Origin: Prorocentrum cordatum | Lineage: Eukaryota | Reading direction: 5' to 3' | DNA: 43,409 bases | Assembly: GCA_963575745.1 (NCBI GenBank) | Contig: CAUYUJ010000259.1 | Coordinates: 620,001 to 663,409, forward strand | In this document: piece after piece, positions 1 to 43,409 of the stretch | How the letters are laid out: each line of letters begins with the position of its first letter | Numbering within the stretch: the stretch's first letter is position 1 | Made by a program: the position numbers and the translations under genes | Notes under the pieces: model-generated | What the model saw: the letters and a program-made list of their open reading frames with translations, nothing else | Told to the model about the DNA's origin: nothing | Databases searched by the model: none

Positions 1-1084
1 CGGTGTAACTACCTAATACGACCACCCTTCGGGTGATAAGCTGTTTCGGGGTGGGTGGTGGGAAGGGACCAACTGCTGGCAAACGCGATGGTTGTGATCA
101 TGATGATGTTGGTGACGTGCCCTCGAGTTAGCGACGACGCGTGATGTCGACGTTGCGCTGCGATGCAATGTCACTATCGTCCTCGCGTTCGATCTCACTC
201 GATCGATCCCACTATCGACCTCACCGCCAGTCTTTGTACCAATGGATATTGCGATCGATCCCATGAGCGATCTCACACTGAAGGGCGCTGAGTACGATGA
301 GGACACCATCGGGACACCAACGAGCCGATTCAGTGCCACCGTCACCGCGCTGTCATGTGATAGATGCTTGCTGACCGTGGTGGTTGACTGCTGATGGCGA
401 TGTGATGGTTCTTCTGCACGCGTGCAATCGTCTCCGAGTGCACTGCGCGCCAGTAGCCAGGGCGCTCCGTGAGCCTAGCTCTAAGCGTTCCGCTTGCTCC
501 TGCGCGCTCCCGGCGCTCGCTCGCCCGGCTCGTGGCTGGGTTGCCCAGAGCATCTGAAGAGTTGCCGGCCCGACACAACGCAGCTTGGGGCGAGCTCCAC
601 GAACACCGATCTGAAGCCAGCGGAATGGTGGAAGCGCTGCTCCAACTGGCGCGACCCCCCCCACATACTCGACATCACTGGAAGAGCCCAGCGGCAGGCC
701 GCTGGCAGAGAGTCTGGCGGCGAGGGGGGTGCTGGCGAAGAGGCGCGCGCTTCCCGCGGCACCCGCAGATCTGGCGAGGATGCAGAAGAAAGCATCATGC
801 GTCTGTCGCCAAGCGCGTTCCACTAGTCGCAAAGTTACTACTCGCAAGCGTCCGGAAAAAACATAAGCCTGCCTGTGTGCAATTCGTCGTACATCCCCTG
901 AGGCGGATCCAGGCCATTTGCGAGTAGCTACTTGGCGAGTGGTGGAGCGCGCTTGTCTAGTCTGGCTTGGTTGGGCAGCAAAACTGCGGGAGCAGTGGTC
1001 GCTGTGGTCGCGATGTTGGTCGCACTGGCCGCGGTGGTTGCATTTCGCGATGAGCGGTGGCCAGGCCGAGGACGCAGACAACCC

Positions 1085-1530
1085 TCTGAACCGATCCCAC
1101 AGTCGATGGTGAGGTCGATCCCACTGTTAGACCTCACCATGGGTCCCCGAACACTGATATTTCAGGGTCGATGGCACTCAATCGAGAACACCCGACCCCA
1201 CCATCGATCCCAATATAGATCTCACTGTAGATCTCGGTATCGATCTCATGATCTATATCAGTATCGGCTTTGCGATCGATTCAACGATCGACCTCACTAT
1301 CATTGTCACAATTGATTTCACAATCAATGTCACAATCAACCTCGCTCTCGATAACACTTTGGGTCTCACTATCCATCCCATTCTCACCGTCTCGTTATCG
1401 ATCTCACTGTCGATTTCACTCTCGATACCGAGGTGGAAACTCCCGGCCACCGCCGTCCGCTGCCGACAGAACACCGACGGGACACCAACGGGACACCAAC
1501 GGGGCAACAATGGGACACCACAGGACACCA
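1085..1530. repeat. Degenerate ~12-bp tandem repeat (TCGATCTCACTR-like), with a related block at ~120-330
   Basis: Recurring tcgatctcac/tcgacctcac/tcgatcccac words. The word cgggacaccaacg occurs both at ~310 and at ~1478-1500. Confidence 0.55.
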
Positions 1531-1729
1531 CGGCGAGACACCTTGGGTCACCGCGTGCCCACCGGGGGCGCAGGGGCCCGCCATTGCATCTGGACCGCCC
1601 TACCGATGGCGTGGTCATTCCTCCCGCGCGCCCACGCAGCGTTGCCCCTGGCGCACGACACGAAAACGAAAACGAGCCCGACTTCCCGGTGTGGGGCTCC
1701 GCGATCTCACCCCCCAAGCTCCAATACGC

Positions 1730-1805
1730 ATATATATATATATATATGTTTATATATATGTATATATATATAGTATATGTATATATATATAGATGTATAT
1801 GTATA
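1730..1805. repeat. (TA)n microsatellite
   Basis: Directly visible run of TA with a few G interruptions. Confidence 0.95.
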
Positions 1806-1943
1806 CTAGACTGCTTGCGGCAAGTCCAGCCACCGTGCCAGCCCAGCATTCAGGTTGGCGACGGTTCGACGGGGCACGAGAGGCCGTCACCTACGACATT
1901 TCTATTCTCCAGGCTTGACAAAACCGTAGTGAGGATTACGAGG

Positions 1944-2253
1944 ATGATGGGGCAGATTTCGATCATGATGATGCTGCTGATGATGATGAAGATGCTGGTG
2001 ATGACGGTGGTGCTGATCTTGATGTTGATGATGATTATGTTGTTGATGGTGATGATAATGATAATGCTGATGATGATGGCCATGCTCATGATGGACATGT
2101 GTATAGTAACATGGTGATTTGCTGGAGATGGTGATGTTGGTGGTGTTCATGTGGGTGTTGAAGATGGGGATGATGATTTTGAATGATGATGCTGGTGGCG
2201 ATGATGGTGATGTTGATGATGTTGATGATGATGATGAAGATGATGATGATGAA

Positions 2254-2292
<39 letters not shown>

Positions 2293-2503
2293 AATACTGT
2301 TGACGGTTATCATGACGACGACGACAACGACGACGCTGATGACGATGATTTTGATTGGACGGTAATTGTTACCATGATGTTGATGGTGATAATGTTTATG
2401 GTGATGATGAAGATGATGTTGATGTTGCTGATGGTATTCTGATGATTCGGATGGCGATGGCGACGAGGATAATGATGATGATGATGATGATGATGATGAT
2501 GCT

Positions 2504-2546
<43 letters not shown>

Positions 2547-2553
2547 CTGCTGC

Positions 2554-2585
<32 letters not shown>

Positions 2586-2700
2586 GTGATGCTGATGACG
2601 GTGATAGTGATGCTGATGCCGTTGCTGCTGCTGTCGCTTCTGCTGCTGCTGATGATGATGACAGTTATGATGATGGCGGTGATGGTGGTGCCGATGACAA
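1944..2700. repeat. (GAT/GCT/GGT)n trinucleotide microsatellite
   Basis: Long imperfect GAT run. It produces the poly-M, poly-D, poly-H and poly-I ORFs. Confidence 0.95.
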
Positions 2701-3304
2701 TGCTCACGTAAGGGCCCTGTTCGGGCGGCCTTGGCCGCTTGTGAGGAAGTCTTGCGGGTCCCTTGGGGCCGTTTTGGGGCCCTCTTGCGCCAGCTTGGGG
2801 CCTTCTTTGGCCGTCGTGGGGCCCCTTTGGCCGTGTGGTGGTTCTTGGGGCCGTCGTGGGGCTGTCTTGGTGCCGTCTTGGGCCGCCGAAGGGTTTTCAA
2901 AGGCTGTATTGGATCCCACGGGAGGTCCTCTTGCGCTGTTTTGTGCGCCGTCTTGTGTGCCCCTTGTCCCATCTTGGAGTCCTCTTGGGCCGTCTTTAAT
3001 TGACGGCAGCCCGACGCGGCGACAGTGCGAACATCCGTCACACAACAAAGGGGGATCAATGATGCTGGCGTCTTCGGACCCCGCTGGAGGTCTTCTGGTG
3101 GCTAGTTTAAGCCCTCTCGGAGGCATCTTGGACCCTCTTGCAAACATATTCGGCCGCCTAGAGGGCATTTTTGCCGTCTTCGAGGCATGTTGAACCGTCT
3201 GGTGTCCTTGGTTGCCTGCGCGGGCCGTCTCGGATGCTCAGGGCGCAGATCATCAACGAAGTGTCGTGGCCTGGGAGGCCTTGGAACGCTTGCGAGCAGC
3301 GCCT

Positions 3305-3535
3305 GTGAATGCGGGAAGCGCACGATCCGCGAGCGGGTGCGCGTGAGATGAGGGGTCTAGAAGATGGCAGCCATGCGGGAAGTGCACAATCTTCGAGCGG
3401 GCGCGAATAGAAAGAGGGTTCCCGCATGGGTTGCCATGCGAGAAGTGCACCAGTCTTGAGCGGATGCGCATGGAATGGAGGCCTAGAAAGTGGCTGGCAT
3501 ACTGGAAGGGTGCCATCTTCGAGCAGCCACGAGGG
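3305..3535. repeat. ~63-bp degenerate minisatellite, about 4 copies
   Basis: An ATGCGGGAAGTGCACAATCTTCGAGCGG-like core recurs at ~3309, 3373, 3436 and 3499. Confidence 0.75.
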
Positions 3536-3599
3536 AAGAGGCATCGGAGACACGGGGCGATGCACGCAGGAACCTGCCTACTAGGGAGGGGCAGGGTCC

Positions 3600-4100
3600 C
3601 TCATCAGGCCCTACCAGACAGACCTTGACAATACGCCTGGACGTGCCAGGGGGCACGGTGGCGGATGACGGGAAACATCTCTGGAAGGCTTGGCTCGAGC
3701 GATGCTGGCGTCGTTTCTCGCGTCGGCGGGGTCGCGAGCCCCCGCGCAGCATGATCATCAGTCGATGGCGGGACATGCCATGTTTCGTTTACCTTCTGCG
3801 CGCCATCGCCAGCCGAATGTCACTACGCTTGAGGGCCGAGCGTTCGGTGGCGACACGACCACCGTGGAGTTCCGCTTCGCGGGATGACGAATATGACGGG
3901 AGCGAGCCAGCGCACAGCATTTGGAGCTATCACCACGCACGCCGCGTTATGGTCGCCAGGGGGCGGCTGTGGCCGGAGGTCGACCTTCATGGGGGCCTGG
4001 ACGTTGCGGCACGTTCCAGCCATGTGGTTACCTCAGACGGCGACGCAACTTACTCGCCTGAAGCTCGGATATGGGATCGCCCCGGCTACATCATCACGCA
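3600..4100 (+). pseudogene. Possible decayed non-LTR retrotransposon fragment (region after the RT domain, Zn-knuckle-like motif, start of RNase H)
   Basis: Frame 3490 reads HSIWSY then VVTSDGDATYSPEAR. This loosely resembles the HxxWxC motif followed by the xYTDGS motif of RNase H. Very degenerate, and no RT motif was seen. Confidence 0.25.
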
Positions 4101-7100
4101 TTCCCCACGGTTAGAGCCCGCGCGGATTGCCTCACGGGGGGCCGGGGCAACTGGCGGCAGCCAAGCAGTCTGCCCAGGAGCGTGCAGCAGCGGTCCTTGC
4201 AGGCAAAGGTGCCAGCAAAGGAGCGGACCCACCGCGCGTGTCGCCCAGTGCCCGACCCTCGGGCCAGACGGGTGCACTTCTTGGACCGCCCGACCTACCA
4301 CTACATCGAAGAAGAAGTTGATTGTGCACAAAGCCCTGGGTCTCGACATTGCGCGCCGCGCGATCAACGACCACCACTTGGAGAAGAGGCTCAGTCGGTT
4401 CGGGAGAATGAGACGTCCAAGTGCTCCGATAGCCCGCCAGCTACTGCAAGGGGGAGTTCCAGCAGGTGGGGCATCGGCAGGGCCACCTCGACAACTACGG
4501 CACCATCCGCTGCGCCCAGGAGACGGCCGCCCCGTGAGAGTGTACCCGCACCAGCCCATGGACGGGAGGTGCGTCGCCGGGCGCGGAGCTGGATCCCCGG
4601 CGCGAGGGGCGGAGCCCAACCAGATGACGAGGTTGGGCGGAAAGACAGGCGCGAGGCCTACCTTGCAGTGGAGTTCCAGCATCTGCTTTTTCAATGGGCG
4701 CCAGCAGCTAGGGGTCAAATTGCTGAACAGAGCGTGAGATTTGTGACCTCGCTTGGCGCAAGGGCGCCAACCGCGGGGCTGCTTTCCCACGGTGGCTTGA
4801 CGCGCTCTCGCTTGCAGCACGGAGCGCTGAATGCGGCGTGCACCAGTATGACCAGGATCAAATTCGGAGCGGGATCGCCAATCCGAATCGGGCAGGACCA
4901 GCGCCGCCCACTGAGAAGCCGCGACGTCCACGCTGGCAGCCTCGTCCGCGTTGGTACTCGGGGGCGACGGCATCTGCAGCGCGTCCGGGTTTGCTTCGTG
5001 GTAGAGTGCCAAGACAGCGTGATGGTGGGCAAGGCTCGCTGGATCGGGGCGACTGGCCGTCGCCGCGTGCTGATCGCATCCACCCCGCGACCTTGTGGGT
5101 CGTTGGAGCGACAGGAGCTTGCGGGGCATATGATCGACGACGACCACGCTCCTCGGACCACGCCGTGAGCTCAAGGAAGTGAAGTCGTACACTGGGATGT
5201 TGGGCTTGCTAAAGCTTGCTGCAGGTGTTTGGTATAGTTGTGTGTTTGTTTTGTTTGTGTCCAACGCTAGTGCCTCCTCGTCCGCCCTCCTTCCTTTTCG
5301 GCCCGCTGCGTTGGCGACTTTGAGTTTGGCTCGGCCCGCAGCCCTGCCCTCGTATAGCCTGGGGCGTTGCCGACTTCGCATTGCCCGTGAGGGCGGCCCC
5401 CGCTGTCCTGCACTTTGCATATCCTGCGCATGATGCTTTGCGCAGTTTGAAAATCGCTGCTCGCCGCCGGCCCGAGGCCAGAGGGCGGTCTTCCCACCAG
5501 TGGGTGTTAAGCTGCGTGTGTTGCGTCCGTGGTCGCGTGCTGGCGCGGGGCGGCCTTGCGGTTGCCTCTGCGAATGCTCGCGAGACCCCAGCGTTGGGGT
5601 TGCGTCTTCAAAACAAGCGTCTCTCGCGCGGACAATTTGCGCACTGGGGGTGCCCGCGGTTGACGGGGAGCGATTTCGCGGAATTTGCTCGAGAAGAACG
5701 TTCCGCACTGTCTAGATTCAGCAGCGCTGTACACACGAGTAGTTCGACGCTAGACCGTGGCGGAATGCACGGTGCGCTTCGTTGGCGGACCGCTCGCAAT
5801 TGCCGTTTCGCCCGGGGCCCCCTCGCAACGTTGAGATGCTCGCAACATGGATTGGCACAACAAATCAGCGTTTCGTTGAGTCTTGGAAAGTGAGCGCTTC
5901 GGATCACCCTCGAAAACTTAAGGTGCCGTCAGAAGTGCGTTGCTACATTTCATGGCAGAATAAACGACACTCCCGCTAGACACCCCCAGACAATGAGCAG
6001 GGGCGCGGCAGACCAACGCGTCCAGCACGGCAGACCACGCCCTCTTTCACGTGGGACATCTTCAACACCTGCCCGTGTTGATATCGTTCTAAAGGTTTTG
6101 CAGACGAAGAAACGAGGGCCCCAAAAGGATCCCAAGATGGCTCGCAGAGCGCCTTGAAGCCTTCCAGAAATCACGGTTTCGCGAGGGACATTGTTGTTTC
6201 TGGCATCGTGCTTTATTTTTATGGGTTGTTTCAGCGCAGCCAACAAGAGCCCAACTTGGATCCCCAGATGACCCCGTGAACGCCCTCAATATTCCCAGCA
6301 TTGCCGATGTCGCTTGGGGCGCGCTTACAACGCTGAGAGTTCACCCGCATCACCTTTTGCACAAAGAGCGTTTCGCCTAATACACCCTCAATCGCAGTTC
6401 TTGGATGATCCGCTTTCCGAGGGCACGGCAAACCAGCGCGGCGGGCCAGCACGGCAGTCCAACACTCCGTAGTCCGTAGCCATTTTGGTTAAAGCCAGAT
6501 TCGGCGCGCGCGGCGTTTCCCCCGCTCGCGCGCCGAGCGCAGAGGGGCGGCGCGGCGCGCTCTGGCCGCGGCCGACGCGGCGTTCCTGCAGGCCCGCTCG
6601 CGCGCGCGCGCTTGAGAAGGAGGTGGCTGTCGTCGCCGAATCTCTGGGCGCGGTCGTCAGCGATTCCGACTTGGCCGGCAAGCTGCCCGCGGTCGCGTCG
6701 GCGCTTCGAATGTTGGCCCGCGGCGCGCAACCTCCGCGGTTTGTTCGCCTTCGGCGCAACGTGGCGCTACGCGCGCGGGTGAGAGCCATCGCTGGCCGCA
6801 TCGCTGGTGCGTCGGCGCTCGAGCGGCGGTCGGCGCAGAAGGAGGAACCGCTGGGGGCGGGCCCCGATGGCGCGTTCGCGCGCCCCCTGGAGGTCTGCGT
6901 TGCCGGCCCCGCGCTGCAGCTGAGCGGCCAGGGCCGCAAGCTGTGCGAGCAGCAGGCGCCGTCCGGGCTGCGCAGCGGCTCCTTTCTGGCCGAACAGGCC
7001 CCGTGGTCGCGCGCAGTCGGCGGCGCGGGTTCGGCGTTGAGCAGCACGACGGACTCGAGCGTAGTTTCGCGCAGGGGCCCGCCGCCGGCGCTCTGGAGGG

Positions 7101-8949
7101 CAGCGCCGCGGGCGCCGAGGCGCCTCCACTGCCGCAGGCCCGCGAGGCAGGGCGCCGTGCAATGCGGGGGGGAGTGCTCGCGCAGGACCCCGCGGAGGTG
7201 ATGGAGGAGTTGCCGTCGAAGCCGCTGGAGGCTCGCCAGGCGCGGGAGGCCGCGGTGGAGGCCGCGGTCGGCAGATGCGAGGTGTTCGAGCCCGGCGTCG
7301 ACGCGAAGCAGGGGCGTTTTTTGCGGACGACGGCTGCGAGATGGCATCGGCGAGTGTGCCCCGCGTCGGAGTGGAGTTCGCGGCCGATGCGCTGCAACTC
7401 GCGGGCGCGCGCCGGGGCGCGTCCGAGATGGCGGAGGTAGACAGGCAGTGTTTGTTGAGGGGCGTCGACGTGGAGTCCGAGGGGGGCGACCGCGGATCCC
7501 AGAACAGCTGCTTCGATGTCGACGACGAGCTCGCCAGGCACCATGGCCGCGACGCCTTCGAGCGCGACGCGAGCTGGGAACGATGGCGTGAAGGCGGACG
7601 CCGCGGCGGAGGCCACGCGGCTGGCGCTGGCCGGGGCTCGTCGTGGATCCGCTCTGGAGCCCGACGACGGCGGCAGCGAGGCCGAGGGCACTTGGCTTGT
7701 TCGGTCAGCTGGATGGAGTCGGCGAGCGCTCCATGATTGGCCTGTTTGCCACCACCACCATAAGTTGGAGGAGGAAGGGGGTGGAGGACGAGGAGGAGGA
7801 GGACGAAGACGCGGAGGAGGAGGAGGAGGAGGAACAAGAGGAAGTTTCCACCCTCCAAATTATGTTGATGGTGGTGGAAAACAGGCCCATGACTGCAGTG
7901 GCGGTGTCGGTGAGGAGGGGCTTGGGAACGGTTTCTACCATGTGCGGCTCGAGGCAGAGCTCAAGGGCTACGTTGTCGGCCCCCCTGAAGTCCTAATTGA
8001 GAGCCTCTCCCTGGTTTCGTTCCGCGGCGATTGCGGGCGCGTGGATGCCAGGGGCGTCGAATGGTCGCCGTGGATTGAGGCGGTGGCCAGGAACTGGTGG
8101 CCGATTGCGTGGCGGCGACGACGGGCAGGGAGGTCCAGTTCGCGGTTGCGCGGAAGGCACAGCCATGGTTCTGGCCAGGAATGTGATGCTGATCGCGAGG
8201 CCCAGCAGGGCCTGAAGGCCGATGGGGGTTCCAGCGGCTGCTTGGGCCGCGTGTTCTTGCATTGCTCCTCCCAGTGCAGTGGAAGCCGCTCTGGCTGAAG
8301 GGGTGGGTTTTCCTGTGTCGCGTCTTTCGCGCAGCGGAAACCGCTCTGGCAGCAGGGGGCGTTGTGGGAGCGGGGCCAACGGTGTGCCGTTCGGCCGCTC
8401 CGCCTCCGCCGCCCCGTTTCGCGGGTTGGGCCGGCCTGTCCCCGGGGCCTGGGCAGGCGGCCAGACGCGGCCCTTGCCCCGCGCGGGCCGGGCGTGGGCC
8501 TGATCACGTGCCTGTCCATTCCCCTTTTGTTGCGTTTGCCTTGCAGGCCGCACCGGACCAGGCTGGACCAGACCAGGCCAGGCTGGCAGACCCGCGCGGC
8601 AGACCCGCACGGCAGACCAAGTCGGCACACCGGCGCGGCACACCAGCACAGCACACCAATACGGCAAGCAGTTCGGCCGACAAGCATGGCCTTACAGCGC
8701 GGCAGACCAGCCGTCTTTTGCAGAGTTCTCGTCCCTTCCAGCAGGCTCCGTAGACAACGACGCTTCCCGTTCTTTTCCTGTCTCGCTCGAGGCATCTTCA
8801 AAAGTCGGTTAAGGAAAAGACTCTGGGCCCATTACTTTGATGGAGTCGCTTTCGGAGGGAGCCCAGCCGGCCCACAGCCGCCCCATCCGGGTCCCACGAG
8901 GCCCCCCAAACGCGCCCAGATGCCCCCAGGGGCGTAAGAGTCGTGCAGG

Positions 8950-9605
8950 ATGACGGGAGGCGCGCTTAGATTCGAAGGGTCGCACAATGGACATTGCGTC
9001 CCGGCCCCGACGGGAAGTATTTATCAAGTGGGGTGGTCCAAGGGGAGTTCTGGTGGGATCTCTCCGTAGCGGTGACGTGGCGGACGACGGCAAGCGCACT
9101 GAGTTCCGAAGGGTCGCGCGATGGACGTTTACGGGCATGGAGGGGACAGCATTATCACGGGGGGGCTCGGGGGGGAGTTGTGGTGGGTTTTCCTCCAAGA
9201 CTCGACGAGTCGAGCAAAGAACATTGTTTACTTCCAGGGGAAATATTTATGAAGTGGAGGATTCAAAGGGCGTCGGGCGATGGCTCTTTTGCAAGAGACG
9301 TGGCGGATGACAGGAAGCGCGCTTAGACTCGAAGAGTCGCGCGATGGACGTTGATTCCAGGCCCAGAGGGGAAATATTATCAAGTGGGGGGGTCCATGGG
9401 TTGAGTTGTTGCGGGATCGAGCCTCCGCGGCGATGTGGCGGATGACGGTAAGCGCGCTTAGACTCGAAAAGTCGCGCGATGGACGTTGGTTACGGGCCCG
9501 GGGGGAGGGACATTATCAAGTGGGGGGGTTGTTACGATGTAGGAGACGTGGCGGATTTGGAAAATGAGCGTTTCGCCTGAGACATCCTCGCCAAGTCGCG
9601 ATCGT
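8950..9605. repeat. ~115-135-bp degenerate tandem repeat, 5-6 copies
   Basis: The words GACGTGGCGGATGACGG, AAGCGCGCTTAGACTCGAAG, GTCGCGCGATGGACGTT and TTATCAAGTGGGG recur at ~8960, 9090, 9200, 9315, 9450 and 9565. Confidence 0.8.
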
Positions 9606-9857
9606 TGAGGCTCTATATTGCGACGTCTCGTGGTGCATGTTTGTGTTTGGTCTAAGGCATCCAGGAAAACACGGACTGCGCCAAGAACTGTTTTGAGACA
9701 TCTTCTCGGAGCGTTCTTGGATGCCCTCCGAAATGGCCTAAGAAGCGACGTATGGAAACAGCATATGAAGATGCTTAATACTTCTGTTCAAGAAGTAAGC
9801 GTTTCGCTCGAGCAACCCTTAAAAGGCGCCTTCGGACGGGCACTCGAAACCATCAGA

Positions 9858-9987
9858 TCATGATGAGGATGCCAGTGTGGAGGATGGTGATGCGGAGGTT
9901 AATGTTGACGCCGATGCTGATGCTGCTGATGATGATGATGATGATGGTCATACACATAAGAATAATAAGAATGATGATGCTGATGCT

Positions 9988-10034
<47 letters not shown>

Positions 10035-10558
10035 CGTTGATGATGTCGGAGCTGATGGTGATGATGATGGTGATGACGACCAGGCTGCTCGTAATGGAAA
10101 GTATACCGATCATGGTTGTGATGATGATGGTGAGGAGGAGGAGGAGGAGGAGGACGATGGTGACGACGGTGATGAGACGGATACTGATGATGTTGGTGAT
10201 GATGATGCCAGTTAGGATGATGATCATGCTAGTGATGTTGATCATGATGTTGGTGATGATGAATACGATGACGATGGCAGTGGTGATTATGTTGATGTTG
10301 ATGCTTGTGCTGATCAGGGTGACGGTGATCATGATGGTGATGGTGATGAAGCCGATCTCGCTTGTGATGATGTTTCTGCTGGTGATGGTGATGACGATGT
10401 GATGGGGTGTTGATGATGTTGACGATGACGGAAATAGATATGAAATTGATGATGTTGATGTTGTTGATGATTATGAGTATCGTTCTGAATATAATTATGA
10501 TGACGATTGTGATGATGATGATGATTGTGATGTTGATGATGATGATGACGATGATGAA
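9858..10558. repeat. (GAT)n trinucleotide microsatellite
   Basis: Long imperfect GAT run. Confidence 0.95.
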
Positions 10559-11616
10559 AGCGAGGGGGGTACTGAAGGGTACGGAGGACTGAGGAGGTCA
10601 TCATGACGACCGTGTGAATGTTCGGGGAGCGCATTGAGGACGTTCGGAGATCTCGCTCACATTACATGCTGTGCGTTCTTGCGCAGCTCTTCGCCTTCCC
10701 GCGCTTCCTGCTCATGTCAGGAAACGCGATGTTTTCAGGTGGAGCCACGGCGCGAGCTAAGCGGTGTTTCGGCGATCTCGTGGGCCGTTTTCGTGTCGAG
10801 CTCGCTCTGCAGCAACAGGGCAGAACCAAGGCAGAACGAGGAAACCCGAACGCAGCACGAACGCACAAACTTTCTGTTCAAGCAATTGCGAGGCGTCCTG
10901 ATCTGCCTGCGACCCCCCCAACAAATGTTCTAAGAACCTTCCATGGTCTACCCGACATGCTCTCTGACCAGCTCTGGCTCAGACACATTCCCTTTTAATG
11001 AAGAAGACTTTGGCGCTGTGTTATGCGAGCGTGTTGTTTCTGCTCTTGGAACATCCCTTCGTTCCAGGAATCTTTCGTGGCAGGCCTGCAGGAATGCCAG
11101 GACGGTCTGTCATTGCTCAATTGTGACCGTTCCCGTATTCATTGCTGTGCGAGCCCTCGCGACCCCCCCCTCTCCCCCGCCACCCATTGAGTATACCTTG
11201 GCCATTTTGGGGCGCCCGTTTCGAGCAGGCGGTGCCTCCCCCACAGGACGTTTTGCTGCAAACGGGCGCACGGAGCAGAGGTCCGGAGCCAGACGCCCCT
11301 CCTCCCCTCGGGAGCCTTGAGACGGGGGTCAATGCAAACGGTGGTCAGCCACGGCACCGGATCCTGCAGGATCCTGCGAAGACCCCTTCTGGCTGACCCG
11401 GGTTAGCGAGCCGCTCGTGGCCGCGAGGCGGCCGCACATATTGGTTGACCCGGGTTTGCAAAGACCTGCGTTGCAGTTTTTCCCAACCATCCTGTGGTGT
11501 TGGGTCCTCGTTTTGAAGAGACAGCGCCCCGCGTTCCCACCTCCCGCTGCCCCCTCCCCCTCCTCCCTCCTCCTCCCTCTCCTCCCTCCTCCCTGCGCTT
11601 CACCCACCCATTACAG

Positions 11617-13200
11617 CGTTTCGTGGCTCCATAGGGAGCTCCAGCAAAGGCCCCAGTGGCAGGGTCCGCATGCAGTTCCACCCCCATTTCGGCGCAACTC
11701 TCACACGTTTCGTGGCCCCATAGGGTGCTCCACCCAAGGCCCCAGTGGCAGGGTCCGCATGCAGTTCCACCCCCATGTCGGCGCACCCCTCACACGTTTC
11801 GTGGCCCCATAGGGTGCTCCACCTAAGGCCCCAGGGGCAGGGTCCGCATGCAGTTCCACCTCCATGTCGGCGCACTCCTCACACGTTTCGTGGCCCCATA
11901 GGGTGCTCCACCCAAGGCCCCAGTGGCAGGGTCCGCGGAAGGCCCCAGTGGCAGGGTCCGCATGCAGTTCCACCTCCATTTCGGCGCACCCCTTCCTTAT
12001 TTCGTGGCCCCATAGGGTGCTCCGCGGAAGGCCCCAGTGGCAGGGTCCGCATGCAGTTCCACCCCCATTTCAGCGCACCCCTCACACGTTTCGTGGCCCG
12101 ATAGGGTGCTCCGCTGAAGGCCCCAGTGGCAGGGTCCCCATGCAGTTCCACCCCTATTTCGGCGCACCCCTGACACGTTTCGTGGCCCTATAGGGTGCTC
12201 CGCCCAAGGCCCCAGAGGCAGGGCCCGCATGCAGTTCCACCTCCATTTCGGCACACCCCTCACACGTACCGTGGCTCCATAGGGTGCTCCGCCGAAGGCC
12301 CCAGTGGCAGGGTCCGCATGCAGTTCCACCCCCATTTCGGCGCAGCCCTCACACATTTCGTGGCCCCATAGGGTGCTCCGTCGAAGGCCCTCGTGACAGG
12401 GTCCGCATGCAGTTCCACCTCCATTTCGGCGCACCCCTCACACGTTTCGTGGCCCCATAGGGTGCTCCGCCGAAGGCCCCAGTGGCAGGGTCCGCATGCA
12501 GTTCCACTCCCATGTCGGCGCACCTTCACACGTTTCGTGGCCCCATGGTGTGTTCCGCCGATGACCCCAGTGGCAGGGCCCGCATGCAGTTCCACCCCCA
12601 TTTCGGCGCACCCCTCACACGTTTCGTGGCCCCATAGGGTGCTCCGCCGAAGGCCCCAGTGGCAAGGTCCGCATGCAGTTCCACCTCCATTTCGGCGCAC
12701 CTCTCACACGTTTCGTGGCCCCATAGGGTGCTCCGCGGAAGGCCCCAGTGGCAGGGTCCGCATGCAGTTCCATCCCCATTTCGGCGCACCCCTCACACGT
12801 TTCGTGGCCCCATACGGTGCTCCGCCGTAGGCTCCAGTGGCAGGGTCCACATGCAGGTCCACCTCCATTTCGGCGCACCCCTCACACGTTTCGTTACCCC
12901 ATAGGGTGCTCCATTCAAGGCCCCCGTGGCAAGTCCGCATGCAGCTCCCCCTCCATGTCGGCGCACCCCTCACACGTTTCGTGGCCCCATGGAGTGTTCC
13001 ACTTAGGGCCCCAGTGGCAGGTTCCGCATGCAGTTCCCCCTCCATTTCGGCGCACCCCTTCCACGTTTCGCGGCCACCAAAGGCCCTGGTGGCAGCGCCC
13101 GCACGTGGTTCCACCCTGCATTTCGGCGCACCCCTCACGCGTTTCGTGGCCTCAGATGGGGCTGCACCGTCGCCGACGGCTCCTGTGGCAGCGTCCGCAT
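11617..13200 (-). repeat. 89-bp tandem array, left arm (~17-18 units)
   Basis: Unit CCCCAGTGGCAGGGTCCGCATGCAGTTCCACCCCCATTTCGGCGCACCCCTCACACGTTTCGTGGCCCCATAGGGTGCTCCGCCGAAGG. Minus-strand ORF ends at 12526, 12615 and 12704 confirm the 89-bp period. Confidence 0.95.
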
Positions 13201-13639
13201 GGCGCACCCGTGCCAATTTTGGCACAGCCGCCACACGCGTCGTGGTCTCAGAGGGAGGCTCACCGAGGACGATACCCACACCTGCGTTACACACAGCTGC
13301 ACATGGTTGGGCCCTTCGCTGGGATACTTTTCTTCCTGCATTTCAGATTTTGGTTTTCTGCTGACCCGTGTCTGGATTGACTCGGGTCAGAAGATCCCCG
13401 ATCCCCCCCCTGCCGCCCAGTGTCGAAACGCCGAGTAAAGGAACGCTCACGTTGCTTAGCTTTAAGTCGGGCCAGTCCCTCTACAGGGGGAATATTCAAA
13501 CATAGTCAAAAATTATCCTGGCGAGGGACCCAACCATGTGCAGTTGTGAGTGACGCAGTTGTGGGTATCGACCTCGGTGAACCTCTCTGGGGTCACGACG
13601 CGTGTGACGGGTGTGTCAAAATTGGCACGGGTACGCCAT

Positions 13640-14840
13640 GCGGACGCTGCCACCAGAGCCGTCGGTGGAGCACCCTATGGGGCCGCGGAACATGCAAGGG
13701 GGGTGGAACTGCATGCGGACCCTGCCACTGGGGCCTTCGGCGGAGCACCCTATCGGGCCACGAAACTTGTGAGGGGTGTGCCGAAATGGGGGTGTGGAAC
13801 CGCATGCGAACGCAGCACTGTGGCTTCCGGTGGAGCTCGCTATGGGGCCACGAAACGTCCGAGGGGTGCGCCGAAATGGAGGTGGAACTGTATGCGGACC
13901 CTGCAACTGGGGCCTTCGGCGGAGCACCCTATAGGGCCACGAAACGTGTGAGAGGTGCGCCGAAATGGAGGTGGAACTGCATGCGGACCCTGCCACTGGG
14001 GCCTCGGGTGGAGCACCCTATGGGGGCCACGAAACGTGTGAGGGGTGCGCCGAAATGGGGGTGGAACTGCATGCGGGCCCTGCCACAGGGGGCCTTCGGT
14101 GAAGCACCATTTAGGGCCACGAAACATGTGAGGGGTGCGCCGAAATGGGGGTGGAACTGCATGCGGACCCTGCCACAGGGGGCCTTCGGCGGAGCACCCT
14201 ATAGGGCCACGAAACGTGTGAGAGGTGCGCCGAAATGGTGGTGGAATTGCATGCGGACCCTGCCACTGGGGCCTTCGGCGGAGCACCCTATGGGGCCACG
14301 AAACGTGTGAGGGGTGCGCCGAAATGGAGGTGGAACTGCATGCGGACCCTACCACTGGGGCCTTCGGCGGAGCACCCTATGGGGCCACGAAACGTCCGAG
14401 GGTTGCGTCGAAATGGGGGTGGAACTGTATGCGGACCCTGCCACTGGGGCCTTCGGCGGAGCACTCTATGGGGCCACGAAACGTGTGAGAGGTGCGCCGA
14501 AATGGAGGTGGAACTGCATGCGGAGCCTGCCACTGGGGCCTTCGGCGGAGCACCCTATAGGGCCACGAAACGTGTGACGGGTGCGCCGAAATGGGGGTAG
14601 AACTGCATGCGGACCCTGCTACTGGGGCCTTCGGCGGAGCACCCTATGGGACCACGAAACGTGTCAGGGGTGCGCCGAAATGGATGTGGAACTGCATGCG
14701 GACCCTGCCACTGGGGCCTGGGTGGAGCACCCTATGGCGGCCACGAAACGTCCGAGGGGTGCGCCGAAATGGAGGTGGAACTGCATGCGGACCCTGCCAC
14801 TGGGGCCTTCGACGGAGCACCCTATGGGGCCACGAAACGC
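13640..14840 (+). repeat. 89-bp tandem array, right arm, inverted relative to the left (~13 units)
   Basis: Reverse complement of the left-arm unit (GGAACTGCATGCGGACCCTGCCACTGGGGCC...). Confidence 0.95.
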
Positions 14841-15605
14841 AATACTAGGTGGGTGAAACGCAGGGAGGAGGGAGAAGGGGGAGGAGGGAGGGGGCAGCGG
14901 GAGGTGGGAACGCGGGGCGCTGTCTCTTCAAAACGAGGACCCAACACCACAGGATGGTTGGGAAATAATCAGGAGACGACTTTTTGACTATTGTAGTGGC
15001 CTCCGGCCAGTGCCGCCGATCCGGGGCGCTCTTAATCCTCCTACTCCTCCTCTTCTTGCTTCTCCTCCTCCTCCCGCATCCTCTTCCTCCTCCTCCTTTT
15101 CGTGCGCTTTCCGCTCCTCCTTTCCCGCCTTTGTGTCCTCCTACTCCTCCCTCATCTCCTCTTCTTCCTCCTGCTCTACGTTTTGTTCCCCCAAATTCGT
15201 TTTTTTGTGTAAAAAACGTGTTTCCTCTCCTGATCCTTTTTTTTCTCCTCCGAGAGCGTCTCGTCGTTCCTCGAGGACCGGCCCACCCTGTCCTGGCCCC
15301 GTCTAGGGGCTAATAGAGATCCCTTAGGGGGCTTCAAGATAGCCTCAAGAGGGCTCTAAGAGAAGGAGGCCCAGGTCTCATCGAACCGCTGTTCTCGATG
15401 AGACCTGGCGCGCTCCTCCTGGAGCCCTCTTGGGGTCCTCTTGTCCCACTCCTGGTGCCCCTCGAGAGCCCTCTCACACTGTCTGGGTCGGCTCTTCTGG
15501 CTCCAAGAGATTTCCAACCGGGCCTTACGAGGGTTCCAAGAGGGGTCCCAGAGAAACCAAAATGGGCTTCAGGAGAGTCCCAAGAGGGGCGCGCGAGGTC
15601 TCATC

Positions 15606-15865
15606 GGTCCCGGGACCCGGGACCGGCGCATGCAGGACCCTGGACCCGGACCGGCGCACCGGGTTTCGCGCCGGTCCCGCTTCCCGGGTCTCGCGCAGGT
15701 CCCGGGTCCCGGGTCCCGCGCCGGTCCCGGGTCCCGGGTCCTGGGTCCCGAGCCGGTCCCGGGTCCCGGGTCCCGCGCCGGTCCCGGGTCCCAGGTCCTG
15801 GGTTACGCGCCGGTCCCGAGCCCCGGGTCCCGGGTCCTGGGTCCCGCGCCGGTCCCGGGTCACGC
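15606..15865. repeat. 25-bp GC-rich satellite, block 1
   Basis: CCCGCGCCGGTCCCGGGTCCCGGGT units. The first ~55 bp are in the opposite orientation. Confidence 0.9.
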
Positions 15866-16349
15866 CTGAAGGCCCTCGGCCTTACTAGTTGTTAGCAGCA
15901 GTTGTAAGTAGGTTATAGGTAAGTTGCAACTAGGTTGCAAGTAAGTTATAACCATTAGTAATGTTACTAAGTCGGCTAACTCGGGCGGTGCATTTGGAGG
16001 TAGATAGCTTGAGTTAGCGAAGTTGCTAACTTCGCTAACTTTTACATGCTTACTTGAAAACAGAGCTGCTGCATCGGGTTTTCCTTGGATGTTGCCTCCA
16101 GAAACGCATGCATGTGTTTGGATTTTCGGGATCACGCATATCGGAAATCATGATCCAGACTTGCGTGCGAACGCATTCAGAATATTGTATCGAGCGTTAC
16201 AAGAATGTTGTGCATTGCAAATGCAACATATCATTTCGAATTCGCAACCCTCTGTTGCACATGTTTTTGAATGTCACTAGAGTTTGGGCTCCAGCCGTTT
16301 GGGCGAGGATTGCTGCTGGCGCTTGTGGCGTCCTCCTGCACGCGGCGTG

Positions 16350-18767
16350 ATGAACGCCTCCCGTGAACAGCAGATCGCGGAGGTCCGCCCCAAGATGATT
16401 GGCATCAAGGACATGCATTTGCATCCTGATGCAGCGGTGGTCTCATTACTTGAAGACGTATGCAGCATTGCAAGAGGCATAGACTGCCTGAGGGTAGAAA
16501 AAATACACTCGAAGTATATGATGGTGTGCACAGAGAATCGTTACGGAAATGGAATCATTCCGAGCGAGGTTATGGATTTGATTTCCAAGATCTTCAAAAA
16601 TGGATTCAAGAACTCAGCCCTCCAGAATCCAGCTTGCATGGAACTTCCACCAGTGGGCACGCCTGAGTACAATACAATCAAGAACTTCAATTTCAAAATA
16701 ATGGAGGACTCAGCGGGCCAGCTGCCGCAGTATGATTGCGATGCAAAGTTCGCATCCTATACGTGCGGCCACGCATCCATGGGTTTGCGTTGCATCAACG
16801 CAGGGGTTCCAGTACCCACGGTCATGCCAGAGCGTTTCGACAGAATCTCGCACCAAGGGAAATTGCCACTGACGAGGTCACGGGAAGTTCAACCAGACTA
16901 CGCTAAGGCGTGTGACGAAGGAATTGAGTGGAAGGTCTTTCGGTGCGAGTTCGTGAAGGAGTTCCCGTGGATTAGTAATCTTGCTCAGGAGGCTGGCAAT
17001 GCAGGCCAACAAATTGCCAGATGCGAATCTCGCATGAGTCTCATGTACAAGATCGCAGCAATTGCCAACCGACACCACACGGGTGGCACCATGATCGATT
17101 GGGATAGTGTGATCCGCGAGGCGACTCGCGCAGGCTCTCTCTTTCCTGGGGAGATCGATGGCTTAGTAAAATATGTGAAGGAGTTGTCTGGCGGCCTCGG
17201 CAACCCGATCTTTCTGAACGAGCTTCGCGACTTCTCGCGGCAGCTGACCTCCCAGTGCGTGGTCACGGGTTCAATGGCGAAGTCTCTCGCCGAGGTGCAG
17301 ATCAAGCATGAGGGGGCCGCTGCGACATTCAAGCTCGCATGCATGAAGGCGATGACATGTGCGACGGGTAAGTTCGCGAGGGATGGCCATCGGATGCTTT
17401 TGAAGCCAGGCGACGTGACCGCCTTGTCGAGCGATAAGAAGTCTACGATTGTAATGGTGGCCGATGAATTTCTTCAGAAAGTGCGACAGATCGCATGCGG
17501 TGAGGGCATCACGGCAGACACGGTCGCCTACGGCACCATCGTGGGATTGACTGACGTTCGCGTAGTTCATTTCGTGTTCAACAAGCCCGATGAGCGCTTA
17601 GGCACTTGCAAGACGCTGAATGACATCGGGGTCAGCTTCACCACTGCGTTGGCAACGCACGTTGGCAAAGCAGTTGCTAGCCCATGGAAGCAGATCGGTC
17701 GCGAGGGCGCATCCAAAGCCGTGACAGGGCAGGCGCGTAGCTCAGATGTGAAAGAGCACACCGCTTCGGGCAAGTGGTCGAACCAAGTGGACAAGCTCAG
17801 TGACAAGGGGTTTGAGGTTGGCGCCAAAGTCGCCTTGGCGAGCGACACCTTGGGTGAGAACATTTACGAGCTGATCTCCATCGACGCTGCGACTGGCGTG
17901 AAGTTGAAGCTTCAGGCCACGGGCAGTGCGACATGCCACCCCATCGACGACTTCTTACGTGGCAAGTTCGTCGTGTCCACGATTATGAAGGACAGTCTTG
18001 CGACCTCGTCGCAATGCATGTGGAATGCATATACACCCCCACACCTTTGAATTCTCGTTCGTCGTTCCCTCATCTCATTTGGCTCTGCGCCGTCATGTCT
18101 CATCTTTTGTTTCGCCGCTGCTCCCCCATAGAGGAAACGATCGACAAGTTCGCTGACCATGGCCCCCTCAAGTCTGTCGATTACCAGTGGGGCATCGAGG
18201 AGGCCAAAATCAGGCTGGCCTTGGATGATGTATACAGCCAGAACGGCAACTGTCTCAAGTACTTGAGTGGCGTGATTACGCCTGTTAAGCTTCGTGCTCT
18301 CACCGTAACGCGTTCGTTTGAGGCTGAAGAGCTGGTGCTTGTCCCACTCTCTTCGGCAATCTACTTGAAGAAGCAAACTGATATAGTTCAGCGTGGGCAT
18401 GCGTTTATGAAGACATACAAGGACCCCAAGGGATTGACGTTCAATATCGTGTTGGCCCCCCAGTGGTGGCATCAAGATTCCTAAGGCTGAGACGAACACT
18501 GGCGTTGGAGGGCTGAAGCAGGCACCGTCTTCGCTCGTCATCCCCTTCTGGCTCGCGCAGGATTCAGGTGAGCACGGCACCCCCAACATGAAGCTCAAGA
18601 CCGTCAAGTCTACAGCTGCCCCATCAGTGTATGTACCAATTTTGACGAACAAGTGCGCCATCAACAAGGGCGATGTCCTTAGCGCCCAGCTGGCATCGCT
18701 CATGCCCAAGCGCAAGGTAGGCGATGTGCCTGCTGCGCCCGCGGCTAAGAAGGCCAGGAAGCGATGA
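16350..18767 (+). CDS. Large cargo protein with a ParB/Srx-like N-terminal region and C-terminal NLS-like tail; spliced, one frameshift
   Basis: Non-repetitive ORF containing ENRYGNG..EVMDLISKIFKNGF..FASYTCGHASMGLR. A putative GA-AG intron at 17991-18133 restores the frame (K|ETIDK). A +1 slip in a poly-C run at ~18460 joins it to ...PFW..NM..VPILTNK..AKKARKR* (TGA 18765-18767). The ParB call is by eye only. Confidence 0.7.
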
Positions 18768-18986
18768 GGCTCGCGTGTTGGCAGCATCGGTTACACATAC
18801 CATGTGTCGTGGGGTGGTGTTTATGAAATGTATGAAAGCATCGTCGGTATCGTTCCTCTGCAATCGTTGCATCATTGCGTCAACGCGCATCGGACTCGTC
18901 TGCAATTGTCCATTGCATCGGCCCGCAGGCGTTTGGCTGTGTCCAAGCGAGTGCACGCTGCATCTGCGCACGCACTGCAGCTGCAG

Positions 18987-20438
18987 ATGGCAGTGAGCGT
19001 GCAGCTCCGCACGGTCATCGAGGGGGGCGGCCTTGCGGATCGCGAGCCATGGGTCCCGAGGGCGGTGATGCATGCGGCAGGGGGGCTCTTCGTGGAGCTG
19101 TCGAGAGCGGATAGGCAGCTGCAAATTTATTTCTGTGCCCAACCCCACCAAGAGCCAATCGCCTCTGGCGACAAATTCGTTTTTTCGCCGCTTGCACCGA
19201 GGCCATTTGGGACCACTTGAAGCAGGCCGACCCATTGCTTCAGCAAGATTGCGACAGGGCCAGCGTCATTAAGAACAATGGGAGTTCTCTGGATATGTCG
19301 CAATCGTGGACGCTTCGCGTATTCCCACCAGGGGAGGAGGAAGGAGAGGAGGAGGATGATACATTGGATGATGAGGTGGAGTGGCGGGGGAGGGGGGCGA
19401 GGAGGAGGGGCTGAAACAGAGGGGGATGGTGGAGGAGAAATGGAGGAGGGAAAGGGGGAGGAGGAAGGAGCATAAGGATGACAAAAAAGGATGATGAGGA
19501 GGAATAGGAGATGCCTTAATTCGCTTGCGTGAATAGGCCGCTCTTGGACCACTCTTGGATCGATCTCTTGACCTTGAGACTTCTTGGGCAATCTTGGATC
19601 GCGTGATATCTTGGACAAGCTTGGGCAATCTTGGGTCGCGTGATACCCATGCCTGCATGTTGAGGCATCGCGTGATATTGGGACATATCCGTGGACATCT
19701 TGAAGTATATATGAGCCCCTCTTGGAACCACCGTCCAGGCAAACCACTCCCCCAAGGGGATGCAGGGCGTAGAAGAGAACGCATTCTAGACATGTGCCCT
19801 AAAGGGATGGTGGTCTACCAGAAACTGTCTCGATATATATGCCCGCAGTCCAGTGCGACCATGGTGATGGGCATTTGCATCACGATGCAGTTACCTTGAA
19901 GCTTCTGTTTGAGCTGAATGCTACTAAGAAGGTGTGGGTCGAATGTACGCCAACGGGACTTGAGTACATACGGGTTGCATCTATCGCAGCAGCGGTTTCA
20001 TGCAGTCAGGAGGCAACACATCGCTTGCGGTCAGCACCAGCAGGGGTGGAAGGTGTGAAATGCGACAAACGTCGCAGGACGGTGTTCATGGTGGTCGACG
20101 GCAAGCGTCTGCAGGAGCGAGTGGACGATTGGACTCCCACGTACATCAACAACGCAGCCCAATCCCTTCGTGATCGCTTAGATAACGAGGCACGTGATGA
20201 GGCTGAAGCTGATGGGTCCGAGGAGTACTATGACCCGCCAGTCGCAGCAGGCGATGGCTCGCCACCAGGCGATGGCTCGCCACCAGGCGATGGCTCGCCA
20301 CCAGGCGATGGTTCGCCAGGCGATGGTTCGCCGCCAGGTGATGGTTCGCCAGGCGATGGTTCGCCACCAGGTGATGGGCCGCCCTCTGTTTTCACTCGCC
20401 GACGGGAGATGCGCCAGACGACGCTTAGCTTCCAGTAG
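18987..20438 (+). pseudogene. Interrupted hypothetical cargo gene with a C-terminal (GDGSPP)n repeat
   Basis: Starts MAVSVQLRTVIEGGG at 18987, has frameshifts near 19120-19220, and is interrupted by purine-rich and repeat sequence at ~19325-19785. It resumes as LPETVSIYMPAV..KKVWVECTPTGLEYI and runs to TAG at 20438. The 18-bp repeats lie at 20250-20380. Confidence 0.55.
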
Positions 20439-20512
20439 CTCCACTCCCTCTTCGCCTTCCCACCTCCCCTTCCCTCTCCCTCCAATCTCTATTCTATTTT
20501 TGCCTCGCGTGC

Positions 20513-21862
20513 TCAGTCCGAATCTGGCCCCGCTGGCGGCGGGGACTCAGTAACAGAACTCAGTTCAAGATGCGGAGGGCCATCGTCGCGCATGCCGCTG
20601 TTCGGCACATCGGCGTCCCTGCCCATGCTCATGCATCCGTCGTGGTCCGTGTCGTCGAGCAGGCCATGACCGTTCATGTCGCCCTTGCCCTCGCCGGAGC
20701 CCTTGCCACCGTCGTAGCCCCCGCCGCTGTCGAGGGCCGCCGCCTTGCCCTTACCACCGTCGTTAATGCTCTTGCCACCGTTGTAGCCCTCGCCATCGTC
20801 GTAGCCCTGGCCACCGTCGTAGACCTTGTCACCGTCGGTGCTGCCCTTGCTACCATCGTAGCCCTTGCCACCGTCGTAGTAGCCCATGGCCTCGTCGTCG
20901 ATGCCCGTGCCACCGTCGTAGCTTGTACAGCCGCGATCGATGCCATCAGCACCCTTGCCATCGTCGTAGCCCTTTTCGTAGCCCTTGTCGTAGCCCTTGT
21001 CGTAGCCATTGACGTAGCCCGTGTCGTAGACCGTGTCGTAGCCCTTGCTCGAGCTGCCGTACGGGTCGTAGCCTTTGTCGCTGCCCTTGCCGCCGTCGCA
21101 GCCGTTGTCGAAGCCCTTGCTCGAGCTGCCCTTGGCGCTGCCCGTGCCACCGTCGCCCTTGTCGTCGGCCTTGCCGCTGTCCGGCATCATGCCCTGCAGC
21201 CCGTCACGCTGCTCCTTCGCCAGCCTGATGTGGCCCCTGCCGCTGTCGCCGTCCTTGTCGCGGCCCTTGCCGCTGCCGTCCTTCTCGCGGCCCTTGCCAC
21301 TGTCGTAGCCCTTGCCCTTGCCACCGTCGTAGCCCTTGCCCTTGCCATCGTCGTAGCCCTTGCCACCGTCGTCGTAGCCCTTGCCATCGCTGTCGTAGCC
21401 CTTGTCGTAGCCCTTGTCGTAGCCTTTGTCGTAGCCCTTGTCGTAGCCTTCGTCGTGGCCCTTGTCGTAGCCTTTGTCGTAGCCCTTGCCATCGCCGTCG
21501 TAGCCCCTAATCAAGAGCTCGGCGATGTCGAGAAGCCTATCTGTCAGCCGCCGCTCCCGCTGGAGCTCCTGTATGGAGGGCGAAAATCCGCCGACCTCCC
21601 TCCTCCTGCGACACAGATTGACAAACAACGGGGGGTCAGTGAACCTGCCCCCTACCGCTGTGCACAGCTCGGGGTCAGCACACCTCCGAGCTCTCTGGAA
21701 ACAAGGGCCCAAGCTGAACCAATATCCAGCGGCCCCGAAACAGTAGCTCCCCCTGGGCCAGGCCTCTGAGCACCCTCTTACCCCAGGCCGAGGGGTGCCC
21801 ACAGACCTGGCCCAGCTTGACAACCTGCGTGGAGTAGACGGCCCCACACCTAACACAGACAA
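20513..21862 (-). CDS. G/Y/D/K-rich low-complexity protein (KGYD repeats); true start uncertain
   Basis: Open frame with GC3-biased GYDKG repeats. It shares HIRLAK..EQ.DGLQ..M.D.GKAD and KGSSSKGFD with the gene at 22714-23982. Confidence 0.6.
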   Translation of the reverse strand: MSVLGVGPSTPRRLSSWARSVGTPRPGVRGCSEAWPRGSYCFGAAGYWFSLGPCFQRARRCADPELCTAVGGRFTDPPLFVNLCRRRREVGGFSPSIQELQRERRLTDRLLDIAELLIRGYDGDGKGYDKGYDKGHDEGYDKGYDKGYDKGYDKGYDSDGKGYDDGGKGYDDGKGKGYDGGKGKGYDSGKGREKDGSGKGRDKDGDSGRGHIRLAKEQRDGLQGMMPDSGKADDKGDGGTGSAKGSSSKGFDNGCDGGKGSDKGYDPYGSSSKGYDTVYDTGYVNGYDKGYDKGYEKGYDDGKGADGIDRGCTSYDGGTGIDDEAMGYYDGGKGYDGSKGSTDGDKVYDGGQGYDDGEGYNGGKSINDGGKGKAAALDSGGGYDGGKGSGEGKGDMNGHGLLDDTDHDGCMSMGRDADVPNSGMRDDGPPHLELSSVTESPPPAGPDSD

Positions 21863-22713
21863 CTCCGCCAGAGAGATCTCCTCCCCCTCCTCCTTCTCCT
21901 CCTCCTCCTCCTAATCCTTCTCCTCCTCCTCTTCCTCCTCATCATCCTCGTCTTCCTCCTCGTCCTCCTCATCCCCCCTCATCCTTCTCCTGTGGCTCTC
22001 ACCCCAGCAGTCCTCTTGCAGGCGGCGCAGCGCCTCCGCGGAGGCGCTGCCATGGCGGCGCGGGCGGCGCGCGCGGGCCACCCGCGCGCGGCCACGCCCC
22101 CCTGGGAGGAGAAAGGGGTCCTCCAGGGGGCCTCGGTCCAGAAACAGCAGCGCGCGCAAATGGGGGGAGGGGGGGGGGGTGCGATTCAGGTGAGGGGGCG
22201 ATTCGGGTGAGGGGGCGTGGCTGCGTCGCGAATCGTTTCGCGCTGTGCACTCATGGGTGCATGCAGCAATGCATGCGTTGTTTCAGAGTCTACTTGGGGA
22301 TGTGAACTTGAAAATGAGATGCGTTAACATCGTCGTCTGCGTTCGCTCGAGACAGCCTCACAATTAACTCAGCATCACACGACCTCACAATGAACTCAGT
22401 ACCGCGAACCATGATGTTGGTTATGGTATGCCATGCAATGCTACGCTATGATGTGAATATCCCTCCCCGGCCTCATCCCCTCCGTTGCCACCGCCGTTTA
22501 GGCCCGAGCGTTGCTTGGGTCGCGACAGTGCGCGACCAGCTGCAGCGCTCCACGCGCAGCAGCTACCAGCGCTCCGCGCGCAGCAGCACCAGCTGCAGCA
22601 GCACCGCCAGTGCATCCAGCAGCTCCACGCGCAGCAGCACCAGCTGCAGCAGCGCCACCAGTGCAACCAGCAGCACCACCCGCAGCAGCACCACCAGTGC
22701 AACCAGCAGCACC

Positions 22714-23982
22714 ATGGCGGACGAGACCGCGGTGACGCTGCTCCTGGAGGCGGCGGAGGATATCAACCAGCGGCGGCGCGCGGCGGCCGCGGTCTTGCAG
22801 CCCACCAGCAAGGTGGCCCCTCGGCCGCCAACCACGCCGCCGACGGCGAAGGTCTTGGCGAAGTACGATCGCTCGCGCGTGGCCGACAACTTGCTCGATG
22901 ACATGGGCATGGCGCCCGCGCTGGATCCCGAGTTGAACTCGTTCCAGGGCCTGCAGGAGTTCATGGGCGACGGCGATGGCGACGACACGGGCTACGACTA
23001 CGCCAGCTACGACGGTGGCAAGGGCATCACCGACGGTGGCAAGGGCTACGGCGGTGGCAAAGGCAGCTCGAGCAAGGGCTTCGACAAGGGCCACGACGAT
23101 GGCAAGGGCAGCGGCGAAGGCTACGACATCGACAAGGGCCGCGACAAAGGCTACCACGGTGACAGGGGCGACGTGGGCTACGACGGTGGCAAGGGCGACA
23201 AGGGCTACGACCGCCGCTACGACCCGTGCAGCTCCAAGTGGTATGACCGCCACAGCTCGTGGTACGACCGCGACGACGATGACTACGACAACAGGTGGTG
23301 CGACCGCAAGCGCTGGGGCGACTACGACAAGGGCTCGAGCAAGGGCTACGACAACAGAGGCTACGACAGCAAGGGCTACGACAAGAGTGGCAACTACCAG
23401 CGTGGCTACGACAACCGTGGTTACAACAACCGTGGCTACGACAACCGCGGATACGACAGCAGTGGCTACGACAACCGTGGCTACGACAACTACGGCAACA
23501 GTGGCTACGACAGCCGTGACTACGACCGCAAGGGCGACAAGGGCTACGATCGCAAGGGCGACAAGGGCTACGATCGCAAGGGCTACGACGTCGGCAAGGG
23601 CTACGACGGTGACACGGGCTACGGCGGTGATCCAAGCTACGACCGTGGCGATACAGGCTACGACAGTGGCAAGGGCATCGACAGTGGCAAGGGCCACGAC
23701 GGCGGCAAGGGCGATAAAGGCTACGACGGCGGCAAGGGCTGGCGCGAGGAGAAGTCCCGCGGCGGGCGCCACATCAGGCTGGCGAAGGCCCTTGCCACCA
23801 AGGAGCAGCTGGACGGGCTGCAGGACCTGATGTCGGACCGCGGCAAGGCCGACTACGTCAGGTGGAGCAAGCGGACGCACTGGCGCATCTGGGTGGAGGA
23901 AAACAATACAGATCTAGTTCTATCGGGCCCCCTCATCCCTCCTCCTTCAACGGTTCTTACCAAGGACGAGGGGGAAGGATGA
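22714..23982 (+). CDS. G/Y/D/K-rich low-complexity protein, paralogous to 20513-21862
   Basis: ATG in accATGG context after a CAG-rich leader. It has a unique N-terminus (MADETAVTLLLEAAED), then GYD repeats, then a unique C-terminus. Confidence 0.7.
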   Translation: MADETAVTLLLEAAEDINQRRRAAAAVLQPTSKVAPRPPTTPPTAKVLAKYDRSRVADNLLDDMGMAPALDPELNSFQGLQEFMGDGDGDDTGYDYASYDGGKGITDGGKGYGGGKGSSSKGFDKGHDDGKGSGEGYDIDKGRDKGYHGDRGDVGYDGGKGDKGYDRRYDPCSSKWYDRHSSWYDRDDDDYDNRWCDRKRWGDYDKGSSKGYDNRGYDSKGYDKSGNYQRGYDNRGYNNRGYDNRGYDSSGYDNRGYDNYGNSGYDSRDYDRKGDKGYDRKGDKGYDRKGYDVGKGYDGDTGYGGDPSYDRGDTGYDSGKGIDSGKGHDGGKGDKGYDGGKGWREEKSRGGRHIRLAKALATKEQLDGLQDLMSDRGKADYVRWSKRTHWRIWVEENNTDLVLSGPLIPPPSTVLTKDEGEG

Positions 23983-24215
23983 GGGCCAAGAACTGGATAT
24001 GGAATGTGTTCCTCCTCCCGACATCTGGGCGGAGGCGGCAGTTCGCCGCTGATCCGCAGCGCCAGACGCCACTACCAAAGCGGCGCCGAAGCCGCCGCTG
24101 TCGCCATTGCGCCTCGAGCGCCCGTGCCGCCACCAGCGCGGCAGCAGGCGTCGAGTCCATTCTAGACCGCGCGCTGCATCTCCTCCGTCGGGCATGATCT
24201 ATTATGGTGGGGGTT

Positions 24216-24510
24216 GTCGTATGTAAGATTCTGACATACGACGCAGTTGTCGTATGTAAGATTCTAACATACGACAAAGTTGTCGTATGTAAGATTCTGA
24301 CATACGACACCGTTGTCGTATGTAAGATTCTAACATACGACGGATGTGTTAATATAATCCTTATGATATCTATAAGAGCGAGATGTCGTATGTACGATTC
24401 TTACATACGACAACGTTGTCGTATGTAAGATTCTAACATACGACAGATTTGTCGTATGTAAGATTCTGACATACGACAGATTTGTCGCATGTGAGATTCT
24501 GACATACGAC
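24216..24510. repeat. Array of eight 27-bp palindromes (33-bp period) arranged 4 + 43-bp spacer + 4
   Basis: GTCGTATGTAAGA-T-TCTDACATACGAC starts at 24216, 24249, 24282, 24315, 24385, 24418, 24451 and 24484. The AT-rich spacer is 24342-24384. Confidence 0.95.
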
Positions 24511-24659
24511 ACCAAGGGTTTGAGCTCATGTTTAGAGTAAACTTCGAGGGTCTCCATCTCGCTCGTGGTCGACGTTGCGCCTAGAATTGGCTTGTCTGCT
24601 TGGCTGCGCTGCCCGCGGCTGCGCTGGATCATGTTGATAAGTGATGCATGAGCGTGGCG

Positions 24660-25540
24660 TGAGCGAGAATAAGGGGGAGTGGGATGAGAGGAGGACGCGC
24701 GGGAGAAGGAGGACAAGGAGAAGGAGAGGGGGGAGGATTCTGAGGAGGAGGTGGGGGGTGAAGAGGAGGAGGAGGAGGGGAAGGCCCATCCTCCCCCTCA
24801 TCCTCATCCTCCCCCTCCTACCTTTATCCTCCTCATCCTCCTCCTCCTCCGCCGCCGCCTCCTCATCCTCCTCCTCCTTCTCCTCCGCCTCATCACCCTC
24901 CTCATCTTCCCCCGCCTCCTCCTCCTCCTCTGCCTCCTCTTCCTCATCCTCATTCTCCTCCTCATCATCCTCATTCTCCTCATTCTTACTCCGTCTCATT
25001 CTCACCCTCTTCATTCTCATCATGTCTCCTCCTCGTTCCCGCCGTCGCCGTCGTCGCCGTCGAAGCCGTCGCCTGCGTCGTCATCTGCGCGCGCGGTGCA
25101 GGAGAGGGCGGCGGCCGCCGTGACGACCACGATTGAACGACAACGAGGATGAGGAGGAGTAGGAGGAGGAGGAGCATGAGGAGGAGCAGGACAAGGAGCA
25201 CGCGGAGGAAGAGGGGGACGATGGGGAGGAGGAGGAGGAGGAGGGGGAAGAAGATGAGGAGGAGTAATTGCCATGGCGGCTGCGATAGCGACGGCGACGG
25301 CGAAGAGTTGGTGGCGACGAGCTGGCTGCGACGAGTTCGACGGCGGCGGGGGCGACGGCGGGGGCGTCTCCTCCTGCTCCTCCTCCTGCTCGCCCTCCCC
25401 ATTCTCCTCATCCTCGTCCTCCTTCTCATCCCCCCTATCCCTCCTCACCATTCTCATCCCCATCATCCTCCTTCTCCGTCTCCTTCACCTCCGCCGCCTA
25501 ACCCTCCTCATCCTATTCTTATTTCTCCTCGTCCTCATTC
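24660..25540. repeat. (GAG)/(CTC) purine-pyrimidine low-complexity tracts
   Basis: Alternating GAG-rich and CTC-rich blocks. Confidence 0.85.
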
Positions 25541-25676
25541 GTATTCGTATCCTCGGTCTCTCCGCAGGGTGCTTTATCGCGCGAAAAGCTGCAACGAGAA
25601 CCTGAAGGCTCGCATACATGCGCTTGCACGCACAACCCCAACGAGCCCCCATCTAAGTACGCCCCGACACCCACAC

Positions 25677-26440
25677 TCAGGCGGCGCATTCACCGATACC
25701 CAAGGCTTTGCGCCCCCGCGCACGATCGGCAGCACCTGCCTCCACAAGGCGATTATTCGCCCGATCAACCGCACCCTTACACATCTTGGCGTCGTCCAAG
25801 AGCATCGTGAACGAATCCGTGGCCTGCTCCGCCTTCTTCACGAGCTTCTCCATCTTCTTGTATGCAGCGTCTGCCTTTCGAGTGGGCATGGACGGGGGTT
25901 CAGACGTGGCGTTGGCACGCCGTTGCTAAGTGCGACCGTTCGCCCAACCGCTTGAGACCATGCGACCACAGTCGCAACGCCAAGCCATTACACAACCAAT
26001 TTCACACCCTGACATCATGATAGTACATACCTGCGTGTCAACGCAACCGAACGCGCATGCATACGACTGCATTGGGCGTTGCCTCAACGCCCCCCCCTCC
26101 CCCCCCCCCCCCATAGTGTCACAAGTGCGCCCTTCGACGCGAACTACTCGCAGCCGATTGCAATGCGTTTCAACACAACCGAACATGCATACAACTGCAT
26201 CGGGTGATGCCCAAACGTTTATGCTCTAATCAGCAACTATATTTCGACGTGAATGGATTGCAACCACTTGCAACATGTCATGCATGAGATACTGGCTGCC
26301 TTGCGGTCCGCCGTTTTGGACATCTTCTGGCAATGCTGCTTGTGCCTGATCAGGGTATCCAACCGTTCATTGAAGTGCTCCGTGTCCTCCTTGCGGTGCT
26401 TGGCACGCAGCGCCTTCAAGTCGGCTGACATGGCAGGCAT
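25677..26440 (-). CDS. Small two-exon coiled-coil-like protein
   Basis: Exons 26440-26300 and 25874-25677 join in frame across a GC-AG intron with AAG|GCAG at both junctions: MPAMSADLKALRAK..KTADRK|ADAAYKKMEK..GECAA*. Confidence 0.6.
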
Positions 26441-26603
26441 AGTCGCGTACACACGCGCGCGCGCCGCAGCTTACAAGCTGCGTTCTCTCAGCCCTCAACC
26501 AACTCGGCTGCGTGAAAACGCATGTAGTCTGCGACGCGGTCGCATGGCATGAGTGCCAACCATGTGACCACACATCACTGCCCTACTCATACCCCCCCCC
26601 CCC

Positions 26604-26606
<3 letters not shown>

Positions 26607-26641
<35 letters not shown>
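26607..26641. repeat. (CA)n microsatellite preceded by poly-C
   Basis: Directly visible. Confidence 0.95.
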
Positions 26642-26644
<3 letters not shown>

Positions 26645-26880
26645 CATCGACGCCGTGATCGGGCACTCCCGTTGCATGTCCACCCCCAGCCGCCTCCTCA
26701 TCTCGACCCCTCTCCTGTTCACACCTCTCGCGCCCCCCCCCCCCCAGCTTACTACATGTCGCCAACGATGGCGGGGCTGAACGTTTGGCAAACCGTCAGC
26801 AGCATTTGTGGTTCATTCGCCCACCTTTGCGAACCAGTTCACGCGTGGCTTACGCGTCCCCATTTGTGGTTCACGTGTCC

Positions 26881-27318
26881 ATGGGAAAATCAGCGAAGAC
26901 GATCGCGATGGAAGCGCAGGTGCGCTTTGAGCTGCAGGATGAAAAGCAGGAACGCCAGCGGTCAGTGAAGACTGCCAAGGCGGCATTGAAGCATGCCAAA
27001 GCAGCGAAGACGCAGGCTGAGAAGAAGGCAGGCGGTTGTTAACTAACAACAACACAAGGGCCCCTCGAGGCCAGGGGGGAGGGGATGGGCTCTCGAGCCC
27101 ACCCCCTTAGTCAATGGCCCCATCGGTGTCGCCAGTCCCACCCGCCTCCGTGCGATCGCCCCCCTCCCTCCCCCCCCCGATAGGCAGAGAAGAGGTTCAA
27201 TGCGTTTTTGAAGAGCAAGGACGCGTGGATGAACGCGCTGCTCGACAAGGATGATGCGAGCGCGGCCCACGTTCGGGCCGAGACTGAGCTGGCGCGCGCC
27301 GAGCGCGATGCCCGCTAG
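26881..27318 (+). CDS. Small two-exon coiled-coil-like protein (~93 aa)
   Basis: Exons 26881-27027 and 27184-27318 with a phase-0 GC-AG intron (AAG|GCAG...TAG|GCAG): MGKSAKT..KTQAEKK|AEKRFNAF..AERDAR*. Confidence 0.65.
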
Positions 27319-28358
27319 GGGCGTGGGGGCGACGGACGACGGGTGGAGGGGTCAGAGAAAAAACCTGCATGCATCAATGCAAGATGAGTCTGGGATGATA
27401 ATGTCGGCATGATAGCGCAGGTGCCTCGTCCTCCTCCTCATCTTCCCCCTCCTCCTCCTCCTCCCTCCTCCTCCGCCTCCTCCTCCCCCCTCCCTCCCCA
27501 TCCTCATCCTCATCCCCCTCATCCTCGTCCTCCCCATCACATCATTCCCTCTTCGTCCCTCCTCGTCGTTGTCCTCCTGTTGCTGCTGGTGCTGATGCTC
27601 TTGCTCATCCTACTACGCTACTAAGCCGTGCCCCCCCCCCCATCGCTCCCTCACAACTGCTTCGCACTCTGAATGGCATTGGTGCTATGCGTTTCCGCCT
27701 TTTCGCGTCATAGGATCATCCGACGCCTCACGATATCTGTAGGATGACGCAGCACCAAAACCCCAAGAGGAACCACATATAGAGCCCCAAGGCCGCAACG
27801 AGGAGGAGGAGAAGGATGAGGAGGGGAAGATGAGGAGGATGAGGCGGAAGAGGAGGAGGATAAGGAGGATCGCGACTTTGGGATGCTCCCGACTGGTGAG
27901 GTTAAATCCAGAACGCCAGTTCTGTGAGTGATGTCTTGGACCGCCCCCTCGGCATCAGCGCGCGCGCACTTAACGAAAATGATGATGAGACATATGATGA
28001 TAACAACTGCAGGTGGTCTGCGCTCTTCGTTCGAGTCGGATGGGCTGGCGGGGATACGCGACGCGGCAACACTTACATCGCCATATACGCGTCGGTTCTA
28101 TGTATGCCAAGATGCATGCAACCCGTTGCAGGTGGTAGACTCGCACTGCCATCCGAAACCAATCTTCGATGCGTGGGGCATTGCAAGTTGGCATCAGTTG
28201 GTGTCGGGTTCTCGTTTCGAATATAGATCACACAGGCCCGCGTCGCATAGCCATTTGGGCTCGATCGCGATCGATCGCGATCTATCGCGAGGCGCGATCT
28301 TTCGCGAGGCGCGACCTATCGCGAGGCGCGAGGCGCGAAGGTTCGGAACTGTCGTCAT

Positions 28359-29765
28359 ATGACGACGGTTCCGAACCTCCGCGCGGAACTGCAGCACATG
28401 TCAGAGTGGGTATCGACACAAATCGCATGCGGCCTGTGCCCATCAGCCGTGGCCCAGCACCAGTACGACAGCCTCCTCATGAAGATCAACAACCTGTCAC
28501 ATATCAGTACTGACGAGGCGACAGCCTTGGTGAAAACAATCAGGGAGCACTCGCTGAACACTTGGACTCAAGAGAACATCGCACGCTTGTGCCAGAGCGT
28601 CGGGACCAAGACAGGCATGTTGTCAATGCCAGGCGGATCCAAGCAATGGCAAGAGATTAGCATTGCATCGAGGGTCTTCACGGCGAGCGAGATCAAATCG
28701 CTGAAGAGCGGCGACCTGAGTGAGAAGGTGTGCATACGCCTGGTCGCCGCTCGGTGCAAGCTGATCGGCGCCCACACGCTCTCCGAGAGCTCCAAGGGCA
28801 AGATGGCCGCGCTCGTGGCGTGGGGCAGCGGCAAGGGGCATGGGGGCGATTGGCTCAGGCTCCTCGGAGAGGTGAAGGGTGCCATCTCCAAGGCCATCAC
28901 GTGCAAGGGTTGGTCCACGCTTGGGTACGCCACGGCGTGGAACTTCGACCGCATCGAGGACATGTCGGCGGAGCCGTGGTGGAAATCAGTTTACAAGGAC
29001 GATGGGCCCGCCTTGGAGGAGATCCAGACGGACGCGCCAGACTACGTGAGGAAGTCGAGCAGGCGCTACGCGGCGAAGACCTCGCCTGCAGCTGCAGCAC
29101 CCCCAATGACAGCCCCAGACCCTGCGGCTGGCGGGCAGTGGTAAGTCATGCAGGCCCTGTTCGGTGCACCGCTGTGCGCGGCGCTCTTCGCCAACTCGGC
29201 GGCCGCGGCTCTCAGGCCGCCCGAGCCGCCTGCGCAGCCGCGCGTGGAGCTGGAGCCCCCGAAGCCAAAGCTCCCGCCGCGCGAGGAGCCGCAGCAGGAG
29301 CCGAAGCTTCCGCCGCGCGAGGAGCCGCGCGATGAGCCGCGCGATGATGAGCCCGAGCCAGACCTGACCGACGAGGAGGAGAAGCTCAGGGCGCTCCTCG
29401 CCAAGAAGGCCAAGACCGCCAAGGCGAGGAAGCGCCCCTCCGCGGCTGGCGAAGGCGTCGGTGACGCCGAGGGCGGGGCAGGCGTCGAAGACGCCGAAGG
29501 GGCCGTGCCAATGAAGAAGGCGCGGCCCCCTGCCATGCGGCGACCCGCAGCTGCCGTGCCAAAGCCCGCCGTGCTGCCCAAGCCGCCGACGTGCGAGTGC
29601 AACGCGCCGTACAGGTGCGGCTACGTGATCTACAAGCCTTCACAGAAGGTGTTCAGGGCCGTTGTGGGGAGGGCAGATCGCCGCGCCCGCTTCGACCGCA
29701 ATGCGACGATGAATCGCATTGAGGCTTGGAGCGCGGCGCTGGCGTGGATCGACGCCAAGTGTTAG
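28359..29765 (+). CDS. Cargo protein with a helical N-terminal domain, P/E/K/A-rich linker and small basic C-terminal domain; one in-frame stop
   Basis: ORFs 28359-29144 and 29148-29765 are in the same frame and separated only by TAA at 29142-29144 (possibly a CAA>TAA change). GC3-rich codon usage throughout. Confidence 0.65.
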
Positions 29766-30206
29766 GTGCTCGACGCGGGGAGGGGGAGGACCAGGGGGTT
29801 GTTGAGGACGATCAGGGCTGGGAGCTCGCATCGCAGCTGCAGCGCGGCGGCGGGCGGCGCCACATCGACGAACTCTCTCTTGCTTGTATGACGTTGCACC
29901 ATGATGTCTAAAACACAAGTATGTTGCGATCTTTTCATCGCAAGTCGCATGCATCAATATGCAACGCTCCTTTCTGTTGCGAGCTACCGTCGCACTTCGT
30001 ATGCATCAATATGCACCTGCATGTCCTTCTGATGCGACGTCGTATCATGCCATATGCATCGACATGAAACGTGCACTTCTGTTGTGATCTATCGCCTCGC
30101 TGCGTTCAGATGCATCATGCAGCGTGCCCCTGCCATAACGCGGCGCATGCATCCTATGATGCGCATTGGCATCGTTATCGAGTCTGTAGCCATTTGGGCT
30201 GAAACC

Positions 30207-32289
30207 ATGGCCGCGTCCGCCGCCAGGAAACGCAAGGCGGATGAGGCGCTGGTGGAGCTCCACAAGGGCTCATACCTGTCACAGCGTGCTCTGTCGGGTG
30301 TCCTAAAATATATGCGAGACCATGGGTTGCCCGACAATATTTCACGGAGCTCACAATACAGGGCAAACGGAAACATCATTGCCAAAGAGTCGAACGCAGA
30401 TGGGAACGTCTTGCGTTGCATAGACACGCCTTTAGTCAGTGGTAGAACTTTCGAGAACTGGGTGTGCTGTCCTGGGCCACTTTTGTATTCCTGCTGCAAG
30501 GCTAGCGCTCCAGTCAGGGAGATGTTTCGCCGCTCACTTCAGGAGCACCCATGCAGCCTGGCGTCGCCGCGGCACATCATTTTATATTTCGATGGTATTT
30601 CACCGCGAGACCCCCTGGCGAAGGGGAGAGATTATCGGGGGGGTGATGCTGTTTACTGGTCGTTCGCTGAGTTCGACGAGTCCTTGGGTAACGAAGATGC
30701 GTGGTTCACGCTTAGCACTGCGCGGTGCGCAAAAATAAAAAGCATCCCAGGTGGCATCGAGCAGTGCATCAAGATGATCCTCAACGAAGTTTTTTTAAAA
30801 TTCTGCTGGTGGTTTCAATTTTGAGACGAGCGGTGTTACATTAGACGCGTCAGAGAACGGCGACGCAACGTCGCACGCGACGATCGTCGCGAAGCTGTCG
30901 TGCGTCATAGGGGACGAAGAGGCATTGCGGGAACTACACATGAACAAAGGGCACGCCGGTTCCAAACCCTGCGCGTTATGTCGCAACGTCTTGAATAGAA
31001 AGTTTGATTATTTGACATATGATGTATCTGGTTTCTTTGTGACAGACGCGTGCTTGGACGCGTCAAAGATACGCAGAAACGATGACGCGACAATCATCGC
31101 GGTCCTGGAACGACTTCGGCCCGATTGGGATAAATATCAGCGGGGGGAGTTTTCAGAGGGGCAGTACACGACCATCACACAGCACAAAGGATGGAACTTC
31201 CACCCCGAACACATAGCGCTGGACCCAGGTTTGCGATATCTCCCTGCGTCATTCATTTGCTTTGACTGGATGCATATTTATTTTGTGTCTGGTATATTCG
31301 ACAGAGAAGTAAAAGCACTTTTAGGGCATGCGCAGTTCAAGTGTTTGTGTGATGCAAGGGAGTTGCATGAGTATTTCATGAAGTGGACGTGGCCGAGTAA
31401 ACACCACTCAGCCGCAACTGTATGGGAGACTGGTGAGCTCCAAGCAGGTGCCTCAGAAGAGATCTCTGCGTTGCCTGTTTTGTGCAGGTATATTCGGCAA
31501 GTAATTGCCAAGCATCCTTCATCGGATCAAGTGCCCCCCCAGATCGCAAGTATGCTGGCATTGCAAGATGCCGTTGACATAATCATCGCGGCGGCGCGGC
31601 GGCTTCCAGTCACGACCGCGCAGATAGAGTCAGCGATAGTGAAACATCTTCGGTGCCATCAGGACGCATATGGTGAAAGCTATTGGGTGTATAAGCACCA
31701 TATGGCAACACCATTTGCCAGAAATGTTTGAAAAAAACATGGGTCGCTCAGTTGCTTTGTCCAGGAACGCAAGCACAAAAACGTAAAACGTTTCGCCAAT
31801 GACCACATGTGCAAGAAGGGGCCAGAGAAGGCTCTCATGGTCCAACTCACTGCGCAGCACGCGCACGATTTAAAGACCATGCGTGTTTCACCTGGCTTAG
31901 TCGACCCAACGAAAGCAACACAGAAGCTGCTGAATGCGTTGAAACGCATGTGCCCTGGGACGCAGACAGCCGTCTCCAGCATCGAAGCCATGACAGATTT
32001 CGGCCGCATCAAGCGCGGTGATATCGTACTTCTGGGGTCGGGCGGGATGCATGCAGCAATGCAAGTGTGGTTTCACGTGAAATGCGACGATGGCGAGTCG
32101 CAGGTGCTTGTCCAGCAGCTTGCAACTAAGCATGTGAACGCCGCTGAAGGTTTTTCCAGACACATCTTTTTAGATGATACAGACCCTGTTCTGATGCCTC
32201 TGACCTCGCTGAAAGCTGTGATTTACAGGAAAATAGAGAACGACGTCACGTGCATTTGGCCAGTAGAATACACATCGCGATGTTGCTAA
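30207..32289 (+). pseudogene. CACTA/CMC (EnSpm-Mirage/Plavaka-like) DDE transposase, frameshifted
   Basis: Ordered motifs ILYFDG, IGDEEA, KPCALC, FDWMH, KHHM..HL and SCFVQERKHK match the D..D..CxxC..DxxH..H..E layout of CMC-type transposases. Indels occur at homopolymers near ~30795 and ~31710-31737. Confidence 0.75.
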
Positions 32290-32530
32290 CATGATGCGCT
32301 GCGGACCGTCGCGTTTGCCCCAGGACGATAAAACAATCTGAAGGCCCCTGAGCAGATCCAAATCGACGAAGCGCCCAATCATGATGCCCCAATTTCCAAC
32401 TACATGAGATGCAAAAACATAACATAAACATTAAACAACAGCTTCAAACTGGCCAAACCTAACTAGTTATAACTCCGTTAATAAAAATTAGAAGTTCCGC
32501 TAACTGTTACTAACTACGCAGGGCCTTCAG

Positions 32531-32758
32531 GCCGGGTCCCGAGTCCCGCGCCGGTCCCGGGTTCCGGGTCCCGGGTCCCGCGCCGGTCCCGGGTTTCGGG
32601 TTTCGCGCCGGTCCCGTCTTCCCGGTGTCGCGTTGGTCCCGGGTCGCGGATCTCGCGTTGGTTCCGCGGGTCCTGGGTCCCGGGTCCCGCGCCGGTCCCG
32701 GGTCCCGGGTCCCGCGCCGGTCCCGGGTCCCGGGTCCCGCGCCGGTCCCGGGTCTCGG
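32531..32758. repeat. 25-bp GC-rich satellite, block 2 (between elements A and B)
   Basis: Same unit and orientation as block 1. Confidence 0.9.
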
Positions 32759-32802
32759 CCTTGAGACTCCAAGGTCGATCTATAGTGCGGGGTCGAACTA
32801 TA
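32759..32802 (+). repeat. Left TIR of element B
   Basis: CCTTGAGACTCCAAGGTCGATCTATAGTGCGGGGTCGAACTATA is the exact reverse complement of 42052-42095. Confidence 0.97.
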
Positions 32803-33034
32803 GATCGACCTGGCACTTTCCTTGGGTCGCACTATAGTCCAACCCATGATTTTTGGCCAGGTCGTACTTTTCTTCGCTCGCGCATTGTTAAGGATCCCCT
32901 GAGTGAGGGGGCATGCGTCCCCTGAGCGAGGGGTATCGGCTGCATCACATTGCGCGCATGTTACAACATCCCGCAGCTGCGAAGGCTCGAGGGCACATAG
33001 CGCTACTCTTGCTTGCGCGCACTGGGGGTGGGCA

Positions 33035-34440
33035 ATGGTCAAGGGCAAGACGGAGGTGAAGATACGGGCTTCTTCTGTGACAGAGGAACAGTTGAAGCCG
33101 CTCGTGAAACAGCACATTGATCTCATCGAAAAATGCCAACTGCAAGGGGGCATAGATGACTTCATGAAGAACAACATGCCGTTTCTCTTGCCGCTTGCGC
33201 AGCTCACCACACGCGTCAAATGGAAGAACCTCCAGGACGTCGTGTTGAAGCAGAAGCCGAACATGCACCAGGAAGAGTGTAGGCGTTTCTGCCAGGAGGT
33301 GGCCAACGCTTTCAGCCATGTTTGCAACAAGTTCTACATCGCCAAGACGGGGGGGAAGCTGGAGGCGCACACAAAAATGCTTGGGGTGGCAATGGGGCTG
33401 CAGCCTGGCAGGGCAAGCCCAAGCACAGGAGAGAGCAAAAAACGCGCCGACAGCAGCTCCGACATAGAGATGAACCCTCCAAAATCTTCCACGGCCGCCG
33501 CGTCGTCCAGCGCAGATGGGGGCAGCAGGCGCAATGTCATCAAGAACGCCTTCGGCATCAGCCCGCCTCCGAAACCGGCAGGGAAGAAACAGAAGGTTGC
33601 CACGTGGAGCCCGATGGTGGTGTTCTCGTCGCAGGAGGACGTCGAGCTCGCTGACCCGCCCGCCGCGGCCCCGAAGGAGGATCGGAGGGGGCGGGCAGGG
33701 TGGGGGGGGGAGGGGAGCAGTTTTGATTTTTCACGGCGTAACCGAACCCCTTCGGGAGGGGAGCTCGGGAGGGGCAAGTGAGAGACCCGCCCCAGGATCC
33801 CCTGGCCACGTATTTCGATTTCAACTCCGAGCCGATGTGCATGGTGATGAAGTTCGCAGACAGGGAGGAGCGGGGAACACTGACGAAAGGAGGCGATGGT
33901 TTCTTGGATGCCGTGTTTCCCGACGGCAGGACGGAGAAGACGGAGCAGCCCAACGCCCTCCTGGCAGCAAGAGCGGCAGCCGCGCAGGCGAAGGCGAAAG
34001 CGTGCAAAAAAGGGAAGCCAGCAGGACATGTAGTGGCAAAGAAGCCTGCAATGAGAAAGCCCAGTGCAGCCGCCGCGAACACGGAGACGGACCAGGACGA
34101 TGAGGGGGAGGAGGAAGAGCAGCTGGAACCCGATGAGCCCGTGGATGCTGCAGATGAGCCCTCGGTCGGCGCTGGGCCCCCCGCTGGCCACGCCGACCGC
34201 GGGTACAGCGTGATGTACTACAAGAGGGACCACTCTATCGGGTTGAAGCGGACGCACGGTGAGAAGAACCAGTTTGTGAGTTTCGGCGGGAAAAAGTACA
34301 AGGACACCTTGGACGAGGCCACGCTCAGGGAGATCGGCGCAGAGCTGAAGAAGGCCTTGGTCGACGGCACCGTGGCTGACACCAAGGAAGCTGCTAAGGC
34401 GGAGGCTGAGCGCTTAGTGGCACAGCGCTTGGGCGACTAA
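33035..34440 (+). CDS. Two-exon cargo protein with a K/P/A-rich linker and a small basic C-terminal domain
   Basis: Exons 33035-33679 and 33796-34440. A GA-AG intron with AG|GATC at both junctions joins ORFs 32903 and 33778 in frame. Confidence 0.7.
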
Positions 34441-35408
34441 TCGCATCCATCCTCATCATCGCATCCATCATCATCATCATCCTTACCGTCTTCATCGCCA
34501 TTGCCATCGCCATACCCGTTGGCAGAGCGCCCTCTCCAGTGCTAGACGACACCCCCTCATCGCAGGGGCGCCCCTCCGTGAGGGGACCGCGCGATGGATT
34601 GGCGAGTGATGGAACCCCTTAAGAGGGGAACCCCTTAAGAGGGGCTTCAGCACACTCGCGATAAGACAGGGCAACGGCCCCCTCCGAGAGGGGACCCCTC
34701 GGGGAGGGGATCAAAGGTGCGGCAGTCTGCTTACTCATTATGTGTATGGCATTGCGTTTCCTCCTCGTTCCATCCCTCTCCCATTTGCTTTCATGTTCTT
34801 CATCCGCAACCGTTCGACAGAGCTGACGCCCAGCGCGCTTGGGGGCCAGCCCCCCGCCCCGAGCTCGCGGCCATGCGGGCGCTCATCGCGCGCCTCTCGG
34901 CGCTCCAGGCCGCGCGGAAGCAGAATGCAAGGGGGGAGTTGGGGCAGGATGAGGAGAAAAGTAAGAGTGACGGCCACTTGTTTGGCCATCTGGGCGATAA
35001 AAAATCAATCCAGCAGCCGAGTTTTAGACCCACCTTTTTTAGCAAAAAAAGGGGGGTCTAAAATTGGACGAATTCCTATGAAATTCCATTACATTCACCC
35101 CCCCGAAGGGCCTCCCACGAGGCCCCCAGATTTTAGCCTTTTGAGTCTGACTAAAAACTTTCGGCCGCAACCGTTCTGGACCCCAGGCTTCCGGCATGAT
35201 GATGTCGGGCGGCTGCGGCGGCGGGCTGCCTCCAGAAGGCGGTGGCGGCGGCAAGCGGCCTCACGAGGAGCTGGGGGTACACGTGGTTAAGGCGCCCCTT
35301 CCTGAGGGGATCCGTTTACAGAGACCCCTGCCAGAGGGGATTTATCGATAGAACCTCCCCTTCCTGAGGGGATTCATTCACAGAGACCCGTGACCCTTCC
35401 TGAAGGGA

Positions 35409-35774
35409 TTGATTTACAGAGACACCCTGCAGGACGGGCACGCGCCTGTCTTTGAGGTCGACGACGACGACAGCGAGGCGGAGGAGGAATTCATGCTGGA
35501 CTTCCAGGACCACAGGAAGCGGTACACCCGCTCGTCCCACCGCTTGTGGCTTCGCAAGATGAACTGCAAGAAGTGTTGGCAGTGCGGCAAACACACCTTC
35601 TTCTCGGTGTGCGTTGGCAAGACGTGCCAGGAACACCACGCGACCCAGTGGTTCCACGAGCACGGCGACCGCGACCGCAACGGGAGGAGGTGGAGGGGCG
35701 GCAAGAGCGAGGTCGCCAGAGCCAGGCAACGCAAGGGTGCAAGTGGTGGGGAGGGGGGAACCCTCAAACATTGA
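35409..35774 (+). CDS. Possible small Cys/His-rich (zinc-binding-like) protein
   Basis: CKKCWQC..C...CQEHH cluster and GC3-rich codons. The start is uncertain. Confidence 0.4.
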   Translation: MIYRDTLQDGHAPVFEVDDDDSEAEEEFMLDFQDHRKRYTRSSHRLWLRKMNCKKCWQCGKHTFFSVCVGKTCQEHHATQWFHEHGDRDRNGRRWRGGKSEVARARQRKGASGGEGGTLKH

Positions 35775-36219
35775 GGAATGAAGTTATGTCGGTTTGATGT
35801 TTTGATGTTCTCAATGTTTATCCTGGTCAGTTTTCTGCGCCTGCCAGGCACTGGCAGCGGAGGTGCGATACCAGGGAGGCGGTCTTGGTCGGCCTGCTGC
35901 AGGACCGCACCCCCCCCCTCTGCCCCGCGCTGCCAAGAAGGGAGGGCCCCTGTTTGAGGGGATAAACGAGGGGGGACCGAATAAACGCAAGAAGAGGCCC
36001 CTCTCATGGGGGTGAGCTTACTTCGTCGTTCCCCGACAGGAGCAGCAGAACGAAACAGCAGCGCAGCCGCCGCCCCCGCAGGGGGGGCCAACGCCACCGA
36101 TCGGCCCGCCACCCGCAGCACTGTTAGCAGCAGCAGCGGCTGGACACCCCGCAGCAGCAGCAGCAGCAGCAGCACCGCCCGCAGCAGCAGCAGCAGCAGC
36201 GGCAGCACCTGCCGAAGCA

Positions 36220-36975
36220 ATGCAGGTTGACGGATCCGACGACGGAGCCCGAGAGGGGGAGGAAGAAGAGGAGGATGAGGGCGAGGAGGAAGAGGGCATG
36301 GAGGAGGAAGCGGAGTCAGAGGAGCCTGATGAGCTGATGAGGCTAGAGGAAGAGCACGCAAGGCAGCATCGGAGGCTCTTGCGGGCATTGAATCGCACGG
36401 AGGCGGCGCAGAGGGGCGTCGAAAGGCACAAGGAGCGCCTTCGGCAGGAGCAGGAGCGCAGGGCAGAGCAGGAGATCATCCGCCTGAGGCGGGCGCAACA
36501 ACAGCAGAGGGACGCCGCGCTGAGGCGGGAGGCAGAGGCCCGCCTGGAGCTGCAGAGGGCAGCAGAGGCCGCCGAAGCGCAGGCGAGGACGAGGCTGCTG
36601 GCTGCCGAAGCGGCCGCACGGAGGGCGGAAGAGGCGGCCAAGGCTGCCAAGGATGCGGAGGACGCAGCGCGGGCCAAGGAGGAAGCGGAGCAGAAACAGA
36701 AACGAGAGGCAGAGGAGCGGCAGGCGGCAGAGACGGCAGCGCCAGAAGCGGCAACACCAGAGCAGCCAGAGACGGGCGCAGCAACGGCGGACGCAGCCAG
36801 GGCGGACGCGGAGAACGCAGACAACAAAAAGAAGGACCCCAAAGCAAAAAAAAGGCCCCGCGCGGACCAGGCGGGGGGCAGACCCTCGAAAGGAGGGAGG
36901 GGCGACAAAGACAAGGACAAGGACACTGAGAAGGACAAGGGCAAGCGCCCGAAGGCGACCTCTAAGAGGGGCTAG
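36220..36975 (+). CDS. A/E/R-rich coiled-coil protein with an acidic N-terminus and basic C-terminus
   Basis: 251-aa ORF preceded by a CAG-rich leader, with heptad-like composition. Confidence 0.65.
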   Translation: MQVDGSDDGAREGEEEEEDEGEEEEGMEEEAESEEPDELMRLEEEHARQHRRLLRALNRTEAAQRGVERHKERLRQEQERRAEQEIIRLRRAQQQQRDAALRREAEARLELQRAAEAAEAQARTRLLAAEAAARRAEEAAKAAKDAEDAARAKEEAEQKQKREAEERQAAETAAPEAATPEQPETGAATADAARADAENADNKKKDPKAKKRPRADQAGGRPSKGGRGDKDKDKDTEKDKGKRPKATSKRG

Positions 36976-37299
36976 GACCGCTTCTCCATCCTCCTGGTCA
37001 CTCTTCCTCCTGCTCCTGCTTGTCGCCCGCCCTCCTCCTTGTCCATATCCCTCTTGCTTCTGCTCTTCCTCCTTGTCAATCTTCCTCCTGCACCCCCATC
37101 CGCCCCAGGACGGCGCGCCCTGAGCCGCGGGGCGACCGCGTCGGCGACGGCGCCGACATCCATATACATTTGCGCGGCCTCTCGCGCCAGAATAGAGGCG
37201 GTACGGGTTAAGGGGACTCTGATTGACTGTGGCCCCTTCATTGCAGGGGCGCGCGCGGCTGCCCCTGGCAGAGGGGACGGGCGATCACGAAACCGATTA

Positions 37300-37490
37300 T
37301 CTTAAGGGGAAATTCTCTTTGGAGAATTCTCTTAAGAGAATTCTCTCTTAAGAGAATTCTCTTAAGAGAATTCTCTTAAGAGAATTGCGTGGATGTCTCA
37401 GGCAAAACCAACAATTCTCTTAAGAGAATTCTCTTAAGAGAATTCTCTTAAGAGAATTCTCTTAAGAGAATTCTCTTAAGAGAATCTCTC
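37300..37490. repeat. Self-complementary 14-bp tandem array (AATTCTCTTAAGAG)n split by a 26-bp spacer
   Basis: Overlapping palindromes GAGAATTCTC and CTCTTAAGAG. The spacer is 37387-37412 (GCGTGGATGTCTCAGGCAAAACCAAC). Confidence 0.95.
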
Positions 37491-38283
37491 TCGTAAAGGT
37501 CGCTTGCAGTGCACCCCCCCTCGCTGCATGGGGGCCAGACGAGCCCCGCTGAGGGGCGAAACGCCCCTGGCTGAGGGTGGGGGGGGGAGGGGGCGGGGCT
37601 GGGCCGTATCTGACGGGCCCCCTAGGGGGGTTGGGGGGCGCGGTGTTCCTGATTGAGGGGGGCCCCTGAAACATCTTTGACGGGCCCCTTGCGGAGGGGC
37701 ACCGCCGTCCTTCACTGAGGGTGAGCCCCTTTAATGAGGGGGGGCAGTGTGAGCAGGGGCAGCAGGGGGGAGCAGTAGCATTGCATCATGGGTGAGTCGT
37801 TCGGGCCCCTGTGCTTGCCTGCCGCGCAAAGCAATCCAGAGAGGGGGGTGCCCCTTTTTGAGGGGGCGCGCACCCCTTACTGAGGGGGAGGCCCTGGCAC
37901 ATCCCCTCCCCCCCCCCGCCTCACCGCTGATGAGGTAGCACCCCTTCTCTTCGAGGGGGAGGAGGCGACCGCGTGGGTTGCGAGCCCCTTCGAGGGGAGA
38001 GAAACGAACCCCTGGCTGAGGGGAAGGCTCGACGATACTGAAATGTACCACCACACACGCCACACCCACAGCACCACACCACACCCACACGCACCACTGA
38101 AGTGCGCGGGGAAGGCCCCCGACGATCTACTTGCCATTCGCAGGCGTTTCGGCTGCCGCAGGGCATTTCGATTTTGCTGCTGTATCCCAAATTTCAGGGG
38201 TCAGTCCCGCGGCAGCCATGCCCGCCCCAGGAGTAGTCTCTCCTCTGCTCCTGCTGGGCACTCTCCTCACACCGTTGTGCAGC

Positions 38284-39557
38284 ATGGCGCCGAAGAAGAA
38301 GATCGAGGGCCAGGGCGCACCAGCGGCGAAGAAGTCGAAGGCGGCCCCGAAGGGGCACGGGCTCGACAAGCAGGAGGCCGACAAGATGAGGGCGTGGCTC
38401 AAGTACCAGTCGGAGAAGAAGGACGGCAGCGGGAAACCTACGAGCACAGCAGAATCCGCCAGAGCAGCCCAGGCGCTTTGGAACGGGATGAAGGACCCAG
38501 CCGATCGGAAGCGTTTCTTGCAGACCTTCGCGAGTGACAAGGATAAGACACTTGACTGGTTGGCCACCTTCGAAGAGAGATGCACGAATGAAGAGGTGCA
38601 CGCGCGCTCTGCCAAGAAAGGGTACCGGAATGTATCGCAGGCACTGGCCCTCAAGAACCTCACCATCAAAGACTTTGCGAACATCCAGGAAGCCACTGCC
38701 TTCGTGCAGGAATGGTGGGAGGAGAACAGCGAAGAGCATGGCACCAAAGAAGAATTCCCCATCAAGGAAGATGTCAAGGACAGGCCTCTGTGGAAGGAGT
38801 GGTACTTCGTCGAGCGCAACATGGACGATGACCAGCTGGTGACGAAGGACTCGCGCACCTTCAAGGGGACGTCCAACCTGAAGAACCTGAAGCAACTCGA
38901 AGCTGCAGGCATCAGGATGGCCGAGCTCCCGTCGTCCAGCGCTTCGGGGTCGGGTGGGGGCGGCGAGGTGAAGATCGAGAATCCGCACTGGCCAGAGATC
39001 GTGAGTAAGAAGGACGAGATCGCGCGCCGTCCTCGGCAGCCGCCCCCTGCCCTTCCATCTCTGGTGCTCTGCCAGACCCCTCCCAGAGGGGGGCCCTCTC
39101 CCCCGCCACGCCCCCGCCGCCCCTCCTGGAGGGGATGGCGATAGAAACTGTTCGTATCCGTTCTGTCGTGCGTTGTTTGCGTTGAAAAGCATGTCGGCGC
39201 ATTGCTTGTTTATGATCCCTACCAAGGCAAATGCTGGTCAAGTATCAGAAGGAGCTGAAGTTCCTAAAGCACACGAAGAATCAGTTGCTCGCGAAGGCTG
39301 GGGATCAGGATCAGAAGGACCGTCAGAGCTTCCAGAACTGGGCCGATGAGTGCAAGAAGTGCGTGGACAATGCGGACCAGCACGAGACGGCGATGGAGGT
39401 TCTGATTGCGAAAATTGAGGGCGCTGATTCTGTCGGCAAGGACACGGACATGTACGATAAGCTGAAGAATGAGGTCCAGGCCGCCTACAACACACACGAG
39501 CACATGTACGAGGGCATTCAGCTCTCGGTCAAGCGCTTCAAGAAGTTCCTCAATTGA
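38284..39557 (+). CDS. Two-exon hypothetical cargo protein with an N-terminal NLS-like MAPKKK and helical C-terminus
   Basis: Exon 1 runs from 38284 to ~39023 and exon 2 from 39227 to 39557 (acceptor ccaag|g). The donor position is approximate. Confidence 0.7.
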
Positions 39558-39987
39558 GCTGCGGCCCTACATCTACATCTACATATCAGTATTTACATGC
39601 ATATATGCAGTAGGGTTTGAGATGCTCTGCCTCGCCCGACGACGCGCATGCAGCGCTGCCTTTCCGACGCCCGTGGGAAAACGAGAACTTGCCGCTTCCT
39701 CTGCCAGGGGTGCCCCTTCGTGAGGGGCCGCGTGTTTCTGGGTTTGCCAGTAAAGAAGCCCCCCTCATCGCAGGGGCGCGGGGGGAGGGGGGGGCGGGGG
39801 GGAGGGGGGCTTGGTATCATCAGGAGGGGAGTAGCAGGAGGGGAGGGGCATGAAAGGGATTGAAGGAGGGCGCGGAGGAGGGGCGCGGGAAAGGGCAAGG
39901 GCCCCTTGCCTCATCCGCGCATGTCCGTAGCCACTGCAGTGGCTCAAGGCCGCCGCGCTCGCGCCTGTCTCCCGCGGGCCCCGCGGG

Positions 39988-41866
39988 ATGCTTTCCAGGC
40001 GGCGGTTGCCTTATGACAGGTTGGGCTTGCCGCCGGAGAGGCGGCTGAGAGCGAACGTGCAGGACCTGATAAGCAGCAACGTGGTCAGCGGGCAGCGCGG
40101 CGCTCAGCTGATCAATGACTGCGTCTCTGCATCTGCGACAGGTCTCTCCGACCTGCACACTACGGAGTCAACGTCGGGCATGAAAAACGCTGCCAGGAAG
40201 TTCAGGCGGGATTTCTTCAGGAAAGGGTGGCCTCCGCTCTATCACTGCCAGGTGAGGGGCTGGGACCCCAAGTCTGAAACAGAACAACTGATGGACTTAG
40301 CGATGATGCTTCCTCACGAAATACTTCATCAACTTCATCATTTTGGCGAGCGGAGCGTGCTACTGGAGACGTCGAGTCTCGACGGCGTGTCTCTGCGCCA
40401 CGTGCAAAGAGCCAGGGCGGAGAGTGGTTGCAACGACCTGGTGGCCCTGGGCGTGTGGCAGGACGGGGTCCCTTGCTTTTGGGACCGATCGATGAGCGCA
40501 GAGATCATCAGCCTCATGTTGCCAGGGGCTGCGGGGCGCTGGAAAAACCTGCGGGTCCCAATCACAGCGTTCCTCAAAGAGCACGTGGGCCCCAACACAT
40601 TTGATGATGTTTTTGCAGTGGTGCAGTGGAGCTTTGTTCACTTGGCTGCGAAGCGCTGGCCGGCGGCACGGCACGACGGCTCTCCCTTCGGCGCGCAGGA
40701 CGCCTGGAGGAAGCGCCGACAAGTGGCCGATGCAACCCTACCAATTGGCGGAGTGCTTTGCCAGATCAAAGGGGACTGGAAGATGATGAAGGAGGTGCTC
40801 AAGCTACCTGGCTGGCAAGATGACGAAGTATGCTTCCTGTGCAACATCAAGAAGGACGAGGCCATGGGAGCGCAACACATCAGGGGAGGAAGGAAATCCC
40901 CTCTGGGAGGGGGTGCGTCGTCGTCGTTTTGCGGCCCCTTCAGGGGGGGTGGAGGAGGAGGGGGAGGAGGGGTGGAGGAGGAGGAGGAGGAGGAGGAGGA
41001 GGAGGAGTGTTTTTGGCTACTCCCCGCAGGTGAAATCGCAGACTGGGAGAGACGCGCCGTGGAGAACGCACCGACGCACATGGCCAGAAGTCCTTGCGAA
41101 GATTATCGTTTCAGGCGAGCAGGTGTGCCCTCTCTTCCAAGTGCCGTATGCGAACGAAAAGTTGCTGAAGCTAGATTGGTTACACGTTGTTGATCTTGGA
41201 GTAGCGGCTGACTTCATAGGGGGTTTGCTATGGTATCTTGTAACGCACAAAAAGGTGGCTGGAACTACCCAGAAAGGCCGCGTCTCCACACTACATGGTC
41301 ATTTGATGGCGTTCTACGACAGGCAGCCGCCAGGTGAGAAGACCAGCCGCCTATCGAGACTGACGCGGGGCGTTGTGAAAGGAAAAAAAGCAACGACGGC
41401 TAAGATGAGGTGCGGCGCGGGGATGCTCAGGCACATGGTTCCATGGGCATTGGAGATGGCGGAGGCTTTCCTTGATAGGAGGAATGGCGTCGACGAGCGG
41501 GCAGCTGTAGAATCGTCCATTCACGCAGGGATGAAAAGCTTATGTCGGTGTTACGAGGCACTCTCTGACAATCACCCATTTGCTGTGGACATTCTTAGAG
41601 AGCATTCGAGTAAGTTTGCCACGCAGACGGCCGCTTTGCAAGACGCGCTTCCTGCCCATTTGAAAGTGAAGCCTAAAATGCACATGTTTCTGGAGCTGTG
41701 CATGGGCGGCGGTGAACCAGCGAAGCACTGGAACTATAGGGATGAGGATTTCGGTGGATCTGTAGCTGCATTTGGCCGAAGGAGGGGCCAAAGGAGGTCC
41801 ATGAGAGCGTTTTCGGTGGCATGCATCTCTAAGTTCTGCGGCCAGCCGATTGTGCGCATGCTTTGA
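39988..41866 (+). CDS. CACTA/CMC-like DDE transposase, two exons, apparently intact
   Basis: A phase-0 GC-AG intron at 40861-41029 joins ORFs 39988 and 40820 (..KKDE|VKSQT..). Motifs VWQDG, KGDW, CFLC, LDWLH, KPKMH and WNYRDE are in the CMC order. Confidence 0.8.
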
Positions 41867-42051
41867 AAAGAACGCTTCTGTGTGTATCGTTGTCATTCAT
41901 TGCTGTCGGCTCAAATATATGTTGGACCCCTCCCAGTGGGGTGAGCGCGAGCATGGGCGCTGAAGCCCCGTTTGCCCCAAAACGGCGGGTCGAACTATTT
42001 TCGGCGCGCCCGAACTATAGATCGACCCGCAGAAAAGTATAACCCCCGCAT

Positions 42052-42095
42052 TATAGTTCGACCCCGCACTATAGATCGACCTTGGAGTCTCAAGG
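42052..42095 (-). repeat. Right TIR of element B
   Basis: Exact reverse complement of 32759-32802. Confidence 0.97.
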
Positions 42096-43009
42096 GGGTC
42101 CCTCGCCGGTGCCGCGTTCCGGGTCCCGGGTCGGGGGTGCGTCGCGCGGGTCCCGGGCCCCGGGTCCCGAGTCCCGCGCCACGCGCCGGTCCCGGGTGGT
42201 CCCGGGTCCCGGGTCCCGCGCCGGTCCCAGGTCCCGCGCTGGTCCCGGATCCTGGTCGCGGGTTCCGCGCCGGTCCCGGGTCCCGCGGGTCTCGCGCCAG
42301 TCCCGGGTCCCGGGGTCCGCGCCGGTCCCGAGTCCCGGGTCCCGCGCCGATCCCGGGTCCCAGATCCCGCGCCGCAAGGTCGCGGGTCCCGGGTCGCGCG
42401 CCGGTTCCGAGTCGCGGGCCCTGAGTCCCGGCCTCTGCGCCGGTCCCGGGTCCCAAGTCTCCCGGGTCCCGCGCCGGTCCCGGGTCCGGGGTTCCGCGCC
42501 GGTCCCGGGTCCCGGGTCTCGCGCCGGTCCCGGGTCCCGGGGTCCCGCGCCGGTGCCGCGTCCCGGGTCTCGCGCCGGTCCCGGGTCGGGGGTGCCGGGT
42601 CGCGCGCCGGTTCCGGGTCCTGGGTCCCGGGTTCCGCGCTGGTCCTGCGCCGGTTCCGGGTCCCGGATCGCGCGCCGCAAGGTCGCGGGTCCCGGGTCGC
42701 GCGCCGGTCCCGAGTCGCGGGCCTGAGTCCCGGGTTCTGCGCCGGTTCCGGGTTCCAAGTCCCCCGGGTCCCGCGCCGGTCCCGGGTCCGGGGTTCCGCG
42801 CCGGTCCCGGGTCCCGGGTCTCGCGTCGGTCCCGTGTCCCGAGGTTCCGCGCCGGTGCCGCGTCCCGGGTCCTGCGCCGGTCCTGGGTCGGGGGTGCCGG
42901 GTCGCGCGCTGGTCCCGAGTCCTGGGTCCCGGGTCCCGGGTCCCGCGCCGGTCCCGCGCCGGTCCCGGGTCCCGAGTCCCGCGCCGGTCCCGGGGCCCGG
43001 GTCCCGCGC
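42096..43009. repeat. 25-bp GC-rich satellite, block 3, with a ~303-bp higher-order duplication
   Basis: Same unit as blocks 1 and 2. The variant GCCGCAAGGTCGCGGG occurs at ~42371 and ~42674. Confidence 0.92.
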
Positions 43010-43409
43010 CTACTTGGATGGCCGCGGCGGCTGCTAGGTGGTTAGCGCGGATACTAAGGGGTTAGAGGATTTAGTATGTACGTGCAAGTGAGTTGTAAGT
43101 AGGTTATAAGTGTTGTAAGTCGGATGTAAGTTGTATAACCAGCTACAACTGGTTAGTAGGAGATACTAACCACTTATAGCTGGAGACTAACCTTGCTAAG
43201 TCTCTAGTAGAGGTTAGCTCGCTCCAGTAACCACTTACTAACCACTTAGTAACCAAATAGTAAGTCCGCTAGCTAGCTTACTTACTAAGTGGCTAGCGGA
43301 CTTACTAAGTGGTCAGCGGACTCTGAGAAGGAGAAGGAGGAGGAGGAAGAGGAGGAGGAGGAGGAGGAAGAGGAGGGGGAGAGAGGAGGAGGAGGAGAAG
43401 GAGGAGGAG
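43010..43409 (+). mobile_element. Probable left end of a third element (C) related to element A, truncated by the window edge
   Basis: Abrupt switch from satellite to AT-rich TAAG/GTTAG/ACTAA-rich sequence. The 18-mer AGTTGTAAGTAGGTTATA at 43091 is identical to 15900 in the subterminal region of element A. Confidence 0.6.

Follow-up and report, generated by a model that had tools for sequence, protein, structure and literature searches.

Strict target choice is well known among retrotransposons and rare among DNA transposons. Repeat-specific non-LTR retrotransposons are reported to use rDNA, microsatellites and telomeric repeats as targets (PMC4640811, PMC6530143). The description of Dada states that such target specificity had previously been seen only in non-LTR retrotransposons, and that multicopy genes for small RNAs are the targets of Dada DNA transposons (Kojima and Jurka 2013, PMC3706591). 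The CMCT clade comprises EnSpm/CACTA, Mirage, Chapaev, Transib and Plavaka, together with ESTA and Lanisha, and is characterized by the motif order D, D, C(2)C, H(3)H, E, target site duplications (TSDs) of 2-5 bp and, in most members, the termini 5'-CA..TG-3' (Kojima 2025, PMC12730594). Its giant Plavaka elements in red algae (Bostrychia) are 17-19 kb long, with accessory genes inside the terminal inverted repeats (TIRs) and tandem inverted-repeat arrays (10.1101/2025.02.11.637652).

In the window (the whole stretch of 43,409 bp analysed here), one GGTCCCG-type satellite is divided into three blocks by two TIR-bounded elements, A and B, and by the start of a third, C (Table 1), as the initial annotation had described; the lengths it gave (16.7 kb for A, 9.3 kb for B) and its gap of ~230 bp agree with the measured 16,667, 9,337 and 227 bp. 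The satellite can also be described as (CCGGGTC)n with GCGCC spacers. Allowing up to two mismatches, a 14-mer of the satellite has 97 matches against 0.97 expected, all 97 lying within the three blocks and none in the rest of the 43.4-kb window. Variant units differ between the blocks, and the first ~50 nt of block 1 (15606-15658) are reversed in orientation relative to the rest. Every satellite boundary visible in the window is a transposon end, belonging in order to a small TIR element, A, B and C. The small TIR element adjoins the array; the 15.6 kb upstream of the array contain no Pfam-recognisable gene among 48 ORFs. This upstream DNA is repeat-rich, containing trinucleotide arrays as well as an 89-bp satellite that forms a foldback with arms of 1.4 kb.

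Table 1. Positions of the satellite blocks, the three elements and their internal features in the window.
Feature	Position	Strand	Description
Satellite block 1	15606-15864	+	7-mer GGTCCCG, 11-mer GGTCCCGCGCC; unit lengths 18, 25 or 32 bp
Element A	15865-32531	+	16,667 bp; 12-nt TIRs at 15865-15876 and 32520-32531
A left subterminal repeats	15880-16060	+	AAGTAGGTTATAG, AAGTAAGTTATAA, GTTAGC/GCTAAC motifs; motif type common to C and contig L001
A cargo ORF P0001	16281-18047	+	589-aa open frame, coding-like GC3, no family found
A cargo ORF P0193	20516-21910	-	G-Y-D-K-G repeat protein; paralogue of P0192, inverted relative to it
A cargo ORF P0192	22318-23979	+	G-Y-D-K-G repeat protein
A internal array	24213-24512		eight ~33-bp hairpin units (TTGTCGTATGT..ACATACGACA), two clusters
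A cargo, two ORFs (297, 206 aa)	28251-29762	+	coding-like, no family found; shortly upstream of the transposase gene
A transposase gene (family 1)	30207-32289	+	ATG at 30207
Satellite block 2	32532-32758	+	227 bp, oriented like blocks 1 and 3
Element B	32759-42095	+	9,337 bp; perfect 44-nt TIRs (44/44 identical) at 32759-32802 and 42052-42095
B cargo ORFs	33035-33778 and 33742-34437	+	coding-like, no family found
B internal array	37311-37491		about 11-12 copies of 14-bp palindromic unit GAATTCTCTTAAGA, two clusters
B cargo ORF P0194	38101-39141	+	coding-like, open over 347 aa; no family identified
B transposase gene (family 2)	39988-41866	+	exon 1 from ATG 39988; exon 2 = 41030-41866; both exons open
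Satellite block 3	42096-43010	+	915 bp; 25-bp units, degenerate
Element C start	43009-43409	+	family-1-like end; from about 43009, leaves window after about 400 bp

The termini of A are an exact 12-nt inverted CCTGAAGGCCCT, which is present only at the two ends of A and extends to 13 nt with the next base; a 12-mer inverted pair is by itself not significant in 43 kb, and its significance lies in both arms falling exactly on satellite boundaries. A ends in CCTGAAGG..CCTTCAGG and B in CCTTGAG..CTCAAGG; beyond CCT..AGG the TIRs are unrelated, as initially noted. The terminus of C reads (CC)TACTTGGATGGCC, with a subterminal AAGTAGGTTATAA at 43097, a motif type common to C and the left end of A. 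With the junction marked by a slash, all three left junctions read G/CCT (A, CACG/CCTGAAGG; B, TCGG/CCTTGAG; C, CGCG/CCTACTT), and both right junctions, those of A and B, read AGG/. The repetitive flanking DNA leaves an uncertainty of 1-3 nt in where the elements exactly end. Both transposase genes lie on the + strand, about 230-240 bp from the right end of each element, which gives A and B a common orientation, in line with the earlier claim.

The satellite blocks flanking A agree in orientation, as do those flanking B. Deleting B together with one GG restores an exact 25-mer, giving an apparent 2-bp GG duplication, and deleting A together with 3 nt (ACG vs CCG, 2/3 identical) restores the 7-mer period within repetitive flanks; the apparent duplication is thus imperfect for A and differs in size from that of B (3 nt vs 2 nt). 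The in-phase flanks of the same orientation argue that the satellite array existed before A and B inserted into it.

As the initial annotation had proposed, subterminal repeats and several additional ORFs lie within the TIRs. In B, 10 of the 11 copies of the GGTCGAWCTATAG-type motif are found within about 110 bp of its ends, compared to 0.51 expected. No cargo is common to A and B. Large cargo is not new for the clade, accessory genes having already been published for giant Plavaka elements. A and B resemble the Bostrychia elements in their large size (9-17 kb), multiple accessory genes and internal inverted-repeat arrays, and differ in that the latter carry methylase/SET and ParB-like/2OG-oxygenase parts, whereas the ORFs of A and B have no Pfam match; the accessible text on the Bostrychia elements reports no satellite-specific insertion.

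The transposase of A (family 1, P0003) has at least 1,530 relatives at E≤1e-3, typically of 650-700 aa, and that of B (family 2, searched by profile) at least 134, of about 560 aa when full length; relatives of both occur on contigs of 2.5-4 kb. Both families display the motif order D, D, C(2)C, H(3)H/E, E. D160, D268, C287, C290, H530, H534 and E551 are invariant in 51 A-type proteins. Family 2 retains D161, D264, C284, C287 and a KPKxH motif, with C284 and C287 nearly invariant; most members, including that of the window, show H(3)E in place of H(3)H, the second H being present in P0191. Judging from the invariant columns only, these residues may include a DDE catalytic triad, with catalysis to match. 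The A gene is broken by a 1-nt shift, a +1 frame change in a T7A4 run near 30790-30800 that recurs in a contig of another sequencing run, and has an in-frame stop at 31729-31731 in the present assembly. Around 31711-31731 the window departs by small indels from the contigs of all four other runs, and local indels absent from those contigs disrupt the H(3)H of its A copy. The B gene has one intron, with the acceptor ending at 41029 and candidate donors GT at 40972 or GC at 40861.

The two transposases are strongly divergent, their divergence having been stated at the outset: BLAST finds nothing significant between them, and alignment of their profiles by hhalign is colinear over 425 columns at 59% probability (E 9e-5), a weak link suggesting that the families may be only distantly related. 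None of the 91 ORFs of the window reaches a curated Pfam cut-off. Among the relatives, none of 51 A-type and none of 19 B-type proteins matches a Pfam transposase model even at E≤5, PF02992 (Transposase_21) and PF18759 (Plavaka) included, and PDB profile searches return no solved structure matching either transposase profile at E≤10. Language-model neighbours of P0156 carry Plavaka (score 0.93), Transposase_21 (0.91) and DUF1258, and a neighbour of P0005 carries Plavaka (0.89), which we take as a lead.

Compared to the CMCT clade, A and B are alike in motif order, perhaps in the apparent 2-3-bp duplication, in the Plavaka, Transposase_21 and DUF1258 neighbours, and in arrays of subterminal repeats, an EnSpm/CACTA feature present in A, B and C. 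By contrast, the termini of A and B are CCT..AGG and none of CA..TG, CACTA, TGT..ACA or CATCA..TGATG; ends moved by 2 nt would read TG..CA. Their transposases match none of the Pfam models of the clade, and family 2 mostly has H(3)E. EnSpm/CACTA elements in the strict sense have CACTA (CAC..GTG) termini with a 3-bp TSD; CACTA is found at none of the five visible element ends, and the strict name therefore does not apply. The initial designation as CACTA/CMC-like therefore stands for the motif order and the subterminal repeats; it fails for the CACTA termini and for a match to a Pfam transposase family, both in the window ORFs and in the 70 relatives. Membership in the clade is thus at the level of motifs, which suggests that both families may lie within or next to it.

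The case for a target preference consists of four junction sets from two organisms. Outside the window, the metagenome contig L001 (GC 0.51, from a lower-GC organism) encodes an intact 724-aa A-type transposase ORF with 40% identity, carries a subterminal motif of the A type and ends in a (CCGGGTGA)n array, with 14.4 copies of CGGGTGAC. This array and its transposase gene show the strand relationship found in A and B. A CCGGGT-type array borders all three elements of the window and the one informative related contig; two further contigs, L002 and L003, stop short of the element ends and are uninformative on the flanks. The L001 array and the in-phase flanks of the same orientation make satellite targeting by this transposon group plausible. 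The earlier proposal of satellite homing gains from both observations, with retention bias remaining as its alternative.

That alternative is passive accumulation, in which the elements insert nearly at random and survive nowhere but in repeat DNA free of genes (heterochromatin, or centromere- or subtelomere-like regions), so that the stacking would reflect selection and not target choice. We consider it a possible but rather unlikely explanation. The gene-poor upstream DNA is compatible with it, as is a surrounding region full of other repeats, since an insertion-tolerant region could gather elements; the small TIR element also adjoins the array, and CMCT elements are, as the initial annotation states, not generally held to be site-specific. 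However, all three insertions fall in 1.4 kb of one satellite and none in the other repeats of the region or in each other. With ~1.4 kb of satellite in ~17 kb of DNA outside A, B and C, the rough chance of this is (1.4/17)^3, about 6e-4. Moreover, a relative in a different organism ends in an array of the same type and orientation, and chance sharing of the hexamer in that orientation is unlikely (estimated below 1%). A further explanation is that the satellite was produced by the elements, as a by-product of integration, excision or repair, or was carried with them as the outer part of the mobile unit. Each visible satellite boundary being a transposon end would fit this, as would the switch of array orientation at 15606-15658 and the presence of a CCGGGT-type array beside a family-1 element in two organisms of very different base composition, which is unexpected for fast-evolving host satellites. 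Yet the flanks of A and B are direct, whereas TIR-symmetric parts of an element would be inverted; the repeat phase is exact across B once one GG is removed, and the same array is common to two families with unrelated ends. At 2-3 bp the duplication also falls well below the 7-8-bp unit in length, and footprints stacked on one another would therefore fail to yield the satellite repeat. Altogether, this origin appears improbable.

An assembly artefact, in which each element would adjoin the satellite at some place in the genome and the order of A, B and C would stem from a long-read assembler collapsing similar arrays, seems very improbable. No contig of the four other runs bridges the junctions, the contigs ending at 32531 and ~14 nt inside the TIRs of B, and the small indels around 31711-31731 are typical of long-read consensus errors. 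Nevertheless, block 2, at 227 bp, is far below long-read length, and the blocks are distinguishable by their variant units. A wrong order would still leave each element bordering the satellite, and the satellite association therefore stands. Sizes of 9-17 kb, TIRs, several ORFs and a marine protist host are typical of Polinton-like viruses, virophages and Mavericks, and A and B, in a probably marine protist host, share these traits. That they are integrated virus-like elements is nonetheless scarcely credible, for each carries a gene for a transposase-like protein of DDE type, whose relatives occur on contigs of 2.5-4 kb. Families for capsid, packaging ATPase, polymerase (the protein-primed kind included) and integrase (the retroviral type included) are absent among the 91 ORFs searched with Pfam and the 14 searched with PHROGs, and no related loci were found in IMG/VR.

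We therefore prefer, with a probability of roughly one half, the reading in which CMCT-like transposons of two families integrated into an existing satellite by target preference. A, B and C would be cut-and-paste DNA transposons with two deeply diverged transposase families outside Pfam coverage. Their putative DDE transposase would bind the subterminal repeats, of the AAGTAGGTTATAA type in A and C and GGTCGAWCTATAG in B, cut at the CCT..AGG termini and integrate with a duplication of probably 2-3 bp. The three elements would have integrated independently into a pre-existing (CCGGGTC)n array with GCGCC spacers because, as we propose, both families prefer G-tract-rich repeat targets; we infer this preference, rather than random insertions having survived. 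Inside the TIRs, the additional ORFs and the palindromic arrays are carried along. In the proposed cut-and-paste aim at a harmless multicopy sequence and in the fixed orientation, these elements would resemble Dada, which belongs to another superfamily, targets tRNA or snRNA genes rather than a satellite, and has its specificity documented over many copies, compared to the four junction sets of A, B, C and L001. With the repeat-specific non-LTR retrotransposons they would share the use of tandem repeats as a safe haven; the latter are RNA-mediated and endonuclease-dependent, without TIRs or a DDE transposase.

More tentatively, and with less confidence than in the reading above, these might be the first DNA transposons of the cut-and-paste kind to home into G-tract-rich (CCGGGTN)n satellites, always facing one way, by recognizing the repeat motif or a structure such as a G-quadruplex. 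The arrays would then be safe landing pads for multi-gene cargo with palindromic binding arrays, used by two ancient lineages that Pfam does not cover. Both transposase families are large, with at least 1,530 and 134 protein clusters, and occur widely in the protein sets of public genomes and metagenomes; their absence from Pfam leaves them unannotated in current protist genome projects. If true, a satellite-aimed cut-and-paste lineage would be a new harmless route of persistence for large gene-carrying elements, would tie transposons to the way satellites arise and turn over, and would provide the safe-harbour integration of long DNA with a model from nature.

The satellite is built of the 7-mer GGTCCCG and the 11-mer GGTCCCGCGCC, with the 25-mer GGTCCCGGGTCCCGGGTCCCGCGCC as its most frequent unit, and is interrupted by two elements with terminal inverted repeats, A and B, and by the start of a third, C (see table). 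Searching the whole window, which has a G+C content of ~60%, for a satellite 14-mer with 2 mismatches allowed yielded 97 matches, compared to 0.97 expected, and all 97 fall inside the three satellite blocks. The blocks share one orientation except for the initial ~50 nt of block 1 (15606-15658), which are reversed relative to the remainder, so that the array opens on its left with a short palindromic junction. An element of ~217 bp (15393-15609) with inverted ends of ~20 nt (CGATGAGACCTSGCGCGC) adjoins this edge; an extra copy of its terminal motif is present at 15372-15385, and the segment 15300-15600 is filled with CCAAGAG-type subterminal repeats. It may represent a non-autonomous element also located at the array. 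Farther upstream, a foldback (11479-14965) consists of inverted arms of ~1.4 kb, 85.6% identical and each built of ~13 copies of an 89-bp satellite, flanking ~680 bp (12905-13584). In addition, two degenerate trinucleotide (GAT-type) arrays of ~650 bp each (1961-2618 and 9913-10557; 212-218 copies) display a strong GC skew.

Features of the satellite and of elements A, B and C, in window coordinates
Feature	Position	Strand	Description
Satellite blocks	15606-15864; 32532-32758; 42096-43010		tandem repeat
Element A	15865-32531		16,667 bp; exact inverted 12-mer CCTGAAGGCCCT at both ends
A cargo	16281-18047		589-aa open frame upstream of transposase gene
A cargo	20516-21910; 22318-23979	-; +	inverted paralogues, G-Y-D-K-G repeat proteins
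A internal array	24213-24512		eight hairpin units of ~33 bp in two clusters
A cargo	28251-29762		two coding-like ORFs upstream of transposase gene
A transposase	30207 (ATG); 30240-32280 (aligned by relatives)	+	relatives align in two frames
Element B	32759-42095		9,337 bp; perfect 44-nt inverted repeats
B cargo			several coding-like ORFs
B internal array	37311-37491		~11-12 copies of a 14-bp palindrome in two clusters
B transposase gene	39988-41866	+	P0191 match over two exons
Element C	~43009-43011 (start)		continues beyond the window

The initial annotation had described CACTA-like elements stacked in the satellite. The stacking is borne out, with slightly corrected coordinates, whereas the name CACTA in the strict sense proved wrong, as this motif occurs at no visible end. 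At all three left junctions a G is followed by the element's CCT, and at both right junctions the element closes with AGG; A and B are spaced by 227 bp. The terminal 12-mer CCTGAAGGCCCT of A is absent elsewhere in the window, and its inverted repeat reaches 13 nt when the adjoining base is included. A 12-nt inverted pair alone is not rare within 43 kb; the termini of A are telling because both arms lie precisely at satellite boundaries. A GGTCGAWCTATAG-type motif recurs ten times in B, five times near each end, with one weak match outside the B ends (0.51 expected). AAGTAGGTTATAA-type motifs occur both at the left end of A and at the end of C that falls within the window, with 3 matches against 0.09 expected. 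Given these shared motifs and the similar terminal cores of A (CCTGAAGGCCC) and C (CTTGGATGGCC), C is a relative of A and B is of a different kind. The G+C content of A rises from 0.51-0.53 at its two ends to 0.58-0.64 in its middle, which may be captured host DNA. A smaller A with an inner left end was ruled out, since A contains no second terminus or subterminal motif.

The transposase of A defines family 1. A search of 1.84 billion representatives with its ORF P0003 (30799-31728) retrieved 1,530 relatives at E<=1e-3, 591 of them at E<=1e-10, and they are mostly 650-700 aa long. The 51 aligned family-1 proteins share the invariant residues D160, D268, C287, C290, D385, H388, K528, H530, H534, E551 and H554. 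The gene in A carries a +1 frame change at a T7A4 run near 30790-30800, and a contig from X2, one of four sequencing runs compared with the window, spans this run with no gap relative to the window; the copy in A thus has at least one real frameshift in its transposase gene. A programmed -1 frameshift at this run was ruled out because a +1 shift is required. An in-frame stop (31729-31731) and a disturbed motif preceding it hinge on three bases in the window, 1 nt at 31711 and 2 nt at 31731, that are absent from the contigs of all four runs; when they are omitted, the reading frame stays open and the conserved motif reappears. These extra bases are possibly long-read consensus errors in short base runs, and accordingly the two defects may be assembly errors or private to this assembly.

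The transposase gene of B belongs to family 2, and its best relative, P0191, shares 38% and 33% identity with the two exons. Both exons are open, with a strong acceptor at 41029 and two candidate in-frame donors, at 40972 (GT, 58-nt intron) and 40861 (GC, 169 nt), of which the GC donor gives the spacing seen in relatives. A family-2 profile search collected 134 proteins, the full-length members being ~560 aa, and the family retains D161, D264, C284, C287 and the DWLH and KPKxH motifs.

Pairwise BLAST detected no similarity between the A and B transposases, but the two family profiles are colinear over 425 columns, motif upon motif, with a probability of 59% and an E-value of 9e-5. The two transposases are therefore as divergent as first proposed, and the families appear to be at best distantly homologous. 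Pfam recognized no family above cut-off in 91 ORFs of at least 110 aa at 16281-41896, nor in 48 upstream ORFs, both sets giving low-complexity matches below the cut-offs only. Likewise, no Pfam domain was found in the 18 scanned relatives of the A transposase, in the precomputed annotation of the family-1 and family-2 relatives or, even at E<=5, in any of the 51 family-1 and 19 family-2 alignment members. Sequence searches of the PDB gave no useful match, and profile searches were empty. Family 1 displays the motif order of the CMCT (EnSpm/Mirage/Chapaev/Transib/Plavaka) clade, namely D, D, C(2)C, H(3)H and E; family 2 has the C(2)C motif and, in most members, H(3)E. The termini of these elements differ from those prescribed for the clade. 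In a language-model atlas, protein P0156 adjoins clusters with Plavaka (0.93), Transposase_21 (0.91) or DUF1258, and protein P0005 lies near a Plavaka cluster (0.89); these neighbors are leads rather than tests. The elements are accordingly classed as CMCT-like by motif order and not as members of EnSpm/CACTA proper. They are transposons from two large families without a Pfam model, which the motif order links to the CMCT clade.

Both elements carry additional ORFs. The G-Y-D-K-G paralogues of A, divergently oriented ORFs for long repeat proteins, both have a conserved block that terminates in HIRLAK; no known family was found for them. Searches of Pfam, PDB, PHROGs and NCBIfam assigned no cargo ORF to a family: 14 cargo ORFs against PHROGs, and 16 proteins (the same 14 together with P0156 and protein P0205) against NCBIfam, gave only sub-threshold low-complexity matches. 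Rfam and tRNA scans returned no match. Compared with B and with the 15.6 kb upstream, the ORFs of A yielded no match at E<=1e-3, and A and B have no cargo in common. A preprint on a red alga (10.1101/2025.02.11.637652) describes Plavaka elements of large size that hold accessory genes as well as arrays of inverted repeats, and the internal palindromic arrays of A and B recall the latter. Size and cargo as such are therefore already known for the clade.

A family-1 profile search of metagenome contigs gave 38 candidate stretches and three confirmed loci, of which only L001 reaches an element end, L002 and L003 stopping short of it. L001 has 51% G+C and encodes an intact 724-aa ORF, 40% identical to the first sequence of the profile, followed by subterminal TTATAAGTAGG repeats, beyond which 14.4 copies of CGGGTGAC run to the contig end. 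Its terminal core CTGGAATGCCC aligns with the cores of A and C, its array has the hexamer CCGGGT in common with the window satellite, and the strand of the array relative to the transposase gene is the same as in A and B. A short K/E/R-rich ORF (461-640) lies upstream of the transposase ORF of L001; L003, from a different sample, is near-identical to this region, and neither reaches the left element end. The family-1 profile found no locus in viral or genome contigs, P0191 none in viral contigs, and the B terminal repeat had no exact match in metagenome or genome contigs. In IMG/VR, a family-1 subterminal 14-mer matched 113 loci; as neither a CCGGGT array nor another copy of the motif accompanies any of the 113, the matches are attributed to chance.

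Sampled words of B are present in 20 runs of 15 studies, with at least half of the words in ten runs, several of which are labelled marine or seawater metagenomes. Contigs of the four compared runs cover A and B piecewise with few differences; hence both elements are also present in other data sets. These contigs end at 32531, the right end of A, and ~14 nt within the B terminal repeats. None of the contigs listed bridges an element-satellite junction, and none of the listed joints skips A or B, the listing covering 15 of 61 joints and 24 of 576 loose ends. Mis-ordering by the assembler seems very improbable. A virus-like element is harder still to credit, as hallmark genes were not found.

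A satellite made by the elements, or carried with them, would explain why, within the window, a transposon end lies at each boundary of the satellite and why the array of L001 resembles that of the window. However, the flanks of A and B are direct repeats in a single orientation, whereas parts of an element would be inverted, and they are in phase: removal of B with one flanking GG restores an exact 25-mer, and removal of A with 3 nt (ACG versus CCG) restores the 7-mer period. Moreover, one array is common to two families with unrelated ends. Altogether, the array probably predates the insertions, and its origin from the elements is improbable. Stacked insertion footprints were also ruled out as its source, given an apparent duplication of 2-3 bp against a unit of 7-8 bp. 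Two observations favor target preference over the survival of insertions: three of them lie within 1.4 kb of satellite while the repeat-rich surroundings have other targets, and L001 provides an independent case of a similar array at an element end. Passive accumulation in tolerated repeat DNA appears less likely than such a preference.

We propose, with a probability of about 0.5, that these are CMCT-like cut-and-paste transposons that integrate preferentially into CCGGGT-type arrays. The transposases would bind the subterminal repeats, cleave at the CCT..AGG ends and insert the element with a duplication of 2-3 bp; speculatively, the target might be recognized by its repeat motif or by the structure of the G-tract repeat. 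In our searches of the open-access literature, which also covered transposons of haptophyte-like algae, no satellite-specific DNA transposon or other matching description came up. Homing to the satellite, possible in view of four junction sets from two organisms, would be the new and interesting part of their biology.

Follow-up and report, generated by a model that had tools for sequence, protein, structure and literature searches.

The stretch of DNA analysed here, which we call the window, comprises 43,409 nt of the Prorocentrum cordatum contig CAUYUJ010000259.1 and contains two transposons, elements A and B, which sit in one GC-rich satellite, together with the left end of a third element. 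The host DNA around element A is GGTCCCGGG-type satellite, and a foldback element with repeat-built arms is located in the same window at 11479-14965. All gene models given here are open frames only. The elements and the genes on their right-hand sides are as follows.

15864-32532, + strand: element A, a TIR-bounded DNA transposon of 16669 bp with the TIR GCCTGAAGGCCCT and its midpoint at 24198
28359-29144, + strand: accessory gene of A, the first open frame, homologous to the gene preceding the transposase gene in 8 relatives
30207-32283, + strand: transposase gene of A, belonging to a family of ~700 aa
32759-42095, + strand: element B, a transposon of 9337 bp with 44-bp TIRs (CCTTGAGACTCCAAGGTCGATCTATAGTG...) and its midpoint at 37427
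38290-39144, + strand: first open frame to the right of the palindrome array of B, starting MAPKKK...
39988-41866, + strand: transposase gene of B, belonging to a family of ~570 aa, with the gap 40864-41026 read as an intron
43011-43409, + strand: third element, of the A-type family, with the left end TACTTGGAT, cut by the window end

The accessory gene and the transposase gene form a two-gene core that is conserved in A and 8 relatives, and the termini of A align with those of the relatives L016, L033 and L037 as well as with those of the third element. In A, the reading frame of the transposase is shifted near 30797 and interrupted by an in-frame stop codon at 31729-31731. The N-domain of the accessory protein is confidently modelled as an all-helical structure (pLDDT 84.8), for which no significant structural match was obtained; no DNA-binding domain was found, and Pfam gave no match in any open frame. 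The open frame of B at 38290-39144 could be assigned to no family and does not match the A-type accessory profile.

Both elements had been discussed alongside CACTA transposons in a preliminary description, but their termini are not CACTA. In the available text of PMC12730594, transposons of the CACTA/EnSpm group (CMC, 'CMCT' clade) are described as having the termini 5'-CACTA or at least CA..TG. Element A ends in GCCTGAAGG, element B in CCTTGAGAC, and the relatives and the third element in TACTTGGA. The target-site duplication of CACTA/EnSpm transposons is 2-5 bp long, and 3 bp in EnSpm; the flanks of the elements studied here, which lie in variable satellite, read CAC on the left and CGG on the right of A, CGG and GGG for B, and CC on both sides of L016. 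Neither Transposase_21 (PF02992) nor Plavaka (PF18759) was detected, with no Pfam family at E <= 0.01 in the frames of the window and none at E <= 0.1 in 12 full-length relatives, and the sole link to these two domains is a language-model similarity of 0.91-0.92 to clusters carrying them. In the transposase alignment, C58-x2-C61 and H301-x3-H305 are invariant or near-invariant and D39, D96 and D156 are conserved, with an E later on, the catalytic residues being assigned by eye only. As in EnSpm, repeats are found in the subterminal regions, which are rich in TAAGT/ACTTA, and a second protein is encoded by the conserved accessory gene upstream of the transposase gene. The best explanation is that A and B, which look unrelated to each other, both belong to a little-described group of marine-protist DDE cut-and-paste transposons, the nearest named relatives of which are Plavaka and EnSpm-type transposases.

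Near its midpoint, each of the two elements contains an array of palindromes that is split by a spacer. These arrays, their spacers and one further cluster in A are located as follows.

24216-24510, no strand: array A, 4+4 near-palindromic 27-bp units with a period of 33 bp, an interrupted palindrome overall
24342-24384, no strand: spacer of array A, 43 bp, the hairpin loop between the two 4-unit blocks
28262-28378, no strand: second, smaller palindrome cluster of A, immediately ahead of and across the start codon of the accessory gene
37300-37486, no strand: array B, ~5+5 units of the self-complementary 14-mer GAGAATTCTCTTAA
37387-37412, no strand: spacer of array B, the hairpin loop, 24 nt, or 26 nt when counted from the AATT repeated on both sides

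Array A is built from eight copies of the unit GTCGTATGTAAGATTCT[G/A]ACATACGAC, each with 0-2 substitutions and all in the same orientation, which start at 24216, 24249, 24282 and 24315 in the left block and at 24385, 24418, 24451 and 24484 in the right block. As every unit comes close to being its own reverse complement, the left and right blocks constitute 127-nt arms that are 84% complementary. Array B consists of 7 exact copies of its 14-mer together with degenerate or partial units, and has perfect 44-nt arms around the 24-nt spacer. Both arrays are real, as had been claimed: they are spacer-split, AT-rich and self-complementary, are located near the midpoints of A and B, and are composed of unrelated units. 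The hexamer GGATGT, to which attention had been drawn because it is common to the two spacers, is not meaningful, as it occurs 15 times in the window vs 22.6 expected, and the chance that two spacers of these lengths share some 6-mer is about 1 in 5 (38 x 21 / 4096). Each array is situated in DNA without long open frames, between open frames on the same strand, and at the left border of the right-hand block of genes, the last of which is the transposase gene. Array A lies 19 bp past an open frame that ends at 24197; the open frames around array B end at 36975 on the left and start at 38290 on the right.

When folded as single-stranded DNA, each array forms one long hairpin with the spacer as its loop (array A, -96.2 kcal/mol, z -17.9; array B, -73.5 kcal/mol, z -14.9), and no shuffle folded as well as either of them. 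The GC content of the two arrays is 33-42% (160-nt windows) vs ~60% in the sequence around them. Palindromic repeats that are rich in AT and set in GC-rich DNA could mark a replication origin or DNA-unwinding element of the kind that large DNA viruses have in their origins and enhancers built from palindrome repeats, and the architecture of the arrays does resemble that of baculovirus hr regions and EBV oriP. However, the elements possess TIRs as well as a transposase of the DDE type, we recognised no replication gene and nothing points to an episomal phase, and we regard an origin as very improbable.

Within the window, the units of array A and array B are confined to the arrays themselves. 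Contigs of three runs contain the array A spacer in a form that has T>G at 24355 and lacks 2 bp at 24369. The depths of this spacer, 183.8 (X1), 20.5 (X7) and 13.9 (X2), are similar to the depths of ~169-330, 29-52 and 11-20, respectively, of element A contigs outside the array, and array A is therefore not a separately dispersed repeat. That the arrays might be independent dispersed repeats, an outcome against which the preliminary description had set its own reading, is not what these data indicate; they support the conclusion that the arrays are integral, non-random parts of elements A and B.

AT-rich, self-complementary, spacer-split arrays are also present in L033, L025 and L016, three relatives in which the transposase is 23-37% identical to that of A. 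Their units, AATTGTTAATTAACAATT and TTTTTATCGTTCGATAAAAA and, in L016, an A/T hairpin, are again unrelated, and all are spacer-split or change orientation. In a GC-corrected hairpin scan with 160-nt windows, for which we took elements where the DNA upstream of the transposase gene exceeds 2.5 kb (B) or 6 kb, the array was the top window in five of the six elements (A, B, L016, L025 and L033), the sole miss being L027, which has no upstream array. Folded separately, the arrays of the three relatives gave z values of -8.0, -9.6 and -11.5. As spacer-split arrays recur in such distant relatives of the A transposase, the array is a family trait; the relatives compared are A-type, and B is the sole element of its type with DNA context.

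This recurrence has a bearing on the idea that the arrays have no function and are either minisatellites grown by slippage at hairpin-prone DNA or small nested foldback elements. Tandem arrays are common inside large DNA transposons, a foldback element is present in the same window, and a 5-bp GGGTT is found on either side of array A; beyond this GGGTT, neither termini of their own with a flanking duplication nor, within the window, independent copies of the units were found. However, the same architecture is maintained with replaced sequence across the lineages compared, the confinement of the units and the spacer depths in all three runs speak against nested copies, and array B is not flanked by a duplication, which makes this explanation an unlikely one.

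The centre of array A is 165 bp from the element midpoint (relative position 0.510) and that of array B 34 bp (0.496), which corresponds to 1.0% and 0.4% of element length, respectively. Under a uniform null the centring has p = 0.020 (A) and p = 0.0073 (B), with a Fisher combined p = 0.0014, for a test that is post hoc and covers n=2 elements. Such positions would be expected if the array were a central synapsis aid, in which an AT-rich palindrome, either flexible or able to form a cruciform, occupied the tip of a supercoiled loop and, being equidistant from the ends, paired them in a Mu-like manner. Both arrays are able to extrude long looped hairpins, and A and B are large (16.7 and 9.3 kb), a size that makes the other end harder to find. 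However, L016, the only TIR-bounded complete relative (8329 bp, ~25% transposase identity to A), has its array at 12.7% of its length (relative position 0.127) and its midpoint within the reading frame of the accessory protein; in short loci of the family, palindrome clusters adjoin the transposase gene, and in L008 the array is located between the transposase gene and the right terminus. We know of no precedent for a central synapsis site in eukaryotic transposons, and a literature search for one returned nothing but satellite arrays that CACTA elements have captured near their 3' end. It seems improbable, then, that the array must sit midway, marking the tip of a supercoiled loop and aligning the termini, with L016 as an exception or as an element that uses another device.

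The conserved central cis-site that had originally been proposed is thus upheld with regard to the arrays being integral and to the recurrence of their architecture in relatives, but not with regard to their central position, which L016 does not keep; the expectation that an array stays central as element length varies fails in this one complete and distant relative. The centring idea is weakened for the family to the extent that one such relative allows, and we treat the near-exact centring of A and B as a coincidence, a judgement based on a single complete relative. Measured from the array centre to the right end of the element, the distances are 7273 bp (L016), 8310 bp (L033) and 8169 bp (A). 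The position of the array may be set by the right-hand module and not by the element midpoint, in which case A and B would appear centred where their left arms, with unrelated cargo genes, happen to equal the right arms in length.

In the A-type family, the non-coding DNA next to genes regularly contains tandem palindromes. We counted 44 copies of GCGAGC-N0-4-GCTCGC, distributed over 11 of 40 loci (shuffles: mean 0.06, maximum 1), and by our own count 30 of these 44 are no more than 450 bp upstream or 300 bp downstream of a frame for the transposase or the accessory protein. L006 has four copies of GCGCGAGCCTGCTCGCGC, the last of which ends 53 bp before the accessory ATG, and four copies of GGCGAGCCTGCTCGCC ~60 bp before the transposase ATG, with more copies just past the accessory stop codon, and L008 has four copies of CGCGAGCATGCTCGCG 120-260 bp past the transposase frame. 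In element A, the second cluster comprises about four CGCGAT-N4-ATCGCG-type units with a period of 17 bp (28262-28335) directly before the accessory ATG, followed by a 38-40-bp near-perfect palindrome across the ATG itself, and in element B a 19-bp palindrome ends at the transposase ATG. These small clusters are found tens to a few hundred bp ahead of start codons, or just past stop codons; arrays A and B are farther from the next clear start codon than the promoter-proximal clusters, at 3.8 kb and 0.8 kb, respectively.

The location of arrays A and B just downstream of same-strand open frames, their 44-127-bp stems and the palindromes right past stop codons in relatives might suggest a role at the RNA level, where the hairpin of an array transcribed within a read-through or 3' region would end the upstream transcript or feed small-RNA-based tuning or silencing of the element. 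However, no known RNA family was matched, and many clusters lie upstream of start codons and are unfit for a 3'-end role, so that we consider an RNA hairpin doubtful. A somewhat less doubtful, though still rather unlikely, alternative is an internal transposition cis-element without centring, namely a cluster bound by the transposase or the accessory protein that aids transpososome assembly or its regulation, in the way of the subterminal repeats to which TnpA binds in En/Spm, or of Mu's internal enhancer. The two-protein core as in En/Spm, the nature of the units as inverted dimers suited to a dimeric binder, and the presence of GCGAGC-N-GCTCGC on both sides of the transposase gene in short loci, near the expected ends, are all consistent with this. 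However, the words that array units share with the element ends are at or below the level of control segments for both 7- and 8-mers in A, B and L016: the number of 7-mers common to the array and the terminal 300 bp is 8 (A), 0 (B) and 11 (L016), vs control means of 17.1, 15.7 and 12.8, and TGTAAG, the core of the A unit, is present only once in the ends of A.

As the most probable function we suggest, with a probability of roughly one half, that the arrays are candidate clusters of binding sites through which a dimeric protein would control the genes of the right-hand block. According to this model, a sequence-specific dimeric protein, either element-encoded or provided by the host, would bind the units, and the arrays would, from their upstream position, control or delimit the right-hand genes as an enhancer, promoter or insulator, one large AT-rich array being placed upstream of the whole accessory-plus-transposase block. 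The putative role of the spacer would be to let the long palindrome survive replication. The replacement of units between lineages while the architecture persists is expected for sites of a dimeric protein that co-evolves with the element. What the sequences show is how the arrays are built, that they belong to the elements, that they recur in relatives and that their relative position varies; protein binding and a role in transcription are what we infer for the arrays.

In CACTA-type transposons, arrays of repeats to which element proteins bind are known from the ends. Our literature search returned nothing like an internal hairpin-forming palindrome array with persistent architecture and sequence turnover, and to our knowledge such an internal array has not been described before for a family of protist transposons with very distantly related members. 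The arrays offer a starting point for working out how these marine elements, which are abundant but unstudied, regulate their genes or their movement, and the strongest hairpin upstream of an accessory-plus-transposase block can serve as an annotation marker for them. If the centring of A and B were functional after all, it would represent the first eukaryotic position-dependent synapsis aid and a counterpart of the central site of Mu.

Among known systems, the subterminal repeat regions of En/Spm (CACTA) are bound by TnpA, and their motifs are often inverted dimers, are lineage-specific and lie by or over the promoter. The arrays described here similarly are clusters of short, lineage-specific motifs, paired as inverted dimers, in the non-coding part of a transposon with two proteins; however, the largest array is internal, thousands of bp from both ends, and has no words in common with the ends beyond the control level, it forms one long interrupted palindrome, and it belongs to elements whose termini are not CACTA and in which Transposase_21 was not detected. 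In phage Mu, the central strong gyrase site is a gyrase-binding sequence that helps the ends synapse. A and B likewise have a single special site almost exactly midway between their ends, but this is a palindrome array, which the Mu site is not, its position is not kept in the one complete relative and the host is a eukaryote. Baculovirus hr regions and, in EBV oriP, the family of repeats and dyad symmetry are tandem imperfect palindromes that bind a dimeric factor and act as enhancers; the hr regions have the same kind of repeats and an EcoRI core as in array B, but these are parts of viral replicons, and the likeness is one of working, with no homology implied. With foldback transposons and long-inverted-repeat MITEs the arrays share tandem-repeat arms around a central loop, but they are without established termini or a flanking duplication of their own and have a depth no higher than that of their host element. 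Finally, CACTA elements of Chenopodium are described, in the available text of PMC8978399, as having captured satellite DNA with 171-bp monomers near the 3' end that also exists as free satellites. Compared with these plant arrays, as far as that text describes them, ours are likewise tandem arrays within large CACTA-like DNA transposons, but they are made of short palindromic units, are confined to the element and have an architecture that recurs in distant relatives (PMC8978399).

Two DNA transposons, A and B, each with an internal array of palindromes, interrupt a satellite in this window, where GC content is about 60% and low-complexity repeats are abundant.

Features of the window
15606-15865, 32531-32758 and 42096-43010: satellite built on GGTCCCGGGTCCCGCGCC, interrupted by two TIR-bounded elements
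15864-32532: element A, 16669 bp, TIR GCCTGAAGGCCCT
20513-21910 (minus strand) and 22318-23982 (plus strand): KGYD-repeat open frames, cargo of A, divergent inverted duplicates
28262-28335: gene-flanking cluster of A, about four CGCGAT-N4-ATCGCG units; a separate palindrome spans the accessory ATG
28359-29144: accessory gene of A
About 30207-32283: transposase gene of A, at the right end of A
32759-42095: element B, 9337 bp, 44-bp TIR
39988-41866: transposase gene of B, interrupted by a gap that is interpreted as an intron; its family (about 570 aa) differs from that of A
43011 to beyond the window end: third element, beginning TACTTGGAT...

A single GGTCCCGGG-type satellite in these three segments hosts three different transposons, namely A, B and the element from 43011, and GC-rich satellites or microsatellites also terminate several metagenome loci related to the A transposase (L001, L002 and L022); this association may be a target preference or merely an assembly break point. 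Contigs from three organisms with different labels, and from marine metagenomes, contain near-identical copies of A and B; at 35304, contigs of two sequencing runs (X1 and X8) have 20 bases inserted compared with the copy of B in the window. Elsewhere in the window lie a foldback-type element (11479-14965) whose two inverted arms of about 1.3-1.5 kb flank some 600 bp of unique sequence, the arms (11617-13083 and 13702-14839) being an 89-bp tandem repeat and the outer ends matching inverted sequences, and a pair of long (GAT)n-type arrays (1961-2618 and 9913-10557), which share one orientation, are separated by about 8 kb and have no recognisable gene between them.

The preliminary description held that both transposons carry a palindrome array split by a spacer, and this is borne out by the unit copies, the spacers and the hairpin folds. 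Array A consists of a 27-bp near-palindrome repeated eight times with a period of 33 bp, arranged 4+4 around a 43-bp spacer and with all eight copies in the same orientation, while in array B the self-complementary 14-mer GAGAATTCTCTTAA recurs in about 5+5 units and the spacer, of 24-26 bp, interrupts a unit and is bounded by repeated AATT. The single strand of each folds as one extended hairpin whose loop is the spacer: in A the arms are 127 nt long with 84% complementarity (-96.2 kcal/mol, z -17.9), and in B they are 44 nt long and match perfectly (-73.5 kcal/mol, z -14.9). The spacer probably gives stability to a palindrome so long that it would be unstable without it. Neither unit occurs again within the window, and GGATGT, considered as a signal common to both spacers, is present at chance level and is not significant. 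Directly to the right of array A (24687-24990), a GGA-rich and then TCC-rich stretch forms a second low-complexity inverted repeat, 70-76% complementary.

Such folds could belong to an RNA hairpin that acts as a terminator or a source of small RNAs, a reading that we consider improbable. A search of Rfam gave no hit, and a promoter and terminator scan, the model of which is bacterial while the host is a eukaryote, only found the palindromes again. That these AT-rich, self-complementary sequences are replication origins seems to us exceedingly remote. The array units had no match in viral contigs, nor did the A unit or the B TIR in prokaryote genome contigs. In the runs examined, the spacer of array A has about the depth of contigs elsewhere on the element, which shows that in these runs the array does not occur as a dispersed repeat. 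The run contigs break at the arrays and yielded no deletion derivatives, the joints listed having sides of 20-23 letters that join low-complexity or tandem repeats. We also considered whether each element might be an inverted dimer built around its array and rejected this, arm-to-arm similarity being absent among the 80 longest self-matches listed.

A transposase-alignment scan of metagenome contigs gave 40 related loci, with 23-46% identity in the best segment, which we read as genomic DNA because none of the 40 has a poly(A) end. In four of them (L016, L025, L027 and L033), over 6 kb of sequence precedes the transposase gene. A GC-corrected scan of 160-nt windows identified as the strongest hairpin former, in L016, L025 and L033 as well as in A and B, an AT-rich array of palindromes situated upstream of the gene block; no such array was the top hairpin upstream in L027.

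Arrays in the metagenome relatives
L033, 1310-1568: 3+3+2 copies of AATTGTTAATTAACAATT, spacers 23-24 bp, z -9.6
L025, 4717-4945: TTTTTATCG-NN-CGATAAAAA six times, the final two copies in flipped orientation, z -11.5
L016, 2046-2178: two 55-bp A/T hairpin units, mutually inverted around a spacer, z -8.0

The units differ between lineages and show no relation to one another. Because arrays recur in relatives with unrelated units, the AT-rich, self-complementary, interrupted array is, judging from these sequences, a family trait and no accident of A and B. A neutral minisatellite or a nested foldback element, as which tandem palindromes might otherwise be explained, we regard as having little to recommend it. 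In L025, five copies of the telomere-like heptamer CCCTAAA (4655-4690) adjoin the palindromic array.

The arrays had further been proposed to form a conserved central cis-site, analogous to the central strong gyrase site of phage Mu. This is supported in part: the array is a real cis-feature that the family keeps, but its central position is not kept in the one complete relative available. The array centre lies 165 bp from the midpoint in A (relative position 0.510) and 34 bp in B (0.496), which against a uniform null gives p = 0.020 and 0.0073, respectively (combined 0.0014), in a post hoc comparison. However, in the sole complete relative, L016 (8329 bp, with 53-bp TIRs at 1057 and 9385 that start TACTTGGAG, a motif also found at the right end of L033 and at the window's third element), the array is located at 12.7% of the length and the midpoint, 5221, falls within an open frame (4532-6046) homologous to the accessory gene. 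While the coincidence of two centred arrays is real, and it is contradicted by one complete relative only, and a distant one, we hold Mu-like centring to be very doubtful. Measured to the right end, the array centres of the A-type elements lie at 7273 bp (L016), 8310 bp (L033, for which only this distance was counted, its left end lying beyond the contig) and 8169 bp (A). Because these distances are similar, the array appears to be anchored to the right-hand module, that is, the accessory and transposase genes. In B, the array lies about 4.7 kb from the right end.

The transposase gene of A is broken in this copy by a frameshift near 30797 (30790-30800) and an in-frame stop codon (31729-31731). 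Contigs of other runs carry 1-base and 2-base deletions at 31711 and 31731, and hence other copies of A may read through the gene. Its family comprises 1530 representatives at E <= 0.001, typically of about 650-700 aa, and six of its clusters that were looked up came from contigs of at most 5.5 kb (sources ENA, JGI/IMG, NCBI and Logan); viral contigs contained no relative. Pfam recognised no domain in any open frame of A or B or in the accessory genes of the relatives. An alignment of 22 family members revealed conserved acidic residues together with the motifs C-x2-C and H-x3-H; motifs of this type are described for the EnSpm/Plavaka/Transib group (PMC12730594). The nearest named neighbours in the protein atlas are Plavaka and Transposase_21 clusters, and the nearest cluster is labelled Haptophyta. 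The B transposase is only marginally similar to that of A, and a 'longer' homologue search with it found nothing. As the termini are not CACTA, the earlier 'CACTA' label does not hold, and 'CACTA-like' is a superfamily-level guess at most.

In A, and likewise in L006, L034, L019, L025, L021, L027, L013 and L016, a conserved accessory gene lies before the transposase gene; partial matches were obtained in L033 and L030. The model of its N-domain is confident (pLDDT 84.8) and all-helical, and matched no PDB fold at E <= 0.001; the gene to the right of array B did not match the accessory profile. The left arm of A holds other open frames, among them a gene for a Lys-Gly-Tyr-Asp (KGYD) repeat protein that is present twice in inverted orientation; none of these frames has a counterpart in the relatives. 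These duplicates centre on a perfect 24-bp palindrome (22027-22050) and one of 27 bp (22066-22092).

Smaller palindrome clusters lie beside the genes themselves. In L006, a group of four palindromes stops 53 bp short of the accessory ATG, more copies follow the accessory stop codon, and a second group of four stops about 60 bp short of the transposase ATG. L008 has four copies beyond the end of the transposase frame, just within the subterminal repeats on the right. In L011, a microsatellite interrupts the upstream cluster. Of the 40 loci, 11 contain GCGAGC-N0-4-GCTCGC, with 44 occurrences in total, against a shuffle mean of 0.06; by our count, 17 of the 44 lie within 450 bp upstream of the transposase frame, eight within 300 bp downstream, five around the L006 accessory gene, nine inside transposase frames and five elsewhere. 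Two copies of GCGAGC-N-GCTCGC lie inside the frame in both L008 (971 and 1486) and L009 (1237 and 1752), at identical offsets of 349 and 864 bp from the frame start.

The tandem palindromes, the turnover of sequence with kept architecture and the non-coding positions beside gene starts and ends suggest that arrays and clusters would be clustered sites for a putative dimeric sequence-specific binding protein. We give a probability of about 0.5 to the large arrays serving, from their upstream position, to control the block of right-hand genes or to form its boundary. The array as the core promoter of the transposase gene itself was dropped, since the distance from the array centre to the start of that gene downstream is 5.8 kb in A and 2.6 kb in B. 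Alternatively, the array might act as an internal transposition enhancer. Words common to array units and element ends do not exceed control levels, which argues against a simple reuse of end-binding sites, and we think an enhancer rather unlikely. The idea that TGTAAG connects the A units with the subterminal repeats was also dropped, as this word is enriched overall (16 occurrences against 7.6 expected), yet is present only once in the ends of A.

In the portions of the published literature available to us, no description of such an internal palindrome array, or of these elements, was found. En/Spm has protein-binding inverted motifs in its subterminal regions. Internal tandem arrays in CACTA elements have already been published, an example being captured satellite DNA with 171-bp monomers, located towards the 3' end (PMC8978399). 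The array described here is an internal, hairpin-forming array of palindromes with an architecture kept across a protist transposon family, and it is a new variant beside these known arrays and motifs.

What the first reader, a model, noticed from the sequence alone, without database searches (positions are those of the whole stretch)
32896..40912. Element B is marked by at least 19 co-oriented CCCCT-N4-GAGGGG motifs in non-coding DNA and introns
Seen: exact copies at 32896, 32919, 33747, 34571, 34679, 34695, 35295, 35325, 35357, 35947, 37262, 37685, 37851, 37873, 38009, 39077, 39120, 39713 and 40898, plus near-matches with other spacings. The N4 core varies while the arms, the spacing and the asymmetric G are fixed. 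Copies fall in intergenic DNA and in all three predicted introns, none in predicted exons, and I noticed none outside element B. Inference: binding sites for a dimeric element-encoded protein that coats the whole element, comparable to the VANC anti-silencing motifs of VANDAL transposons.
Basis: partly seen in the sequence, partly recalled or inferred. Interest (0 to 1): 0.8.

Follow-up and report, generated by a model that had tools for sequence, protein, structure and literature searches.

The report
Transposon-specific oriented hairpin motif
A 9.3-kb jumping gene of a dinoflagellate carries one short self-complementary DNA word, always in the same orientation, in every non-coding stretch and in no exon; distant relatives carry a matching word with changed but still pairing arms, so it looks like a selected built-in signal whose reader is unknown.

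Summary
CCCCT-N4-GAGGGG occurs 19 times on the + strand, all between 32896 and 40912 (0.05 expected). All copies lie inside an element bounded by perfect 44-nt terminal inverted repeats (32759-42095). None lies in my putative exons, and none in the other 34 kb of the window.

New here:
- The loop G gives a polarity: 13 sites have G only, 0 have the mirror C only.
- Other loop lengths are also enriched (9 seen, 1.8 expected).
- In 55 metagenome loci encoding distant relatives of the transposase, CCCCT-N5-AGGGG is absent. CTCCT-N4-AGGAG occurs 29 times in 12 loci (0.17 expected), outside exons, at comparable places and mostly in one clade.
- Sister copies of the upstream gene g4 (54-62% identical) carry intron read-through peptides that fit both g4-intron hairpins, in other reading frames. 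I did not see their DNA.

Best reading (0.4): a selected, strand-oriented stem-loop tag read on the sense strand. No binding or RNA evidence was obtainable. This scan noted similar transposon-specific hairpin motifs before, on other DNA of this genome.

The parts
32759..32802 (+). Left terminal inverted repeat of the element
   Evidence: 44 nt, 100% complementary to 42052-42095; its 23-nt core occurs only at these two places in the window.
42052..42095 (-). Right terminal inverted repeat
32775..32850 (.). Left subterminal CTATAG-core repeats, a cis system different from the CCCCT motif
   Evidence: Read; internal inverted pair I19.
42009..42081 (.). Right subterminal CTATAG-core repeats (3 copies of about 19 nt)
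   Evidence: family D9.
32896..32910 (+). Motif copy, upstream of g1
32919..32933 (+). Motif copy, upstream of g1
33747..33761 (+). Motif copy, putative g1 intron
   Evidence: the two g1 reading frames differ.
34553..34568 (+). Variant with 6-nt loop (CCCCTCATCGCAGGGG), 3' flank of g1
34571..34585 (+). Motif copy, 3' flank of g1; shares a module of about 35 nt with 39713
34615..34644 (+). Two tandem variants with 4-nt loops (CCCCTTAAGAGGGG, 16-nt period)
34679..34693 (+). Motif copy
34695..34709 (+). Motif copy (16-nt tandem with 34679)
35295..35309 (+). Motif copy, putative g2 intron, unit 1 of a tandem of about 31 nt
   Evidence: D5. Runs X2 and X3 carry a 20-nt duplication behind 35304.
35325..35339 (+). 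Motif copy, unit 2
35357..35371 (+). Motif copy, unit 3 (unit 4 at 35393 is degenerate)
35947..35961 (+). Motif copy between the g2 and g3 reading frames
35998..36012 (+). One-mismatch copy (T-G type)
37233..37249 (+). Variant with 7-nt loop (CCCCTTCATTGCAGGGG), 3' flank of g3
37262..37276 (+). Motif copy, 3' flank of g3
37311..37491 (.). Palindromic tandem array AATTCTCTTAAGAG (arms CTCTT/AAGAG)
   Evidence: only sub-threshold miRNA-like Rfam rows.
37564..37578 (+). One-mismatch copy
37685..37699 (+). Motif copy, g3-g4 spacer
37726..37741 (+). Variant with 6-nt loop
37851..37865 (+). Motif copy
37873..37887 (+). Motif copy
37941..37958 (+). Variant with 8-nt loop
37985..37997 (+). Variant with 3-nt loop
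38009..38023 (+). Motif copy, 275 nt upstream of the g4 ATG
39077..39091 (+). Motif copy just after g4 exon 1; fits the peptide PSQRG in 8 of 10 sister gene calls (PSQRA in the other two)
39120..39134 (+). Motif copy just after g4 exon 1; fits the peptide PL[LP]EG in 10 sister gene calls
39713..39727 (+). Motif copy, 156 nt after the g4 stop and 275 nt before the transposase ATG
39761..39776 (+). Variant with 6-nt loop (CCCCTCATCGCAGGGG)
40898..40912 (+). Motif copy in the transposase intron, about 35 nt after the putative GC-type donor at 40863
40935..40946 (+). Variant with 2-nt loop, same intron
41927..41941 (+). One-mismatch copy (CCCCTCCCAGTGGGG), 61 nt after the transposase stop
33035..34440 (+). 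g1, putative two-exon gene of unknown function
   Evidence: Homologues: one 99% identical, one partial. No Pfam match.
35187..35774 (+). g2, putative gene with a Cys/His cluster
   Evidence: No Pfam match. Only a non-significant Nop10 zinc-ribbon row, E=0.46.
36220..36975 (+). g3, charged coiled-coil-like reading frame (may be joined to g2)
38284..39557 (+). g4, conserved accessory gene; exon 1 is 38284 to about 39002, and the second exon 39237-39557 is putative
   Evidence: 13 homologues; 41 representative clusters; g4-like frames in 10 of 55 relatives' loci, on the transposase strand.
39988..41866 (+). g5, DDE-type transposase-like gene; intron at about 40863-41029
   Evidence: Nearest named cluster is Plavaka (0.91, a lead only).

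Best explanation
The motif is a selected cis-signal of this transposon lineage. It is a 5-bp stem (CCCCU/AGGGG, closing U-A) with a 5-nt loop ending in G. It is written in the direction of transcription into every non-coding segment of the element (upstream regions, putative introns, 3' flanks) and kept out of exons. I think it is read as a stem-loop on the sense strand. The most probable substrate is the element's primary transcript; transiently single-stranded sense DNA is also possible. The motif would then mark the element's own non-coding RNA or DNA as 'self', to keep its genes expressed or correctly processed. Shown: enrichment, element specificity, polarity, exclusion from putative exons, and a matching motif with covarying arms in related elements.
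For: - Enrichment and specificity: 19 copies against 0.01-0.05 expected; none in the other 34 kb of the window.
- CCCCT is the stem of 19 of the 43 five-bp/5-nt-loop hairpins in the element; outside the element no stem exceeds 3.
- Polarity: G-only 13 against C-only 0. In relatives, oriented by the transposase strand, loop position 1 is never C (0 of 28 unique sites) while loop position 4 is G in 12 of 28. The sense-strand non-coding composition there is C 0.20, G 0.25.
- Loop length is flexible within hairpin range: 9 sites with loops of 2-8 nt other than 5 against 1.8 expected; 0 with loops of 9-15 nt against 2.1 expected.
- One-mismatch variants keep G-U-type pairing on the sense strand 10 times (7 in relatives, 3 here) and A-C type 2 times. 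A further 20 are transversion or other types, 7 of them one coding repeat in L002.
- Sense-strand 21-mers fold 0.9 kcal/mol better than antisense ones, Wilcoxon p=0.003. This is partly circular, because the G was part of the definition.
- Arms covary and stay complementary: CCCCT/AGGGG here; CTCCT/AGGAG 29 times in 12 of 55 relatives' loci (0.17 expected); CTCCC/GGGAG 3 times in L005; CTCTT/AAGAG 4 times in L044.
- Placement is comparable across lineages. A hairpin lies 18-46 nt after the exon ending CxxC..CTPxQ in L010, L023, L044, L025 and L041, and about 35 nt after it here. Another lies 170-310 nt upstream of the transposase start in L004, L005, L006, L008 and L013, and 275 nt upstream here.
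- Exact copies outnumber one-mismatch N5 copies 19 to 5 while the flanks are unrelated.
- Ten sister g4 gene calls (54-62% identical in exon 1) read through the intron. Eight of them carry PSQRG and all ten carry PL[LP]EG. Both peptides are translations of the motif, in reading frames different from those of this copy.
Against: - No RNA run holding the element was listed, so transcription, introns and folding are untested.
- The stem has only 5 bp.
- The spacing is very uniform (19 of 28 inverted pairs have N5), and two 5-bp half-sites one helical turn apart are typical of a dimeric DNA-binding protein.
- Co-orientation, restriction to non-coding DNA and tandem growth are all reported for the double-stranded DNA motif of VANC21, so they do not separate the two readings.
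- The G-U to A-C count is small (10 to 2, p about 0.04) and includes chance background.
- Not every related clade has a fixed-arm motif: the 8-row clade of L011-L022 has none, and 0 of 55 relatives carry the CCCCT form.
- Conservation in sister copies rests on peptides, not on DNA that I saw.
- The relatives' hosts are unknown, so a host-wide CTCCT motif is not excluded for them.
Confidence: 0.4

Rival explanations
1. The copies are double-stranded DNA binding sites for an element-encoded sequence-specific protein, which could be g4, g1 or the transposase N-terminus. The protein occupies the non-coding parts of its own element and keeps it active, by anti-silencing or self-activation, as VANC does in VANDAL and TnpA in Spm.
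For: - The motif is element-specific, dense, co-oriented and non-coding, as described for VANC21 (PMC5735166, passages). TnpA motif clusters likewise occur only on cognate copies (bioRxiv 10.64898/2026.08.24.746577, passages).
- The half-sites form an inverted repeat 10 bp centre to centre, with a dominant fixed spacing.
- There are local tandem arrays of 16 and about 31 nt, and a 20-nt copy-number difference between strains.
- The arms differ between lineages, as expected if protein and target co-evolve.
- g4 is a conserved, co-oriented partner of the transposase: it lies upstream in 9 of the 10 loci where it was found, and one of those hits is weak.
Against: - A symmetric dimer does not explain the one-sided G (13 to 0), nor the same polarity in 12 independent loci.
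- Other spacings are enriched.
- Several arm types occur within one locus (L044, L005).
- No DNA-binding domain was found in any element protein.
- The termini carry a different repeat, with a CTATAG core, which is the likelier transposase-binding site.
Confidence: 0.33
2. The hairpins are gene-boundary signals of the element's own expression cassettes: 3'-end formation or termination after each gene, plus intronic copies without a separate role. This resembles hairpin-dependent 3' ends such as the histone mRNA stem-loop.
For: - Each of g1, g3 and g4 is followed within 113-290 nt by a paired module: CCCCT(T)CAT(C/T)GCAGGGGCGC plus an N5 copy. The g1 and g4 modules share about 35 nt.
- In relatives, copies lie 35-374 nt after the last transposase exon.
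- The stem has pyrimidines on the 5' arm, purines on the 3' arm and a closing U-A pair, as I recall for the histone stem-loop.
Against: - Copies also lie upstream of the first gene and in all putative introns.
- There is no Rfam match to the histone 3' element or to any other family at the motif sites.
- No transcript ends are available.
Confidence: 0.1
3. The motif has no function of its own. It is a by-product of local duplication, slippage or conversion of a small palindromic unit in G/C-run-rich spacer DNA, or a motif general to the host genome.
For: - Some copies are plainly local duplicates: 32896/32919, 34679/34695 and 35295-35393.
- A duplication polymorphism exists.
- GGGG and CCCC runs are common in the element.
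- No whole genome was held, so density elsewhere in the genome is unknown.
Against: - Most copies have unrelated flanks and different loops, yet 11 of 11 arm positions are intact.
- Exact to one-mismatch copies stand at 19 to 5.
- No copy occurs in 34 kb of equally GC-rich DNA next to the element.
- A comparable motif occurs at comparable places in relatives whose transposase is at most 44% identical.
- The motif is apparently retained in sister copies across changes of reading frame.
Confidence: 0.1

Closest known systems
VANC21 target motif YAGTATTAY of VANDAL21 (Arabidopsis Mutator-like elements; PMC5735166, passages read)
   Same: A short motif highly enriched in the cognate element and rare elsewhere. 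[quoted passage not shown]
   Different: The VANC motif is a 9-mer without dyad symmetry, shown to be bound as double-stranded DNA. Here the motif is an inverted repeat with a free loop and a one-sided G. No VANC-like or Mutator-like protein is present. The host is a dinoflagellate. Binding and any effect on silencing are untested.
TnpA-binding subterminal repeats of En/Spm (CACTA) elements (PMC2613891 passages; bioRxiv 10.64898/2026.08.24.746577 passages)
   Same: A two-gene logic: a conserved transposase plus a fast-evolving accessory protein that recognises reiterated, lineage-specific motifs, some of which form stem-loops. Clusters of motifs give specificity for cognate copies. The transposase here has Plavaka (CACTA-related) as its nearest named cluster, which is a lead only.
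   Different: CACTA repeats sit within a few hundred bp of the ends, and TnpA-induced hypomethylation is restricted to the termini. Here the motif runs through the whole element and the termini carry a different repeat. The termini are not CACTA.
Transposon-specific hairpin motifs noted earlier in this scan in the same genome (e1-7695511: GCTGCAGC-core palindromes in an 18-kb element; e1-7630429: one-strand hairpins along a 28-kb pogo-type element)
   Same: Large multi-gene DNA transposons of the same dinoflagellate, each studded with its own short self-complementary word; in one of them the word lies on one strand only.
   Different: The transposase families and words differ. I did not re-examine those loci. 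They are unchecked AI notes, not independent evidence.
Histone mRNA 3' stem-loop (Rfam RF00032; its structure is recalled, not taken from a call)
   Same: A short stem with a pyrimidine-rich 5' arm, a purine-rich 3' arm and a closing U-A pair, a small loop, and a position downstream of stop codons.
   Different: No Rfam match. Copies also lie in introns and upstream regions. The loop is variable and the conserved flanks of the histone element are absent.

Membership tests
VANC/VANDAL anti-silencing system | Motif enriched in non-coding parts of the cognate element, same orientation, high density | tested here: met
   the feature is as described in PMC5735166.
VANC/VANDAL anti-silencing system | Element is a Mutator-like element that encodes a VANC protein | tested here: not met
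   No Pfam family for any of 8 reading-frame pieces. The transposase's nearest named cluster is Plavaka, not MULE.
VANC/VANDAL anti-silencing system | The protein binds the motif as double-stranded DNA and causes loss of DNA methylation | not testable with these tools
   Needs EMSA, ChIP or DAP-seq and a methylome.
En/Spm (CACTA) TnpA subterminal repeats | CACTA termini | tested here: not met
   The terminal repeat begins CCTTGAGACTCC.
En/Spm (CACTA) TnpA subterminal repeats | Repeats confined to subterminal regions | tested here: not met
   Copies run from 137 nt inside the left end to 1.2 kb from the right end, throughout the interior. The ends carry other repeats (D9).
En/Spm (CACTA) TnpA subterminal repeats | tnp2/Transposase_21-type transposase | tested here: inconclusive
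   No Pfam hit. Plavaka-like by language-model features only: 0.91, with 150 shared features.
Histone 3' stem-loop or any Rfam family | Match to the covariance model | tested here: not met
   48 sub-threshold rows, none at a motif copy; 46 lie in or around the palindromic array 37290-37584.
MITE- or introner-type mini-insertions | Each copy bounded by its own terminal repeats and a target-site duplication, with conserved unit flanks | tested here: not met
   Flanks of the 19 copies carry no conserved positions beyond the 15-mer. No flanking direct repeats. One relative's intron (L044) does have a 22-nt direct repeat.
TIR DNA transposon (the element as a whole) | Terminal inverted repeats enclosing a transposase-like gene | tested here: met
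   The target-site duplication was not resolved, because the element sits in a satellite.

The most novel reading that the evidence does not exclude
Large DNA transposons of dinoflagellates and related marine protists each write a lineage-specific, strand-oriented stem-loop 'barcode' into all of their non-coding RNA or DNA. The barcode co-evolves with an element-encoded reader (here g4). This would be a self-recognition system acting on hairpins rather than on linear double-stranded DNA words. Three unrelated transposon families in this one genome appear to have arrived at it.
Probability: 0.25. Interest if true: 0.85.

Novelty: new variant of a known kind. Interest (0 to 1): 0.62.

Why it matters
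How transposons persist and stay expressed in dinoflagellate genomes is essentially unknown. These genomes are huge and repeat-rich, lack nucleosome packing, and make mRNA by trans-splicing. A compact 15-nt word marks exactly the non-coding parts of one element, is apparently kept in sister lineages, and has a covarying counterpart in related elements from many marine metagenomes. That gives a directly testable handle: one oligonucleotide, four or five candidate proteins, and two strands. If a reader exists, this would be the first self-recognition (anti-silencing or processing) system of a transposon outside plants, and possibly one that works on a folded strand. The motif is also a practical marker for annotating this unclassified transposon family and its g4-transposase gene pair.

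Tried and rejected
- Whole-genome count: no genome is held for this window.
- RNA evidence: no RNA holder was listed. The four runs laid were DNA contigs. They showed near-identical copies only, no intron joints, and no diverged non-coding sister sequence. X19 had pieces with many differences, but only in the transposase exons.
- Earlier notes by place, by sequence and by relatives gave nothing for this stretch.
- Pfam on 8 reading-frame pieces and on 28 g4-family members: no family above threshold.
The second reached 72.7. Foldseek against the PDB found nothing at E<=0.001. VIA-align gave a best Z of 5.5 on a generic three-helix part. No fold assignment can be made.
- PDB sequence search with transposase relative P0001 and with g2: nothing significant.
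- Protein atlas for g1: no usable hit.
- g4 relatives in viral contigs: none.
- Double-motif scan of viral contigs: 8 loci, all short local repeats in GC-varied viral contigs with palindromic CCCCTC..GAGGGG, unrelated to this element.
- A longer conserved unit around the motif: none.
- Direct repeats flanking hairpin clusters in this element: none.
- A fixed-arm motif in the L016/L018 clade: not found, only assorted 6-9-bp hairpins.
- Literature: three full-text searches, judged from the listings, plus passages of PMC10666404, turned up no description of transposon-specific hairpin motifs in dinoflagellates.
- Target-site duplication: not resolvable in the flanking satellite.

Full report
**Observation**

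Six of them also match on the - strand, only because their N4 starts with C.

- Dinucleotide-preserving shuffles give 0.05 for the whole window, 0.017 for the element alone and 0.012 for its non-exon part alone.
- From half-site counts (40 CCCCT, 70 AGGGG in 9337 nt) 0.3 pairs are expected at any one spacing; 19 are seen at N5.
- CCCCT accounts for 19 of all 43 perfect five-bp/5-nt-loop hairpins in the element. No stem exceeds 3 in the other 34 kb.
- The only other CCCCT-N5-AGGGG in the window, at 30612, has A instead of G.
- Composition does not explain this: the rest of the window is equally GC-rich.

**The element**

The copies lie inside a unit bounded by perfect 44-nt terminal inverted repeats, 32759-32802 and 42052-42095. 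The core of the repeat occurs nowhere else in the window.

- The ends carry their own subterminal repeats with a CTATAG core (D9; read). These differ from the CCCCT motif.
- The element sits in a GGTCCCGGGTCCCGCGCC satellite that has the same orientation on both sides.
- All reading frames are on the + strand: g1 (33035-34440), g2 (35187-35774), g3 (36220-36975), g4 (38284-39557) and g5 (39988-41866).
- g5 resembles 3 database proteins of 540-575 aa (33-43% identity) and 55 metagenome loci. It carries conserved D, D and E-containing blocks and a CxxC. No Pfam family matches. The nearest named cluster by language-model features is Plavaka, at 0.91 with few shared features, which is a lead only.
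- Alignment with intron-less relatives places an intron at about 40863-41029, between CFLCNIKKDE and ...DAPWR. Its GC donor and AG|G acceptor fit the splice-site usage tabulated for dinoflagellates in PMC10666404 (passages).
- Earlier notes of this scan name the genome as a dinoflagellate.

**Distribution and polarity**

With my putative exons (5448 nt) none of the 19 copies overlaps an exon, p=6e-8 under uniform placement.

- Copies lie upstream of g1, in the frame-shifting gap of g1, in the 3' flanks of g1, g3 and g4, and in a tandem of about 31 nt that fills the putative g2 intron.
- Further copies lie between g2 and g3, in the 1.3-kb g3-g4 spacer, just after g4 exon 1, and in the transposase intron.
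- G at loop position 5 is invariant (19 of 19), while the mirror-image C at loop position 1 occurs in 6 of 19. G-only against C-only is 13 to 0, p=2.4e-4.
- Loops avoid A at positions 1 and 3. The base after the 3' arm is A in 11 of 19. Nothing else in the flanks is conserved.
- Inverted pairs with loops of 2, 3, 4, 6, 7 or 8 nt number 9 against 1.8 expected. Loops of 9-15 nt number 0 against 2.1 expected.
- A second recurrent form, CCCCT(T)CAT(C/T)GCAGGGGCGC, sits next to an N5 copy after the stops of g1, g3 and g4. The g1 and g4 modules share about 35 nt.

**Near-identical copies**

DNA runs from several studies hold the element at 99% identity or more.

- Of the differences printed (40 of 199 substitutions, 12 of 37 indels), none is a substitution in a motif core.
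- One run shows a one-base loss at 37262 in a minority of contigs.
- Two runs carry a 20-nt duplication behind 35304, inside the g2-intron tandem.
- This has no power to show constraint, but it does show that the tandem is dynamic.

**Relatives**

In the 55 metagenome loci (185,037 nt; transposase at most 44% identical) CCCCT-N5-AGGGG is absent, 0 of 55.

- CTCCT-N4-AGGAG occurs 29 times in 12 loci against 0.17 expected (max 2 in 200 shuffles). It is the commonest non-AT five-bp/4-nt-loop hairpin in the set.
- 27 of the 29 lie outside every tblastn match. The other two (L044 1379 and 1412) fall in a 43-residue gap of one alignment that contains a stop codon, and lie between the matches of the other queries, so they are in an intron or an insert.
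- L044 alone has 8 dispersed copies with different loops in 3.5 kb.
- Other pairing arm types occur: CTCCC/GGGAG 3 times in L005 and CTCTT/AAGAG 4 times in L044.
- Placement recurs. A copy lies 18-46 nt after the exon ending CxxC..CTPxQ|GT in L010, L023, L044, L025 and L041, and about 35 nt after it here. A copy lies 170-310 nt upstream of the first transposase match in L004, L005, L006, L008 and L013, and 275 nt upstream here. Copies lie 35-374 nt after the last exon in several loci.
- Relative to the transposase strand, loop position 1 is never C (0 of 28 unique sites) and loop position 4 is G in 12 of 28. The background is only mildly skewed (C 0.20, G 0.25).
- In a tree of 37 loci with a single match of at least 200 aa, the CTCCT carriers concentrate in one clade: 8 of 12 rows, support 89/91. 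An 8-row sister clade has none. The window's copy is not inside the CTCCT clade. L044 and L041 were left out of the tree because their matches were shorter than 200 aa.
- The L016/L018 clade has assorted 6-9-bp hairpins, including one 37 nt into the same intron, but no fixed arm.
- The trait is therefore lineage-specific within the family, not universal.

**Sister copies of g4**

g4 exon 1 has 13 database relatives and 41 representative clusters.

- A profile of the family finds g4-like frames in 10 of 55 loci, all on the transposase strand. In 9 of them the frame lies upstream of the transposase, one of those weakly. g4 and the transposase thus form a conserved gene pair.
- Ten relatives that are 54-62% identical in exon 1 were called without introns and read on past IENPxWP.I.
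- Their tails contain PSQRG (8 of the 10; two have PSQRA) and PL[LP]EG (10 of 10). These are translations of CCCCT..GAGGGG in frames 3 and 1, at the places where this copy has its two copies, 39077 and 39120.
- Read the same way, this copy gives TPPRGG (frame 2) and PSWRG (frame 3).
- Retention across a change of reading frame argues for constraint on the nucleotide word rather than on a peptide. I saw only proteins, and the tool that would fetch their contigs was closed.

**DNA site or folded strand?**

The published VANC21 case shows that element specificity, restriction to non-coding DNA, co-orientation, tandem growth and divergence between lineages all occur with a double-stranded DNA motif. 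Clusters of TnpA motifs behave similarly at Spm termini.

Four features lean towards a hairpin read on the sense strand:
- the one-sided G, found here and in 12 independent loci;
- the excess of other loop lengths within hairpin range;
- one-mismatch variants of G-U type 10 times against A-C type 2 times (small numbers, 20 further variants of other types);
- several mutually pairing arm types within single loci.

Sense 21-mers also fold 0.9 kcal/mol better than antisense ones, p=0.003, but this is partly built into the definition. Against the hairpin view stand the short stem, the dominance of one spacing that puts the half-sites one helical turn apart, and the complete lack of RNA data. I put 0.40 on the sense-strand stem-loop reading and 0.33 on double-stranded DNA sites. 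I put 0.10 on a gene-boundary or 3'-end signal, suggested by the modules after each stop codon. I put 0.10 on a by-product without function or a host-wide motif.

**Who reads it**

Nothing could be assigned.

- No element protein has a Pfam family.
- The better g4 model (pLDDT 72.7) has no informative structural neighbour.
- g2 has a Cys/His cluster with only a non-significant resemblance to the Nop10 zinc ribbon.
- g1 has only near-identical relatives plus one partial one.
- g4 is the first candidate only because it is the conserved partner of the transposase.

**Comparison with what is known, and novelty**

The system works like VANC or TnpA target arrays in layout, but it fails the membership tests of both.

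- There is no Mutator-like or VANC protein, no CACTA ends, and the motif is not subterminal.
- No Rfam family matches the motif copies.
- The copies are not mini-insertions with their own ends.
- Three full-text searches, judged from the listings, found no description of transposon-specific hairpin motifs in dinoflagellates.
- This scan noted two analogous cases on other DNA of the same genome (e1-7695511 and e1-7630429), which I did not re-test.
- I rate it a new variant of a known kind. It would be categorically new if the folded-strand reading is right.

Noticed in passing
window 15866-16050, 32420-32531 and 43010-43330: The satellite blocks (15659-15861, 32532-32758, 42096-43010) abut inverted copies of another end sequence: GCCTGAAGGCCCT... 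at 15866 and its reverse complement at 32519-32531. A similar 'GTTGTAAGTAGGTTATA' region begins again at 43090.
   Followed up: partly
window 39925-39948: CCGTAGCCACTGCAGTGGCTCAAG lies 40 nt upstream of the transposase ATG. It resembles the dinoflagellate spliced leader (recalled) but with a longer middle that makes it a palindrome. A match this good or better appeared in 11 of 100 shuffles. Earlier notes report relict leaders before transposase genes in this genome.
   Followed up: partly
window 37311-37491: A tandem array of the palindromic 14-mer AATTCTCTTAAGAG in two blocks that can form long perfect hairpins. Its arms CTCTT/AAGAG are the same as a minor hairpin type in relative L044. Only sub-threshold miRNA-like Rfam rows match it.
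   Followed up: partly
L044 1328-1465: The hairpin-bearing insert in the transposase gene of this relative is flanked by a 22-nt direct repeat (AAATGGGCCAACCTCAGGCTCC) and contains an in-frame stop. This suggests an intron or insert created by duplication, or by insertion of a hairpin module.
   Followed up: partly
window 11617-13083 and 13702-14839: Two arrays of an 89-nt tandem repeat (about 13 copies each) in inverted orientation, 88-93% alike.
   Followed up: no
window 24213-24512: Nine copies of a 33-nt tandem unit, each forming a 10-14-bp hairpin (ACATACGACA...TGTCGTATGT).
   Followed up: no
L016 4588-4650 and L018 5198-5260: Relatives end in 14-16-bp palindromes with a CTATA core (GCCTATATTCACTAAA...). 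These are reminiscent of the CTATAG-core subterminal repeats of the window's element and may be a family-wide end signature.
   Followed up: no
window 38160-38283 and the N-terminal extensions of P0006-P0017: Gene calls of the g4 relatives start upstream of the MAPK start, and their extensions are alike (..APLLL..LG..L.T..). The 5' leader of g4 therefore seems conserved at the DNA level too.
   Followed up: no
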